From NCBI RefSeq assembly GCF_963921235.1, contig NC_086107.1, forward strand, positions 103,542,001-103,606,000: a DNA stretch of 64,000 bases. The letters run 5' to 3'. The position numbers were made by a program, and so were the translations under genes. The stretch comes from Mobula hypostoma (taxonomy: Eukaryota). Below the pieces are notes generated by a model. The model was not told the DNA's origin. It did no database searches and saw only the letters and a list, made by a program, of their open reading frames with translations. Of the stretch, positions 1 to 64,000 are shown piece by piece (position 1 is the stretch's first letter; the number at the start of each line of letters is the position of its first letter).

Positions 1-1683
1 CCCTCTAAATGGTTAAACTGCTTATTTCAGAGTGGAACAGTGACCTTACACCAGGCTGCTATGTACCATCAATCAGAGTTTGGAAGCAGCTGGTCCAGGG
101 AACTCCTGAGATTCCAAGGGAGTCTGATTGCCTGAGGTGATTTGGGTTGTCTAAGTACCAAATGTCAGTGCCACCATCCTTTGTGGGCAATAGGATGCCA
201 GGTCACTGTTAACTTGACCTGTAGTTTTAATGTACTGCCAGCAGAAGATAAGGGTTGATGATTCTTGCTGGAATAATTTAAGTAGCTACTATGAATTTAC
301 AGAGAAAAAAGATGAAATAAAAGAGCAACATAACTAAAGCAGATCAAAGTTAAATGATTTAAAAAATTAGCAGGAAATTAATTGTGACAGATGTTAGGTT
401 TCCTGTACAAGTTGAAGATTATCAAAGTACATGGAAAAATAAGGAGAAAAAGACACACTGAAGTGAAAATGTTGAAACCATATGAAGAAGGTAGAAGTCA
501 TAGAAGTTACTAATTACTGAACTTAAGGGGAAGGCCTCATCTATGGTCTGTAAACTGCTGCGGAAGTCCGAGTTAAAGTGAGAAACAGAAGTCTGGTCTG
601 CAGAGTTGCTCTTTGATGTAACGAAAGAATTCAAAAGTAGGGTTTGGTGGCCATCATTACTAGAGCATGCTTCTGCCCAGTTCTGTGTTCAGTACAGTTT
701 GTTGTCTAATATGATATCCAAGGGCACGGTAACATGAGAAACCCAGCTATTCGGTCAAGTAACAGAATGAATGAATTACTGGACCAATCTATGAAGAGAC
801 GGACCAATGTCTCAGAAGCAGGGTTTGGAATCCTGTTGGGGCGGTTGGGAGTTTTAAGTTTGGTTACTTATATTTTAATGGTCAAAGAATGCAGCTGTTT
901 CATTAATAATTCTTCAGGAAAGAAATCAGGTGGACTATGTGACTCCTTCAACCAGTATGGTTGATTCTTAAGTACTGTCTCGAATTTTTGAGCAAGTTGT
1001 GTAATTTAGGACAAGCAGTAGTTGCTCATTTAGCAAAAGATTTTCATTCTGTGAAGGAGTAAAATTTTTGCTTTCAGTTCTGCATGCTATACTTTTCTGA
1101 AGGAACAGTTACCCAGATGAAAGAGTAGTTTTATCTGTGGTGACCACATGACTAACTCCTGGGGTGATGGAAGAAAATTGTTCAAGAGTTGTGCAACCAA
1201 ATTGGTGCTGGTTTGGAGAAAGAGAGAGTAGCATCTAAGTATGATTATTAGTGAAGTAGAGAAAAAGTTTTTTTTAAAAAGGTGTTTAATAACTTCTCCA
1301 AAACATTGGAGCCTTCCGGTGGAGCTTGGGTGAAAATGATGATTCATTTCCCTGAAGCAAGTGCTCTGCCCACTTCCCATGTTATGTTTCGGGTTCATAA
1401 TGTTTTGGTCCATTTGAGAAATGGCTCTGTAACTGATCTGCCGTTCTAGGTTTTATAGCAGTGTAGGTCTGTGTGTATGCACTGCAGTAACTCATTTGCT
1501 TTAAACCTCTGATCTCTTCTCTCAATTAACACTCTATAGGGTATACAGTCTTGCATGGTGTACATGTGATTAAGAGTGGGCCTCTTTGTGGGATATATCT
1601 ATTACGTCATTTGCCACATATAGATTCACTCCTCTCATTCCACCTGAATGTTGGGGTTTGCAGATGGTATATCTGCTAGAGGG

Positions 1684-1944
1684 TTATTTATTGAGATACA
1701 TTACAGAATAGGCCCTTCCGGCCCTTCGAGCCATGCCAACAGCAATCCCTGGATGTAATCCGAGCCTAATCACGGGACAATTCACAATGACCAATTAACC
1801 TACCAAGCAGTATGTCTTTGGGCTGTGGAAAGAAACCCACACAGTCACAGGAGAAGGTACAAACTCCTTACAGGCAGCGGTGGGAATTGAACCTGGGTCA
1901 GCTATGTAAAGCGTTATGCTAACCACTATGCTACCGTGCCGCCC
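1684..1944 (-). mobile_element. tRNA-derived SINE (V-SINE/HE1-like); representative of >12 copies
   Basis: Reverse complement gggcggcacggTAGCATAGTGGttag...GGTTCAATTCC (A/B boxes) then ggagtttgta.cttctcc core. Similar copies near 6790, 10228, 14050, 15235, 17220-18210, 24860, 47390, 50018, 52095, 53858, 54860, 61700 and 62800. Confidence 0.8.
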
Positions 1945-4154
1945 CAACTACGGTGAAGTAGCCTAATTGTAAGCTCTAATTTCTGTATACTATTTGCTGT
2001 TTTGTATCTCAGTGCAAGATTGTCTATGTTTTGTCCTTAATAGTTAATGATTTTCACTATTCCCAAGTGTTTGGAAGTCTCCATTATATCGTATTGTATA
2101 GGAACAGCACTTGGGATATCACGTGACCAAAAAATGTCATTGTTCCTGCCTTCATTCCTACAATTTGTACTTTTTTTTTACTATATAATTTAACATTTTG
2201 AACTCCATTATTCATTGTAAGGTTTGAACACTTGATCTGCTAATGTTACTAGACCCTCTACTTCACCCATCTTCTTTCTCCTGTCATTTATGGACTATGT
2301 ACATTGACACTTTTTTATACATCCATAGGAAAGGTTTAGACTCTAAACTTTAGAGGAATACGGGCGGAACACAGAAAGATGTAACTAGCTTAGGTGACCA
2401 CTTTGTCTGGCATGGATGAGTTGGGCACAAGGGCCTGTATCTGTTCTGTCTGATCTTCCGAGTTCCTTCAGCACTTTGTGTGTGTTACTCTGGATTTCTA
2501 GCATCTGCAGAATGTCTTGTATTTAAAATACTTAGCAGACTGGACGGCATCTGTTTTAATGAAGTCACTGACGAAGACTTTAAGTTCTCTCTCCATCTGA
2601 CCTCGGGTCTTCTGACATTTTATGTATTTGAAAATTATCTACCGTTATTCAACATTAAAGTTTTATTGTATTCCTAATATCGAGGGCCTGAGTTGCTGTC
2701 TCAGATTCAACAGCATCCGCCATCTCTCTCTGGCCATACCATTCTCCCCTCCCTGAAGTCTTTCAGTATGCAATGGTGTGTTATGTCTTCTAAGTAGTCA
2801 TAATTTGGTTAAGTGTGCAAGATACCTGTGTGGTTCAGCAAACCTTATCTTTGCATGGGTCAAACTTTGAGGAATTGTGGCAACTTGCAGCAGGAATGAA
2901 ATTATCCAGCCCATCATGTTGGTGCCAAGCAATAAAAAGCTATTGATCTAATCCCACTTTAAAGCTCTGTCCTTTCTCCCGCCGAGGCCAAGGATGACAA
3001 CAACTGGAAATTCTAATGAGTATTCCTCCCTCCAACTTCAGGGAAACCACGTGTCATATCTTGGCAAAGATGAGTTAGATTAGAGATAAAATTTGGAGCC
3101 AAGCTTAATTTTATAATTTGGCCTAGCATTAGTGAGGAGGAGATCTAATTTCAACTTTCTCATAGGCAGCTGTTTCAATTGCTTGTATACACACATGCTT
3201 TTTGACTTAAGACCGTTACTCTTTTGAATTAATTATATGGCAGATTAAGTCTTTCTGTTCCTTAAATTTTTCTTTTTTTTTGCTAATTGAATAACAGCAT
3301 CGGATGTTTACTACCATGGAAGTTTTACTGAAGCTGATTGTTTCCAAATTCATGAGAGAGTGTGCGTATTGAGAATGTACTCAGAAACATTTACTTCCCT
3401 TTTTTTTTGCTCAGTTTGTCTTCCTTTTGATATTGCTAGTTTGTCAGTCTGTGCATTTTTTCATTGATTCTATTGTATTTCTCTATTCGACTGTGAATGC
3501 CTGCAAGAAAATGAATCTCAAGGTAACAAAAACATACTTTGACAATAAATTAATTTTGAGCTTTGAACTAATGTTTTAGACAGGAAGTTCATTATCACAA
3601 TTCTGATCCTAAAGTGAAGACATGGGTATCTTTGACCCAGCTGAGTAACTGAGGTTTCAGGAATCCGCTCTTTGCCACATTTTTCTGAAGACTGTATACC
3701 ATATGTTGTGGAAGGGTACAAAGGCAGGTATGGTTAGCTAGTTGAGATTCAACATAATGCTTCTGAATCCAGCTTTTGATATTAATAAGTGGTCTTTATG
3801 TCCTGATTTGAATTGTCTTTGTGGAGCAAAGGGAAATGCTTGTGCATGACTTCTCTTTTGGTGTGGGTTATCAGTTGTAGATCAGCTACTACGTAAGACC
3901 CTGTGAGGATAGCGGCAAGGAGGTCCAAGACAACCGGGGAGCAGAGCTCTGGCCATTTCCACACAGCCTCTGCTGATACTCCAACTGCATGCTCACTCTC
4001 CCCACGTTGGCTTCACCCATCTCTTGTCTCTGTTGTAGTTATCTCCTTTGATTCCCTCCTCTCACTCATGTGTGGACCCCTTCCACTCCCTCAAACCTCC
4101 TCCTGCGCAGAACCCCCATCCCCCTTTCTCCCTGATGCAGTTACTACAGTTGAA

Positions 4155-4527
4155 TGTTTATCTGGAAGAAGGTACAGGAGCCTCAGGTTCAGGAACAGTT
4201 ATTAACCCTCAACCATCAGGCTCTTGAACCAAAGGGGATAGCTTACTTGCCCCATCATTGAACTGTTTCCACAACCTATGGACTCACTTTCAAGGACTCT
4301 TCATCTTATGTTCTTGATATTTATTGCTTATTTATTTATTACTATTTCTTTCTTTTTGGATTTCCACAGTTTGTTGTCTTTTGCACTCTGGTTGTTGCCC
4401 CGTTGGTGAGGTCTTTCATTGATTCTGTTATGGTTATTATTCTATTATGGACTTACTGACATTGCCTGCAAGAAAACAAATCTCAGGCATATATGTATTT
4501 TGATAATAAATTTATTTTGAACTTTGA
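4155..4527 (+). mobile_element. Rex1/Babar-type LINE 3' end
   Basis: [14 protein letters not shown] followed by the shared 3' UTR and aataaatttattttgaactttga tail. Confidence 0.7.
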
Positions 4528-7500
4528 AGCGCAACAAATAACACTAGTGCTTCCTTTCGACTGCCACTGACACCTTCTTAGTTCAATGCATTTGTTTCAA
4601 AATGTGAACTAGTCATGCTTGCAGCATTGCTTATCGAGGTTAGTGCAAGAATGTAGTTAAACTATACATTTCCCTGACCTGTATTATGTAAGATAGGTGC
4701 TGTGCCCCGGCTGCGTACTCTAATGAGGTTGCCCTGCAGAATGATTGACTGAATGAGCCAATATTGCCTGGAAGAATGAGCAGAGGTCAAATAGAAACAA
4801 GGGAGGTTGACAGTGTAGGTGCCGAGAGGTTGATTCATGATGGAGGAATCCAGAAGCAGCGGACAGAATAGAGTTGTCCACTTACGACTGAGTTGAGGAG
4901 AATTTTATTTGAGCTGTTGGCCTCAGGCTGGGAAATCCACCCCAGTGCCTTTCCTGGGTTAAACCTGTAGCAAATGTAGCAGCCTTTATTTAAATAAATA
5001 GGAGATATCCGATCTGGGAGAAAGCTAAACACTGTATTTTATTAGGTTTTAATTAATTGACTTGGTGAATGTTTCAGCTTTTTATCTAAGGTTTAAAATG
5101 TTAATTTTTTTGTACCTTCTTCAGTTTTGTTCAAGTGTTCTTGACTGTTTGAATGAGAAAAGAGCAACTTTTCAGTTCTGATGTAAGGTTTTTAACCTGA
5201 AACATTACCTTTGCTCTCCTTCATGGGTGCTGCCCGACCTGATGAGGATATTTGGCACTTTCTGTTTTTATTTTAAATTTCCAGCATTTATTTCTACAAC
5301 TCTGATACCCTACTAGTCCCATTTCTTTTTCTCCTCACAGTCCCATAAACCACCCCACTCCCCAAATTTTTCCACGCACTTACACATAAGGGGCAATTTA
5401 AGGAGGCCAATCTTGCTAAAGCCAACACAACCTTGATGTGGTGCTTCAAGGATATTCTAAGTATGCTTTCAACCAATCCCACACATTTAGTCTGCCAGTA
5501 CCCCTTCCTCAGCATTAACCAGGCTTCCAATTAAACAGCTCAGTCTGCTACCCTAAGTACCTGAGAGATTAAAGACCGCTTGTTTCAATCCTTGTATCAC
5601 AGTAACTTTAAACTACAAGGTTAAGAAATTTTAATTTAAACCAAATAAAGTTTTAAAATGAAAACAAAATCATCCCTTTGCCAATAAGTCCACACTCTGC
5701 AGATACTACAAGCTGAGGAAAGGCAAGAATATTGTTAATACACAAACAAAAGTTGCACATTTCTCTCAAGGTTCAGTACCAGCAAAGCCCTGTTTCTTTA
5801 TAGCAAGTCTGAATCATTCTTGTTCTCCAGTTGCAAAGCACTGCCACCCACCCTATCCCACCAACACCACATTCTTGCAATAAAAGTTGAGGTATTACTG
5901 GGCTACTTTCTTACCGCATCCTTCACCTTTCTATGTCTCACAAGCCAGAGGACCAAAGCAGAACAGTGCACTCAGGTGTATTAGTCCCTCAACATCATCA
6001 TCATCATTATGTGCTGTGTCGGATGACATGGACGATCATGGCCTATCCATAACCATGATTGTTCTTGGCAGATTTTTCTACAGAAGTGGTTTGCCACTTC
6101 TTCAGGGCAGTGTCTTTACAAGTCGGGTGACCCCAGCCATTATCAATACTCTTCAGAGATTGTCTGCCTGTCCTATCACCAGGACTTGTGATATGTACCA
6201 GTTGCTCAAACGACCATCCACCACCTGCTCTCATGGCTTCATGTGACCCTGATTGGGTGGCGGGGGGGGGTGGAGGACAGCTAAGCAGGTGCCACACCTT
6301 GTCCTAGGGTGACCTGCGGGCTCGTGGGGGGAAGAAGTGCCTTAAACCTCCTTTGGTACAGACATAGCTTAACCCCGCCACCCATATTAGTCCCTCACCA
6401 GTTTAAAATGTCATATTCTTCCTGAGAGAAAGCATTGCCATGAAGTAGATATATTAGTGGTGTTCCAGAGGCTTTTCGATAAGCATTGAATAAGTAGACA
6501 TTAATAGAAGGCATTAATTTGCATCATGCTTGACACAGATATTGTGGGCTGAATGACCTCTTCCTAAGCTGTACTGTTCTATAATTAAAGTCACGTTTTC
6601 TCACATATTCTATCTCTCTTTCAAATATTAATTTAAACACCTGTGCATTACTTTTCTGTTTTCTTAAATCTTCCTTTGGAAGAATTTTCCCATTTGAAAT
6701 GTCTAAAACTAAAGGCTATAAATATATTAAAACAAACTAAAGGCCATAAATATCAGGATATAGTTGGAATAATTGAGTCATAAGGGCACAGCAAACGCTT
6801 TGGCCCACTAACCACCAGCCACCCACGTACACTAATATTACACTCATCCCATTTTGTTTTCCCTATTTACAGCCCCATCATCTGCCCCAGATTCTATAAT
6901 TCACCTACTCACTAAGAGCAATTTAAAGTGGCCAATTAATATTTCAGCCTGTCTTTGTGATGTGGGATGAAGCCCACATGGTCACAGGGAGAACAAGCAA
7001 ATTCCACAAAGGCAGCCCCAGAGGTCAGAACTGAACTTGAGTCACTGCAGATGTAAGACTAGCTTTGTCGCTTTCCAGTTGCCAACATATCTGATGGGGA
7101 ATTTATGAGAAACTTCTTTTCGAGCCTCTTACATGTAGAACATGGAGTCCTTGAGGTGAATAGCATAAATGGTTTAATAGGACAGCAAGTACTCGAGTGA
7201 GAATTGATTTGAATGATGAATGAGATGAGGTTGGCCAATGCCAGCTATAGCACAGACTGGGCAGGCCTGTTTGCTTCCGTGTTCTCAGTTCATTATGTAA
7301 AAAGTGAGAGATGGGGAGATATCTGTATGCAAAGTTCAAAGTATATTTATTATCAAAATATGGATACATTATACAATCTTGAGATTTAACTCCTTTTAGG
7401 CAGCCACAAAACAAAGAAACCAAAAAGAACCCGTAAAGAAAAGATGGTCAAACATCCATTGTGCAGAGTGAGAAAAAAACAAATCGTACAAACAATAATT

Positions 7501-7539
7501 AAGCAAATGGACTTCAGAACTGATGTTTTACAAAAGACA

Positions 7540-7690
7540 CAAAGCCAGGCATCACTGTAGCCGGACCAGGCACAGCCTCAGTTCAGTACAGAGCTGAGTA
7601 AATGTCGTGAGGCCACAGACGCAAAGCCAAGCGTCACCGCAGCCGGACCAGGCACAGCCTCAGTTCGGTACAGAGCTGAGTAAATGTTGT
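7540..7690. repeat. Direct tandem duplication of ~82 bp within a LINE 3' UTR remnant
   Basis: caaagcca.gc.tcac.g.agccggaccaggcacagcctcagttc.gtacagagctgagtaaatgt occurs twice. Confidence 0.85.
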
Positions 7691-10600
7691 AGAGCAGCGA
7701 GCAGAGCCAGCTAGAACTGCCCCGTCCCTCACCTCTGGTCCTGACACGCTAACCTTTTCGATCTGGCCCGGCACTTAAACTGCCCAGGCATCAGGTTGTT
7801 CCTCGCCCTCGGACGACTCCGGGGTCTGGATCCCGCCGCATGATTCGGCCCATGCCTGACCTTTCCAATTTGCCTCAAAGTACTTGGTTGTTTTGTTTGT
7901 CGCCTATAAGTAGCTGCTGGGATTCACCAGTGGCATCTTAAACCGAGTCTACTGCCTGAAGTGTGATGCTGGACCTTTGGTAGGTGTAGCGCCTGCTTAT
8001 GAACCTTGGCCAAGGCTCTTTCTTTTTTAAATAAGGGACTTGAATTACCCAATCCATGGTGTATAATTATGTTTGAATTTACCATTTGAAATCCTGTATG
8101 CAAATAGTAAGTAATTTAAATGCAGCTGAAGTTGCTGAAGCAGTTTTTGTCATGATAATACAGCCTTAAAATTGCAGAAGAGATGTATCTTGCATAATAT
8201 ACAGCAGACAGCTGACTTTGGGTGAGATGATTGTAGATCAGCAAAGTAAAGACCCACGTGAACATCACAGAGGAAAATGAGGTTTTTGGTCTATTTTGAT
8301 GCTTAAATTTTGCACAAGCAAAGGTATGGGATAGTTCTGACTACATTGTTCTACCAGTGATAAATGAATCATTAGATCCTTGTGCTCATTTTCATTTAAC
8401 CTGGGGGAGCAATATTCTGGGGTGATTACTTCTTGGTAAACTCCTCTGGTTTACCTGCTTGTTACTAATCATACTGACAAGTAGGATTTGCATTAATAGA
8501 TACTAACAGAAGCATGGCAGTGTCCTTTTCTGAATTAACCAGATAGTAATAAAATTTTTGCAGTCTGGATCAGATAACTACAAGCAGTTTATAACAGGCT
8601 GTTATTAATCTGAATCACGTTGTGGGAGGTAATACTTACTTTGAAAACGGGAAGGTGCTCAAAGGGTCAGGCAAAATCATGTTTCAGGGTGATGACTTTC
8701 CACCTATGAAGCAGAGCATCTCTAGCATTTTATTTCAGATTCCCAGCATCTGGAATATTTTGCTTTCTTTTTTGTTTATAACATTTGTTATAAGTCTAGT
8801 TGCTCTGGTGAATTGCTTAAATCTGGCTACTTCAATCTTCAAGTGGAAATGTAACAAGCCCTACCAAATTGAATTAAGCTCATTAATCTATGGCAATATT
8901 TTGCTCAAATTGGTGATGTACCTGGAGTGATGATTAGAGGTCAAATGAGAAGCAGGCAGGCTTTCCTATAGGAAAGAGTAATCAGTCAACATTTCCGGCC
9001 AAGGCCCTTCTTCAGGACTAAGAAAGAAGGGGGAAGATGAACTTGGCCCGAAGTGTCAACTGTTTACTGTTTCCCATAGATGCTGCCTGACCTGCTGAGT
9101 TCCTCCAGCATTTTGTGCGTGTTGCTCTGGATTTCTTGCATCTACAAACTTTCTCATGTTTATGCTTTCCTATATCTATTTTATACTGATTTACTTGTTT
9201 GAAGACCTATCACACCTCCTCTTAATAGCATCCAAAGTTGGCATCCTTGCAGATTCTCACCAGTTCTGCAGATGAAATGGGCTCCTGACGGTCTTCATAA
9301 AATCTCCTGATCCAATTCATAACTTGTTTGGATTTAAGTTAGCCTGCAAATATCATTCACAACTGAGAATCTCTTTCACAGTTTGTATGCTGACTCTGGC
9401 ATCCTTTGATGCCTTTTAACACTGTTGATGGCATTCCCAATAGGACTTCTAAAAGTTGTGACAAAGGTTGTAAGTTTAACACAATGCTAAGTTTAGGTAA
9501 TCATCTGGTGATGGAATCAAGTTTCACTGAGATGCCTTGTCTTTGTTTTATCATTGGTTCTCGGTCTGGTGGATTCATTCTTCAGGTAAATGTTTGAACC
9601 ACATCTTACAGTAAGAAAACCGGCAAGAGCCAATAAAGTTTCTGGAATAAACTTGGCAGAATGAAACATGGATTACTCTGTCCCTGACCTGCTTACCCCA
9701 TTTTTGCAATCCAGCTGGTTCGGAATAAATTTACTGCTGTTTTGTAAAATAATATTTCGCAACAATTGAATTGACTTGTGGAAGAAGTTTGTAATAAGAC
9801 TGTCTCCCTCCTCCTGTAATTTCAAACCATTTTATTGGTGGGTGGTCGATTTTCAAGGACTAAGTACCAGAGCTGGAAATGAGGCCTATATAAAAAAAAA
9901 CTTCTCAGTTCTTGTACCTGTCTTTCCCAGTTTCAAACACCCAGATTATGTGAAGCCCATACATACAGGGTATTTGGGAGGCCAGTGGTATGGATTTGCC
10001 TGCTGCAGCAATGCTCCAGGCACCTTCTGTTTGGGAATCTGTTCACAGCCACGTTTCCGACTTGCAAACTGAGCAGGTTACGAACAGTTCCCGGGAATGG
10101 GACCCTGTCGTAATCTGTGGATGTGTATTTGTATGCTTGGTTTGTCTGGAAAGTGCAGTCGGTTTGTCTGGAAAGTGCAGTCAGTTTGTAACACACTACA
10201 TGATTCTCCTCAAAACGGTTGCGTTAGGGGCATCACGGTAGCATAGCGGTTAACATATCTCTCTTACTCACTGGTTCAATTCCAGCACTCTCTATAAAGA
10301 GTTTGTACATTCTTCCAGTGACCATGGAGGATAGCTACTATGTATGGATTAGTAGATTAATCGATAACATGGGTGTAATTGAGTGATAGGGGTTCATTGA
10401 GCTGGAAGGGTCTGTTCCTGGGCTGTATCTCTAAATGAAATGAAATAAAATAGCATTTTAAACTGTATTGAGATTTTTCATTTTTACTGCCTTAAGTTTA
10501 ATTGGTGTAAGTTATCAAATACAGACGACACTGCCAAAACTCCTTGTTTCCTCATGCCTGTTATTTTCCATGTGGTTCCTAGCTCCCTAGTTACCTTAGC

Positions 10601-11844
10601 CAGATAAGCCAATTCCTTAGCCGCATGAACTGGTATAGAGCGGTTTTGGTGTTTGGAGTCAGTGTGCTAGCCAAATAAAATCCTGAGAATCCCTTCTGAA
10701 AGGCCAGCACTTGTCACTTCCTGGTCAAGAGCAATTTGGAGTGAACCTTAAATTCGGAGAACCTAATAATAAGCACAAAAATTGTGGTCAACCAAAGAAG
10801 CAGAAAAAAGAAGAATCTTTCTGAGAAACAGGATGACATTACTGAAAAGCAGAACATGTTCACATGCCACTGCGCCATGCTACTGCAGAGGATCAATTCA
10901 GCAATAGGTGAGCTTGGGTCTTCCTTGTGAAGAGGCAGCTTGCTGTGCGATCATTTCTTGAATGTCACAACCAACCACAGTGGCTAATCAAGTTACCATC
11001 CATGGCTATTGATCGCTGAAAGGCAGTATCAATATTAGTGTTGAGTAAGGGTTGGATTTGGCTTTAAGAACCCCACTTGGGAAAATCGTTTGCTAATATT
11101 TGGTGGACTTGGACTTAGAGAAATTCAGAATAGTAAGGTTGAAGTAGAATTGTATGTAATATTTGCAAAGTGGTAGAAGGTTAGATAGCAACACACACAA
11201 AATGCTGGAGGAACTCAGCAGGTCAGGCAGCATCTGTGGAAATGAATAAACAGTTGACATTTCAGGCTGAGACCCTTCTTCAGCACTGAAAAGAAGGGGG
11301 AAGCTGCCAGACGATTAGATAAATAGCTGTTTTATTGCTTGACAAAAGAAATACAAGACTTTCTATAATTTCCCCTCATTTCTTAGCAAGTTCAGCAATT
11401 TCACCACATCCAAGGAACTTGCTTACAGTCATTGCCACCCGTTATCCCCTTTGGAACTGCAGCTGCTGAACTTGGGGCTTGTTGTAACAGACAATTTTGC
11501 ATTTTAAATTTAAAAGTAATGTTCAAGGGTTTTCCCCTCTTGACGTGATGTACAAATGGCAGCGTTATTCATTGTAAATGTTGTGGTTCACTGACCTCTA
11601 TTTGTAAGCCCGTTGTGTCACTCAGTTTTGAGTCTGAACCTTCAATGTGATTTGCAAAATGATGATAATAAAGATTATAGATCAGATGCAATCTCATTAA
11701 ACGGCAAATCAGGCTGAATGGTTTGTTCTAGACAACAGGAATTCTGCAGATGCTGGAAATGGTTTGTTCCAGTATGGTTTTGTTTTTTTTTAGTGTGTAC
11801 GTTTTAAGTTTACAATAAACCTTGGTACTTTAAAGCCTGGCAGT

Positions 11845-12352
11845 AGCCATAAGACACAGGAGCAGAGTAAGTCCACCTGGCCCATTGATTCTGCTCATCA
11901 TTCAATTATGGCTGATTTGCTATCCCTCTCAACCCTATTCTCCTGCCTGCTGCCCGTAACCTTTGACACCCTTACCAATCAAGAACATACCATCCTCAGT
12001 TTTAGATATACCTGATGACTTGTCCTCCACAGATTCACTGGCCTCTGGCTCAGAAATTCTTCCTAGTTTCTGTTCTAAAGAGATGTTCTTATATTCTGAG
12101 GCTGTGCCCTCTGGTCCTAGACTCCCCCATTATTGGCACACTATCTAGGCCTTTCAATATTCAGTAGGTTTCAATGAGAACACCCCCCCCCTCCCTCCCC
12201 CCCCCCCCGCCATTCTTCCAAACTCCAGCAAGTACAGGACCCTTTCATTCTTGTGAACCTCCTCTGGACTCTGTCCAATGCCAGCACATCCTTTCCTAGA
12301 TAATGGGACCCAAACTGCTTATAATACTCCAAGTGCGGTCTGACCACACTGC
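11845..12352 (-). mobile_element. CR1 LINE 3' fragment
   Basis: Matches the CR1 3' ends at 31320-31450 and 57560-57845 in reverse orientation. Confidence 0.7.
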
Positions 12353-15300
12353 TTTAACTATACATATTTATTTGGGAAGGTGGTTCAGCCAGTCTCAAAA
12401 TCTGGACCAGTTTCCAGTTTCCCAGGATCCCAAAGCTGTTTTTTTCCACTCTCCTGCATTTCTTCCTCCTGTTGTTTTCAAACCAGTTTTGGTGTCTGTT
12501 ATATTGTAGCCTGTCTCCTTTACCTGCCCGCCTCGTGTAGGCACTAATAGTACCTGCTTCCTTTCTGGTTTTCTTGTTCTAGACGAAGATGATTCCTGCT
12601 CTCAGAGTGTAGCTGCATTAATACAATTTGCTTATATAAAAATCTAGCCCTTGGAGCATAACTTTTGCACTAAATTTGCATCGAGCTAATTTGCTTCAAA
12701 GGAGACATGCATAGTCACTACATTACTTGTGGCATTGTGTATGGCTTGAAACAAGTATCACCCATAGAACAGGAAATCTCTCACTCACTTGATACTATGA
12801 AGCTTGGCTTTTGATCTTGTTGCATTCTGTTATGTTACTTTTCTGAAACTTGGACTGATTCATGGGAAACCTGTATAAATGTAAGAATGTAATTTTCTAA
12901 TAGGTTTTGAATCCTTTTGGTTATAGTTTCTGGTTGCCAGACCACATCTAGAGTTGTTGCATAAAATTTTAGAAGTTCAGTATATGTTTAACTTATTTTG
13001 CATTTCATACCCAGGTAGTTCTTTTGTGTGTAGTTTATCTTTTCTCCAGTGCCGAACTGAACTCAAATTGTAAAATGCTCGTGTCTTGATTGTGTGAGCT
13101 ATATCTCCTCCCCCAAAGGCATTTTGCTGTGCTTTAGGTTTTATGGGCATGCTGAGCACAGGAGTGAAGGGGTGTAGGACAGAGCCTGGTACTCCTGCCC
13201 ATGATGTTACTCATAGCGTGGAGAGGAAGTGCAGCTTTTCTTATGGGCGGAGAAACGGAAGAGAGCGGTGACCACTTCTGCACATTTCAGCTATTGATTA
13301 GGATCGTAAAGTGATACAGCACAGGAGGTTGCCGTTTAATTAACCTGGCCCTAGCTGCCTTATTAAAGGCAACAGTCCATTGGTCCAGCACATCACCTTT
13401 TACAATAATGCAAGTGGTTCCCTTAAAGTATGTATCCAGTTTACTTTTGTTTGGTGTGTTGCAGGCCAAAATAGTTTGTATATTTAAATCTCTAAAACAG
13501 AAACTCCTCCTTTAAGTCCTAAAGCAACTCAGCAGGTCAGGCTGTAAACGGTCAACGCTTTGGGCCGAGATCCTTCAGCAGGACGTTGCTGAAGGGTCTC
13601 GGCCCAAAACGTCAACAGTGCTCTTTTCCATAGATACTACCTGACCTGCTGAGTTCTTCCAGCACTGTGTGTGTGGTGACGTATAAGTGATGTGTTTGCC
13701 TTGGTTCTTGGCCTCTTGTGTTCAACAGTGCCTTGTTCTAGTGTAAGGAGTGGTCATTGTTCATATGTACATTTTGAGATTGGTGCAGTGCTAGAGTACA
13801 AAGTTTGACAGAGGTGTAACTCTGCATCTGATCTTGCTGTATACATCAGGGAGTAGATGATGGGCTGCAGTTATTTGCTGTGGGACGCACACCACTACTT
13901 CCGCAATTCGTAATTAATTTATTACAAATTTCACCTTAAAGGATGGGGCTGCAGTCTGTGAGGTTGTTAGGGGACAAATTTGTTTTTGCAGTGAAAGTTA
14001 TTGAAGTTGTCTCAAACCAGACGTGTGCACAACTAAAGAACCCACTCTTCAAACTGGATCACTTTATAGCATGTAGCTTTACAGCGCCAGTGAACCGGGT
14101 TCATATCCCACCGCTGTACATTCTTCCCACTTCCTCTGGGTGCACTGGTTTCCGAAGGCGTACAGTAAAGGTTAGTAGGTTAATTGGTCATATGGTGCAG
14201 GCTGCTTGGGAACAGAAAAGGCCCATTACTGTGCTATATCGCTAAACACATAAATAAAATGCAGATAGCATTAATGTGTATATGATGGACATAAGGGGAG
14301 ACAAAGTTTTAACCCCTTTGAACCAGTCCACCCATATAATAAGGTTGATCTCTTTATACTTAGGGATACCCCCCCCCCCAGTAACCTTGCTGATAAAAGA
14401 AAGATCTATTTCTATTGTATAAGTTTTCTGTGAATAATTGAAGTTTTGGGAGAAGATGTTCCAGATTTGGAATGAAACGGCATAAGGAATAGCATCAGGG
14501 TGTACAGCCTAATCTAATTTTCAGGCTTAACTCCTGTTTTCATGCCTGAAAACCATAACCACTGATTTCCCCCCACAATCCAAAAACCTGTCTCTGACTT
14601 GGCATTCACAGCTCTCTGTGGTACGCTCTGTGAAAAGGTACTCCCTAAACAACCTGGTTCCAATTTTAAGCTTTTATGTCTCTCTAATCCAATATTTTAA
14701 TTTTTTTGTACCTTTTTAATCATCTTGAACAACTCACAGAGGTCCCCATTATTACTCAAAAGAAGTCAAACAGAAGCTTTGGAACCTACAAAGAAGATTC
14801 ATGGTTTATGAGTTTGTATTTCAATTTAATTTTTGTTTATTTTTGTTGCTGATTTTACGTAGGGCTACGCACTGTAGTGGTGAGTGGCCAGTCTTTATCC
14901 AGACTTGTACACCTCTTGTGTGGGGTTACAACAGGAAGGACTTGTAAAGTCCATTAACTTTACGATCTATAATGAAATGTTATTCTTCCAATGGCAATCC
15001 ATTCTAAAAAAGCCCTGGAATTCCTTCTCTAAAAATTTCTGTCCCTCACTTCCTCCCTTGACAATTCTCTAAAACACCTCACTGTGACAGTCAGTCAATT
15101 GCCCTATCTGCTATCTGGCATGGCTCAGAATCTATTGATTTGATGCATATATAAATTGAATGGTCAGTTTTATTTTGCAAGGTGGAGAAATCTTAATCCA
15201 GAGGTCATAGGCTTAAGCTGAGAGGAGAAAGACTTATTTATTGAGATACAGTGTGAAATAACTGCTTCGAGCCACACCACCCAGCAATCCCCCAGTTTAA

Positions 15301-15987
15301 TCCTAGCTTAATCATGGGACAATTCACAATGACCTATTAATTTACCAATTGGTACGTCTTTGGACTGTGGGAGGAAACCAGAGCAGCCGGAGGAAACCCA
15401 CGCGGTTACAGAGAAAACAAAAACTCCTCACAGACAGCGGCAGGCCCTAACCTAATCACAGGACAATTTACAATGACCGATTAACATACCAACCGGTACG
15501 ACTTTAGACTGTTGGAGGAAACCCACACAGTCACGGGAAGAACGTGTAGATCCTTGCAGATGGCAGCAGGATAATAGTAACATGAGGGGCATTTTTCTTT
15601 ACCTGAAGAGCGGTATGTATGTGGAATGAGCTGCCAAAGAAAGTGCCAGACAGGTTCAATTAGAATGTTAAAAAACATTGGATTGGTAAGGATGCAGGGC
15701 TTCCCAACACGGGGTCCACAGACCCCTCAGTTAATGGTAGGGGTCCATGGCATAAAAGGGGTTGGGAACTCCTGGTTTAGAGGGATATGGGCCAAATGCA
15801 GACAAATGGGATGGACTCAGATCGCCAACTTCGTCAACATGAATGGGTTGAGTTGAAAGTCCTGCTTCCACACTGTCTGACTCAGAGTATCCTTGTTTGA
15901 TCGTGCTGTTGCGAAGTATCGTGATGTTCTGATGCATTGATATAAGTGAAGGTTGTTGCTATGGTTTAACTTTTCTCACTCTTCCAG

Positions 15988-16043
15988 CTCTGAAGAGTCC
16001 TGCTGCATTTCACGAACAGAGGAGAAGCTTGGAAAGGGCACGG
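15988..16043 (+). CDS. MRTFA: MRTF exon, RPEL1-2 linker ([18 protein letters not shown])
   Basis: cttccag|CT CTG AAG...GCA CGG|gtaagc; 56 nt, phase 1 to 0; not in the ORF track. Confidence 0.95.
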
Positions 16044-19000
16044 GTAAGCAATATTTAAATCTTGCTTCTGAATGTTGTTTCTGCCTTTTTGCACAGACTT
16101 GAGCACAAAAAGTTTGTTAGTGAGTTGAACCCTGTTCTTGCCAAAGCCACCATTAAACTGTTATAAACAAACAAACATGCTTCTTGCTAGGTTAAAGAGC
16201 AACTTAATAGAGATGTTAATATTGATGTGTTCCTGAGATAGCAGTAAAGATTTCCCAGGATGATAAATCTAACAGTCAAATGAGCAATTCAAGAGTAATT
16301 CTTTTCTTAGAAAGTGCTTGCCATTGGGAGCTCATCACCAAATAGTGGATGGGTTGCCAGTCATGTAGGGTGCTTTGTACTGGATGTAGTAAGCTTGAGT
16401 GTTGAAGAAGCTGCATTTATCTGGACAAGTGCAGACTATCCCTTCACTCTGATGAGTTGTGTGGGGTGGGGGGAGAGGCTCTGAGAAGTTGTGCAATTTT
16501 CTCCTTGCAAGATGCCCCATCTCTTGCCCTTGCAGCCACTGTTTTTTGTGGCTCCACCTGGCAGCAATTTACCAAGGTGGCTTCAACAGCACTTCCTGCA
16601 TCTGCAGCCTGCGAAGGTAAAGGTGTGTGGGAGTGCTGTTGCTTACCGGATTCCCTCCGAGTCTCCCAGTACTTGAATTTGGAAATAGGTTAGCATTCCT
16701 TCGTTGTTGCTTGGTCCAAAATGTGGAGCTCCTAGCCAGTAGTACTGTGTCAATACTACCATCTTGTAAACTGCAGAAGCTCAGTAATCCAGCTCACCAC
16801 TGCCTTAAAGTTAGAGTGATGCCTATGCTCATATTATCAAATGAATGGAGAAAATGTTGGAGAAAGCTTATGCAATGAAAAGGCTGCAGCATTGTTGGAC
16901 CTCAGTATATAAACACATTGCAGATGGCCCATTGCCTCTAAGTTCTGTAATTTAAATTGCAAACTTAATGGTGCTATGAATGGACCTTCAGCATAGGGCA
17001 CACATGTCCCACGGAACTGATGCCTTGCATATTTACCTGTCTGTATCATCTCACCTGCGTCAGATGTGGAGGGTTAAAAAAAAGTGCTTAGAAGCTAAAA
17101 TGTTTGGAAGGTAAATACCTTGCAGTGTGCAGAACACCACTTTAGCTACGTAAAGCACACAAGAACACACTTTTAGTCAGCAGGAAATGTTGCTCATTAA
17201 TTCTAGGAAAATGGGGGCAGAGAGAGACACAACATGGAAGCAGACCCTGCAGTGTCTCTGCTGACCATCAACACCCATTTTCAATAATACGTGAATCCCA
17301 TTTTCTTTCTCCCCACCCTCTCCCGGATTTTATCACTCACATATACACTAGGCAGACATCCCACCCTGCAAAAACTCATTTCAGGGAGGTAGCACCATCA
17401 ATTTGGGGGAGACCTCCGGGAGAGGTGGGATGTCTGCAATAGAGTAGCTCCTTAGCAGCTGGCCAGCTAGTTTAAATAATGTTAGCTATGCTAATGAACG
17501 AATGGCACCTGTTAAACGCACCTCAACAGTCTTAACCCACCATGGGCAATAGAAAAGTCACTGTTGCAAACAGCGCAGCGAGCAATACTGTCATTATTTT
17601 TGACCCTATTAGGCAGGGGTACACTTTAGGGTAGTCTGGGGTGACGTACGTTTTATATTTTTTTTGGAACACTGCCACTCTGACCTTTTTTGGAACTCTC
17701 TCGCTCTTGCTCTCGCTCTCTCTCTATCGCGCGTGCTCTCACTCGTGCTTGCTTTCTCGCTCTTGCTGCTCGCGCTTGCTTGCTCACGCTCTCTCTCACG
17801 CGCGCTCTCTCTCTCACGCGCGCTCTCTCTCTCGCGCTCTCTCGTGGTCACGCTCGCGCTTTCTTGCTCTTGCGCTCGCTCTCTCACGCTCGCTCTCAAA
17901 AAATTCAATTTCCGGGACATTGTATATAATTTTACAGGCATCAGGGAGCCACTATTAATATGCGGGAGACTCCCGGAACTTGCGGGAGACTCCCGGAACT
18001 TCCGGGAGAGGTGGGACGTCTGACTAGTACACTAGGGACATCTTACAGCAGCCGGTTAACTTACTGACCCAATGATAAACGGTGGGAGAAAACTGGAGCA
18101 CCCGGAGGAAACACACACAGTCACGAGGGGGAGGGGGTAGATGGGGTTACAAACTCCGGCAATGGCTAAGGTCGGAATTGAACCTGGTTGCTAGAGCTGC
18201 AACACTACACCACTCCATGTTCACAATGCCATTTAAAAAAAAGTTCCTGCTGGACTCAGTCCACAAACTAAGTGAGCAACAGAGGAGCAAGATGACCCAC
18301 TGTGGCCTTGAGAGCTTTAAACTGCTTGACTGTGGAGATAGCATCTGGTGAATTAATTCGCTAAGGAGTGGAGCTATGGAGAGTATCAGCACAGTTCATA
18401 GATGTAACTTTGACACTGCCATGTGCCAACATCATGGACCTCCTGGATCCTCAGTGTAACCAGCTGTTTTTGTAAAATTGCAGACTGAAGACTATTTAAA
18501 GAGAAAGATACGGTCACGTCCAGAGAGAGCAGAGTTGGTCAGAATGCACATACTTGAAGGTAAGATGTATGGGATCATACACTTCTATGGCATGTTCTAT
18601 GTAAAACCCGCTGTGAATCTTAGAGTGCGACATCCTAAAATGCTAAATGGAAATGTGTACAGATGGCCAGAACTAATTAAAATAAACTTAATTTTTTTTC
18701 CCATTTTATATTGTTGAGTTTTGTAAGTTTCCTATTTAGCCATCGAAAGCATTTGTTATACCGAAGAGGAAACTGGCAATTCCATAAAACTGCTGAGACT
18801 AGGTAATTTTATTAAACTGCTGGGACTTTTCAACTTGATTAAGGAAACAGAGGTGAAATACAGTTTAGCCATGCTCCAACAGGATGCTGGGGAACAAAAA
18901 CTTGAGGCAAATCGATCTCCTGATACAGGACTTTGGCTGAGTCTGAGTACAGCACATAGTAACCATTTGGTTCAATAGCTGTACGGCTGTCCAACCAGAT

Positions 19001-22000
19001 CATTAGCTGCCTACTACATCTCTCCCTATTCAACAAATATTCTTCTGTTCTGTGCACCAAAATGGATGTCTTTATATTCCTCCACATTGTATTCCGTTTG
19101 CCGTGTTCTCATTCTATTTGCCCATATCCCCTACGCCTCTCCTTTCTACCCACATCCTACCGAGTGTACAGTCAGCAGTAAGGATATAAATATAATATTT
19201 GGTGTCTTCAGCCAAATCGTTGATGTGACTTGTGAATGGCTGGGGCCCAAGTACGAGCCCCTTTACTAACCCACCAGTCATAAGCTGCCAGCCTGAGAGG
19301 GAACTGTGCATGCCCATTCTTTGCTTTCAATCCAATAACCAGTTCTGTGTTTACGTCAGAACAAGCCGTTAATTCTGAGCTCTAGCCTTGTTGTTAAATC
19401 CCCCCTGCGGAACTTCATAGAAAACCTTCTAAAATGCAAGTACGTAATTTCCTCATTTTTCTCTCATCCATTATTCACTTCCTCAAAAGAGGCCCACAGA
19501 TTAATTAAACTGAAATCCTGCTTAAATTCATGTTGTCTGCTTAATTCTACAAGATGACTATAGATTTTAGCACATCTATTATCACTCTTGGGCTAACAGG
19601 TTGGTAGTTCCAATTTTTGTCTGTCTCACCTTTCTTATCTAGTGGGGTTACATTTGCTTTCTTCCTTTTCATGTGATCGTCCAGAATCTATGGAACTACA
19701 GAAGGTCAATACCCAGTGTGTTCATGGACTCTCAAGCCATCTCTCAAAACAAGTGGAAATTATCGAGACTCTGGAATTTGTCCGTTTTCTAGCTCACCAT
19801 CTTCTCTAGAATTCATCATCATCATTATTATGTACCATGTCATATGTTGTGGGCACTCATGGTCCATGACCTATGATAGTTCTTGGCAAATTTTTCTACA
19901 GAAGTGGTTTGTCATTGCCTTTTTCTGGGTTGTGTCTTTACAAGACGGGTCACCCCAGCCATTATCTTCAGAGATTGTCTGCCTAGTATCAGTGGTTGCA
20001 TAACCAGGACTTGTGATAACCAACTGCTCATGCAACCATCCACCAGCTGCTCCCACGGCTTCACGGGACCCTGTTCGGGAGGCTAGGCAGGTGCACACCT
20101 TGCCCAAGGGTGACCTGCAGGCTAGTGGAGTGAAAGAGCACCTGACACCTCCTTTGTGGCTACGTACAGCTCCAACACCATATACAAGTTTGCTGATGAT
20201 GCCACTGTTGCGGGCTGTATCAAAGGCGATGATGAATCAGATTGAAAATTTGGCTGAGTGGTACTATGACAACAATCTCTCACTCAGTGTCAATAAGACC
20301 AAGGAACTGATGTAGCCTTCAGGAAAGGGAAACCAGTGGTCATGAACCAGTACTCATCAGAGGATCAGAGGTAGAGAGGGTCAGGGTCAATAATTTTAAA
20401 ATTCCTGGGTGTCACTATCTTTCCTGGACCCATCATGTAAGTGTAATTGCAAATAAAGCACAACAGCATCTCTACTTCCTGTAGAGAATTGGCATGTCAT
20501 CAAAAACCTTGGCAAAACTTCCATCAAGGTGTGGTGGAAAGTGGCTGACTGCCTGCTCTTCCTTCTTCCCTTTCTCCCATGGTCCACTCTCCTCTCCTAT
20601 CAGATTACTTCTTCTCCAGCCCATTACCTTTCCCACCCACCTGGCTTCACCTATTACCTTCTAGCCGGTCCTCCTTCCCCTCCTCCCCTTTTTATTCTGG
20701 TGTCTGCCCCCTTCCTTTTCACTCCTAAAAGTCTCATACCAAAATGTTGACAGTTTATTTATTTCCACAGATGCTGCCTGATCTGCTGAGTTCTTCCATC
20801 ATCTTGTTTGTGTTGCTTTGTATACCTATGCTAGTTATAAACACTGATCATTCACCCAGTTAACCACAGCTGATCCCCTCATACCTGATAGTTTCCTTTG
20901 CTTAGATTTAAAAGAATCAAGGTATTGATGGGCAGGTGAGAGGATAAATTGCAGAGATGCAGAGAAATAGGGAGAGGGGGAATGGGATTGATGAGAATAT
21001 TCTATTGGAAGCCTCTGGGCTGAATGGCTTCCTTCTGTTTTAATCATTAAATACACAAAATTGTAAAATCACAAATTGGCCAGCAAGTTCAGAGGAATAA
21101 GACATGCAGCAGGCATTGAGAATCCCCAGAACCTATTCTTTAGTTGCACCACATCATACAATAACATATTGACATCAGTTCCCTTTGTGATCAGTTCCCC
21201 TATAGAACCTCTAAGTCACCCCAAAAGTTAAAGTTGGTAATTTACAACCATGGTGTAATAATGAATTGCTAATTATTCATGCAGAACCCATCAGCGTCTC
21301 CATTCTGGGTCACAGATTCTCAATTCTCTATATTGTTCCTGTTGTTTTCTCTATATTATTGATGGTTTTAAACATGTCAGGTTTTAATATTTCATTAGGC
21401 TTCCTTTTGTTACCATCAATGTATTCATTTTCTTTATTTTTCCTTTTTTTACCCCTAATTTGACTCTGATTTACCATGTTCCTCCCAACAGTTTTTCTTC
21501 CTGAGTGTGAAATCTCATTGGTTGGGGAGGTAGACTGTTGGGCCCCATTGCTTGCCCTGCTGCTCTGTTATCATATTTCCAGCAAATTAGACCAGAAATT
21601 TTCTTTAGCTGAAGACTGCTGACACGGTCCCACAGGATCCAGTACGATGTTCCTATCTGATCACCTCACTCTAGACCCATCTATTGAAAAGTGCCAGAGG
21701 AATGAAGTGGGAGAGTTTTAGGTCAGAATTTGTACCTCTGCTTTGTGCGGAGGAAAGAACAAATGCTGATTGTGGAGAGAGTACTTCCACTGGAGTATTG
21801 GCACATTTATTGGTCGATGTGCACTTGTGAATTGCTGATGTGCTGTGAGCTGGCAATTCTCAAAGGGAGCGTAGCCCAGCAGGACCACGCTGCTGGGAAG
21901 GCTAGCATTGTATTACAGGCTGTGCTTCACACTTACAGCAGGACTGTGTGTGAAGGAGTAATACTTAAACCTTCTCAGCACAGCTGCTAAATAACCAGTT

Positions 22001-25000
22001 TTCTGGTTCCTGTGCTCAGTCCTCTGCTCATTTCAAGAGTTATTGTTAAAGCAAGTAGGAAGAAGGGGAAAAAACTCTGAATCATGCATGTGTTCCTTAA
22101 AATCAGAAGGGAATTCGAGTCACTCTGCTGAATGTTCATGCACTTTTTCCTTGTTTGCTGGAGCCTTTCGCTATTCCGCTGTTTGGTCAATTTAAATGCT
22201 GGCCCGGATAGACTGAAAAGACAGGGTGTCGATCAGGACGAGAGCCGATTTCGTTCACTCTCAGCGACGGTCAACTCCATGGCGCTGAGGCTATGAAGAC
22301 TGCCCTGGCTGCTGTGCTCCATGCCCTCTAATATGATGAACTGATAACTGAGGCTTTGGGCCTACTCCAGGCTGCTCTGGGGTTCGAATCTGAGGACTCA
22401 ATTTTGGTTCGGAATGCTGTTGTTTGCTTCAATTGTTTGCATGATTTGTATTTTTTTTTGTGTATCGGGTGTTAGTCTTTTATTTTTTTTTCTTTAAATT
22501 GGATTATTTCTTGCGTTGTGGCTACCTGTAGCCAAGTAAATCTCAAGGTTCTATCATTTATACATTCTTTGATAATAAATATACCCCATTTGAACTCTTC
22601 ATATTGACGGGTGGCAGCATGGAGATACATCTCTACCAAAGAAGGTACAAGACACTCCTTCCCACCTCTAGCTTGCGGGTCACCCTTGGGCAAGGTGTAG
22701 CACCTGCTTAGCCCCCCAGTCAGAGTCACGTGAAGCCATGGCAGCAGGTGGTGGATGGTCGTATGAGCAGCCGGTGCAGATCACAAGTCTCACTTATGCA
22801 ACCACTGACGCCAGGCAGACAACAGACAATCTCTGAAGAGTATTGATCATGGCTGCGGTCGCCTGTCTTGTAAAGACACTGCCCAGAAGAAGGCAATGGG
22901 AAATCACTTCTGTTGAAAAATTTGCCAAGAACAGTCATGGTCATTGTTAGATCATGAATACCTGCATGATATGACACGGCACATAACGACCGAACATATC
23001 AAATGATTCTGATACAATTCTGTAGATTAATCTTTAAATAAGTTGCCTTTCAATACAATACTTCAATTGATTTTAATATAGGAAATTTTGTTTGCCAATA
23101 TATCCTCAGATAAAGCTAGATTCACATAAAGCAACAATTTTTTAACTGAAAAAGGTTGTGAAGTGGGATCTCAAGCAGAGCCTAAAGAGTGAACACAATG
23201 GTTGCTGTACTGAAGTTACTTAATTGAAAACATAAGTGACCTAAGACTGTACCAGGCAACAGTACAAATTGATTGGTTACACGATTCATTTGGATTTACA
23301 TTACTGCAAAAAAACAGACTCATCAGTTAAATTCAAGACCTCTAGCTTCCATGGTTTAAAAAATATTTCCCCAGTTTCCTGTGGATAGAGATAAAAGGGA
23401 ATTTGATTTAGAAGGATGAGTGGTGTTACACATAGCAATTAATATTACATCTTGTGGATCCTATTAATTGTCTGGTTGCTTTTATTATCAAAGTTGCCAC
23501 TTTCATTTTTTTAGTCCATCTAATAAAGAGCAATATTGGGCAAAAGTGTGAAATTTTGAGCTCACTTGTCCCAGTGAGGTACTTCTGCACCAAGCTCAGT
23601 CCAGTGCTGTTCTGAATCCAACTGAAATCTCCTGGGCTTTGATTTTCTTTTCTCTATCCCATCTGCAAGGATGGCAGCCTTGGGACAGGTCCAGCAGCTT
23701 ACTCAGATTGTTGCTCTTGAGCTTTGAGTGTTGATGGTGCTTAGTCCTGTGGGGCTTTTAATGCCAGAGTTTGCAGCTGTTTTCTTCAGGGCAAATAGCA
23801 GCTATTTGGGAAAGTGTGACGGGTGAGCAATCTGGACCAGGGCCAACATCATTAATTCTGCATCCAACTGGCCACCTGTGGATACCTTGCATCTCCGCTT
23901 GCTGAAGTATGATTTTAACACACAAAGCTGTGGCTCAAAACTGCCAAGTCAACACATTGACCTTCTGTTTATTGGTCTCTTGGCTGTCTCTACTGAAAGC
24001 CCTTAACCACTTGCAAATTTCTACAGATGTACAGTGGAGAGCATTCTAATTGGCTACATCACTGTCTGGTATGGGAGGGGGATGGTGGTTACTGTGCAGG
24101 ATCAAAGTAAGCTGCAGAGAGTTATAAACTTAGTCAGCTCTATCATGGGCACTAGCCTCCATAGTATCCAGGACATCCTCAAGGAGCGATGACTCAAAAA
24201 GGGATGTCCATCATTAAGGACCCCCATCACCCAGGTCATGCTCTTCTCATTGCTACCATCAGGAAGGAGGTACAGAAGTCTGAAGGCACACACTCAATGA
24301 TTCAGGAACAGCTTCTTCCCCTCTGCCATCTGATTTCTGAATGGACATTGAACCCATGAACACCACCTCACTCTCTTTTATTTCTATTTTTGCACTACTT
24401 ATTTAATCTAACTATTTTATATATCTGTACTTACTGTAATTCACAGTTTATATGCTATTGTTATGTACTGCTGCCACAAAGTCGACAAATTTCACAACAT
24501 ATGCCGGTGATATTAAACCTGTTTCTAATTCTGAACTTTAATTCTTGCTTTGTTAATTTTCTTTCCTTGATTGGCTTCTAAATAGCATAGTGATTAATGG
24601 CTCTTGCCTTTCCTGATATATTCTAATTTGTATGTTAGCTTTTTAATCCTTAAAGTTTCTCTGACTTGTAGCCTACTATGTTGTTTTGTGAGCCTGCTCT
24701 TAATTCACCCTTAAAATTCCAAGTTGCTATTTAAAAAAATCTGTAGACCTTTCTGTGTACCTCTCTGGATACCAACATAGTAGGGTAGTGCAGAACCAGA
24801 GAAATATCAGTTTAAAATGTATTCAATCCTGGGATGCAGGCATCACTGCGTTGCCAGTATTGCGTAGTGGTTAGTATAATGCTTTGCAGCACCAGCTTAA
24901 GGTTGGGGTTCGACTCCCATCACTGTCTTTAAGGAATCGGTATGCTCTACCGTGACCATGTGGATTTCCTCCAGGTGCTCTGGTTTTCTCCCATGTTCCA

Positions 25001-28000
25001 AAGACATACAGGTTAGGGGTTTGTAAGCTGAGGGGCAGGCTGCCCTCAGCACATCCACAGACTGTGTTGATTTGTTGAAGTAACATCACATTTCACTGTA
25101 ATTTTTGATGTACAAGTGACAAATAAAGCTGATCTTTAAATATTTATTATACTATCTGTTCCTAAACTTCAGAAGCAGTTGGACTATTGGCTGGTGTGCA
25201 CATATCCACCTTAGTTACCCTCCCTGAAGGACCTCACTTTTTTTTTAAATGGCAGCCTGGCAGCTTCACGGTTACTGCTACTGATTTTTCATCTTATATC
25301 CAAATTTACTTAAACATCCTAGTTGCCTTAGTGAGATTCAAACTTGTCCCAGAGTCAATAGCCCAGGTTCTTGTCTGCTAGTTCAGCCTATTGCATGACT
25401 GTAAAAGCAATCTGTTAATCTTTAATTGATCCCTCCGAGAGGCACAGCATTTAGTTTGATCTGATCCGTCTCCATTAGCCCCCATCTAGTTACCTCTCAT
25501 TTACTTCGGGCGTATTACTTGGCTCACACAAGGACTTTTATCCTGGCCTTGAGCTTTTTGGGTCAAGGTAAAGTGTTCTTGAAGACTTGGAAATGGGCTG
25601 CCTCCCTTTGTCTTTCCCTCAGGTTTGCCTTTGGGATGAGGTTACTCTAATCTTTAATGGATTAAGATAATATGATTCTAACTTTTCATTTTCTTCAAAA
25701 TGCCATGATATTTCATCTACAGTAAAACTCCATTGCTTGTTTACTTTACTGCCTGTTACATCTGGTATTTAGGGCAGCAGTGAAGGTACCCCATCTCTCA
25801 TGGTGTTCGTTATGTCAGTTCGTTATCTCAGATTTCACTACTGTTAGTGATGCAAATCCTGGGTGGAGACTCAAGAATACCGTTGCACTCAGATGTAGAA
25901 CAACTCCTCATTACTGTTTCCATAACAATTTTGTTTTACTAGTCAGGGTTGTTAGCCCTGAGCTGAACCCCCAAACCTGGAAGACTGGCGGATCACCCTT
26001 AGTCTGCCTTCTGTTTGGCATGGGTGACCCTACCAAGAGCCAAAGCAGTTAACATAGCTCTCCAGATCACTGAGGCACGCAGGCCTCCAAACCATGACAA
26101 GGTTGTGGTCGCCCTGGAGGAAAATCTCCATAGTGCCCATCAGATTATTCAGAAATCCCAGTGCTTTGGCATCTGGCTTGCCTCATGATTTCCACATCCA
26201 TTCCCTCCCTCCCCCCACCCCAATGTAGTCCGGGAAACCTGCCAGTCCAGTGCTATCAATCAATGCTTTCAGTGTGCTGGACTAATGGAGTTTTGCTGCA
26301 GTTGGTCCACCTCTGAGGTAAAGTGCTGATCGTGAGGTGAATAAGTGTCTATTTACTGATGTCGTGCAGAGACTTCAGCAGAGCCCTCCCTACAAGCAAC
26401 ACAGATGAAGCTGAAGCGGGCGAGGCTGGCCGATGACCTGAATGAGAAGATTGCACAGCGCCCTGGTCCCATGGAGCTTGTGGAAAAGAATATCCTGCCC
26501 GTGGATTCCAGTGTCAAAGAGGCCATCATAGGTAAGCAAGGACCAGTGCTGCGCAGGAATCTAACCTTCCTGCTAACATCAACCTCTGGCACTCTTGTGG
26601 TTTTCTTCTATCCTAACCTGGTAAGATTATGACAGCGTAGAGAGTTGTTAAGTTGTCTTCCCACTCCAACAACTGTTTAGAGTGCAGGAATGAGCAATTT
26701 GCTGCCGGAACTCAGTAGGCCAAGCAGCATCTTTGTGGCTGAGGTTGTTGGGGGGTGGGGGAACAGAATTGAGGACACACATCTGAAACCTCAGTCGAAA
26801 GCCTGCATCATTTGGTGTACAGTAGTTTATGTTTCCATGAGCCCTTTAGTGAAACGCTTCTTCCTGACACTACCCCTGAGTGCCCAGATTATGGAAAACA
26901 GAATCCTGTTGGTGTGGATCTTGTATCAGACGTTGTTGTTAAAATTGACACAAATAACCATGTCCTAAAGCTGCAGATTTATAATCCATAGCTTTATGAA
27001 TGATTGTAAACAGCATGAACTTAAGAAGTTTGTGATCTGTGCTTCTGATTTTGCCATTTCCTACGATGATGTGTGATCTGCACTAAGCTGATATTTTCAT
27101 TACACTCTGCACATCAGAAGTGTGTGGTACCCAAGGTTAGCACTTTCTGACCTATAACCCTAACACTGCAAGAGCTGAGCTCAATCTTGCTTCACCCATT
27201 GAAGCATTTTAGCACCACTGACTTTTCCCCCTTCTCCCTCTCTGGCTATCCATCCTATAGGATGATGATCAGTCAGTTAGTGGGGTTGACCCCACTCCTC
27301 AGAAAGGAACAGCGAGTGTGTGAATGGATTTTAGGTGAGTAGGGGGTTGCACAGGTCCAGACCCACCACTAACTTTTAATGAGTAAATGTAAGCATCTTT
27401 CCCTCCACCCCCACTCTATGCTTTCCACGGGGATCACTCCCTACGCGACTCCCTTGTCCATTCATCCCACCCCACTGCTCTCCCTCCTCACACTTATCCT
27501 TGCAAGTGGAACAAATGCTAAGCCTGCCCCTACACCCCCTCCCCAAAACAGTCCCTCCAGGTGAGGTAAGACTTCACCTGTGAGTCTGTTGGGGTCATCT
27601 ATTATATCTGGTGCTCCCGGTGTGGCCTCTCACTGAGGCCCAACATAGATTGGGAGACCGCTTTGCCGAGCACCTGCACTCTGTCCGCCAGAAAAAGCGG
27701 GATCTCCCGGTGGCCACCCATTTTAATTCCACCCCATCCCCATTCTGACATGTCAGTCCATGGCCTCCTCTACTGTCACGATGAGGCCACACTCGGGTTG
27801 GAAGACCAACAGCTTATATTCCGTCTGGGTAGCCTACAATCTGATGGCTTGAACATCTATTTCTCAAACTTCCAGTAATGCCTGTCCCCCCTCACCGTTC
27901 CCCCATTCCCTTTTCTCTCTCTCACCTTATCTCCTCACCTGCCCATCACCTCCCTGTGGTGCTGTTCTCCAGCCCAGTATCTCTTTCATCAATCAACTTC

Positions 28001-31000
28001 CTAGCTCTTTACTTCACCCCTTTCCCCTCTCCCAGTTTCACCCATCACCTTGTGGGTCTTCCTCCCCTACCCCCGCTTTCTCACTCTGACTCCTCATTTT
28101 TTTCTCAGTCCTGATGAAGGGTCTCGACCCAAAACATCGACTATACTCTTTTCCATAGATGTTGCCTGATCTGCTGAGTTCCTCCAGCATTTTGTGTGTG
28201 TTGGTGGATTTCCAGTATCTGCAGATTCTCTCATGTTTGTTTTCAAAACCAACAGCTCTGGTGTCTCCAGTTTGATTTTAGGCAAATTACTGGGATATAA
28301 AAAAGATCCCTGTGCAGGATTCCCTAAAGGTTATTTTGCAGTTTGAGTCTGTGATGAGGAAGGCAAATTCAATATTAGCATTCATTTCAAGAGGATTAGA
28401 ATATACAGTGCCTATAAAAAGTATTCACACCCCCTTTGAAATTTTCATGTTTTATTGTTTTACAACATTGAATAACAGTGGATTTAATTTGGCTTTTTGG
28501 ACACTGATCACAGAAAAAATACTTCTCTTGTGTCAAAGCGAAAACAGGTCTCCACAAAGTGATCTAAATTGATTACAAGCATAAAACTCAAAATAATTGA
28601 TTGCCTAAATCGTCACCTCTTTTAATATGACACACCAAATCATCACTGGTGCAGCCAATTGGTTTTAGAGTCATGTAATTAGTTAAATGGAGATCACCTG
28701 TGTTCAGTCAAAGTGCTTCTGTTGATTGTAGTAAAAATACATCTGGATCTGGAAGGTCCAACTGCTGGTGAGTCAGTATCCAGGCAAAAACTACACCATG
28801 AAGACAAAAGTACATGCTAAGCAACTCCACGAAAAGGTTCTTGTAAAGCACAAGTCAGGAGATGGATACAAGAACATTTCCAAGTCACTGAATATCTCTT
28901 GGAGTACAGTTAAGTTAATCATCAAGAAATGGAAAGAATATGGGAGGGCTGTAAATCTGCCAAGAGCAGGCCGTCCTCAAAGGCTGAGTGACTGTGCAAG
29001 AAGGGGACCAATGAGGGAGGCCACCAAGAGACCTGTGACAACTCTGGGGGAGTTACAAGCTTCAGTGGCTGAGATGGGAGAGACTGCACGTACAACAGCT
29101 GTTGTCTGGGGGCTACACCAATGGCAGCTTTAAGAGAGAGTGGCAAAGAGAAAGCTACTGTTGAAAAAAACTCTCATGAAATCTCAGCTAGAGTCTGCCA
29201 GAAGGCATGTGGGAGACTCTGAAGTCAGCTGGAAGAAGGTTCAATGTTCTGATGAAACCAAAATTGAGCTTTTTGGCCATCAGACTAAACACTTTGGTGT
29301 AAGCTAAACACCACACATCATCAGAAACCACACCATCCCTACGGTGGTGGCTTCATCATGCTGTGGGGATGCTTCACTGCAACAGGCCCTGAAAGGCTTG
29401 TGAGGGTAGAGGGTAAAATGAATGCAGCAAGATACAGGGAAATCCTGGAGGAAAACCTGATGCAGTCTGCAAGAGAATTGCGACTTGGGAGAAAATTTGT
29501 TTTTCAGCAAGACAATGACCCCAAGCATAAAGCCAAAGCTACACTGGAATAGCTTAAAAACAACAAAGTTAATGTCCCAGAGTGGCCAAGTCAGAGTCCA
29601 GACCTCAATCCCATTGAGAACTTGTGGCTGTTCACTCATGATCCCATGCAATCTGACAGAGTCTGAGCAGTTTAGTAAAGAAGAATGGGGAAACATTACA
29701 CTGTCCAAGGCTGACGGAGACTTATCCACACAGGCTCAAGGCTGTAATTGCTGCCAAAGGCACATCTACTTAATTCTGACTTGAAGGGGGTGAATAATCA
29801 GTTATTTTGTGTTTAATAATGGTAATAAATTTAGACCAATTTGCAGAAATTTGTTTTCACTTTGACATGATAGAGTATTTTTTGTTGATCAGTGTCAAAA
29901 AAGCCAAATTTAAAACACTATGATTTAATGTTGCAGAACAATAAAACATGAAAATTTCCAAGGGGAGTGAATACCTTTTATAGACACTGTAAAAGCAAGG
30001 ATATAATGTTGAGCGTTTATAAAGCACTCATTTGGAGTATTGTGAGCAGTTTTGGGCCCCTTTATCTTTGAAAGGATATTCTGAAACAGGAGAGGGTTCA
30101 AAGGAGGATCACGAAAATGATTCCAGGATTGAACGACTTGTGGTACAGAAGGTGTTTGATGACTCAGAGTGTATTCACGAGAATTCAGAAGAACCTAATT
30201 GAAACCTATCGAATGGTTATGGAGAAGATGTTTCCTATGCTGGAAGAGTCTAAGATCAGAAGACACAGCCTCAGAATAGAGGGATATCCTTTTAGAATGG
30301 AGTTGAGGAGGAATTTCTTTTGCCAGAGAGTGGCAAATCTGTGGAATTCGTTGCCACAGGCAGCTGTGGAGGCCAAGTTTTTATGTATATTTAAGGCAGA
30401 GGTTGATAGATCCTTGATTGGCTGGGCATGACCATCAAGTTCACAGACAACACCATGATGGTTGGTCTGATCAGAGGGGATGACGAGACAGCCTACAGAG
30501 ATGAGGTCCAGCACCTGGCCGCGTGGTGTGCCGACAACAATCTGGCCCTTAACACCCAAAAGACCAAGGAGATCATTATGGACTTAAGGCATGCCAGGAG
30601 TCACACTCACGTCCCCATCTACATCAACGGAACTGTAGTGGAGCGTGTATCAAGCTTCAAATTCCTTGGTGTCCACATTTCCGAGGATCTCACCTGGTCC
30701 CTGAACTCCTCCATCCTGATCAAAGAGGCGCAACAGCACCTTTATTTCCTGCGGAGCACGAAGAAAGTTCACCTCTGTCCCAGGATACTGACGGACTTTT
30801 ACCGCTGTACCATTGAGAGCATACTCACCAACTGCATCTCAGTGTGGTATGGCAATTGTCCCGTATCGGACCGCAAAGCACTCCAGCGGGTGGTGAAAAC
30901 TGCCCAGTGGATTATCAGCACCCAATTGCCCACCATTGAGAACATCTACCATAAACGCCGCCTGGGCAGCGCAAAAAGCACTATCAAGGATGCAACTCAC

Positions 31001-34000
31001 CCTAACCATGGACTTTTTACTCTCCTCCCATCTGGTAGGTGCTACAGGAGCCTCTGCTCCCGCACCAGCAGGCACAGGAAGAGCTTCTTCCCTGAGGCTG
31101 TGGCACTGCTGAACCTCACATCACAGCGCTAAGCAGTATTGCATCCGTATTGTACTGTCTCAGTACTTTTATATTTGTGTGCTGTAGCACTCTTTTTATT
31201 TGCAGTTATTTTGTAAATAACACTATTCTTTGCATTTCTGGTCAGATGCTAAATGCATTTCATTGGCTTTGTATCTGTACTCGGCACAATGACAATAAAG
31301 TTGAATCTAATCTAATCTAAATGAAGGGATACGGGGAGAGGGCAGGAGATTGGGGCTGAGAGGAAAAATGGATCAGCCATGGTGAAATGGTGAAGCAGAC
31401 TCGATGGGCCAAATGACCTAATTCTGTTCCTGTATCTTCTGGTCTTATGTAATAAACTCCCTCTTCTATTATTTTTTTTATTCCCACCTCAAAAGCATTC
31501 AATTAAAGTAATAAATTGTGTGCATTGTGTATTGATTTTAAAATACAGTTTGTATCACACGTGTCATGTGGTGATCTCATTGCAGAGTTATAGCTGGATA
31601 GTTGTGGAATGAGGAACTTCAATTATGTAGAGAAATTGGAGAAACAAATCTGCTGTGAGCTGAGAAGGCAAAGGGGTGATATTCATATCTGAAGGATTTG
31701 ATAGAGTGGAGGGAAGGAGAAATGGCTCCTGCCAGTATGGAGTTAAGGTAATAGTCAAAAAAGATTGGAAGGAAAATCAGATTTAAAAAAAAATGTGGTC
31801 ACTTTTGATTGGAAATGCATTCCCAGAAAAGAGGATAGATTTTAATCATACTTTTCCTTGTATTTATGTGAAAAGTGAAATGCTCCCCATGGGGAAAGGT
31901 TACGGTAGTCAATTGAAGTATGATAGTTCATTTAAAATCTTGGCGCAGGCACAGTGGTTTGCAAAACCACCTCCTGCATGGCATGATCTCATGCCCTTGA
32001 TGTCGTAATGTCTCGCTAATTTTAGAGTATAGATTTTTTCCTGCCCTGGCTACAGGAATTGGTGTCCTTTGGAAATACATGAATAAATTAAGCTATGTGC
32101 TATAGATTTTTTAAAGTTACTGGGTTATTTTAATATCAAGTGTAAAAGGCTGTTTTGTTTTAAAGCATGAGAGAATTTAGGCCCTTTTGTAAGACTATTC
32201 AGCCCATCATACCTATTCTTACTATTCCTTACACTTAAATTGCCTGGGCTGTCCATTTATATATGTGAATTACAAGCATATGTCTTGGTGTTTGGTAAGT
32301 TGGTATTTTAGCTGCTTGGCATTCCTTGCTATTGTTGTCCTTAATAATAGTATGAAAGTTTTACAAATCTTAGCCAGAATTTTCTGGCTAAATTTCATGT
32401 GCTATCTGGCTACATATCATGTGTTTTATTTAATGCAGAGCATTTAATGATGTTGCTCCTTGTTGACAAAGGAATAAGAAATAATAAGTATATCTCTTCA
32501 ATCATTGCTGTGTCATTTAGATTTTGCAGGAGATATTTTGATTCAGCGCACAAAGGATTCTTTAGTTGTTCTGTCAGACTGCTCTGACCATGTGGTGTGA
32601 TCATAACCGATTGTGATCAGATGATAAAATCATATGAATCTTAAATCAGGAAAGCTTCAAGTATTCAAGTATAATGCTCAAGTACAATACTGTGCAAAAA
32701 TCTTAGACACACACACACACACACACAGATAGAGATAGATATAGATAATGATAGATATGGACAGATAGATAAAGAGAATGAGAGAGAGAGAAAGAGAGAG
32801 ATAGCCAGGGTGCCTAAGATTTTTGCACTATACTGTAGTAATTTTATGTATTGCACTGTACTGCTGCTGCCAGAAAAACAACGAATTTCATGACATATGT
32901 GAGTGATGATAAACCTGATTCTGATTTGGGTCTCCGTTGTGGACTGAGAGTGGGAAGGGGACAGGGAGAGGGGAATCATGGTTGGGAAAAGGATAAAGGA
33001 GAGGGGGGGGAGCAAGAAGCACCGGATAGACATTCTATAATGATCAATAAATCAATTGTTTGGAATCAAATGACCTGGCCTGGTGTCTCAGGGCTGGGTA
33101 GGTTTACAACCTCGCCACCCCCCCACCCCAACACACTTTCTCTGCCACCTGTCCCACACCCCTCCCAAGGCAGTCCATCCTCGCCATTCCCAAATCCCAC
33201 CAGATTTACAAACTCCTCCTCCGATCCACGTTAATAAATACAGTACGGTGTAAAAGTCTTGGGCACCCTAGCTGTATATATCTGCCTAAGACTTTTGCAC
33301 AGTGCTGTGTGTTCTGTAGCTCTCTTTATAAGCATGATCAAAAAAGCTTTTGACATCAGATGTAAAATGTAGGGTGTGGTTGGATTTAAACACTTGCCTT
33401 TATTGACCTTGAACCATAGAGTTCCTGTGGCATCAATATTGACTTTGTGTTGAAATTTCTTTGGAAGTAGTAAGTGGAATTCTCTGCCCGAGAGGGTGAT
33501 GGATGCCAGATCATTAGAAATATTTAAAGTGTGAAAGAGAAATATTTGGAAAATCAGAGAACTGAGGGCTATGGGAAGCTGGCACGGAAGAGATAAATTT
33601 GGCCTACTTTAGCTGTGATTAGGTCAAATGGCTAGGCAGGCTAGTGGGGCCACTCCTGTTAATCTTGTACATAGTGTGTAACTAACAACAATGTTGTGGT
33701 GCCTAAACTAGTGTTCTATCAATCCATGACTGAGGAAACAGTGCAGATGTAGTGCCCTGTGAAACTCATGATCCATGGAGGTGGCTCAAGTCTGACTGGA
33801 AAAAAGAGTTTGTTAGATCCTGATACTTTTGTGACCCAAAGATACTTCGGAAGTCAAGAGTGAAGCATTAAACTTGTTGCTTATGACTGTTTAAACGTTA
33901 CAAGAACGGAAAAAAAAAACGAGAGAGCTGAGAGAACAAAGACAAAGGATAAAGCAGTTGTGTCGTCTCATACTCAGACTAGAGATAACAAAATTTCCAG

Positions 34001-37000
34001 TGATGACTATTAACATAAAAAAGCCAGATTCAAGTGTTCTGACACCTGCTACACAAAACTAAGAAGCATTTAGAAAAATACAGAAGCAACTGTATTGTAA
34101 TTACTTGAAAATTCACTGAAAATATATATGCATGGATGATTACTGGATATAAAAATATAAGCAAGCATAGAAAAGTTATACTACAAGAAAAAAAAACATT
34201 TCTACACCTCGTTTCAGCTAGCTTAATCCAACATTCCTGAAATTGGGGTGCTTCCATTTCTGCAAAGTCCAATATAAGAAGATGCCCCTTTCCCCGACAT
34301 ACATCTCTGAAAGTTCCAAAATTCACAATGCAGAATTCATCTCAGCACTAGCTGGTATTTCCTGCCATTTGAAATATTTTGAGAGGAAGTGGAATAATCG
34401 TTGATCATCTTTCAGTGTAATGTTTAGTGTTTTTTTAAAGTGTTGCAGTTCTGTGTGTTTTTGAAAATTACGGATTTGAAATTCAGAATGGAGTAGTGAT
34501 ATTGATAGACAGGCTGCCCACGCATTTGGAGGGCACTGCAGTGAAGATGTTTATTGATGATGAATGATTGATTATTGATTATGGCTAACTCTTGGTCATG
34601 TAGTTGGTGAATAAGGTAGCAAGAACAAACCTGGAAACTGCGAGTCAGTGACGCTAATATTGATGACGGGTAAATTGCAGGAGGGGATGCTGAGGGATGG
34701 GATCTACCAACATTTGAAGAGAGACAGGTCAGCATGGTTTTATGCATGGGAAGTCGTGTCTGACAAATCTCTTATGAGTTCTTCGAGTGACAACCAAGTT
34801 GGTAGATGAGGATAGAGCAGTGGATGTTGTCCATGTGGACTTCCACAAGGTTCACAATCCCTCAGGGTGGGCTCACCTGGAAGGTTAGATTGCATGTGAC
34901 TCGGTGGGATAGGAGATTGGATTCATAATTGGACCTAGGAGTGCAAGTGCATAGTTTGCTGAAAGCAGCAGGTGACCCACAATTGGAGAACTGGGTGTTC
35001 ATGCCGTAGGGTTGTAGACCACCCAGTTGTAAATATAAGACACCTGGCTGGTCTAAACATGCTCTATGTTTGGTCTCAGCCTGGCAGAGGACAGCTGGAT
35101 AGAGTGGGAAGGGGAATTACTCACTGACATCCTACCTAACTGCGAGTTTTCAGGCAACACAGATTGTGTTCCCAGACCTAATAGATACTGCTGAGAACCT
35201 TTGAATGAGTGTGGGGAATCCTGTTTGGCTAACGCCCAAGTTGTAGAAGTCTGGCCTCTCTATGTCTTTCTCCATTAGGATTCATAAAACCCATGTCTCT
35301 GATATTATGGGGGATTTTGTTAAATTTAGTTCAATTGCTCATACAGAGTACCAGGACTGAGCTATTGTAAAAGATAGTAACGCAAATAGATTTAACTGAA
35401 AGCAAAAGAAAATTCACTTGAACTGGTTTTTATTGGAAAGGTTGCTAACTTTTGCATGAGGGAAACTTAATGAAATATCTGTTGGCTGGGAATGGTCTTG
35501 GATCCAAATCCTTTCTGCATGTAAGTATTAGGAATGCGTTCAGCAGTGCAATTGGATAGTTTGACCTTTTGAGGTTTAGCATTAATGTGACATTAGAAAG
35601 CAAGTCCTTTCTTTAGTGTTCCCTTGATGTTTTACATGAAGCCTTTACATTGTGACTTTTACTTTTAGTGTAGTTAGAGTATGGGTAGGATTTAGCTGGT
35701 CATGATACACTCATTATAAATGTGATGCCGTGATTTCATTATCATGATCAACACTTTTGTATGTTGTGTGTGCACTGATCTGCACACAGTGAATTACCTC
35801 ATTGCTTTAGAAGCCCAGGTTCGATCCTGACCTCAGATGCTGCCCCTAAAGGTTCTGCATGTTCAAAGTAAATTTATTATCAAAACACATACATGTCACC
35901 ATATACAATCCTGAGATTTATTTTGCTGTGGGCATACTTAATAAATTTATAGAGTAATAACCATAACAGACTCAATGAAAGACTACCCAACTCTGGCATT
36001 CAAACAGAGTGCAGAAGACAACAAACAGTGCAAATACAAAAAGAAGAAATAATAATAATAAATAAATAGACCATAAATATCAAGTACACAAGATAAAGAG
36101 TCCTCGAAAGTGAGTCCATTGATTGTGGGAGCATTTCAAGGATGGGGGCGAGTAAAGTTATCCTGTTCGGTTCAAGGGCCTGATGGTTGAGGGGTGATAA
36201 CTGTTCCTGAACCTGGTGATGTGAGCCCTGAGGCTCTTGTACCTTATTCCTGATGGCAGCAGCGAGAAGAGAGCATGTCTTAATTGGTGGGGGACCCTGA
36301 TGATGGATGCTGCTCTCCTGCGACAGCAATTTCTATAGATGTGTTCAGAGGTTGGGAGGGCTTTACCCATGATGGACTGAGCTGTATCCACTACCTTTTG
36401 GAGGATTTTCCATTCAAAGACATTGGTGTTTCCATACCAGGCTGTGATGCACCCAGTCAATATACTCTGCACTGCACATGTAAAGTTCAAAGTAAAATTT
36501 ATTATCAGAGTACATATACATCTCACCACACACAATGCTGAGATTCTTTTTTTGTTGGCACACTTAGCAAATCTGTAGAACAGTAACTGTAAACAGGATC
36601 AATGGACAACAAAATGCAGGTATAAATAAATAGCAATAAATAATGAGCATGAAATAAAAAAATAAAAGAATCCTTAAATGAGTGTAGTTATCTCCTTTTA
36701 TTCAAGAGCCTGATGGTTGAGGGGTAACAAGTGTTTTTGAACCTGGTGGTGTGAGTCCTGAGGCTCTTGTACCTTCTACCTGATGGCAGCAGCGAGAAGA
36801 GAGCATGACTTGGGTGGTGAGGATCTTTGGCGATGGATGCTGCTTTTCTACGGCAACATTTCATGTAGATGTGCTCAATGGTCGGGAGGGTTTTACCCTT
36901 GATGTACTGGGCCAAATCCACTACCTTCTGTAGGATTTTCCACTCAAAGGTGTTGGTGTTCCTATATCAGGCCATTTTTGTAGCCAGTCAGCACACTTTC

Positions 37001-40000
37001 CACCACACGTCTGTAGAAGTTTGCCAAGGTTTTCGATGCCATGCTGAACCTCCACAGACTTCTGTAGAAGTAGAGGTGCTGTTGTGCTTTCTTCACAATT
37101 CTATATATATGATGGGTCTAGGCCAGGTTCTCTGAGATGGTGACAACCAGGAATTTAAAGTTACTGACCCTCTCCACCTCTGATCCAGCAATGAATACTG
37201 GCTCATGGACCTCCTGAAGTCTACAATCTGTTCCTTGGTCTTATTTGCATTGACTGAGAGGTTGTTGTTATGACACCACTCAGCCAAATTTTCAACCTCC
37301 CTCTTGTCTGCTGATTCATCACCATCTTTGATACGGCCCACAACAGCGGTGTCATCAGCAAACTTGTATATGGTGTTGGAGCTGTACTTAGCCACACAAT
37401 CATAGGTGTGGAGCAAGTAGTCAAGGTTTTAGTTGTTCTGACTGTGACCACGCAAGGTTTTGCCATTTTGCTCTGGTCTTCTCCCAAAGGTGTGCTGGTC
37501 GGTTAACTAGACATTCGGAAGTACACTTTAGCATGCATTTAGTGGCAAAAGGTTTCAAAAGGGAGTTGATGGAGATGCAAGAGAATAAGTTACAGGGATA
37601 AAGGGAACAGAGAAAAAAGGAATGGGGATGGTAGGAGTTAATGTGGACCAGATGGATTGTACGGCAGCTCCTTGTATTGTGGTTAGTTAGTGCCTTACAA
37701 GTGGGAACATCAGAGGTGTTTGCAGTGTGCGGGAAAATCTGAGCCCTTTGCCCTGGATAATCTATACTAAGAGGAGTAGAACAGCTTTAGGGCAAAACAT
37801 AGATCATAAGCTAAAATGTTGACCGATCAATGGAAAACATTATTAAAGAGAATGATGTGAAATACCAGTTCCTGAATCATGAAGCTAAGGTGGTGAAGGT
37901 TTGATTATTCTGTGACACATTAGCCCATGAATTCTAAAATCAGGCGGTTCACTTACAAGGCTAAATACTTTTGTTTTTTTTTAAATCTCAGCATGGAGCA
38001 AGAGCTGGTCTCCAGTTGCAGTGAAAGCATCCCTAATGAAATTCAATTAATCTCTCTGCCAAATGGCTAATGTGTGTCCTTACAATTTCTCTTGCAGATA
38101 ATCATGTGCCGTACTCTGCATTGGCAGACAACTCATCGTTTGACGAAGACAGCAGTGATGCCCTTTCACCAGAGCAGCCAGGAAGTCAGGAGTCTCTCGG
38201 GTCGTTGCCTTCCCCGACAGAAGCAAAGTCTGTTGATCAGCATCAGGCCCTCCCCACTTCTCCAACCCAGGTTTGGCACTCTCACTCACAAGCGACCTCC
38301 AGATTTAGTTTCACAGTGAGTTTTATGTTAAAGGAGTTCCTCCATAAAATAAATTGTGCAAACTTTCCAGACAGAAACGGTGACAAAATGTGGATGTGAA
38401 CGATGGAAGCTCCAACTTCTGAGCTGTTTTCATTTTGCTTTCACACCCACCCCCTCCCCAAGCAACCAATGGCACCCAGCAATCATTCTCCCCTGTCTGG
38501 ATTAAAAAACCTCACACCTTAAAGTGACCCTACCTGGATGAGTATTGGTGAACTATTCAGCTGTGTCCATGATCACCTCTGCTGCTGCGATGAGACTACT
38601 CTCGGGTTGGAGGAGCAACACTTCATATTCCTTCTGGATGGCCTCCAACCTGACGGCATGAACATTGATTTCTCCAATGTCTGCTAATTTCTTTCCCCTC
38701 CCCCTTCTCTCCTTTTCCATTCCCCATTCTGGCTCCCCTCTCACCCCTTCTGTTCTCGCCTGCCCAACACTTCCTTACGGTGCCCCTCTTCTTTCCCTCT
38801 TTCCCATGGTTCACTGTATCAGATTCCTTCATCAGCCCTTTACCTGTTCCACCTCTCACCTCCCAGCTTCTCACTTCATCCCAAACTCCCCCACCCACCT
38901 GGCTTTACCTATAACCTTCTTTCCTCTTCCTTTCTACTCCTGATGTAGGATCTTGGCCCGAAGCATTGGCTCTTCATTCCTCTCCATAGATGCTGCCTGA
39001 CTTGCTGAGTTCCTCAGGCATTTTGTGTGTGTTAGCCTGAACCCAGAAAGTGTGATGGCACTTCTGATGACATTTGTTGGAGATCCACAAAAGAGGTCTG
39101 CACTATTGCTAGGACAAAGGCAGGAGGTGTTACGTTGTGGAATACCACAGTAATGAAAATAATCTTGGAGATGTGATGCAGACAAATGTGAGGAATTTTC
39201 TTACTTCCTGAATTTCTGCTGTTTCAATCTGGGGTCGCTGGAAACACAATAGCAATGCCCACATGTGTGATCAGAATTCGTACACCCTTTTCTAGATTGT
39301 AAGTAACCATTAACTCTGGCCATCTTTTAGAAAATGAGAATCTCCAGGTACAGTAAAATGCTTGACCCCTCGCAGTAGGTTTTAATCCAAGCTAGACTGG
39401 CTCATTGGTCACACTGCCCTTATTGAGCCAAGTTACAATTGAGAAACTGTGGAGATCCCTGCCTATTGGATGGGATGTTAAACCAGCGTATGTGTGCCTT
39501 GCTAAACTTAGTTACATCAAAGAGCAAGATGTTCTCAGCTGTCCATTGTCCTACACGTGTTCAACCACCATTATTAAAACTAATTGCCTGGCACCACTGT
39601 TTGTGGGTTTTTCATCTCCTACAGTAAAATTTCAAAACTGCTTCATTAATTTCAAGGTGCTTAGGGCTGAGCTCACTAGCAAGCTTTTACTTCTACCTCT
39701 TTAGTTAGACCTCTTGTCAGATTGACAAGATTGAACATCCACTTTTAATTGTGAAAGTCATAATTGTAAAAGGTTTATGCAACTAGTTCCCCTTTGAAAA
39801 CAGAGCAGGTCCTTAACTCATTAAAATTTTGCAAAGAAGAACCCAGGGTGGCTGCAATGTGAAATGCAAGCATCAATTCAGTGGGCTTGCCCAGAGTTAA
39901 TAGTTAGGAGTAACACTGTAAGTCTGTTTGTAACTTTGCTCTCTCTATAACTGCGAAGTGTTAGTAATGGGTGTGTCATGTTTCTAAGCACCCACTCTGT

Positions 40001-43000
40001 GTTGTAATGAACATGTCTCCTGATCACTCAATAGTCATTGTGTGAAACGTAATCATCACGCAGTATAGAGAACTATTCTGAGCTCGCTAAACAATTTTGT
40101 TATGCTCTCCTGCAAGTCGTGTTCTCTATTTCGCAATATGCTGCCCCTTCTGCAGATTGGTGGGCCATGCAGCAGTGTTCTGCAGTTTGTATTCATTGGT
40201 ACCTCTTTCCTATCTGCATTTGTTTTATACCAATATACCACTGTAAGATCAATCAGTCAGCTGTTCCTTCAATTCTACCCCCATCCATCCACAACCTAAG
40301 TTATTCTACAAACTTCCTCTTAAGGTTTGCATGGGACCTGCTCCTCAAGGTCCCAGATCACAACTGAGTAAGGATATTTGGTTTCTGATAAACGAGAGTG
40401 CATTAAACCCCACATTCTTGACATGATTACTCGTACCAACACAGTCAAATATTACCACGATACTCGTGTAGTTTTAGTAAATATAAACCAGTGTCTGCAA
40501 AACGTGAGCAAGAGCCAGTGTAAACCTCTGTTTAGTGTCTAACACCTTAACTTTTTTTAACAATGTCACAGCACCACACAGCTGGTGTCTGGATGAGCTG
40601 TGCTAAAAAGGTGCCCTGGTCTTAGTGTGTGGTGACAATCTTGCTTGCAACACGAATGGCTTTCTGCATTCTTACCTCCTTGTAGCATTAGAAGAAGCCC
40701 TAGCATCATTTGCTGCTCATCAGGAAATCTAGTTGGGTATTCAGAGAATTTAACTATACAAGAATTTATTAGAAGCAGGAGAAGGGGTAAAAAGTTTAGT
40801 GTGGATGTGGTGGGCCAGAAGGACTCTTTCTGTCCTGTACAACTCTGACTCTATAAAATCTTTTGGTATTTCTCCATATTTAGATTGTTTTTGTACTCCT
40901 CCCCATTTCCACCCCCAGCTGGATTAGGAATGATGGTTCTTACTCTGTTCTAACAGTCCCCTTGTTCTGTTGCAGTATCTTGTGTCATTGCCAACTGGAG
41001 CAGAATTAAACAAGTTCAAGCCATTGTCTGACCAGCAGATTGCAAAATTGGCAAATGGTGTGTCATCTCCAGCTGCTAAGCCTGTGCCAACGCTCATTAA
41101 AGTAAGCAACTTCTACAAAATGTTTATGTAGTGGGGTCAAGTGATACTTTGCATCAAAGCATATGCTCAGAAATGTTGAATTTCTTGGAATTTGATTGGT
41201 CTGCTGAGGAATTACTTGCATGAAGATGTGGTTCAAATTCTCCCCGCTTATTTTGTTTCCTTGCCCATTTCCTGGTCCCCTTTACTGTCACTGTCTCCTT
41301 TTTCTGAACCTCTGTGTTTTGGTGGTTTTTGGCAGGGTTTCCGTTTGCTTACAGTACAGAAGTCTGGGCTGATCTCTCCATCCCTTGTGGTGTTTAGGGC
41401 TTCCTTCATCATGTCAGTAGCTTCCTCTTGATTTTTACTACTGACAGTCATGCAAGTCCCGGGTGGAGACTCAGGAATACTGTCGCACTCAGATGTGGAA
41501 GGATTCTTCATCGCTGTTTCTGTAACAATTTGGTTTTTACCAGACAGGGTTGTTTTAGCCTTGAGCTGAACCCCTGAACCCGGAGAACTGGTGGACTACT
41601 CTTAGTCTGTCCTCTACCCTTTGACCTGTTTGGCATGGGTGACCCTACCAAAAATCAAAACATAAAACCCTGACTCCAGCCAACATAGCTCTCTGGGTCA
41701 TTGAGGCACACAAGCCTCCAAACCAAAGGACAGGGTTGTGGTCCTCTTGGAGGACTGCACTTCTTTGATCAGGGTTAAATCTCCAGGCATTATATTGAAC
41801 CTGGAACCCTCTCAGTCTCAATTGTCCTCTACTTAAACTCAGTACTCAGTATAACAGTCTAAGAAATCCATTGTGCTATATTCAGTCGTGAGAAAATATC
41901 GTTAACTATGGTGAAGTTTTAATTTCTAACTACATCCACTCTAAATCACAACGGTACATGATTGACAGTGATGTGCTGTCTACTGTTTGTTCATATTTAA
42001 TTTGTGATGGGTATTCACCAGTACATATTCTCACTTCGCTTATAAATCACCTGCTGCAGGTCGTAAGGTTTATTGATCATCAAGATGCACACTGCACGGC
42101 TTCAAAACATAGGTGCTGGAAATCCAGAGCAACACACACAAAATGGTGGAGAAACTCAGCAGGGCAGGCAACATCTCTGGAAAAGAGAAAACAGCCGACA
42201 TTTCGGTCCGAGGCCCTTCATCAGGACTCTGCCGGAAACTTCGACTGTTTACGCTTTTTCATAGATGCTGCCTGGCCTGCTGAGTCCCTCCAGCAATTTG
42301 AGTGCATTGCCTCAAAACATCTGTGTTTGAACTGAATGGAATCCTGTGCTTTAAGACCTAAATTTGAGTGTTTTCCCGATAAATCTGAACTTACAGCATG
42401 ATTCAGGCTGATCAGCAATAGTCAGCATGGCTTTGCACAAAGGAGGTCATGTGCGACAAATCTTTTGAGGTTTGTCGAAGCTGTAACTAAAGGGATAGAT
42501 GAAGATAGGGCAGTTAATGTTGTCTATATGGACTTCAGTAATGCATTTGACAAGGTCTCACAGGCAAGGCTGATTGAGAAGATAGGTTGGTATATGGGGG
42601 TGAGATCGCAAGGTATATTCAGAATTGGCTCAATGATAGGAAGCAGAAGGTGATGGTTGAAGGTCGTTTCGTTCAGAAGGGGCCTGTAACTGGTTCAGGG
42701 TTCAGTTTTGGGATCTGTTTATTATCACCAGCATGTGTCGTGAAATCTGTTAACTTAGCAGCAGCAGTACAATGCAATACATGATATTATATAAGGAAAA
42801 AAAAATAAGTAAATAAATTACAGAAACTATGTATATGTTAAATACGCAAACACGAGGAAATCTGCAGATGCTGGAATTTCATGCAACACACATAAAAATT
42901 GCTGGTGAACGCAGCAGGCCAGGCAGCATCTATAGGAAGAGGTACAATTGATGTTTCGGGTCGAGACCCTTCGTCCTGAAACATTGACTGTACCTCTTCC

Positions 43001-46000
43001 TATAGATGCTGCCTGGCCTGCTGCGTTCACCAGCAATTTCTATAAGTATACTAAATAGTTAGATTAAAAATAGTGCTAAACAAAATTAATATAAATATTT
43101 TATTTATTAATGAATTAATTATGTAAATGATTTAGATGTGAATGTACATGACAGGATTAACAAGATTCTTCTAAGTTAGAGGGTCTTGATAGTAAAGCAG
43201 CTTATAAGGAATTACAAAGAGGTCTTATCACAAACAAGAGAAAGTCTGCAGATGCTGGAAATACAAGCAACACACACAAAATGCTGGAGGAACTCCGCAG
43301 GCCAGGCAGCATCGAGGGAAAAGAGTGAACAAAGGGAAGATTTAAACTTCTTCAGGATAGATATCCCTGGAAGAGACTTTGCAGTTTAGTCGGGTAGACG
43401 AGTCCTGATGTAGGGTCACAGCCCGAAACATCGACTGTTGACTCTTTTCCATAGATGCTGCCTGACCTGCTGAGTTCCTCCAGCATTTTGTGTGTGTTAC
43501 AAAGAGGTGTTGATCACTTAGGGAGCTGGGCGGAGGTAAATGAATTTCAACTTAAATAAGGGTGAGTTGAAGCATTTTGGATAGTCCAGCCAGAGTAGCA
43601 CCTATGCAGTGAATATTAGGGCACTGACAACGTTATGAAACAGGGAGACCTGGGAGTACTAGTGTACAGTGTGATGAAAGCAGCCACACAAGTACGCAGG
43701 CAGGTGAAGAAGGGATTTATCACACTGGCCTTCAGTTAGGGCATCAGCTTTAGGAGTAGGATATTATGCTGCAGTCATATTAAATGGCTGGTGATTTGGA
43801 ATATAGTGAACAGTTTTGGTTAGCCTGTTAAAGGAAAGACATTGCCAAACTAGAGAGAGTGCAGAAGAGACTTACTAGGATTCTGCCTGGACTGGAAGGC
43901 CTGAGTTATAGGGAGAGGTAGGCTATCCAGGATCTTTACTCATTAGAGAGAAGGAGAATGAGAGTGACCTCAAGTTTATAAAATCATGAAAAGTAAGGAT
44001 AAGGTGATGGTCATCGTCTTTTCCTCAGTGTTCGGGATTTATTTATCACATCGGCATGTTAACACACATTTAAGGGTGTGCTGAGAACAGCTCGCAAGTG
44101 CCACTCCAGGCTGGGGTTGAAGCTGAAGCTCTGGTCACTAATATGTAGTATATTGACAAAACAAATTTAACCTCCTCCTTGAGTGCTTGAGGGTCATCCA
44201 GATTGTATTTCCCGATTCAGCAAAGTCAGCCCAAGATGACACGCGACAAGAACCAGCGGAACAAGAAGCTGAAGGAGCCAAAGTCCCGGGTGAAGAAGCT
44301 CAAGTACCACCAGTACATGCCGCCAGACCAGAAACTGGAGAAGGCCACCCTGCCTCTGGACACTGCCTACTCCAAACTGCTCCAGCAGCAGCAGCTCTTC
44401 CTCCAGCTCCAGATACTGTGCCAGCAGCAGCAGCATTACAACTATCAGACCATCCTGCCCGCTCCGCCAAAGTAAGTACCCGGCCACGGCCGGAGGTGTT
44501 CCACTCCTGCCGTTTATCGGTCTCTCCAGCACTCTTCAGAGTGTTCAGAGATACTGTGCCTCGGAGCCATTTCACAGGCATTCCATTGCCATTCTCTGTC
44601 CATACTGGGCTGGTTACCTTACCAGAGCATTACGTCAGGCTCATGCCTTCTACCCGATGGGGGGGGGGCGGGGTGGTGGGAGAGTCAGGGTTCTTGTCTC
44701 TGGTTCGGACAGGATATAAGGAGGCCTGTCAATCAGCACATCAGCACTTTCTGGACAGCCGATTTTGAGCACTGTGAAATACAAGAGCACTCGACAGTCT
44801 AAAGCAAGGGTTCCCATCCTGGGAGTCCACCAACCCCTTGCTTCATGGTATTGGGTCATGGCATTAAAAAAAGGTTGAAAACCCCTGGTCCAAAACAATA
44901 ATAGTCAGAGCCTGTGGTGGCAGAGAAGATGATACCAGGTGGGAGAGAGTCTGACCACAGACTGAACTATAGATTGAACCTCTGCTCCCTCACCAAGTTC
45001 CCAGTTTGTAAATGTTAAGGAAAAGACCTGAAGAGACAGTGACCAGTGGGAAGACTTCGCTTGGTCGCTGCAAGTGTGATACGTCAGTGGCAGAAAGGAA
45101 TTGTGGCTGCTTATTGGCATAAGGTATCTTCCCATCATTCGGTATCTTCTGAAAACTTGTAGTCTCCTCTTTACTTTTTGGAGTGACCTTGTGCACACTT
45201 CCCTCCACAGGCATTTAACACAGGTCACTATAAGGCAGAGGTCCCAACCTGGGGTCCAGAGACCCCTCAGTAAATGGTAGGGGTCCATGGTGTAAAAATG
45301 GGTTGGAACCCCTGCTATAAAGAATAAGCAGTGCTTTCTCCAACATACTGACCCATCTCGCACCAGAGTCCAAGCAGTGTGTACCTGTCCATCACCCGCT
45401 GTCCCAGATTGTTAATATGATGTGGTAGCTCAGGTTACATTACAGTAAAGGAGCAGAATTTGGCCCATCGAGTCTGCTCCGCCATTCGACGATGGCTCAT
45501 TTATTTTCCCTTTCAAGCCCATCCTCCTGCTTTCTTCCCATAACCCTTACCACCTTCGCTAATCAGAATCAGGGTTATTATCACCGGCGTGTGACGTGAA
45601 ATTTGTTAACGTAGCAGCAGCAGTGCATTGCAATACGTAATATAGAAAAAAAAACAAAACAATAATAATAAATAAATAGCTAAATCAATTACAATACATG
45701 TATATTCAATAGATTAAAAATTGTGCAGAAAACAGAAATACTATATATTAAAAAAAGTGAGGTAGTGTCCAAGCATTCAATGTCCACTTTAGGAATCGGA
45801 CAGCAGAGGGGAAGAAGCTGTTCCTGAATCGCTGAGTGTGTGCCTTCAGGCTTCTGTATCTCCTACCCGATGGTAACAGTGAGAAAAGGGCATGTCCTGG
45901 GTGCTGGAGGTCCTTAATAATGGACGCTGCCTTTCTGAGACACTGCTCCTTGAAGATGTCCTGGGTACTTTGTAGGCTAACGCCCAAGATGGAACCGACT

Positions 46001-49000
46001 AAATCTACAATCCTCTGCAGCTTCTTTTGGTTCTGTGCAGTAGCAAACCCCCCCCCCCCCCCGCCGCCCCCATACTAGACAGTGATGCAGCCTGTCAGAA
46101 TGCTCTCCAGGGTACATTTATGGAAGTTTTTGAGTTTATTTGTTGACACACCAAATCTCTTCAAACTCCTAATGAAGTATAGCCACTGTCTTGCCTTCTT
46201 TATAGCTGCATCGATATATTGGGACCAGGTTAGATCCTCAGAGATCTTGACTTCCAGGAACTTGAAACTGTTCACTCTCTCCACTTCTGATCCTTTTATG
46301 AGGATTGGTATGTGTTCCTTTGTCTTACCCTTCCTGAAGTCCACAATCAGCTCTTTCATCTTACTGACGTTGAGTGCCAGGTTGTAGCTGTGGCACCACT
46401 CCACAAGTTGGCATATCTCACTCCTGTACGTCCTCTCGTCACCACCTGAGATTCTACCAACAATTGTTGTATCGTCAGCAAATTTATAGATGGGGTTTAA
46501 GCTATGCGTAGCCACACAGTCATAGGTATATAGAGAGTAGAGCAGTGGGCTAAGCACATACCCCTGAGGTGCACCAATGTTGATTGTCAGTGAGGAGGAG
46601 ATGTTATCACCGTTCTGCACAGATTGTGGTGTTCAAGTTAGGAAGTCGAGGATCCAATTGCAGAGGGAGGTTCACAAGCCCATGTTCTGCAACTTCTCAA
46701 TCAGGATTGTGGGAATGATGGTATTAAATGCTGAGCTATAGTTGATGAACAACATTCTGACGTAGGTGTTTGTATTGTCCAGGTGGTCTAAAGCCTTGTG
46801 AAGAGCCATTGAGATTGCATCTGCCGTTGACCTATTGTGGTGATAGGCAAATTGCAATAGGTCCAGGTCCTTGCTGAGGCAGGAGTTCAGTCTAGTCATG
46901 ACCAAACTCTCAAAGCATTCGAGAACTCATCAACCTCCGCTTTAAATATACCCAATGACTTGGCCTCTTCAGCCATCTGTAGCAATGAATTCTACAGATT
47001 CACTACGCTCTGATTAAAGAAAATTTTCCTCACCTCTGTTCTAAAGGGGCATCTTTCAAGTCTGAGGCTGCGTCCTCTGGTCCTAAACTCTCCCACTATT
47101 GCAAGCATGCTATTATCAGGCATTTTGTAATGACTCCTGCAGATATATTGATGTCTAAACAACAGTGTTGGCCACGGTGTTGAATGGCTCGTTTTTGTAC
47201 TCTGTAGATCTGAAGGTGGCAGAGTGGTATAGGTAGATGTGCTCCTGTCCTGCCCTCTAGAGCTGTCGGAGGAGATTCCTCCCCATGAATACGCCTTTCC
47301 TTGGAGGCTCTGATTTCCTCTCACTTCCCAAAGTAGTGCTGGTTGGTAGGTTAATTGGCTGCAATGAACTGCCCCTAAGGTGCAGTAAGATTAGCTTTAT
47401 ATGTCACATGTCCATCAAAAGATGCAGAGAAATACGTCATTTTGCATCCAAGGTTTGTGTTGGCCTGCAAGTGTTGCAACACTTCCAAAGCCAACATAGC
47501 ACACGGACAACTTACTAACCCTGACAGGTGTGTCTTAGGAATGTGAATGAAACTGGAGCACCGAGAGGAAAGCCACACGGTCACGGGAGAGCGTACACAC
47601 TGCTTGCAGAGAGCAGCGGGGATCAAAAACCCCACCGGGTGATCCCTGGCGCTGTAAAACGATTCTGCTAACCGCTAGGCTAGCGATCCACCCATGCCAT
47701 ACCGTGAAGAGCGAGAGGGGAGAATAAAATGGATTATGGAAGGATTAGTGTAAATGGTAATTGACACTGACTTGGTAGGTCAAGTTCTGTGCCGTATTAC
47801 TGACTCTGTCGCTTACACTGTCACTCGGTTGCCTAATCAGTGGCCTTTTTCGTTCTGCTTCTTAGACAGAACAATGAGCAACAAGCCAGCAGTGGTTCTA
47901 CACCGGTGAGGCCTCTGACCACTAGCACCTCATCTTCAGGCCCAGGGGCTCTGCCTCGGCAGAACAGCTGCACAGCCACCGTCAAACCACCAGCAAGTCT
48001 GCCCTCAAACCTTGACGATCTGAAGGTGAGTTACATTCTAAAGTATTCCACGTCCATCCGTTTATTGTCCAGAGCACGTACCTTCTCTAGGAATCGTCCC
48101 TCTTTTAGATTTGGGGGTTTTCCTCTCGTGCACTAATTAGTCATTGTGCTCTTTCCATATCTTGCATTATACCGGCTAAATAATTTCTCACACAGGCACT
48201 GAGGTTCAATCCATTACTCCCCTCCCTCCAACCTGCCTCCCCTCCGCACCAGACTCTGACACCTTCCCCTCTCTCCACCCCCATGGGTCTCTGATACCCC
48301 CCCACCCCCCACTTCCTGACCCATCTCCCCAGGTCTCTGACACTCACCTTCAAACCCCACCCCCCGAGATCTCTGACACCCTTCCATCTCCCCCTTCCCC
48401 TCTGCTCAGGGTTTCTGACCCTCCTGCACTCCCATAAGGGTCCCCTCTCCCCACCCTTCCAGAGTTGCTGACTCTTCCCCTTTCTCTACCTGCCCTCAGG
48501 GGTTTTTTACACTCCTCCTCTCCTCTCCCCCACCCCCCCTCAGGTACTGATACCCTCCCCAGCGTCTCTTGTCACTCTCACCCCTCTCCTGGGTCTCTGG
48601 TTCTTTCACCCCTCTCCTGGGATTTGACACTCCTCCTCTCCCCATTCACCCCCAGTTTCTGACTCACTCCCCCCATTCTACGACATCACTGTCCTTTTCT
48701 TTGCGTAGGTGGCCGAGCTGAAGCAGGAGCTGAAGCTACGGGGCCTGCCCGTGTCGGGAACCAAAACCGACCTGATCGAAAGGCTGAAGAACTACCAGGA
48801 GCAGGCGAGGGTGGGAGGTGCCCCTGCTGTCCCCACCCCGGCGCCCACCGTCTCCAAGACTGTCCCCCTCATCTCCAAGCCCACTGAGTTGGTGGTGGCC
48901 TTCACACCCGTCCCCGTGCCCACCACCACTACCACCACCACTGCCGCCGTCCGCTCTGGCAGCACCCCGACGCCGGTCACTGGCGTCTGCCCCGGTGAGG

Positions 49001-52000
49001 TGGTGGTCACCTCTGCGGCCAAGCCGGCTGTCCCCGTCTCTACCCCTCCGGTGTCGCCGGCGCCCTCTGACCGCTCGGTGCAAAGTATGGACGACACCAC
49101 CCCGCCCGAGTTGCCAGCCGAGCCTGGCCGGTCCTCGCCCATGCAAGTGGTGTGCAAGGAGGAGATCCCCTGCCTCAACGGCGTGAGCAGCCACATCATG
49201 CTAGCGCCCAGCGCCATCCGCGGCAGCGGCCCGGAGGGCAAGGACCCGCAGGCCACCATCAAGGACCGGATGCTGCAGGAGAAGGACAAGCAGATCGAGG
49301 AGCTGACCAGGATGCTGAGGCAGAAACAGCAGCTGGTGGAAGCCCTCCGCCTCCAGCTGGATCAGGAGAAACGCACACAGCAACAGCAGCAGCAGCCCGC
49401 CCCCTCCCTGCTCCCAAACCCACCCGTTTCCCGGGACTCCATCGCCGTCAAGCAAGAGAACCTGCCCTCCAGCTGCCCCCTCTCGGGCAAGTCCAACCCA
49501 TCTGGCCCACATCCCAGCCAAGCCAAGCCCCCCAGGACGAGCCCCAGCCCCACCGGCACTGCCGGGCCCAACCCGCTGCCAATCAAGACGGTGATGGTGA
49601 AGCAGGAAGGAGGCGGGGGCGGCTGCCAGCAGCCAGCACCAGCCATTCTGCTGAGCTCATCGCAGCCAAGCCGGGTGACCACCGGCCTGCTGAGGACAAT
49701 CGCCCAGGCACAGACCCCTGGTCTGCTGACAAACGGAGCCGGCACGCACATCCTCCTCACCATGACTCCGCAGAAGACAGACGTGGGAAGTGCACCTCCC
49801 CCTGCGAGCTCCACCAAGGATCAACCGACAACACAGGTACTCACTGATAGGCTTGAGGTGAGGCGGGGAAGATTTAGAAGTGGCCTGAGGGACAACTTCT
49901 TCCGCACAGCTGTGGGGGTTAACGGTGATCACTGGAGCACATCGTAACCCAAAAACACCCAGCACTTACTGAATGGAAACACTGTGGGGACAGCGGTTTA
50001 TTTCGAGAGAAAAGATAAAGATTAGCTTTATTTGTCACATCTACATGGAAGCATAGTGAAATGTGGCATTTGTGTCAAAGCATATCAGCAAGGATTGGTC
50101 TTGGGGCGCCCCGCAAGTGTCGTCACATTTCTGGCACCACTGTAGCATGCCCACAACTCACTGACCCTGACGTTTGGAACTTGGGACATGACCCGGGGGG
50201 TGGGGGGTTGGGGGACATACAATCTCCTTACAGAGAATGGCGAGAATGGTTCCAATCCATAATCGCTGTAAAGCGACACACTAACAACTACTCTGCCATG
50301 CTGGCTGACAGATAAGAATCCTAAATCTGCTTTTATTGCCTGCAGCCTGACAAAGTCTGCAAAAACAGACTGAGTTAGGTAGGCGACTCTACCCACTGTG
50401 AGTCGCTACAGTGGGGACTAGCTGAGACAAATAAGTATGGAGGTAAGCCAGGCACAACCAAGAGGGATAAAGGAAGGAAGAAAATGCTGAGTGAGAAATG
50501 AAGCAAGGTGGGCGGAAGTTCAAGAGGTGCATAAACAGCGTAAATTGGGATCTTCGGTCTCTTCTGTTGGAAATTGTCAAATGAGTATGCACTTCTCAGC
50601 TAGCAGTCGAATTGTTGATGTCCTGATGAAGGGTTTCGGCTAGAAACGTTGACTGTTTTCTCTTTTCCATAGATGCTGCCTGGCCTGCTGAGTTCCTCCA
50701 GCATTTTGTGTGCGTTGCTTCAATTTCCAGCATCTGCAGATTTTCTCTTGTTTGTTGATGTAGGTTCTGTTTTATGCCGAAAGAGGGCAGTACTGAGCTA
50801 ATGCCCCAATGGTGGGAATGCAGTGCAACACCACAAGATGCTGGAGGAACTCAGCAGGCCAGGCAGCATCTATGGAAAAAAAAAGTAGTTGGGGTTTCAG
50901 CCCAACACGCCGACTGTACTTTTTTTCCTTAGGTGCTGCCTGGCCTGCTGAGTTCCTCCAGCATTTTGTGTATGTTGCTCGGATTTCCAGTATCTGCAGA
51001 CTTTTTCTTGTTTATGCAATGCAACAGCTGCTTACACTGAGATTAGTGTTTGATCGAATGAGTGATTTGTAAAATAGTCCTGCAATAATTAGTAATTGTG
51101 GAATAAGGTGTATTTTATGCAACGCACACAAAGTGCTGGAGGAATTCATCAGGTCAGGCAGCATCTATGGAAATGAGTAAACTGTTGACATTTCGGGCAG
51201 AGTCTCTTCTTCAGGACTGAGAAGGAAGGGGGAAGATGCCAGAATAAAAAGGTGGGGGAGACGGGAAGAGGCTTGCTGGAAGGGGATAGGTGAAGCCAGG
51301 TAGGTGGGAAAGGTCAAGGGCTGGAGAAGAAAAAATCTGATAGGAGAGGAGAGTGGACAGTAGGAGAAAGGGAAGGAGGAGGGGACTCGGGTGAAGTGAC
51401 AGGCAGGTGAGAGTAAGTGAAAGGTTAGAGTGGGGAATAGAGGAAAGATGGGGGTTGGGGGCGAATTTGTTCACTGGAAGGAGAAATCGATACTCATGCC
51501 ATCAGGTTGGAGGTATCCGCACAGAATACTAGGTGTTGCTCCTCCACCCTGAGAGTGGCCTCATCTTGGCACAAGAGGAGGCCACGGATTGACACGTCAG
51601 AACGGGAATGGGAGTGGGAATTAAAATGTTTAGCCACTGGGAAGTCCTGCTTGTGGCAGATGGTATGGAGGTGCTCGATGAAGCGGTGCCCCAAATTACA
51701 ACCGGTCTCACGAATGCAGAGGAGACCACGTCGGGTGCACCGAACACAAACAGCAGTTTCACAGGTGAAGTGTTGCCTCATCTGGAAGGATGGTTTGGGA
51801 CCCGAATGGCGGTGAGCGGAGAGGTGTATGGGCAGGAGGTGCTCAACGAAGTGGTCCCCCGATTTACGATGGATCTCGCCAATGTTTTATGCTTTCTTGC
51901 TCATGTGCTGCTGTACCCAGAGTATATTGCACCTATGCTCAAAAATCATACTGATATTCCTGTGTAAGGAACATACACAGTCTTAAAAATGGGATTTGTA

Positions 52001-55000
52001 CACTACTGCCATAACTTAAACTTGCAGCAACTTTAACAACGTTAAAAGTCTGAAGGAGGGGTTTGACTAGAGGAAAGAGAAGTTTGCGTTTTATTTTATT
52101 TTAACAGGCTTTCTAGCCCACTGATCCCAAATGCTCAAATACACCCATTTGACCAATTAACTTACTGACCCTTGCGTCCTTGAAATGTGGGAGGAAACCA
52201 GAGCACCCGGAGAAAGCTCACGCAGTCACAGGGAGAACCTGACTGTGGCAGAATTGAACCCTGGTCACTGGTACTGTAGTAGTGTTACACTAACCGTTAC
52301 GCTACCTTCTGGGAGGAAATTCTGAAGCTTGGTGTGGGAAGCTGAGAGAAGGTGTGACCAGGCCCAGAGACAGTCCCGCCTTCCCGATAAGCGTGATTGG
52401 AGCAAGTTTCAGCTCAGCCAGTGTTCAGTATTGGACATGCTGGTAGCAGTTCAGAGGTGCCAGCAGAAATGGTGGATATGGGTTCAATTGCAACAAAAGA
52501 GAAGTTTGGACAGGTACATGGATGGGAGGGGTACGGTGGGCTATGGTCCAGGTGCAGGTCGATGGGACTAGGCTGAATAATAGTTTGACTAGATGGGCCA
52601 AAGGGCCTGTTTCTGTACTGTAGTATCCATAATTCAATGAGAATTGGCGGAGAGGTGAAATTATTGTCTAGGTGAAGCTACAGGAGCACCACTGTTGCTG
52701 AAAGCCAGCATCTAAGAGGGAAATAGAGTGGCGGCGGAGAGATCTTTGGACACTGAAGATACTATTGCAAGAAAGGGGATTCGCTAGGCAGATGAATATG
52801 AAGCTGAACCAGGCAGCAGTCTCAAAGAGACATGCTTGAAGACCCATTTAACTGATATTTCAGACCCAGCAATGATCTCTGCTGCTGATTCAGAATTAGA
52901 CTCAGGTATTTTCACTGATGTGTCAAGAATTTTGTTGTTTTCAGAAAAATATAATTAAATTAGTAGTGCAAAAATAGAGGGGTAATGTTCGTGGGTTGTT
53001 CATTGACCATTCAGGAATCTGATGACAGAGGGGAAGAAGCTGTTCCTAAAATATTAAGTGTCTGTCTTTGAGTTCTTGTACTTCCTCTGTGATGGTAGTA
53101 ATGAAAAGAGCCCATATCCTGAGTGATGGGAGCTTTTAATGATGGATGACGCCATTTTGAGGCATCACCTCACATTTATAAAGTGGAGCTGGAATGACAG
53201 CAACATTCAATTGACACTCAAAGTTTGGAATTCTATGCCTGTTGAAGCTATCAACATCAGGTGTCAGGTGCAGCCCAGCTGCTAATTTGGTTTTCCTGCC
53301 GATTGTGATTTTATTTTCTCACTCTTTCTCTCTCTCTCAGGCAGTGACGTCTTCCCCCTCCCAGCAACAGGCGCAGCAGACTACACCCACCACTCAGTCA
53401 AAGCAAGAGCCACAAACGGAAACGATGACCCAGACAGGAAAGAAGGTGCACATTTTGTGATTGTGATGTCAAGCTAATTCTGCACCTTTCTGTAGCAGGA
53501 TACGGAGAAAGTAGGGCTGTGAAGTGGGCTCCTGTACAGTCTGGAATATCCCTTTGTTTGCCGAAGGTCTTGACTTTCCATGATGTGGAAATTGCTGGCA
53601 AGGGCAGTTTATATTGCCTATCCTTAAGTGCCCTTGAGAAGGCAGAGATGGCCCTTTGAGCCACTGTGACACTTCCAGTCAAGATGCCCCCATACTGCTG
53701 TGAGGAGAGAACTCCAGAATTTATATTCTGACTGTGAGAAAAATCTGAAGTAAATTTCTAAATCAATTTTTAAAAATTTAGAACAGGGGTTCCCAACCTG
53801 GTGTCCGTGGACCCCTTGCTTAATGGTATTGAAGAGGTTGGGAACCCCTGATTTAGAGATACAGCATGGACCAGCCTCTTCCGGTCCTCCGAGCCGCACC
53901 ACCCAACAACCCACTGATTTAACCCCAGCTTAATCACAGGACAATTTACAATGACCAGTTAACTAACTAAACGGTACGGCTTTGGAGTGTGGGAGGAAAT
54001 CCACACTCCTCATCCCAACTCCTTACAGAGGACGCCAGATTTGAACTCTGAACTCCGACGCCCCGAGCTGTAGTAGCGTCGTGCTAACCGCCACGTTTCC
54101 GTGGCACCCCAGTGGGCTGAAAGTTGCAGGGTGGCGGGTTCTGCCCTTTTCCTCCTTTCTAGGAGAAGCTACCGATGTTGGAAATGTGTAAGGAAGTACC
54201 CGCTTGATCCTTTCCAAGTTGCATCCTGTAGGTTGTTACAGCGTTGGGAGGGCAAATTTGCACTGACTGAAAGCCTGTTTGCAAGAGGCTGGTTAACTCA
54301 CTTTCTGGCCGTTTCTGCAGCCAGTATCTGACCCCTACCTATGTTTTGAACGTAGGACCAGAAAGTGGGTCTGCAGCTGATCACTGGGACATCTGGTGCT
54401 GTGCTGTCGTACGCCCTCACGCCCCAAAACCTGCAGCCATTCTTCCCAAACAACGCGACGGAAAGCTCTTTACAGACGAGGGTGAATAACGAATCCAGCT
54501 CCTCACACAAGGTGAGTTAGTGAATCACCTCAGACATTTCATAAGTATGACAAGAAGCAAAAACCTCCCACAGGTTTTAAAGGGGAGTGTAGACAGCGAT
54601 GGAGGGGGGGTGTATAGATGGTAATGTCTATTTTTCCCTAGTCCCCTGTACTTGTTCCCCTCTCTGCATTGCTTGTTTTTCTCTATGGGGTTATCAAACT
54701 TCCTGGTTGCTTGTAAAGTCCAGGAATTGAATAATCTCTGAGAGGATGCTGGAAATTTAAAAATCACATTCATTTTCTTTGAAGACATGTTGTTTGAGAG
54801 CCCTAGGGTTTTCCACTTAACATTATTAATCCAGCTGTTCCATTTCCTGTTTGTTTGTTTATTTATTGATTGATTGAGATGTAGTCTCCCAGCATTCCCT
54901 GATTTAATCTGAGCCTAACCACAGGACAATTTACATTGACCAGTTTTCTTACTAACCGGCACGTCTTTGGATTGGGGAAGGAAACCGGAGCACCTAGAGG

Positions 55001-58000
55001 CAACCCACGCAGTCACGGGGTGAACCTACAAACTCCTTACAAGCAGTGGTGGGAATTGAACCCGGGTCGCTGGTACTGTAAAGCGTTGTGCTGACCACTA
55101 CGCTATCATGTTGGTTGTGGATGGTTGATGAAACTCTTGCTGCTGTCCAACAACCACCGCCTGCAACCGGCAAACCATGAGAACCCCACCCGTTATGTCT
55201 AACTGCCACCAAGATCTGAGCTAATCTGACTTACTTACAGATATGAGCGGAATCGGCTACAGTGAAAGTTGAGTTTATACTTCATGGAGCAGAAATATTA
55301 GAAAAATTCTCTTCTGTTTGTCACACAGTGCATCAAAACATACTGTGTTATTTGTGTCAGTGACCAACACAATCCAAATGTGTCCTGGGGTGGGGGGTGG
55401 GGGGTGGGGGGGGAGCAGCTCACATGTGTCACCGTGCTTCTAGCACCAACGTAGCAAGTCCAAAACTTAATAACCCTAACTCATACTTCTTTTGGAACGG
55501 AGAAAACCCACACGGTAATAGAAAGTCAAACAAGACCACACTATAGCAATTCTTGAGGTTTATTGCCTTACAGACAAGTGTTTTGGAGCATAATCACTAA
55601 ATCATGGGATTTAGTTTGCGTTAATGATCATCCCTTCCTTGGGGATGATGTCAAGGGACCAAGTTTGATGACATCTTCCTTGTTTGTAGGTGGTGTTGGA
55701 TTAGGATGTAGAATCATTTACTTTCTTTTCTTGTATTTTAACTTCCCTATGCAAGTTCATAATTTTTATATGACCCCCTTTATCGTATGTGTAATTGTTC
55801 AGTGCTATTTTTAGTAATTGTAGTATAACGTATTCTGTATTTTCTAGAAGTTCCAGGGTTTCCTGCACCAAATGTCACACTACTGGAGTCTGGCTATTTC
55901 ATAAGTTACATCTTATCACTGGAACATGTTCTGTCTGTAGTCTGTGTATGAGACGACCATGTCTTTTTCTCTTTAACCTTTTGTTCATTCTTTGTCTTGT
56001 AACACACTGAACAAAATGCTGTAACCACCAAGTTTAATGCCTTGTTGTTGACTTCTGAGGTCCTCCAGATCAAAATCATCTGATCCAAATTGGTCTTCCA
56101 AGAGAAGGTGGTATGAGGGAGTGGGAATGGGAATGAGAAATGCCTTGGTTTCATCAGTATTCTCCAGCAACAAATTTTGGAGAAGCATACCAATGTGCAT
56201 TTCCCTGATCACAGTCCGTGCACCATTGCCACCCTGATTGGTCACTTTATTTCCCCTTCTCCTTTTCATAGAGGAACTTGTGTCATCACGTCATCTCCCC
56301 GTCGCCTCCACCTCACTGTGAAACAAGGAAGTTCTGTGGCCAGAGAACCTGGCCCAGTCAACATGCTGTCTTTTCTGTCTTGGTTTGTGACTGATGGTCT
56401 CACTTTTGTTTTACCATTTTCAGGAGAACTCCAGAAGCCAGGAGATGGATGATTTGTTTGATATCCTCATTGAAAGTGGAGGTAAGATAACAATGGTAGA
56501 ATACTGCTTTTTGCTGGAGTTTGATCATTTATATCATGCTGCCGAAACCAGTAATGTTGACTGCAAGCAACACACACAAAATGTTAGAGGAACTCAGCAG
56601 GTCAGGTATGGGGGGGAATAAACAGTCAGTGTTTCGGACCAGGTTCTTCAGTGGTTCAAATTAATATCAGAGAATGTGTACAGTTTACAACCTGAAATCT
56701 GTGCTCCTCACAGACATCCACAAAACAGAAAAAACCAAGAAGAGTGAATGACAGAAAACGGTAGAACCCCAAAGCCCCCCCATGCATAAACAGCAGAAAA
56801 AGCACCAACCCCCCCACTTGCTGCAGAAAAAGCACCAACCCCCCTCCCACTTGCTCCAGAAAAAGCACCAAACCCCCCCCACTTGCTCCAGAAAGAGCAC
56901 CAACCCCCCCACTTGCTCCAGAAAAAGCACCAACCCCCCGCCACTTGCTGCAGAAAAAGCACCAACCCCCCCCACTTGCTGCAGAAAGAGCACCAACCCC
57001 CCCACTTGCTCCAGAAAAAGCACCAACCCCCCCACTTGCTCCAGAAAAAGCACCAACCCCCCCACTTGCTGCAGAAAGAGCACCAACCCCCCCACTTGCT
57101 CCAGAAAAAGCACCAACCCCCCCCACTTGCTCCAGAAAAAGCACCAACCCCCCCACTTGCTGCAGAAAGAGCACCAACCCCCCCACTTGCTCCAGAAAAA
57201 GCACCAACCCCCCCACTTGCTCCAGAAAAAGCACCAACCCCCCCCACTTGCTCCAGAAAAAGCACCAACCCCCCCACTTGCTGCAGAAAGAGCACCAACC
57301 CCCCCACTTGCTCCAGAAAAAGCACCAACCCCCCCACTTGCTCCAGAAAAAGCACCAACCCCCCCCACTTGCTCCAGAAAAAGCACCAACCCTCCACCAC
57401 CCATCATGCAAGCAAAGGCAACACCAAACAGATCGTGATCTCGAGTCCATCAAAAACTACTGTCCATCCCAACAGTTTGACATCTCAGGCAGGCTCTCTC
57501 GCTCACTAGCGAGGGAGAGAGAGATATCGTTCCTGCAGCAGACGAGGGGGGAGACCAACAGCTTCAAAATGGAAGGGCGCCTCTTTAGGACTGAGGTGAG
57601 GAGGAATTTCTTTAGCTGGGGGTGGTGAATCTGTGGAATTCATTGCCACAGATGGCTGTGGAGGCCAAGTCGTTGGGTATATTTAAAGTGGAGGCTGATA
57701 GGTTCTTGATGAGTAAGGGTCTCAAATGTTACGGGGGAAAGGGAGGAGAATGGATGTGAGAGGGTTAATAAATCTGCTATGATGGAATGGCGGAGCAGAC
57801 TATAGGCCAAATGACTTAATTCTGCTCCTATGTCTTATGGTCTTAACTTTCCTCCCCTCACATCCTGTTGCACCATTCTTTTGACACTGACATCCTCCAA
57901 TCTTCCATGTTTGCAGAAGATCCTGTCTTCCTGTGGGAGCCCAGGTGCTGAACTTCCATTATTTTCTCAGTCAGCTTTCAGGAGAGACCATGCATAGCCA

Positions 58001-59112
58001 TGTCTAGATTTTGGTCAAGCTGAAACCCTGGGCAATTGACGTTGACTGCATATTTAGTGCCTGCTCTCCAAATGTGTCATCAGTCCCTGGCCAACTTCTA
58101 GGGCACAGACCCCTTGCTTATTGTTATTGGTCCATGACATAAAAAAGATGGGAACCCCCTGTTCAAGGGTTTAATGTACCCTTGAACACATGCATCCCCT
58201 GGTGGTGGGGGAGCTGATTTCAGGTGGTTTGGTGGGGAGGTGTGATGGAAATTCTAATTAAACTCAGGCCTGGTTTTAGAAGAGGTTGGGGAGGGGAGTG
58301 CATACTTTTCTGCAGTGCTCCGGATTAGGATGGGTTAATGATCAATATATTTAGAAAGTTATTGAGTGCTGAAAGGGATGGGCACCAAGGTGGCCTGAAG
58401 GATTTGCTTCCATGCTCTGATACTCTAGGTATTGGATTAAAACAAGCTTAATCCTGCATTCAGTCAAGAAGCGCATTGGGAGGTTAAAAGCTTCCCAATC
58501 AAATTGTGGAGCGTTGAAGCAAGAGTAGAATAATACAAAGAAGGAGAAATAATCAAAGCTGTTGCTTATGTTCTTTTCCTTTCATTCACAGAAATCTCCG
58601 TCAATGCCAAGGACGCTACCACCTCTTTAAACACGCCGTCTCCGCAGAGTGTCTCGCCCACGCTTGCCGTGTCCTCGCCACAGACTTCTCTCAAAGTGGA
58701 GCCACCGTCTCCACAGCTGTTGCTGGAGCCCATCACCGACAGCCAGTTCAGTAACCAAGAGAGCCGACTCGAGGACTTTCTAGTAAGCACAACCGGTGTC
58801 CCGTTGTTATCAGTTGACCACGATGGAACTCAGCCTCTCTCGCTCATCGACGACCTACACAACCAAATGCTGAGCAGCTCCAGTATACTGGAGCACCCGC
58901 ACTCTCCCATGGACACCTCGGACATGCACTTCACCACCGACAGCACCTGCCTGACCCTGGACCTTGCTGACACTAACTTGGACAGTATGGAGTGGCTAGA
59001 TCTTACCATGGGTGGCTCCTCGGTGGGCCTGGCTCCTCTGAACTCTGTGTCCCACAGTGTCTTCTCTACTGACTTCCTAGACAGTCACGACCTGCATTTA
59101 CACTGGGATTAA
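15988..59112 (+). CDS. MRTFA: Myocardin-related transcription factor, most likely MRTF-A; 5'-partial, 12 coding exons, 2972 nt (~990 aa)
   Basis: Exons 15988-16043, 18484-18559, 26370-26531, 38098-38270, 40976-41101, 44221-44471, 47866-48025, 48709-49836, 53341-53445, 54356-54511, 56424-56481, 58592-59112 all have AG/GT boundaries and join in phase with no internal stop. [26 protein letters not shown] and the terminal [16 protein letters not shown] resemble MRTF-A more than MRTF-B. The RPEL3 exon (QATQMK...[11 protein letters not shown]) is MRTF-B-like, so the paralog call is not certain. Confidence 0.88.
17353..18022. mobile_element. Non-autonomous DNA transposon (hAT-like), 13-bp TIRs, internal (CT/CG)n low-complexity tract; inserted in a SINE
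   Basis: CAGACATCCCACC...GGTGGGACGTCTG; subterminal GCGGGAGACTCCCGGAACTT repeats. Confidence 0.75.
18484..18559 (+). CDS. MRTFA: MRTF exon, RPEL2 ([25 protein letters not shown])
   Basis: ttgcag|ACT...GAA G|gtaaga; 76 nt. Confidence 0.97.
22605..22990 (+). mobile_element. ~390-bp non-autonomous RTE-related retroposon (other copies at 5993-6385 and 19814-20160, both minus)
   Basis: Three mutually alignable copies; gaagaaggcaatgg.aaa.cacttc...tttgccaagaa motif like RTE/BovB-derived SINEs; (GAT)n tail. Confidence 0.65.
24005..24535 (+). mobile_element. Rex1/Babar-type LINE 3' fragment
   Basis: [10 protein letters not shown]...[18 protein letters not shown] sequence and aaacctg..tctga tail. 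Confidence 0.75.
26370..26531 (+). CDS. MRTFA: MRTF exon, B2 basic element and RPEL3
   Basis: gtgcag|AG ACT TCA...ATA G|gtaagc; [43 protein letters not shown]. Confidence 0.97.
27405..28238 (+). mobile_element. Penelope-like element 3' part: decayed GIY-YIG endonuclease plus pLTR with hammerhead motif
   Basis: [19 protein letters not shown]..., [36 protein letters not shown]; then cagtc-CTGATGA-agggtctcgaccc-AAAA-catc-gact at 28106-28143. Confidence 0.88.
28406..29989 (+). mobile_element. Full-length Tc1-family (DD34E) DNA transposon, long TIRs, TA TSD, decayed transposase
   Basis: TA|CAGTGCCTATAAAAAGTATTCAC...GTGAATACCTTTTATAGACACTG|TA; ~200 bp imperfect TIRs; inserted within a CR1 ORF2 remnant. 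Confidence 0.95.
28798..29780 (+). pseudogene. Tc1 transposase pseudogene
   Basis: MKTK...[16 protein letters not shown] (paired-like HTH), [34 protein letters not shown]; interrupted by stops and frameshifts. Confidence 0.9.
30428..31320 (+). mobile_element. Rex1/Babar-type LINE, 5'-truncated, RT C-terminus still open (234 aa), (AATCT)n tail
   Basis: [42 protein letters not shown]-like C-terminus; aataaagttgaatctaatctaatctaa. Confidence 0.88.
32685..33307. mobile_element. Composite Tc1/mariner-type MITE: two mini-elements flanking captured DNA
   Basis: TA|CA(A/G)TACTGTGCAAAA.TCTTAG.CAC TIRs at 32685, 32835 (inverted), 33241 and 33307 (inverted). Confidence 0.7.
35861..37419 (-). mobile_element. 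Two tandem 5'-truncated Rex1/Babar-type LINE copies (~35861-36478 and ~36482-37419)
   Basis: Each has the [14 protein letters not shown]-terminus and a ttcaaagtaaatttattat tail; the second includes YKFADDT. Confidence 0.82.
38098..38270 (+). CDS. MRTFA: MRTF exon ([16 protein letters not shown])
   Basis: ttgcag|AT AAT...ACC CAG|gtttgg; 173 nt. Confidence 0.95.
38570..39032 (+). mobile_element. Penelope-like element 3' fragment with degenerate hammerhead
   Basis: [22 protein letters not shown] end of GIY-YIG, pyrimidine-rich UTR, ctgatgt...gaag. Confidence 0.75.
40976..41101 (+). CDS. MRTFA: MRTF exon (YLVSLPTG...NG...AKPVPTLIK)
   Basis: ttgcag|TAT...ATT AAA|gtaagc; 126 nt, phase 0/0; ends in the conserved PTLIK; not in the ORF track. 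Confidence 0.92.
41320..41755 (-). mobile_element. Non-autonomous, internally deleted RTE (Expander-like 5' UTR joined to 3' end); second copy at ~25735-26120
   Basis: Reverse complement ...gagctatgttg...ggtagggtcacccatgccaaacag...gggttcagctc.aggcta.aacaaccc, resembling fish RTE 5' UTRs. Confidence 0.55.
42192..42228 (-). ncRNA. Minimal type-I hammerhead ribozyme motif, best-preserved copy
   Basis: Reverse complement: aguc-CUGAUGA-A-gggccucggacc-GAAA-UG-UC-ggcu; helix I aguc/ggcu, helix II with one mismatch, core intact. Confidence 0.65.
42410..44030 (+). mobile_element. Decayed CR1 ORF2 remnant interrupted by a Rex1 tail and two PLE fold-back inserts
   Basis: [22 protein letters not shown]; later yseqfw/LERVQKR-type segments. 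Confidence 0.75.
44221..44471 (+). CDS. MRTFA: MRTF exon, B1 (SRF-binding) and Q-rich domains
   Basis: attcag|CAA...CCA AA|gtaagt; [33 protein letters not shown]. Confidence 0.97.
45236..45314. mobile_element. ~80-bp hAT/Charlie-like MITE
   Basis: CAG.GGT(T)CCCAACC...GGTTGGAACCCCTG; 8-bp TSD ctataagg/ctataaag. Confidence 0.8.
45564..46919 (-). mobile_element. Rex1/Babar-type LINE fragment with RT core, nested in a minus-strand CR1 3' end
   Basis: [43 protein letters not shown]; the CR1 host continues at 45445-45563 and 46920-47110. Confidence 0.88.
47866..48025 (+). CDS. MRTFA: MRTF exon, start of SAP domain (...LPSNLDDLK)
   Basis: tcttag|A CAG AAC...CTG AAG|gtgagt; 160 nt. Confidence 0.94.
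48215..48680. repeat. C/T-rich degenerate repeat (ggtctctgacacc-like units) filling the intron that splits the SAP domain
   Basis: Recurrent (g)ggtctctga(c/t)acc and ccccac motifs. Confidence 0.6.
48709..49836 (+). CDS. MRTFA: MRTF large exon: SAP domain, STPPVSP phospho-motif, leucine zipper, SUMO-type VKQE motifs
   Basis: gcgtag|GTG GCC GAG...ACA CAG|gtactc; 1128 nt; [59 protein letters not shown]. Confidence 0.95.
50620..50653 (+). ncRNA. Minimal hammerhead motif (sense to MRTF), core intact, helix II damaged
   Basis: guc-CUGAUGA-A-ggguuucggcua-GAAA-CG-UU-gac. Confidence 0.55.
51118..51885 (-). mobile_element. Penelope-like element 3' part: decayed GIY-YIG plus pLTR with hammerhead motif
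   Basis: ORF 51494-51781 [41 protein letters not shown]; hammerhead at 51182-51219 on the minus strand. Confidence 0.85.
53341..53445 (+). CDS. MRTFA: MRTF exon, low-complexity Q/T/S linker
   Basis: Long pyrimidine tract ...ctctcag|GCA GTG...AAG AAG|gtgcac; 105 nt, phase 0/0; weaker donor and little homology. Confidence 0.75.
53784..53850. mobile_element. hAT/Charlie-like MITE, same family
   Basis: Perfect TIR CAGGGGTTCCCAACC; TSD atttagaa/atttagag. Other copies at 15695-15774, 44805-44887 and 58081-58161. Confidence 0.8.
54356..54511 (+). CDS. MRTFA: MRTF exon ([11 protein letters not shown]...NLQPFFP...SSHK)
   Basis: ctgac branch point, acgtag|GAC CAG...CAC AAG|gtgagt; 156 nt, open, phase 0/0; LQPFF resembles MRTF-A LQPLF. 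Confidence 0.8.
56424..56481 (+). CDS. MRTFA: MRTF exon ([19 protein letters not shown])
   Basis: tttcag|GAG AAC...GGA G|gtaaga; conserved MDDLFDILI motif. Confidence 0.96.
56791..57392. repeat. Minisatellite, ~20 copies of a 30-31 bp unit ACTTGCT(C/G)CAGAAA(A/G)AGCACCAA(C)7-8, inside a minus-strand LINE 3' UTR
   Basis: Directly visible; it accounts for the six long repetitive ORFs at 56656-57628. Confidence 0.95.
57560..57845 (+). mobile_element. CR1 LINE 3' end
   Basis: [20 protein letters not shown]; tail ctatgtcttatggtctta. Confidence 0.78.
58592..59112 (+). CDS. MRTFA: MRTF last coding exon, transactivation domain
   Basis: tcacag|AA ATC TCC...[50 protein letters not shown]. Confidence 0.97.
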
Positions 59113-61100
59113 CATCAGCGGCCAAAACGTTGAGGGCGATCCTTCGCAAAGCCTCTTGATCAGTGTGGGACTTTAGTGCGCTGGTGCCGAATCAGGGTGA
59201 GTGTCCTCGAGCATGGTTCTTCGCTGTCACTTTAACTGAGCAGGACCTGCACACGAGTCAGCGATGCACATCCTCTTGTGAAGCATCAGAGGGTCTTCCC
59301 TGTTCAAGAGTCACGGGCAAATACAGGCTGGAGCACGCTGCTGTAACTCTGAGCCCAACCACTGCTGCTGGGGGAGCCACCCCCGGATTAGAGTTCAGAT
59401 CAGAGGATGGACTTAATTAAAAGTTGACCAGAACACAATGGAGTCTTTTGATCTTAGCCTTCACATAGCTTCTGGGCTGGACCTGTGGAGAGACGGATCC
59501 CCCTCCCAGCACACATTAACACTTAGTTTCTCCATTGCCAAGTCTGTCTCTTTGCACTGATTGGGGCAAGTAAATGTTCTTTTTTTTTGAAACAGGAACC
59601 CAAAGGTACATTAACAGAGTTAGAAATGGAAAGTTACCACCAAACCTCCCCACCAGCCCAGCCCCTTGAGGACAAGTCTGAATGTTATTGTGGTCTGTCT
59701 CCAGAGCACGTGTCTCGGTCTGTCGTGGCATTGCCCTAAGATCATAAACTAAGACCTGTGCTTGTGACTGCTTTGGATTGTGACCATGGCGTTTTGGCTT
59801 GTTGTGAAATAGTTTATTTCTTGCCCAGCAACCCCAGCAGTGTTTGCTTTAGTCTGAGGAGAGGAGTTGAATTTAGCCCTGGACAGCCTTCACCAGGCCC
59901 CTAATGTGCCATTCATTCTCAGTCAGATTTTGAGTTGGACTATTGGATCAGGCAAGTGTTGTCTCCAGCACGCCCCAAGGATAGCTGCGACTTTCCCCAA
60001 AGGTTTTCCACGTCAGAGAGCACCAAGTTCCATTCTGTCCACTTAATCTAAGCCTGTAACCAAGAGGTCTGAGTTCAACTAGGAGAGGGTCACAACTGTC
60101 CAGTGCTGTCTTTGTGGCGTTGACACCACATCTACGTCCTGGGGCTGTTAGTTACTGATAACAAGCTTTCAACGGCTGGCTGGCGTCTCAGAGTCGGGTG
60201 AAAGATCTCTTTGGCCCTCTTGGTTTGAGGGTGTGGGGCTGTCTGTCTGTTTACTCTTTCCTTGTCAACCAGAGCTGTGTCATCTCGGCAGGGTATCCGT
60301 CAGCCTCCTGCATGCCTCACCCTTCAAACCGTGAAGGGGACCTGAAAAGCTGAGGGTTCAATGTCGGAAAGGGCCATGAATTGCCACAGTATTTCTTAAA
60401 AGTGAACAAAAAAGGATTTTTAAAATCCGCTGCAGGAAGAAGAAATTGTCCTTCTTGCCAGCTACATGATTTTTTTTAAACTGTAAAGTTACAATCATTT
60501 AGAATGTAAACCGAAATTGCATACTGTAATATATGCACTTGAAGTCATATCTGTGTATGAGTTACATAGCTATGTTCTGCTATGTTATTATAAATCACTG
60601 ATTACATAACACTGGTGTACGGGGCCCACTTTTGACAACAAGCCTTGAAAGTGACAACTTGTCCAGCCTAGTGAATAGCAGTTAAATTTTGCCTCTGTGG
60701 GTTTCTGGTACAGAGCTTGTGTGACTCCCCGGTGTAGTCAACTTCACACTGTGAGTTATAGCACGACCAAGCTAATGCATTTTCATTCAGAACCAAGGGA
60801 TCTTGGCTGGGAATGGAACAGCATTAACTTGGGAACATGGAAGGATTATGTGCTTAGTTCTAGATTAATTACACTAATCTGAAGGAATCTTAAGAGGAAC
60901 AAGCCTTTGGAAGTTTGGAAAGAGTGACAAAGGAGTGGAAGTTGCCTTGAATTCCTTGTTTCTTTCACATTAAATTAGAGCTACCGGGCATTGTGTTGTG
61001 TTCTGGACAATGCTGTGATTTTTTTTGTTTATATTATATATATTCTTGAAACATTTGATATGTGTTTCTCAATCAATTTGGCACATTCTGCAACCCTTGT
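59113..61100 (+). other. Probable MRTF 3' UTR (end uncertain)
   Basis: About 2 kb with no recognisable TE after the stop, AU-rich toward 60400-61070; ATTAAA near 60969; first clear AATAAA near 63108. Confidence 0.5.
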
Positions 61101-62433
61101 AGTTGAAGGCAGAGAGTACATCATGCTTAAATCACTATTGCAAGCTAGTGGCCAAGTCATCCTTTCTAGTAGCCAAAAGTGAAGTTACTGTGGTCTTTAT
61201 ATAACCCAGAAAGGGGTTGAGTGTCATTGCTTTGGCAATCAGTTCTTTGTTATTTTTTTAATTGTATGTTCTCATTGACCATAAGCTGCGTTTCAGTACA
61301 GCTCTCTATAAGAGCTACCTGTTTGATTCTTTTGTAGAAGGGTTGAGAGAGTTAACGTTGCATCCTGGTGTATACAGAATCCAGAGCGAGCGGAGGGGGA
61401 GCATTTGAAATGGGGTTGGGGAAATGATTTGAAGGTTCAAAAATTGCTGATTTGATCAAAGGTACAGAAGCCCACAACCTTCCAAACACCACCTCCCACA
61501 CCAAAGTAGCAAAGGGTGGGTTTTATTGAAAGTCTCAAATCCCACTCCCAGTGAACCTGATATTCATCTAACTTGCACTGAAGAGCCATGTCTGAGAGCT
61601 TGGAGGCTATTAAACAGTTAATTTCTCTCCACCTCCCCCAACCAAAATTGATACATTTTTGTCCAATCAACTTTATCCATACACTGTTAAAATAGATGAT
61701 TTATTTTTTGAGATACAGTGTGGAATACGCTATTTTCAGCCTGAGCCACGCCACCCAGCAATCCCCGATTTAGTCATAGCCTAATCCTGGTTCAATTTAC
61801 AATGACCAATTATTCTACCAACCGGTACGTCTTTGAATTGTGGGAGAAAACAAAAGCACCCAGAGGAAACCCACGTGGTCACGGGCAGAATGTACAAACT
61901 CCTTACAGAGAGCAGTGGAAATTGAATCCGGGTCGCCTGTACTGTAAAGTGTTGTGCTAACCACACCACTGTTGATGTTGCTGAGTTGGAAAACTTGGCG
62001 AGTTCTGTACCTGTGCATTGAGCCTTAGTTTTGGTGAGCCAGTGCAAACCAAGTGACATATCTGGACATGGAACCTCCATACTGGAAGCCACCTCCTCTT
62101 CCCTAGCACAGAAGTGGTGAGCACACTTTCTGATGGTGCTTTGTGATTCTGAGAACACTCAAGAGACACGGCATGCTGAGCAAAATTTGAAGGGGCTGAG
62201 CTGAGTTCTCTCTCACCGTCATTTCATTTTATCCATCCCTAAAAAAGTTCTCTGACCAGAATGGTCTCCAGCCAGGATGGATCTTGTTAGCAAATCCCTG
62301 AGTGTATGTTGAATGTTGCCACCTGAACTCAGTTGGTGAATGGAGTTTGTATATTGTGTATTGTCCTGTCAATTCTGGTGTTAAGTCGTCATCAAACCCT
62401 TTGATCATAGGTAGCTCGGGTGGTTGATGGCTA

Positions 62434-62699
62434 GGTTGAGTTGTTCTTTGATATTGGCAATCCATTTGCAGACGTTTCATAACCATTCGAGGAGACACCA
62501 TCAGTGCGCTGTTCACTTGTGGTGTGTCCTGAATGCTTAGCCTTTATATACATATCAATCAGCTGACTGGTTGTCATTACAGAAACTCAGTTGCGTGGCC
62601 ATGCAACTAATCAGCGATGAGAACCCCTGCCTATGTTCCAACTGAGTTTCCATAATAACGTTTGCAAATTGGTTGTCAGAATTGGAGAACAACTCAACC
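62434..62699 (-). mobile_element. Second PLE-type terminus family; inverted arrangement with hammerhead-like motif (62468-62507)
   Basis: Reverse complement gca-CUGAUGG-...-GAAACGUC-ugc; inverted ends ggttgagttgttct / agaacaactcaacc. Confidence 0.55.
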
Positions 62700-64000
62700 A
62701 ACCCTTAATGACTCCAAATAGGGGTGTGAAGCGGGTTATAATGATAGAGTTTTACAGTTAGAATTAGTGTCGCCAACTAATGGCCACTCGGGAGACCATG
62801 GCAGCACAACTAGCCCTGCCTCACAGATCCAGGGACCCAGGTTTGGTCCCAGTTCCTAAAACTGGTTGTGCAGGGTTTGAATATTGTCCCCCCCCCCCCA
62901 CAACCCTTGTGCTTTAGTTTCACACGCTCGTGCTACTAAGTTACTTGACTCCTGGAAATTGCCACGAGTGTATCAAGGTGGTAGGTGGAAATAGGATCTG
63001 TGTGAGCAAGGCCAAACTGAGTGAGGTAGTGGGACTGGTGGAATTCAGGTGAGAGTTTTCATTGTTAGATCAAAGCCACCTCCTGTAGTGTGTGAGGTGT
63101 TTTTAAGATAAATAAATGGAGAAAAACGTGCAGTATATTGGTGAATCCGCTGGAATGATGCTAAGCCATAAAATTAACGAAAAAAATCTAACGTAGGTTT
63201 ACACACCTATAGAAATTGATCACTGGATCATAATGCAATTCTGATACTGGAGTTGGGTTTTTAGCTGCAATGCTGTACTTGATCCAAGACAATCTTAAGA
63301 CCCAGTAGGTTCAACCTGGGGTGAAGTAGTCTCAGCTATTTCAGTCACTGCTCTGGATTCCTAGAAACCACAACACAAAACAATCAGAGGATTAGGAGCT
63401 CTGTCCCACTTCTCTAAAGTTGTTCTTCCTTTTTTTGCAAGAAGAATGAGCCCTATTTGAGGCTTGGTTGAGTGTATTACATAGTTTGGTCTGACCTTCC
63501 TGGTCTTCCTCCCTCATCTCCACCAATGGCTGCAAGACCTTCTGCTGTCCGTGGCCCCAAGCTCTGGACTTCATGCCTTGCACTGCTTTACCTACCTACA
63601 TACTCTGAGGCACTTCTGCAAATCTGCCTCTGACCCTTTTGATCACCTGCCCTGATTTCATTTTGTAGCTTGGTACCTAATGTTACCCAATCACCTCTGT
63701 GTTAAACTTGATGCAGATGGTAGAACTGAGTGGTATTTTGTCTGTTTCCTACTGTCATGCCCTTGAAGTTGGCTTCTGTGGACCTTGCTCACAGTCAGAG
63801 GTAACTGTGATGATTTTGATTGTTACCTGAGTTTAGACCTGCTCGTCGCCTGCAAATGCCTCTATCTCTTATTACTTTCCTTGGTATCCTGGAGTTACAG
63901 AGAACTATGCTGCACAATCCTTTGTATTGCTAGCACTGCTGTTGGATTGATTTGTCCTTAGATGCACTTTCAAGCAGGGATCACTGGGTCAAAGTTCAAA

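Follow-up and report, generated by a model that had tools for sequence, protein, structure and literature searches.

Hammerhead ribozymes carried by the pseudo-LTRs (pLTRs) of metazoan Penelope-like elements (PLEs) have been noted to include duos on opposite strands, 100–700 bp apart, and most of the motifs, minimal hammerheads dispersed singly, were ascribed to truncated PLEs in 2014, according to passages of Cervera and de la Peña (PMC4209133). Solo pLTRs devoid of duplications have been regarded as recombination or deletion products in the portions available of Craig 2021, Arkhipova 2013 and Schostak 2008.

The insertion process has been described for the anole Poseidon element PAc. The accessible text of Frangieh 2024 (PMC11167929) indicates that the tail is set by two sites of RT initiation and that both strands are extended. 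Hammerhead cleavage is not needed, nor do its products serve as the inserted template, which must include the first 172 nt of the ORF. Furthermore, the anole hammerhead requires protein help to fold.

Non-LTR retrozymes are presented, in excerpts of Cervera 2020 (PMC7229834) and Li 2026 (bioRxiv 10.64898/2026.07.22.740005), as head-to-tail repeats of 150–450 bp with at least two complete ribozymes and a circular RNA. In a literature search whose coverage left most subscription papers outside, neither the present PLE family in cartilaginous fish nor a fixed 5´ start of PLE short copies was found.

The Module and Its Parent Element

The window, the whole 64-kb stretch of DNA analysed here, contains 23 HMM matches to a ribozyme-bearing module of ~130 nt. 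The same model finds 240 matches across 1.18 Mb of sampled DNA and none in a reversed 584-kb control. This corresponds to roughly 650,000 matches per genome, and at least 4.4% of the sampled DNA matches the young PLE. An earlier note on this DNA had named 13 module positions, all of which contain the module. Of the 23 matches, 12 belong to six head-to-head pairs as their arms, which makes insertion events fewer than copies. Its end coordinate for the family, 62700, finds no support, since the last module match ends at 56650 and no module was found beyond that point when the window was scanned by HMM and tblastn.

The module forms the pLTR end of a PLE that carries an endonuclease (EN+). In locus L071, a frame of 1036 open codons encodes RT, followed by a cysteine linker and then the endonuclease. 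The Pfam RVT_1 match to this frame (E=2e-5) is below the curated cut-off, a GIY-YIG-type motif at the C-terminus was read directly from the sequence, and PF01541 is found in many of the 526 homologues. The linker that separates RT from EN is visible as Cys-x4-Cys-x2-Cys. A cysteine-rich linker at this position is the Neptune criterion, common to Nematis too, in the passages of PMC3846280 and PMC8557442; judged from the linker motif rather than from a tree of named references, the family's placement suggests a Neptune-type clade.

Tandem pLTR-ORF-pLTR units of ~3.5 kb were found at 14 of 20 fetched young loci, the other six being dropped from the pLTR comparison as truncated or unparsed. The 5´ and 3´ pLTRs of one element resemble each other more than random pairs do (25% vs 44% mismatch, p=0.0002) and are not identical.

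Module-Bearing Loci in the Window

The GIY-YIG remnants that had been placed upstream of the module were recovered at three loci by tblastn, using a natural 1016-aa frame as the query for PLE coding remnants. These 5´-truncated PLEs comprise a forward-strand copy at 27399..28239, with a broken linker/GIY-YIG region (27399-27878), a pyrimidine-rich 3´UTR, the module from 28107 and a tail; a forward-strand copy at 38565..39035, with the final 38 endonuclease codons (38565-38678), 3´UTR and the module from 38938; and a reverse-strand copy at 51116..51897, with a GIY-YIG remnant (51897-51480), 3´UTR and the module from 51218. The tail is absent from the last two, and the third has an 8-bp exact duplication. 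In the window, duplications were counted only if exact and of at least 8 bp.

Among the short copies, the tailed solo module at 50619..50754 (forward) starts at the hammerhead 5´ edge and has a damaged helix II, with a 10-bp exact duplication overlapping its first bases. An old diverged solo module at 5174..5288 (forward) also starts at the hammerhead edge. The copy placed by the earlier note near 20725 does match the module (20627..20820, forward), but it has ~100 nt of PLE 3´UTR in front and its catalytic core is deleted.

The head-to-head pairs differ in their arms. The pair at 43229..43501 has a 12-bp exact duplication; its forward arm (43401-43501), which is untailed, has its start at the edge of the hammerhead, and its reverse arm is tailed and contains a 54-nt piece of PLE leader/ORF start (43385-43332). 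At 42111..42321 the duplication is of 9 bp, exact, and the reverse arm starts at the hammerhead edge, and at 42846..43039, a pair of the younger subfamily type, the reverse arm is tailed. Both arms start within helix II at 50808..51014, where the forward arm is tailed, and at the hammerhead core at 13514..13678, where the cores are mutated. The pair at 8953..9162 combines a reverse arm with ~19 nt of 3´UTR, a tailed forward arm and an 8-bp duplication.

The remaining matches are a reverse-strand short copy keeping ~23 nt of 3´UTR (11187..11310) and a short decayed module (56561..56650, reverse), both untailed; a tailed module 3´ half (2446..2523, forward) and a fragment (26695..26735, reverse), both lacking the hammerhead; and a tail-only insertion of 31 nt with a 12-bp exact duplication (11730..11760, reverse).

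Ends of the Copies

The 5´ ends of short copies are non-random, with 85 of 240 copies starting at module columns 1-8, within 8 nt of the hammerhead 5´ edge. Given this pile-up, the short copies are not random 5´-truncations. In the young subfamily, 16 of 52 starts lie at -2..+9 and none at -26..-3, a density of 0.037 per nt at the edge vs 0.0016 upstream (~20 times). The starts are spread across ~10 nt, not at a single base; the young ones form two small groups, one per AG dinucleotide, and six of them precede helix I by 1-3 nt. Starts at the cleavage site (columns 32-36) account for 4 of 240 copies, and no young copy (0/52) starts at columns 30-38. Among ORF-bearing young copies, 3 of 29 start at columns 1-4 and 15 of 29 reach upstream of the 5´ boundary.

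The sequence upstream of short copies resembles background DNA. Pyrimidine-rich flanks occur in 7 of 53 non-inverted short copies, which may be misclassed long copies. A spliced exon 1 was rejected: the few bases apparently shared upstream of short copies in the first 30 loci reflect query bias and, at 50619, the target duplication.

The 3´ ends fall into two clusters ~35 nt apart, one around columns 100-107 and one around 134-138, and short copies are insertions of ~100 or ~135 nt, with an optional tail of ~35 nt. With the 5´ pile-up, both unit boundaries are thus defined. The sample holds 32 head-to-head (inverted) pairs, and 21 of the 22 classifiable ones combine a tailed and an untailed arm (p=1.1e-5).

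Duplications of at least 8 bp flank 13 of 51 short solo copies (2% null), 19 of 32 inverted pairs (3% null) and 9 of 58 long copies (nulls 2-3%); those of the short copies are 8-17 bp long. The figures for solo copies and pairs bear out the claim that short copies inserted independently and have target-site duplications of their own. Among 11 copies in which a duplication was found, it abuts or overlaps the start in four.

Condition of the Hammerhead

The identification of the module as the pLTR of a PLE, bearing a type-I hammerhead of the minimal form, stands at the level of the sequence motif: the majority base per column of the young subfamily yields a complete minimal type-I motif, including the palindromic helix-III positions. 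A search against Rfam gave no hammerhead family match, either for the window or for an intact copy of the young subfamily. Among the 15 motif-spanning window matches, one of which (43356) is over-extended, core boxes are kept in five, and none combines the core with a helix I of at least 4 bp and a helix II of at least 3 bp. In the sample, the hammerhead is intact in 25 of 170 copies (6/96 short vs 19/74 long).

Covariation was not significant at any of three helix pairs (p values of 0.13, 0.43 and 1.0), with unpaired control columns correlating more; dead copies are ill suited to such a test, and the "ancient" copy group was heterogeneous. The natural young motif folds at -30.3 kcal/mol as a dimer vs -11.0 per monomer, in a fold that does not reproduce the exact catalytic one. 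In short copies the hammerhead is likely a decaying passenger.

Origin of the Short Copies

The short copies are probably pLTR-end insertions written by the PLE's own protein from its own RNA, the shared start probably corresponding to the 5´ end of that RNA. As extrapolated from the available text of PMC11167929, the endonuclease would nick both strands and RT would start inside the RNA at the two tail positions. The further route that we propose, from RNA start to joining or jump, is slightly less likely than not. Transcription would begin at an A, initiator-like in its context and immediately ahead of helix I; the match is to an initiator consensus of 6-7 nt, and the matching bases can also be read as a splice acceptor. 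Primed on the pLTR copy in the leader, a short cDNA would run off the RNA end and be joined in as a solo copy, or as an inverted pair if both strands were primed. Alternatively, the cDNA would jump to the 3´ pLTR and continue into the 3´UTR and ORF.

Several observations count against this run-off model. In D. virilis the start lies ~120 nt farther upstream than the equivalent point, with an intron between the two. The ~10-nt spread of starts also weighs against it. A test for a cap-derived extra G gave G before the start in 26% of cases vs ~22% in the background, which shows no clear excess. Since 15 of the 29 ORF-bearing copies pass the boundary, the model needs either the jump or a read-through RNA. 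Non-CpG differences between 5´ and 3´ pLTRs at module sites, found by eye in 4 of 14 elements, may argue against a strict in-cis jump. Contigs of four sequencing runs, which cannot show RNA ends, speak neither for nor against the model: loose ends lie at boundary A in three, but divergence of older long copies from the young reference would be expected at this base too.

More speculatively, and rather doubtfully, the short copies could be fossils of a strong-stop-like PLE intermediate, primed on the mRNA leader and run off a fixed RNA start at the hammerhead 5´ edge, with longer copies and partial tandems arising only if the cDNA jumps to the 3´ pLTR. Dimeric pairing of the two hammerheads might help such a jump, the hammerhead acting as an end-joining scaffold, not a cutter. 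If true, this would explain pseudo-LTRs.

A structural stop is an unlikely alternative that keeps the PLE origin and has all cDNAs primed at the 3´ pLTR, with RT ending at the still-paired helix-I 5´ strand (e.g., in a dimeric fold with the other pLTR) or at the start of the pyrimidine tract. The boundary does coincide with the helix-I 5´ strand, long copies would need no template jump, and both the dimer stability of the young motif, despite its inexact catalytic fold, and the dependence of the anole hammerhead on protein help are in its favour. However, a monomeric helix predicts 3´-side ends (columns ~26 or 39), where few ends lie; helix I has just 5 bp, and the six young starts upstream of it do not fit.

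It is still less probable that a splice acceptor forms the boundary, with the template spliced or processed at the AG just ahead of the core and the cDNA ending at the junction. Old-type long copies carry a pyrimidine tract and AG at -4/-3 (97% and 91%), the D. virilis intron ends at the helix-I 5´ end, and the AG-linked grouping of young starts would agree with splicing. Against this, the expected shared upstream exon is absent among short copies (a 10-nt match in just 1 of 1770 pairs), bases upstream of the AG are kept in many of them, and duplications abut or overlap the start in the copies mentioned above. No GT..AG joint at the boundary was seen among the 15 joints listed from the run contigs (104 further), a result neutral on splicing.

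The earlier note had proposed a separate, retrozyme-like non-autonomous family. On a tree of 105 of the 240 copies (137 columns), short and long labels change 39 times, compared with a mean of 35 after shuffling, at least 11 changes are required by the starred branches, every subfamily is common to both, and no short-specific clade was found. No module array appears among the 13 TRF rows of the window. The proposal is not supported, given the mixing in the tree, the lack of a tandem habit, starts that avoid the cleavage site and the absence of intact hammerheads in the window. That short units are independently transcribed, cleave themselves in dimeric form and are mobilized in trans by the PLE protein, in a retrozyme- or SINE-like manner, is highly improbable: the defined 5´ boundary, own duplications, very high copy number, reported derivation of non-LTR retrozymes from pLTRs (one chondrichthyan genome included) and a single degenerate head-to-tail array of ~88-nt hammerhead-bearing units in 1.18 Mb speak for it, but copies are solo or head-to-head, flanks are not carried along between copies, and few short copies keep the motif.

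Comparison with Known Systems

The PLE family itself is ordinary, being abundant and having a minimal hammerhead of a kind already known; what stands out is the start that many copies have in common. The end statistics bear on how PLE pseudo-LTRs, inverted ends and tails are made and on the role of the hammerhead. The boundary at the ribozyme edge, with none at the cleavage site, and the near-obligate tail asymmetry provide predictions for the in vitro PLE system.

Like the motifs in the passages of PMC4209133, those described here have a minimal core, an extra base after A9, a short helix I and palindromic helix-III surroundings. Helix II is of 3-4 bp, in contrast to 7-8 bp in Schistosoma, and U replaces C11.1 in 67% of the young subfamily, unlike in those motifs; the same passages mention neither cartilaginous fish nor a fixed 5´ start. 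The element shares RT, cysteine linker and C-terminal GIY-YIG with Neptune-type EN+ PLEs, as well as partial tandems, an inverted 5´-truncated pLTR, an optional tail of 30-40 bp on one of the ends, short duplications and heavy 5´ truncation, as described in parts of PMC8557442, PMC3846280 and PMC2377424. Unlike the solo pLTRs in the portions of those reports, the short solo copies are flanked by duplications of their own and favour a particular start.

PAc belongs to a different PLE clade, and the available text of PMC11167929 does not deal with the 5´ boundary of genomic copies. Finally, the copies resemble non-LTR retrozymes, as characterized in excerpts of PMC7229834 and bioRxiv 10.64898/2026.07.22.740005, in being non-coding, pLTR-related and endowed with a type-I hammerhead, but they differ in being solo or head-to-head, with mostly dead cores, and in tracking an autonomous element.

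Abundance of the Module and Its Parent Element

Scanning for the core motif and running BLAST from six seeds recovered the hammerhead-bearing pLTR module of the Penelope-like element (PLE) at every position named in the earlier note. A profile HMM built from 36 genomic copies matched 23 times in the window, 134 times in 584 kb (0 in the reversed control) and 240 times in 1.184 Mb comprising the window, 100 kb flanks and stretches at round coordinates on many contigs (control, 0). The 191 matches in 1.02 Mb outside the window extrapolate to ~650,000 modules for the 3.48-Gb genome. Twelve of the 23 window matches are arms of six head-to-head pairs, and core and helices are both intact in 0 of the 15 window matches spanning the motif. 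An Rfam search of the window and one intact copy did not detect the hammerhead motif even in the latter.

The copies appear to be situated in and around introns of a SAP-domain host gene (PF02037, E=2e-11; acidic C-terminal stretch), whose plus-strand exons at 48709-49944 and 58534-59109 we take to resemble myocardin-related transcription factor. The window also contains a 30-bp minisatellite unrelated to the module (56794-57392; ~20 copies, 93% match) and RT-region remnants of another non-LTR retrotransposon at 30410-31132 (+) and 46075-46632 (−), with RVT_1 and PF09004 matches.

The window's endonuclease remnant had 133,909 first-look candidates genome-wide. At one sampled locus (L071), a 1036-codon open frame comprises RT, cysteine linker and endonuclease, its closest homologue being a Chiloscyllium protein (71%). 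Under the linker criterion in passages of PMC8557442 and PMC3846280, the cysteine linker points to a placement toward the Neptune group. Young copies, 98-99% alike, have the usual partial-tandem layout (3'UTR, hammerhead module, tail, short leader and ORF, in order), and two pLTRs lie ~3.5 kb apart in 14/20 fetched loci. A young element with an internal deletion (L057, ~4140-4660, +) reads module, tail, leader and ~180 nt from the ORF start, joined to the final 70 nt of the 3'UTR and a second module ~385 nt downstream.

No Support for a Separate Family of Short Copies

The suggestion of a separate non-autonomous, retrozyme-like family is not supported: short and long copies are mixed on a tree of 105 copies drawn from the 240 (54 long, 51 short; score ≥70, module spanned; only 137 columns). 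The tree needs 39 label changes, where shuffled labels average 35, and at least 11 are required by well-supported branches. No common upstream sequence was found among short copies. Intact motifs are rarer in them (6/96 vs 19/74 long), and none of three helix pairs tested showed significant covariation, dead copies being a poor test set. Tree mixing, rarer intact motifs and the near-absence of tandems count against the retrozyme reading.

The sole retrozyme-like array in 1.18 Mb is degenerate, with four to five tandem ~88-nt units of PLE 3'UTR end plus degenerate hammerhead (L170, ~3800-4150, −). Most modules of the young subfamily, for example those of L113 and L216, have replaced the conserved G10.1-C11.1 pair (67% of all young copies have T), so the ribozyme of this recently active lineage may be weakened.

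Insertion, 3' Ends and Inverted Pairs

Short copies insert with target-site duplication, have two 3' ends and a preferred 5' start, show tail asymmetry when in inverted pairs, and track the subfamilies. Duplications of ≥8 bp (nulls 2-3%) flank 13/51 short solo copies, bearing out the earlier note's claim that several have their own; they also flank 9/58 long copies, 19/32 inverted pairs and 2/21 copies starting at columns 13-50. Short copies thus represent genuine insertions.

Module 3' ends cluster near columns 100-107 and 134-138. This is the optional tail of PMC11167929, explained in passages of that paper by RT starting at two internal sites. Of the 32 inverted pairs, 21 combine a tailed with an untailed arm and one is tailed on both arms; pairs untailed on both arms were absent, and 10 are unclassed (asymmetry in 21/22 classifiable pairs, p=1.1e-5). 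Inverted arms vary widely in size, since that of a large head-to-head insertion (L072, 3156-6574) holds ~410 ORF codons. At 43332-43385 (−) of the window, the arms of one inverted pair, set within a 12-bp duplication, enclose a 54-nt leader/ORF-start piece, which is the mark of a template jump close to the leader.

A Preferred 5' Start

Starts fall at columns 1-8, the helix-I 5' strand, in 85 of the 240 copies; starts upstream occur at 0.06-0.36 per nt, and the cleavage-site region accounts for just four. The HMM edge and divergent UTRs might exaggerate this count, so the pile-up was tested in two ways. Upstream pyrimidine content equals background in short copies (0.46-0.56) and is 0.72-0.98 in long ones, leaving 7/53 possible misclassings among the short. 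Alignment of 52 young copies to a close reference places 16 starts at -2 to +9, none at -26 to -3 and 26 further upstream; the hazard is 0.037 per nt at the boundary, compared with 0.0016 on its upstream side and 0.0036 on its downstream side (P=1e-11; P=3e-5 counting only nine non-inverted starts). Among ORF-bearing copies, 3/29 start at columns 1-4 and 15/29 reach beyond. The boundary bases resemble an initiator. The fixed start is the main value of the finding, as a test of PLE replication.

By analogy with the anole system, where passages of PMC11167929 describe both strands as primed at internal sites on uncleaved RNA whose template must carry the first 172 nt of the ORF, both strands would be primed at internal RNA sites. 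Priming may therefore take place at the pLTR's leader copy, where the template already carries these 172 nt, and would copy only 100-135 nt before the RNA ends. A structural stop at the boundary is a rival source of the fixed start, as is a splice junction there. Under leader-copy priming, the longer copies would arise through a template jump to the 3' pLTR or from read-through RNA. The two pLTRs of one element are more alike than random pairs (46/182 mismatches vs 44%, p=0.0002; 15 columns, three of them at the 3' junction), yet in 4 of 14 elements they differ at non-CpG sites, which neither confirms nor excludes the jump.

Comparison with Known Systems

Further PLE and retrozyme context is found in parts of PMC8557442, PMC2377424, PMC3846280, PMC7229834 and PMC6155905. 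Passages of PMC4209133 report weak dimer cleavage by minimal hammerheads, attribute thousands of singly dispersed ones to truncated PLEs and describe duos on opposite strands; both arrangements are common to those PLEs and the Mobula hypostoma copies. Retrozymes, as defined in part of bioRxiv 10.64898/2026.07.22.740005, are tandems derived from pLTRs, whereas the short copies here are non-tandem save for one degenerate array.
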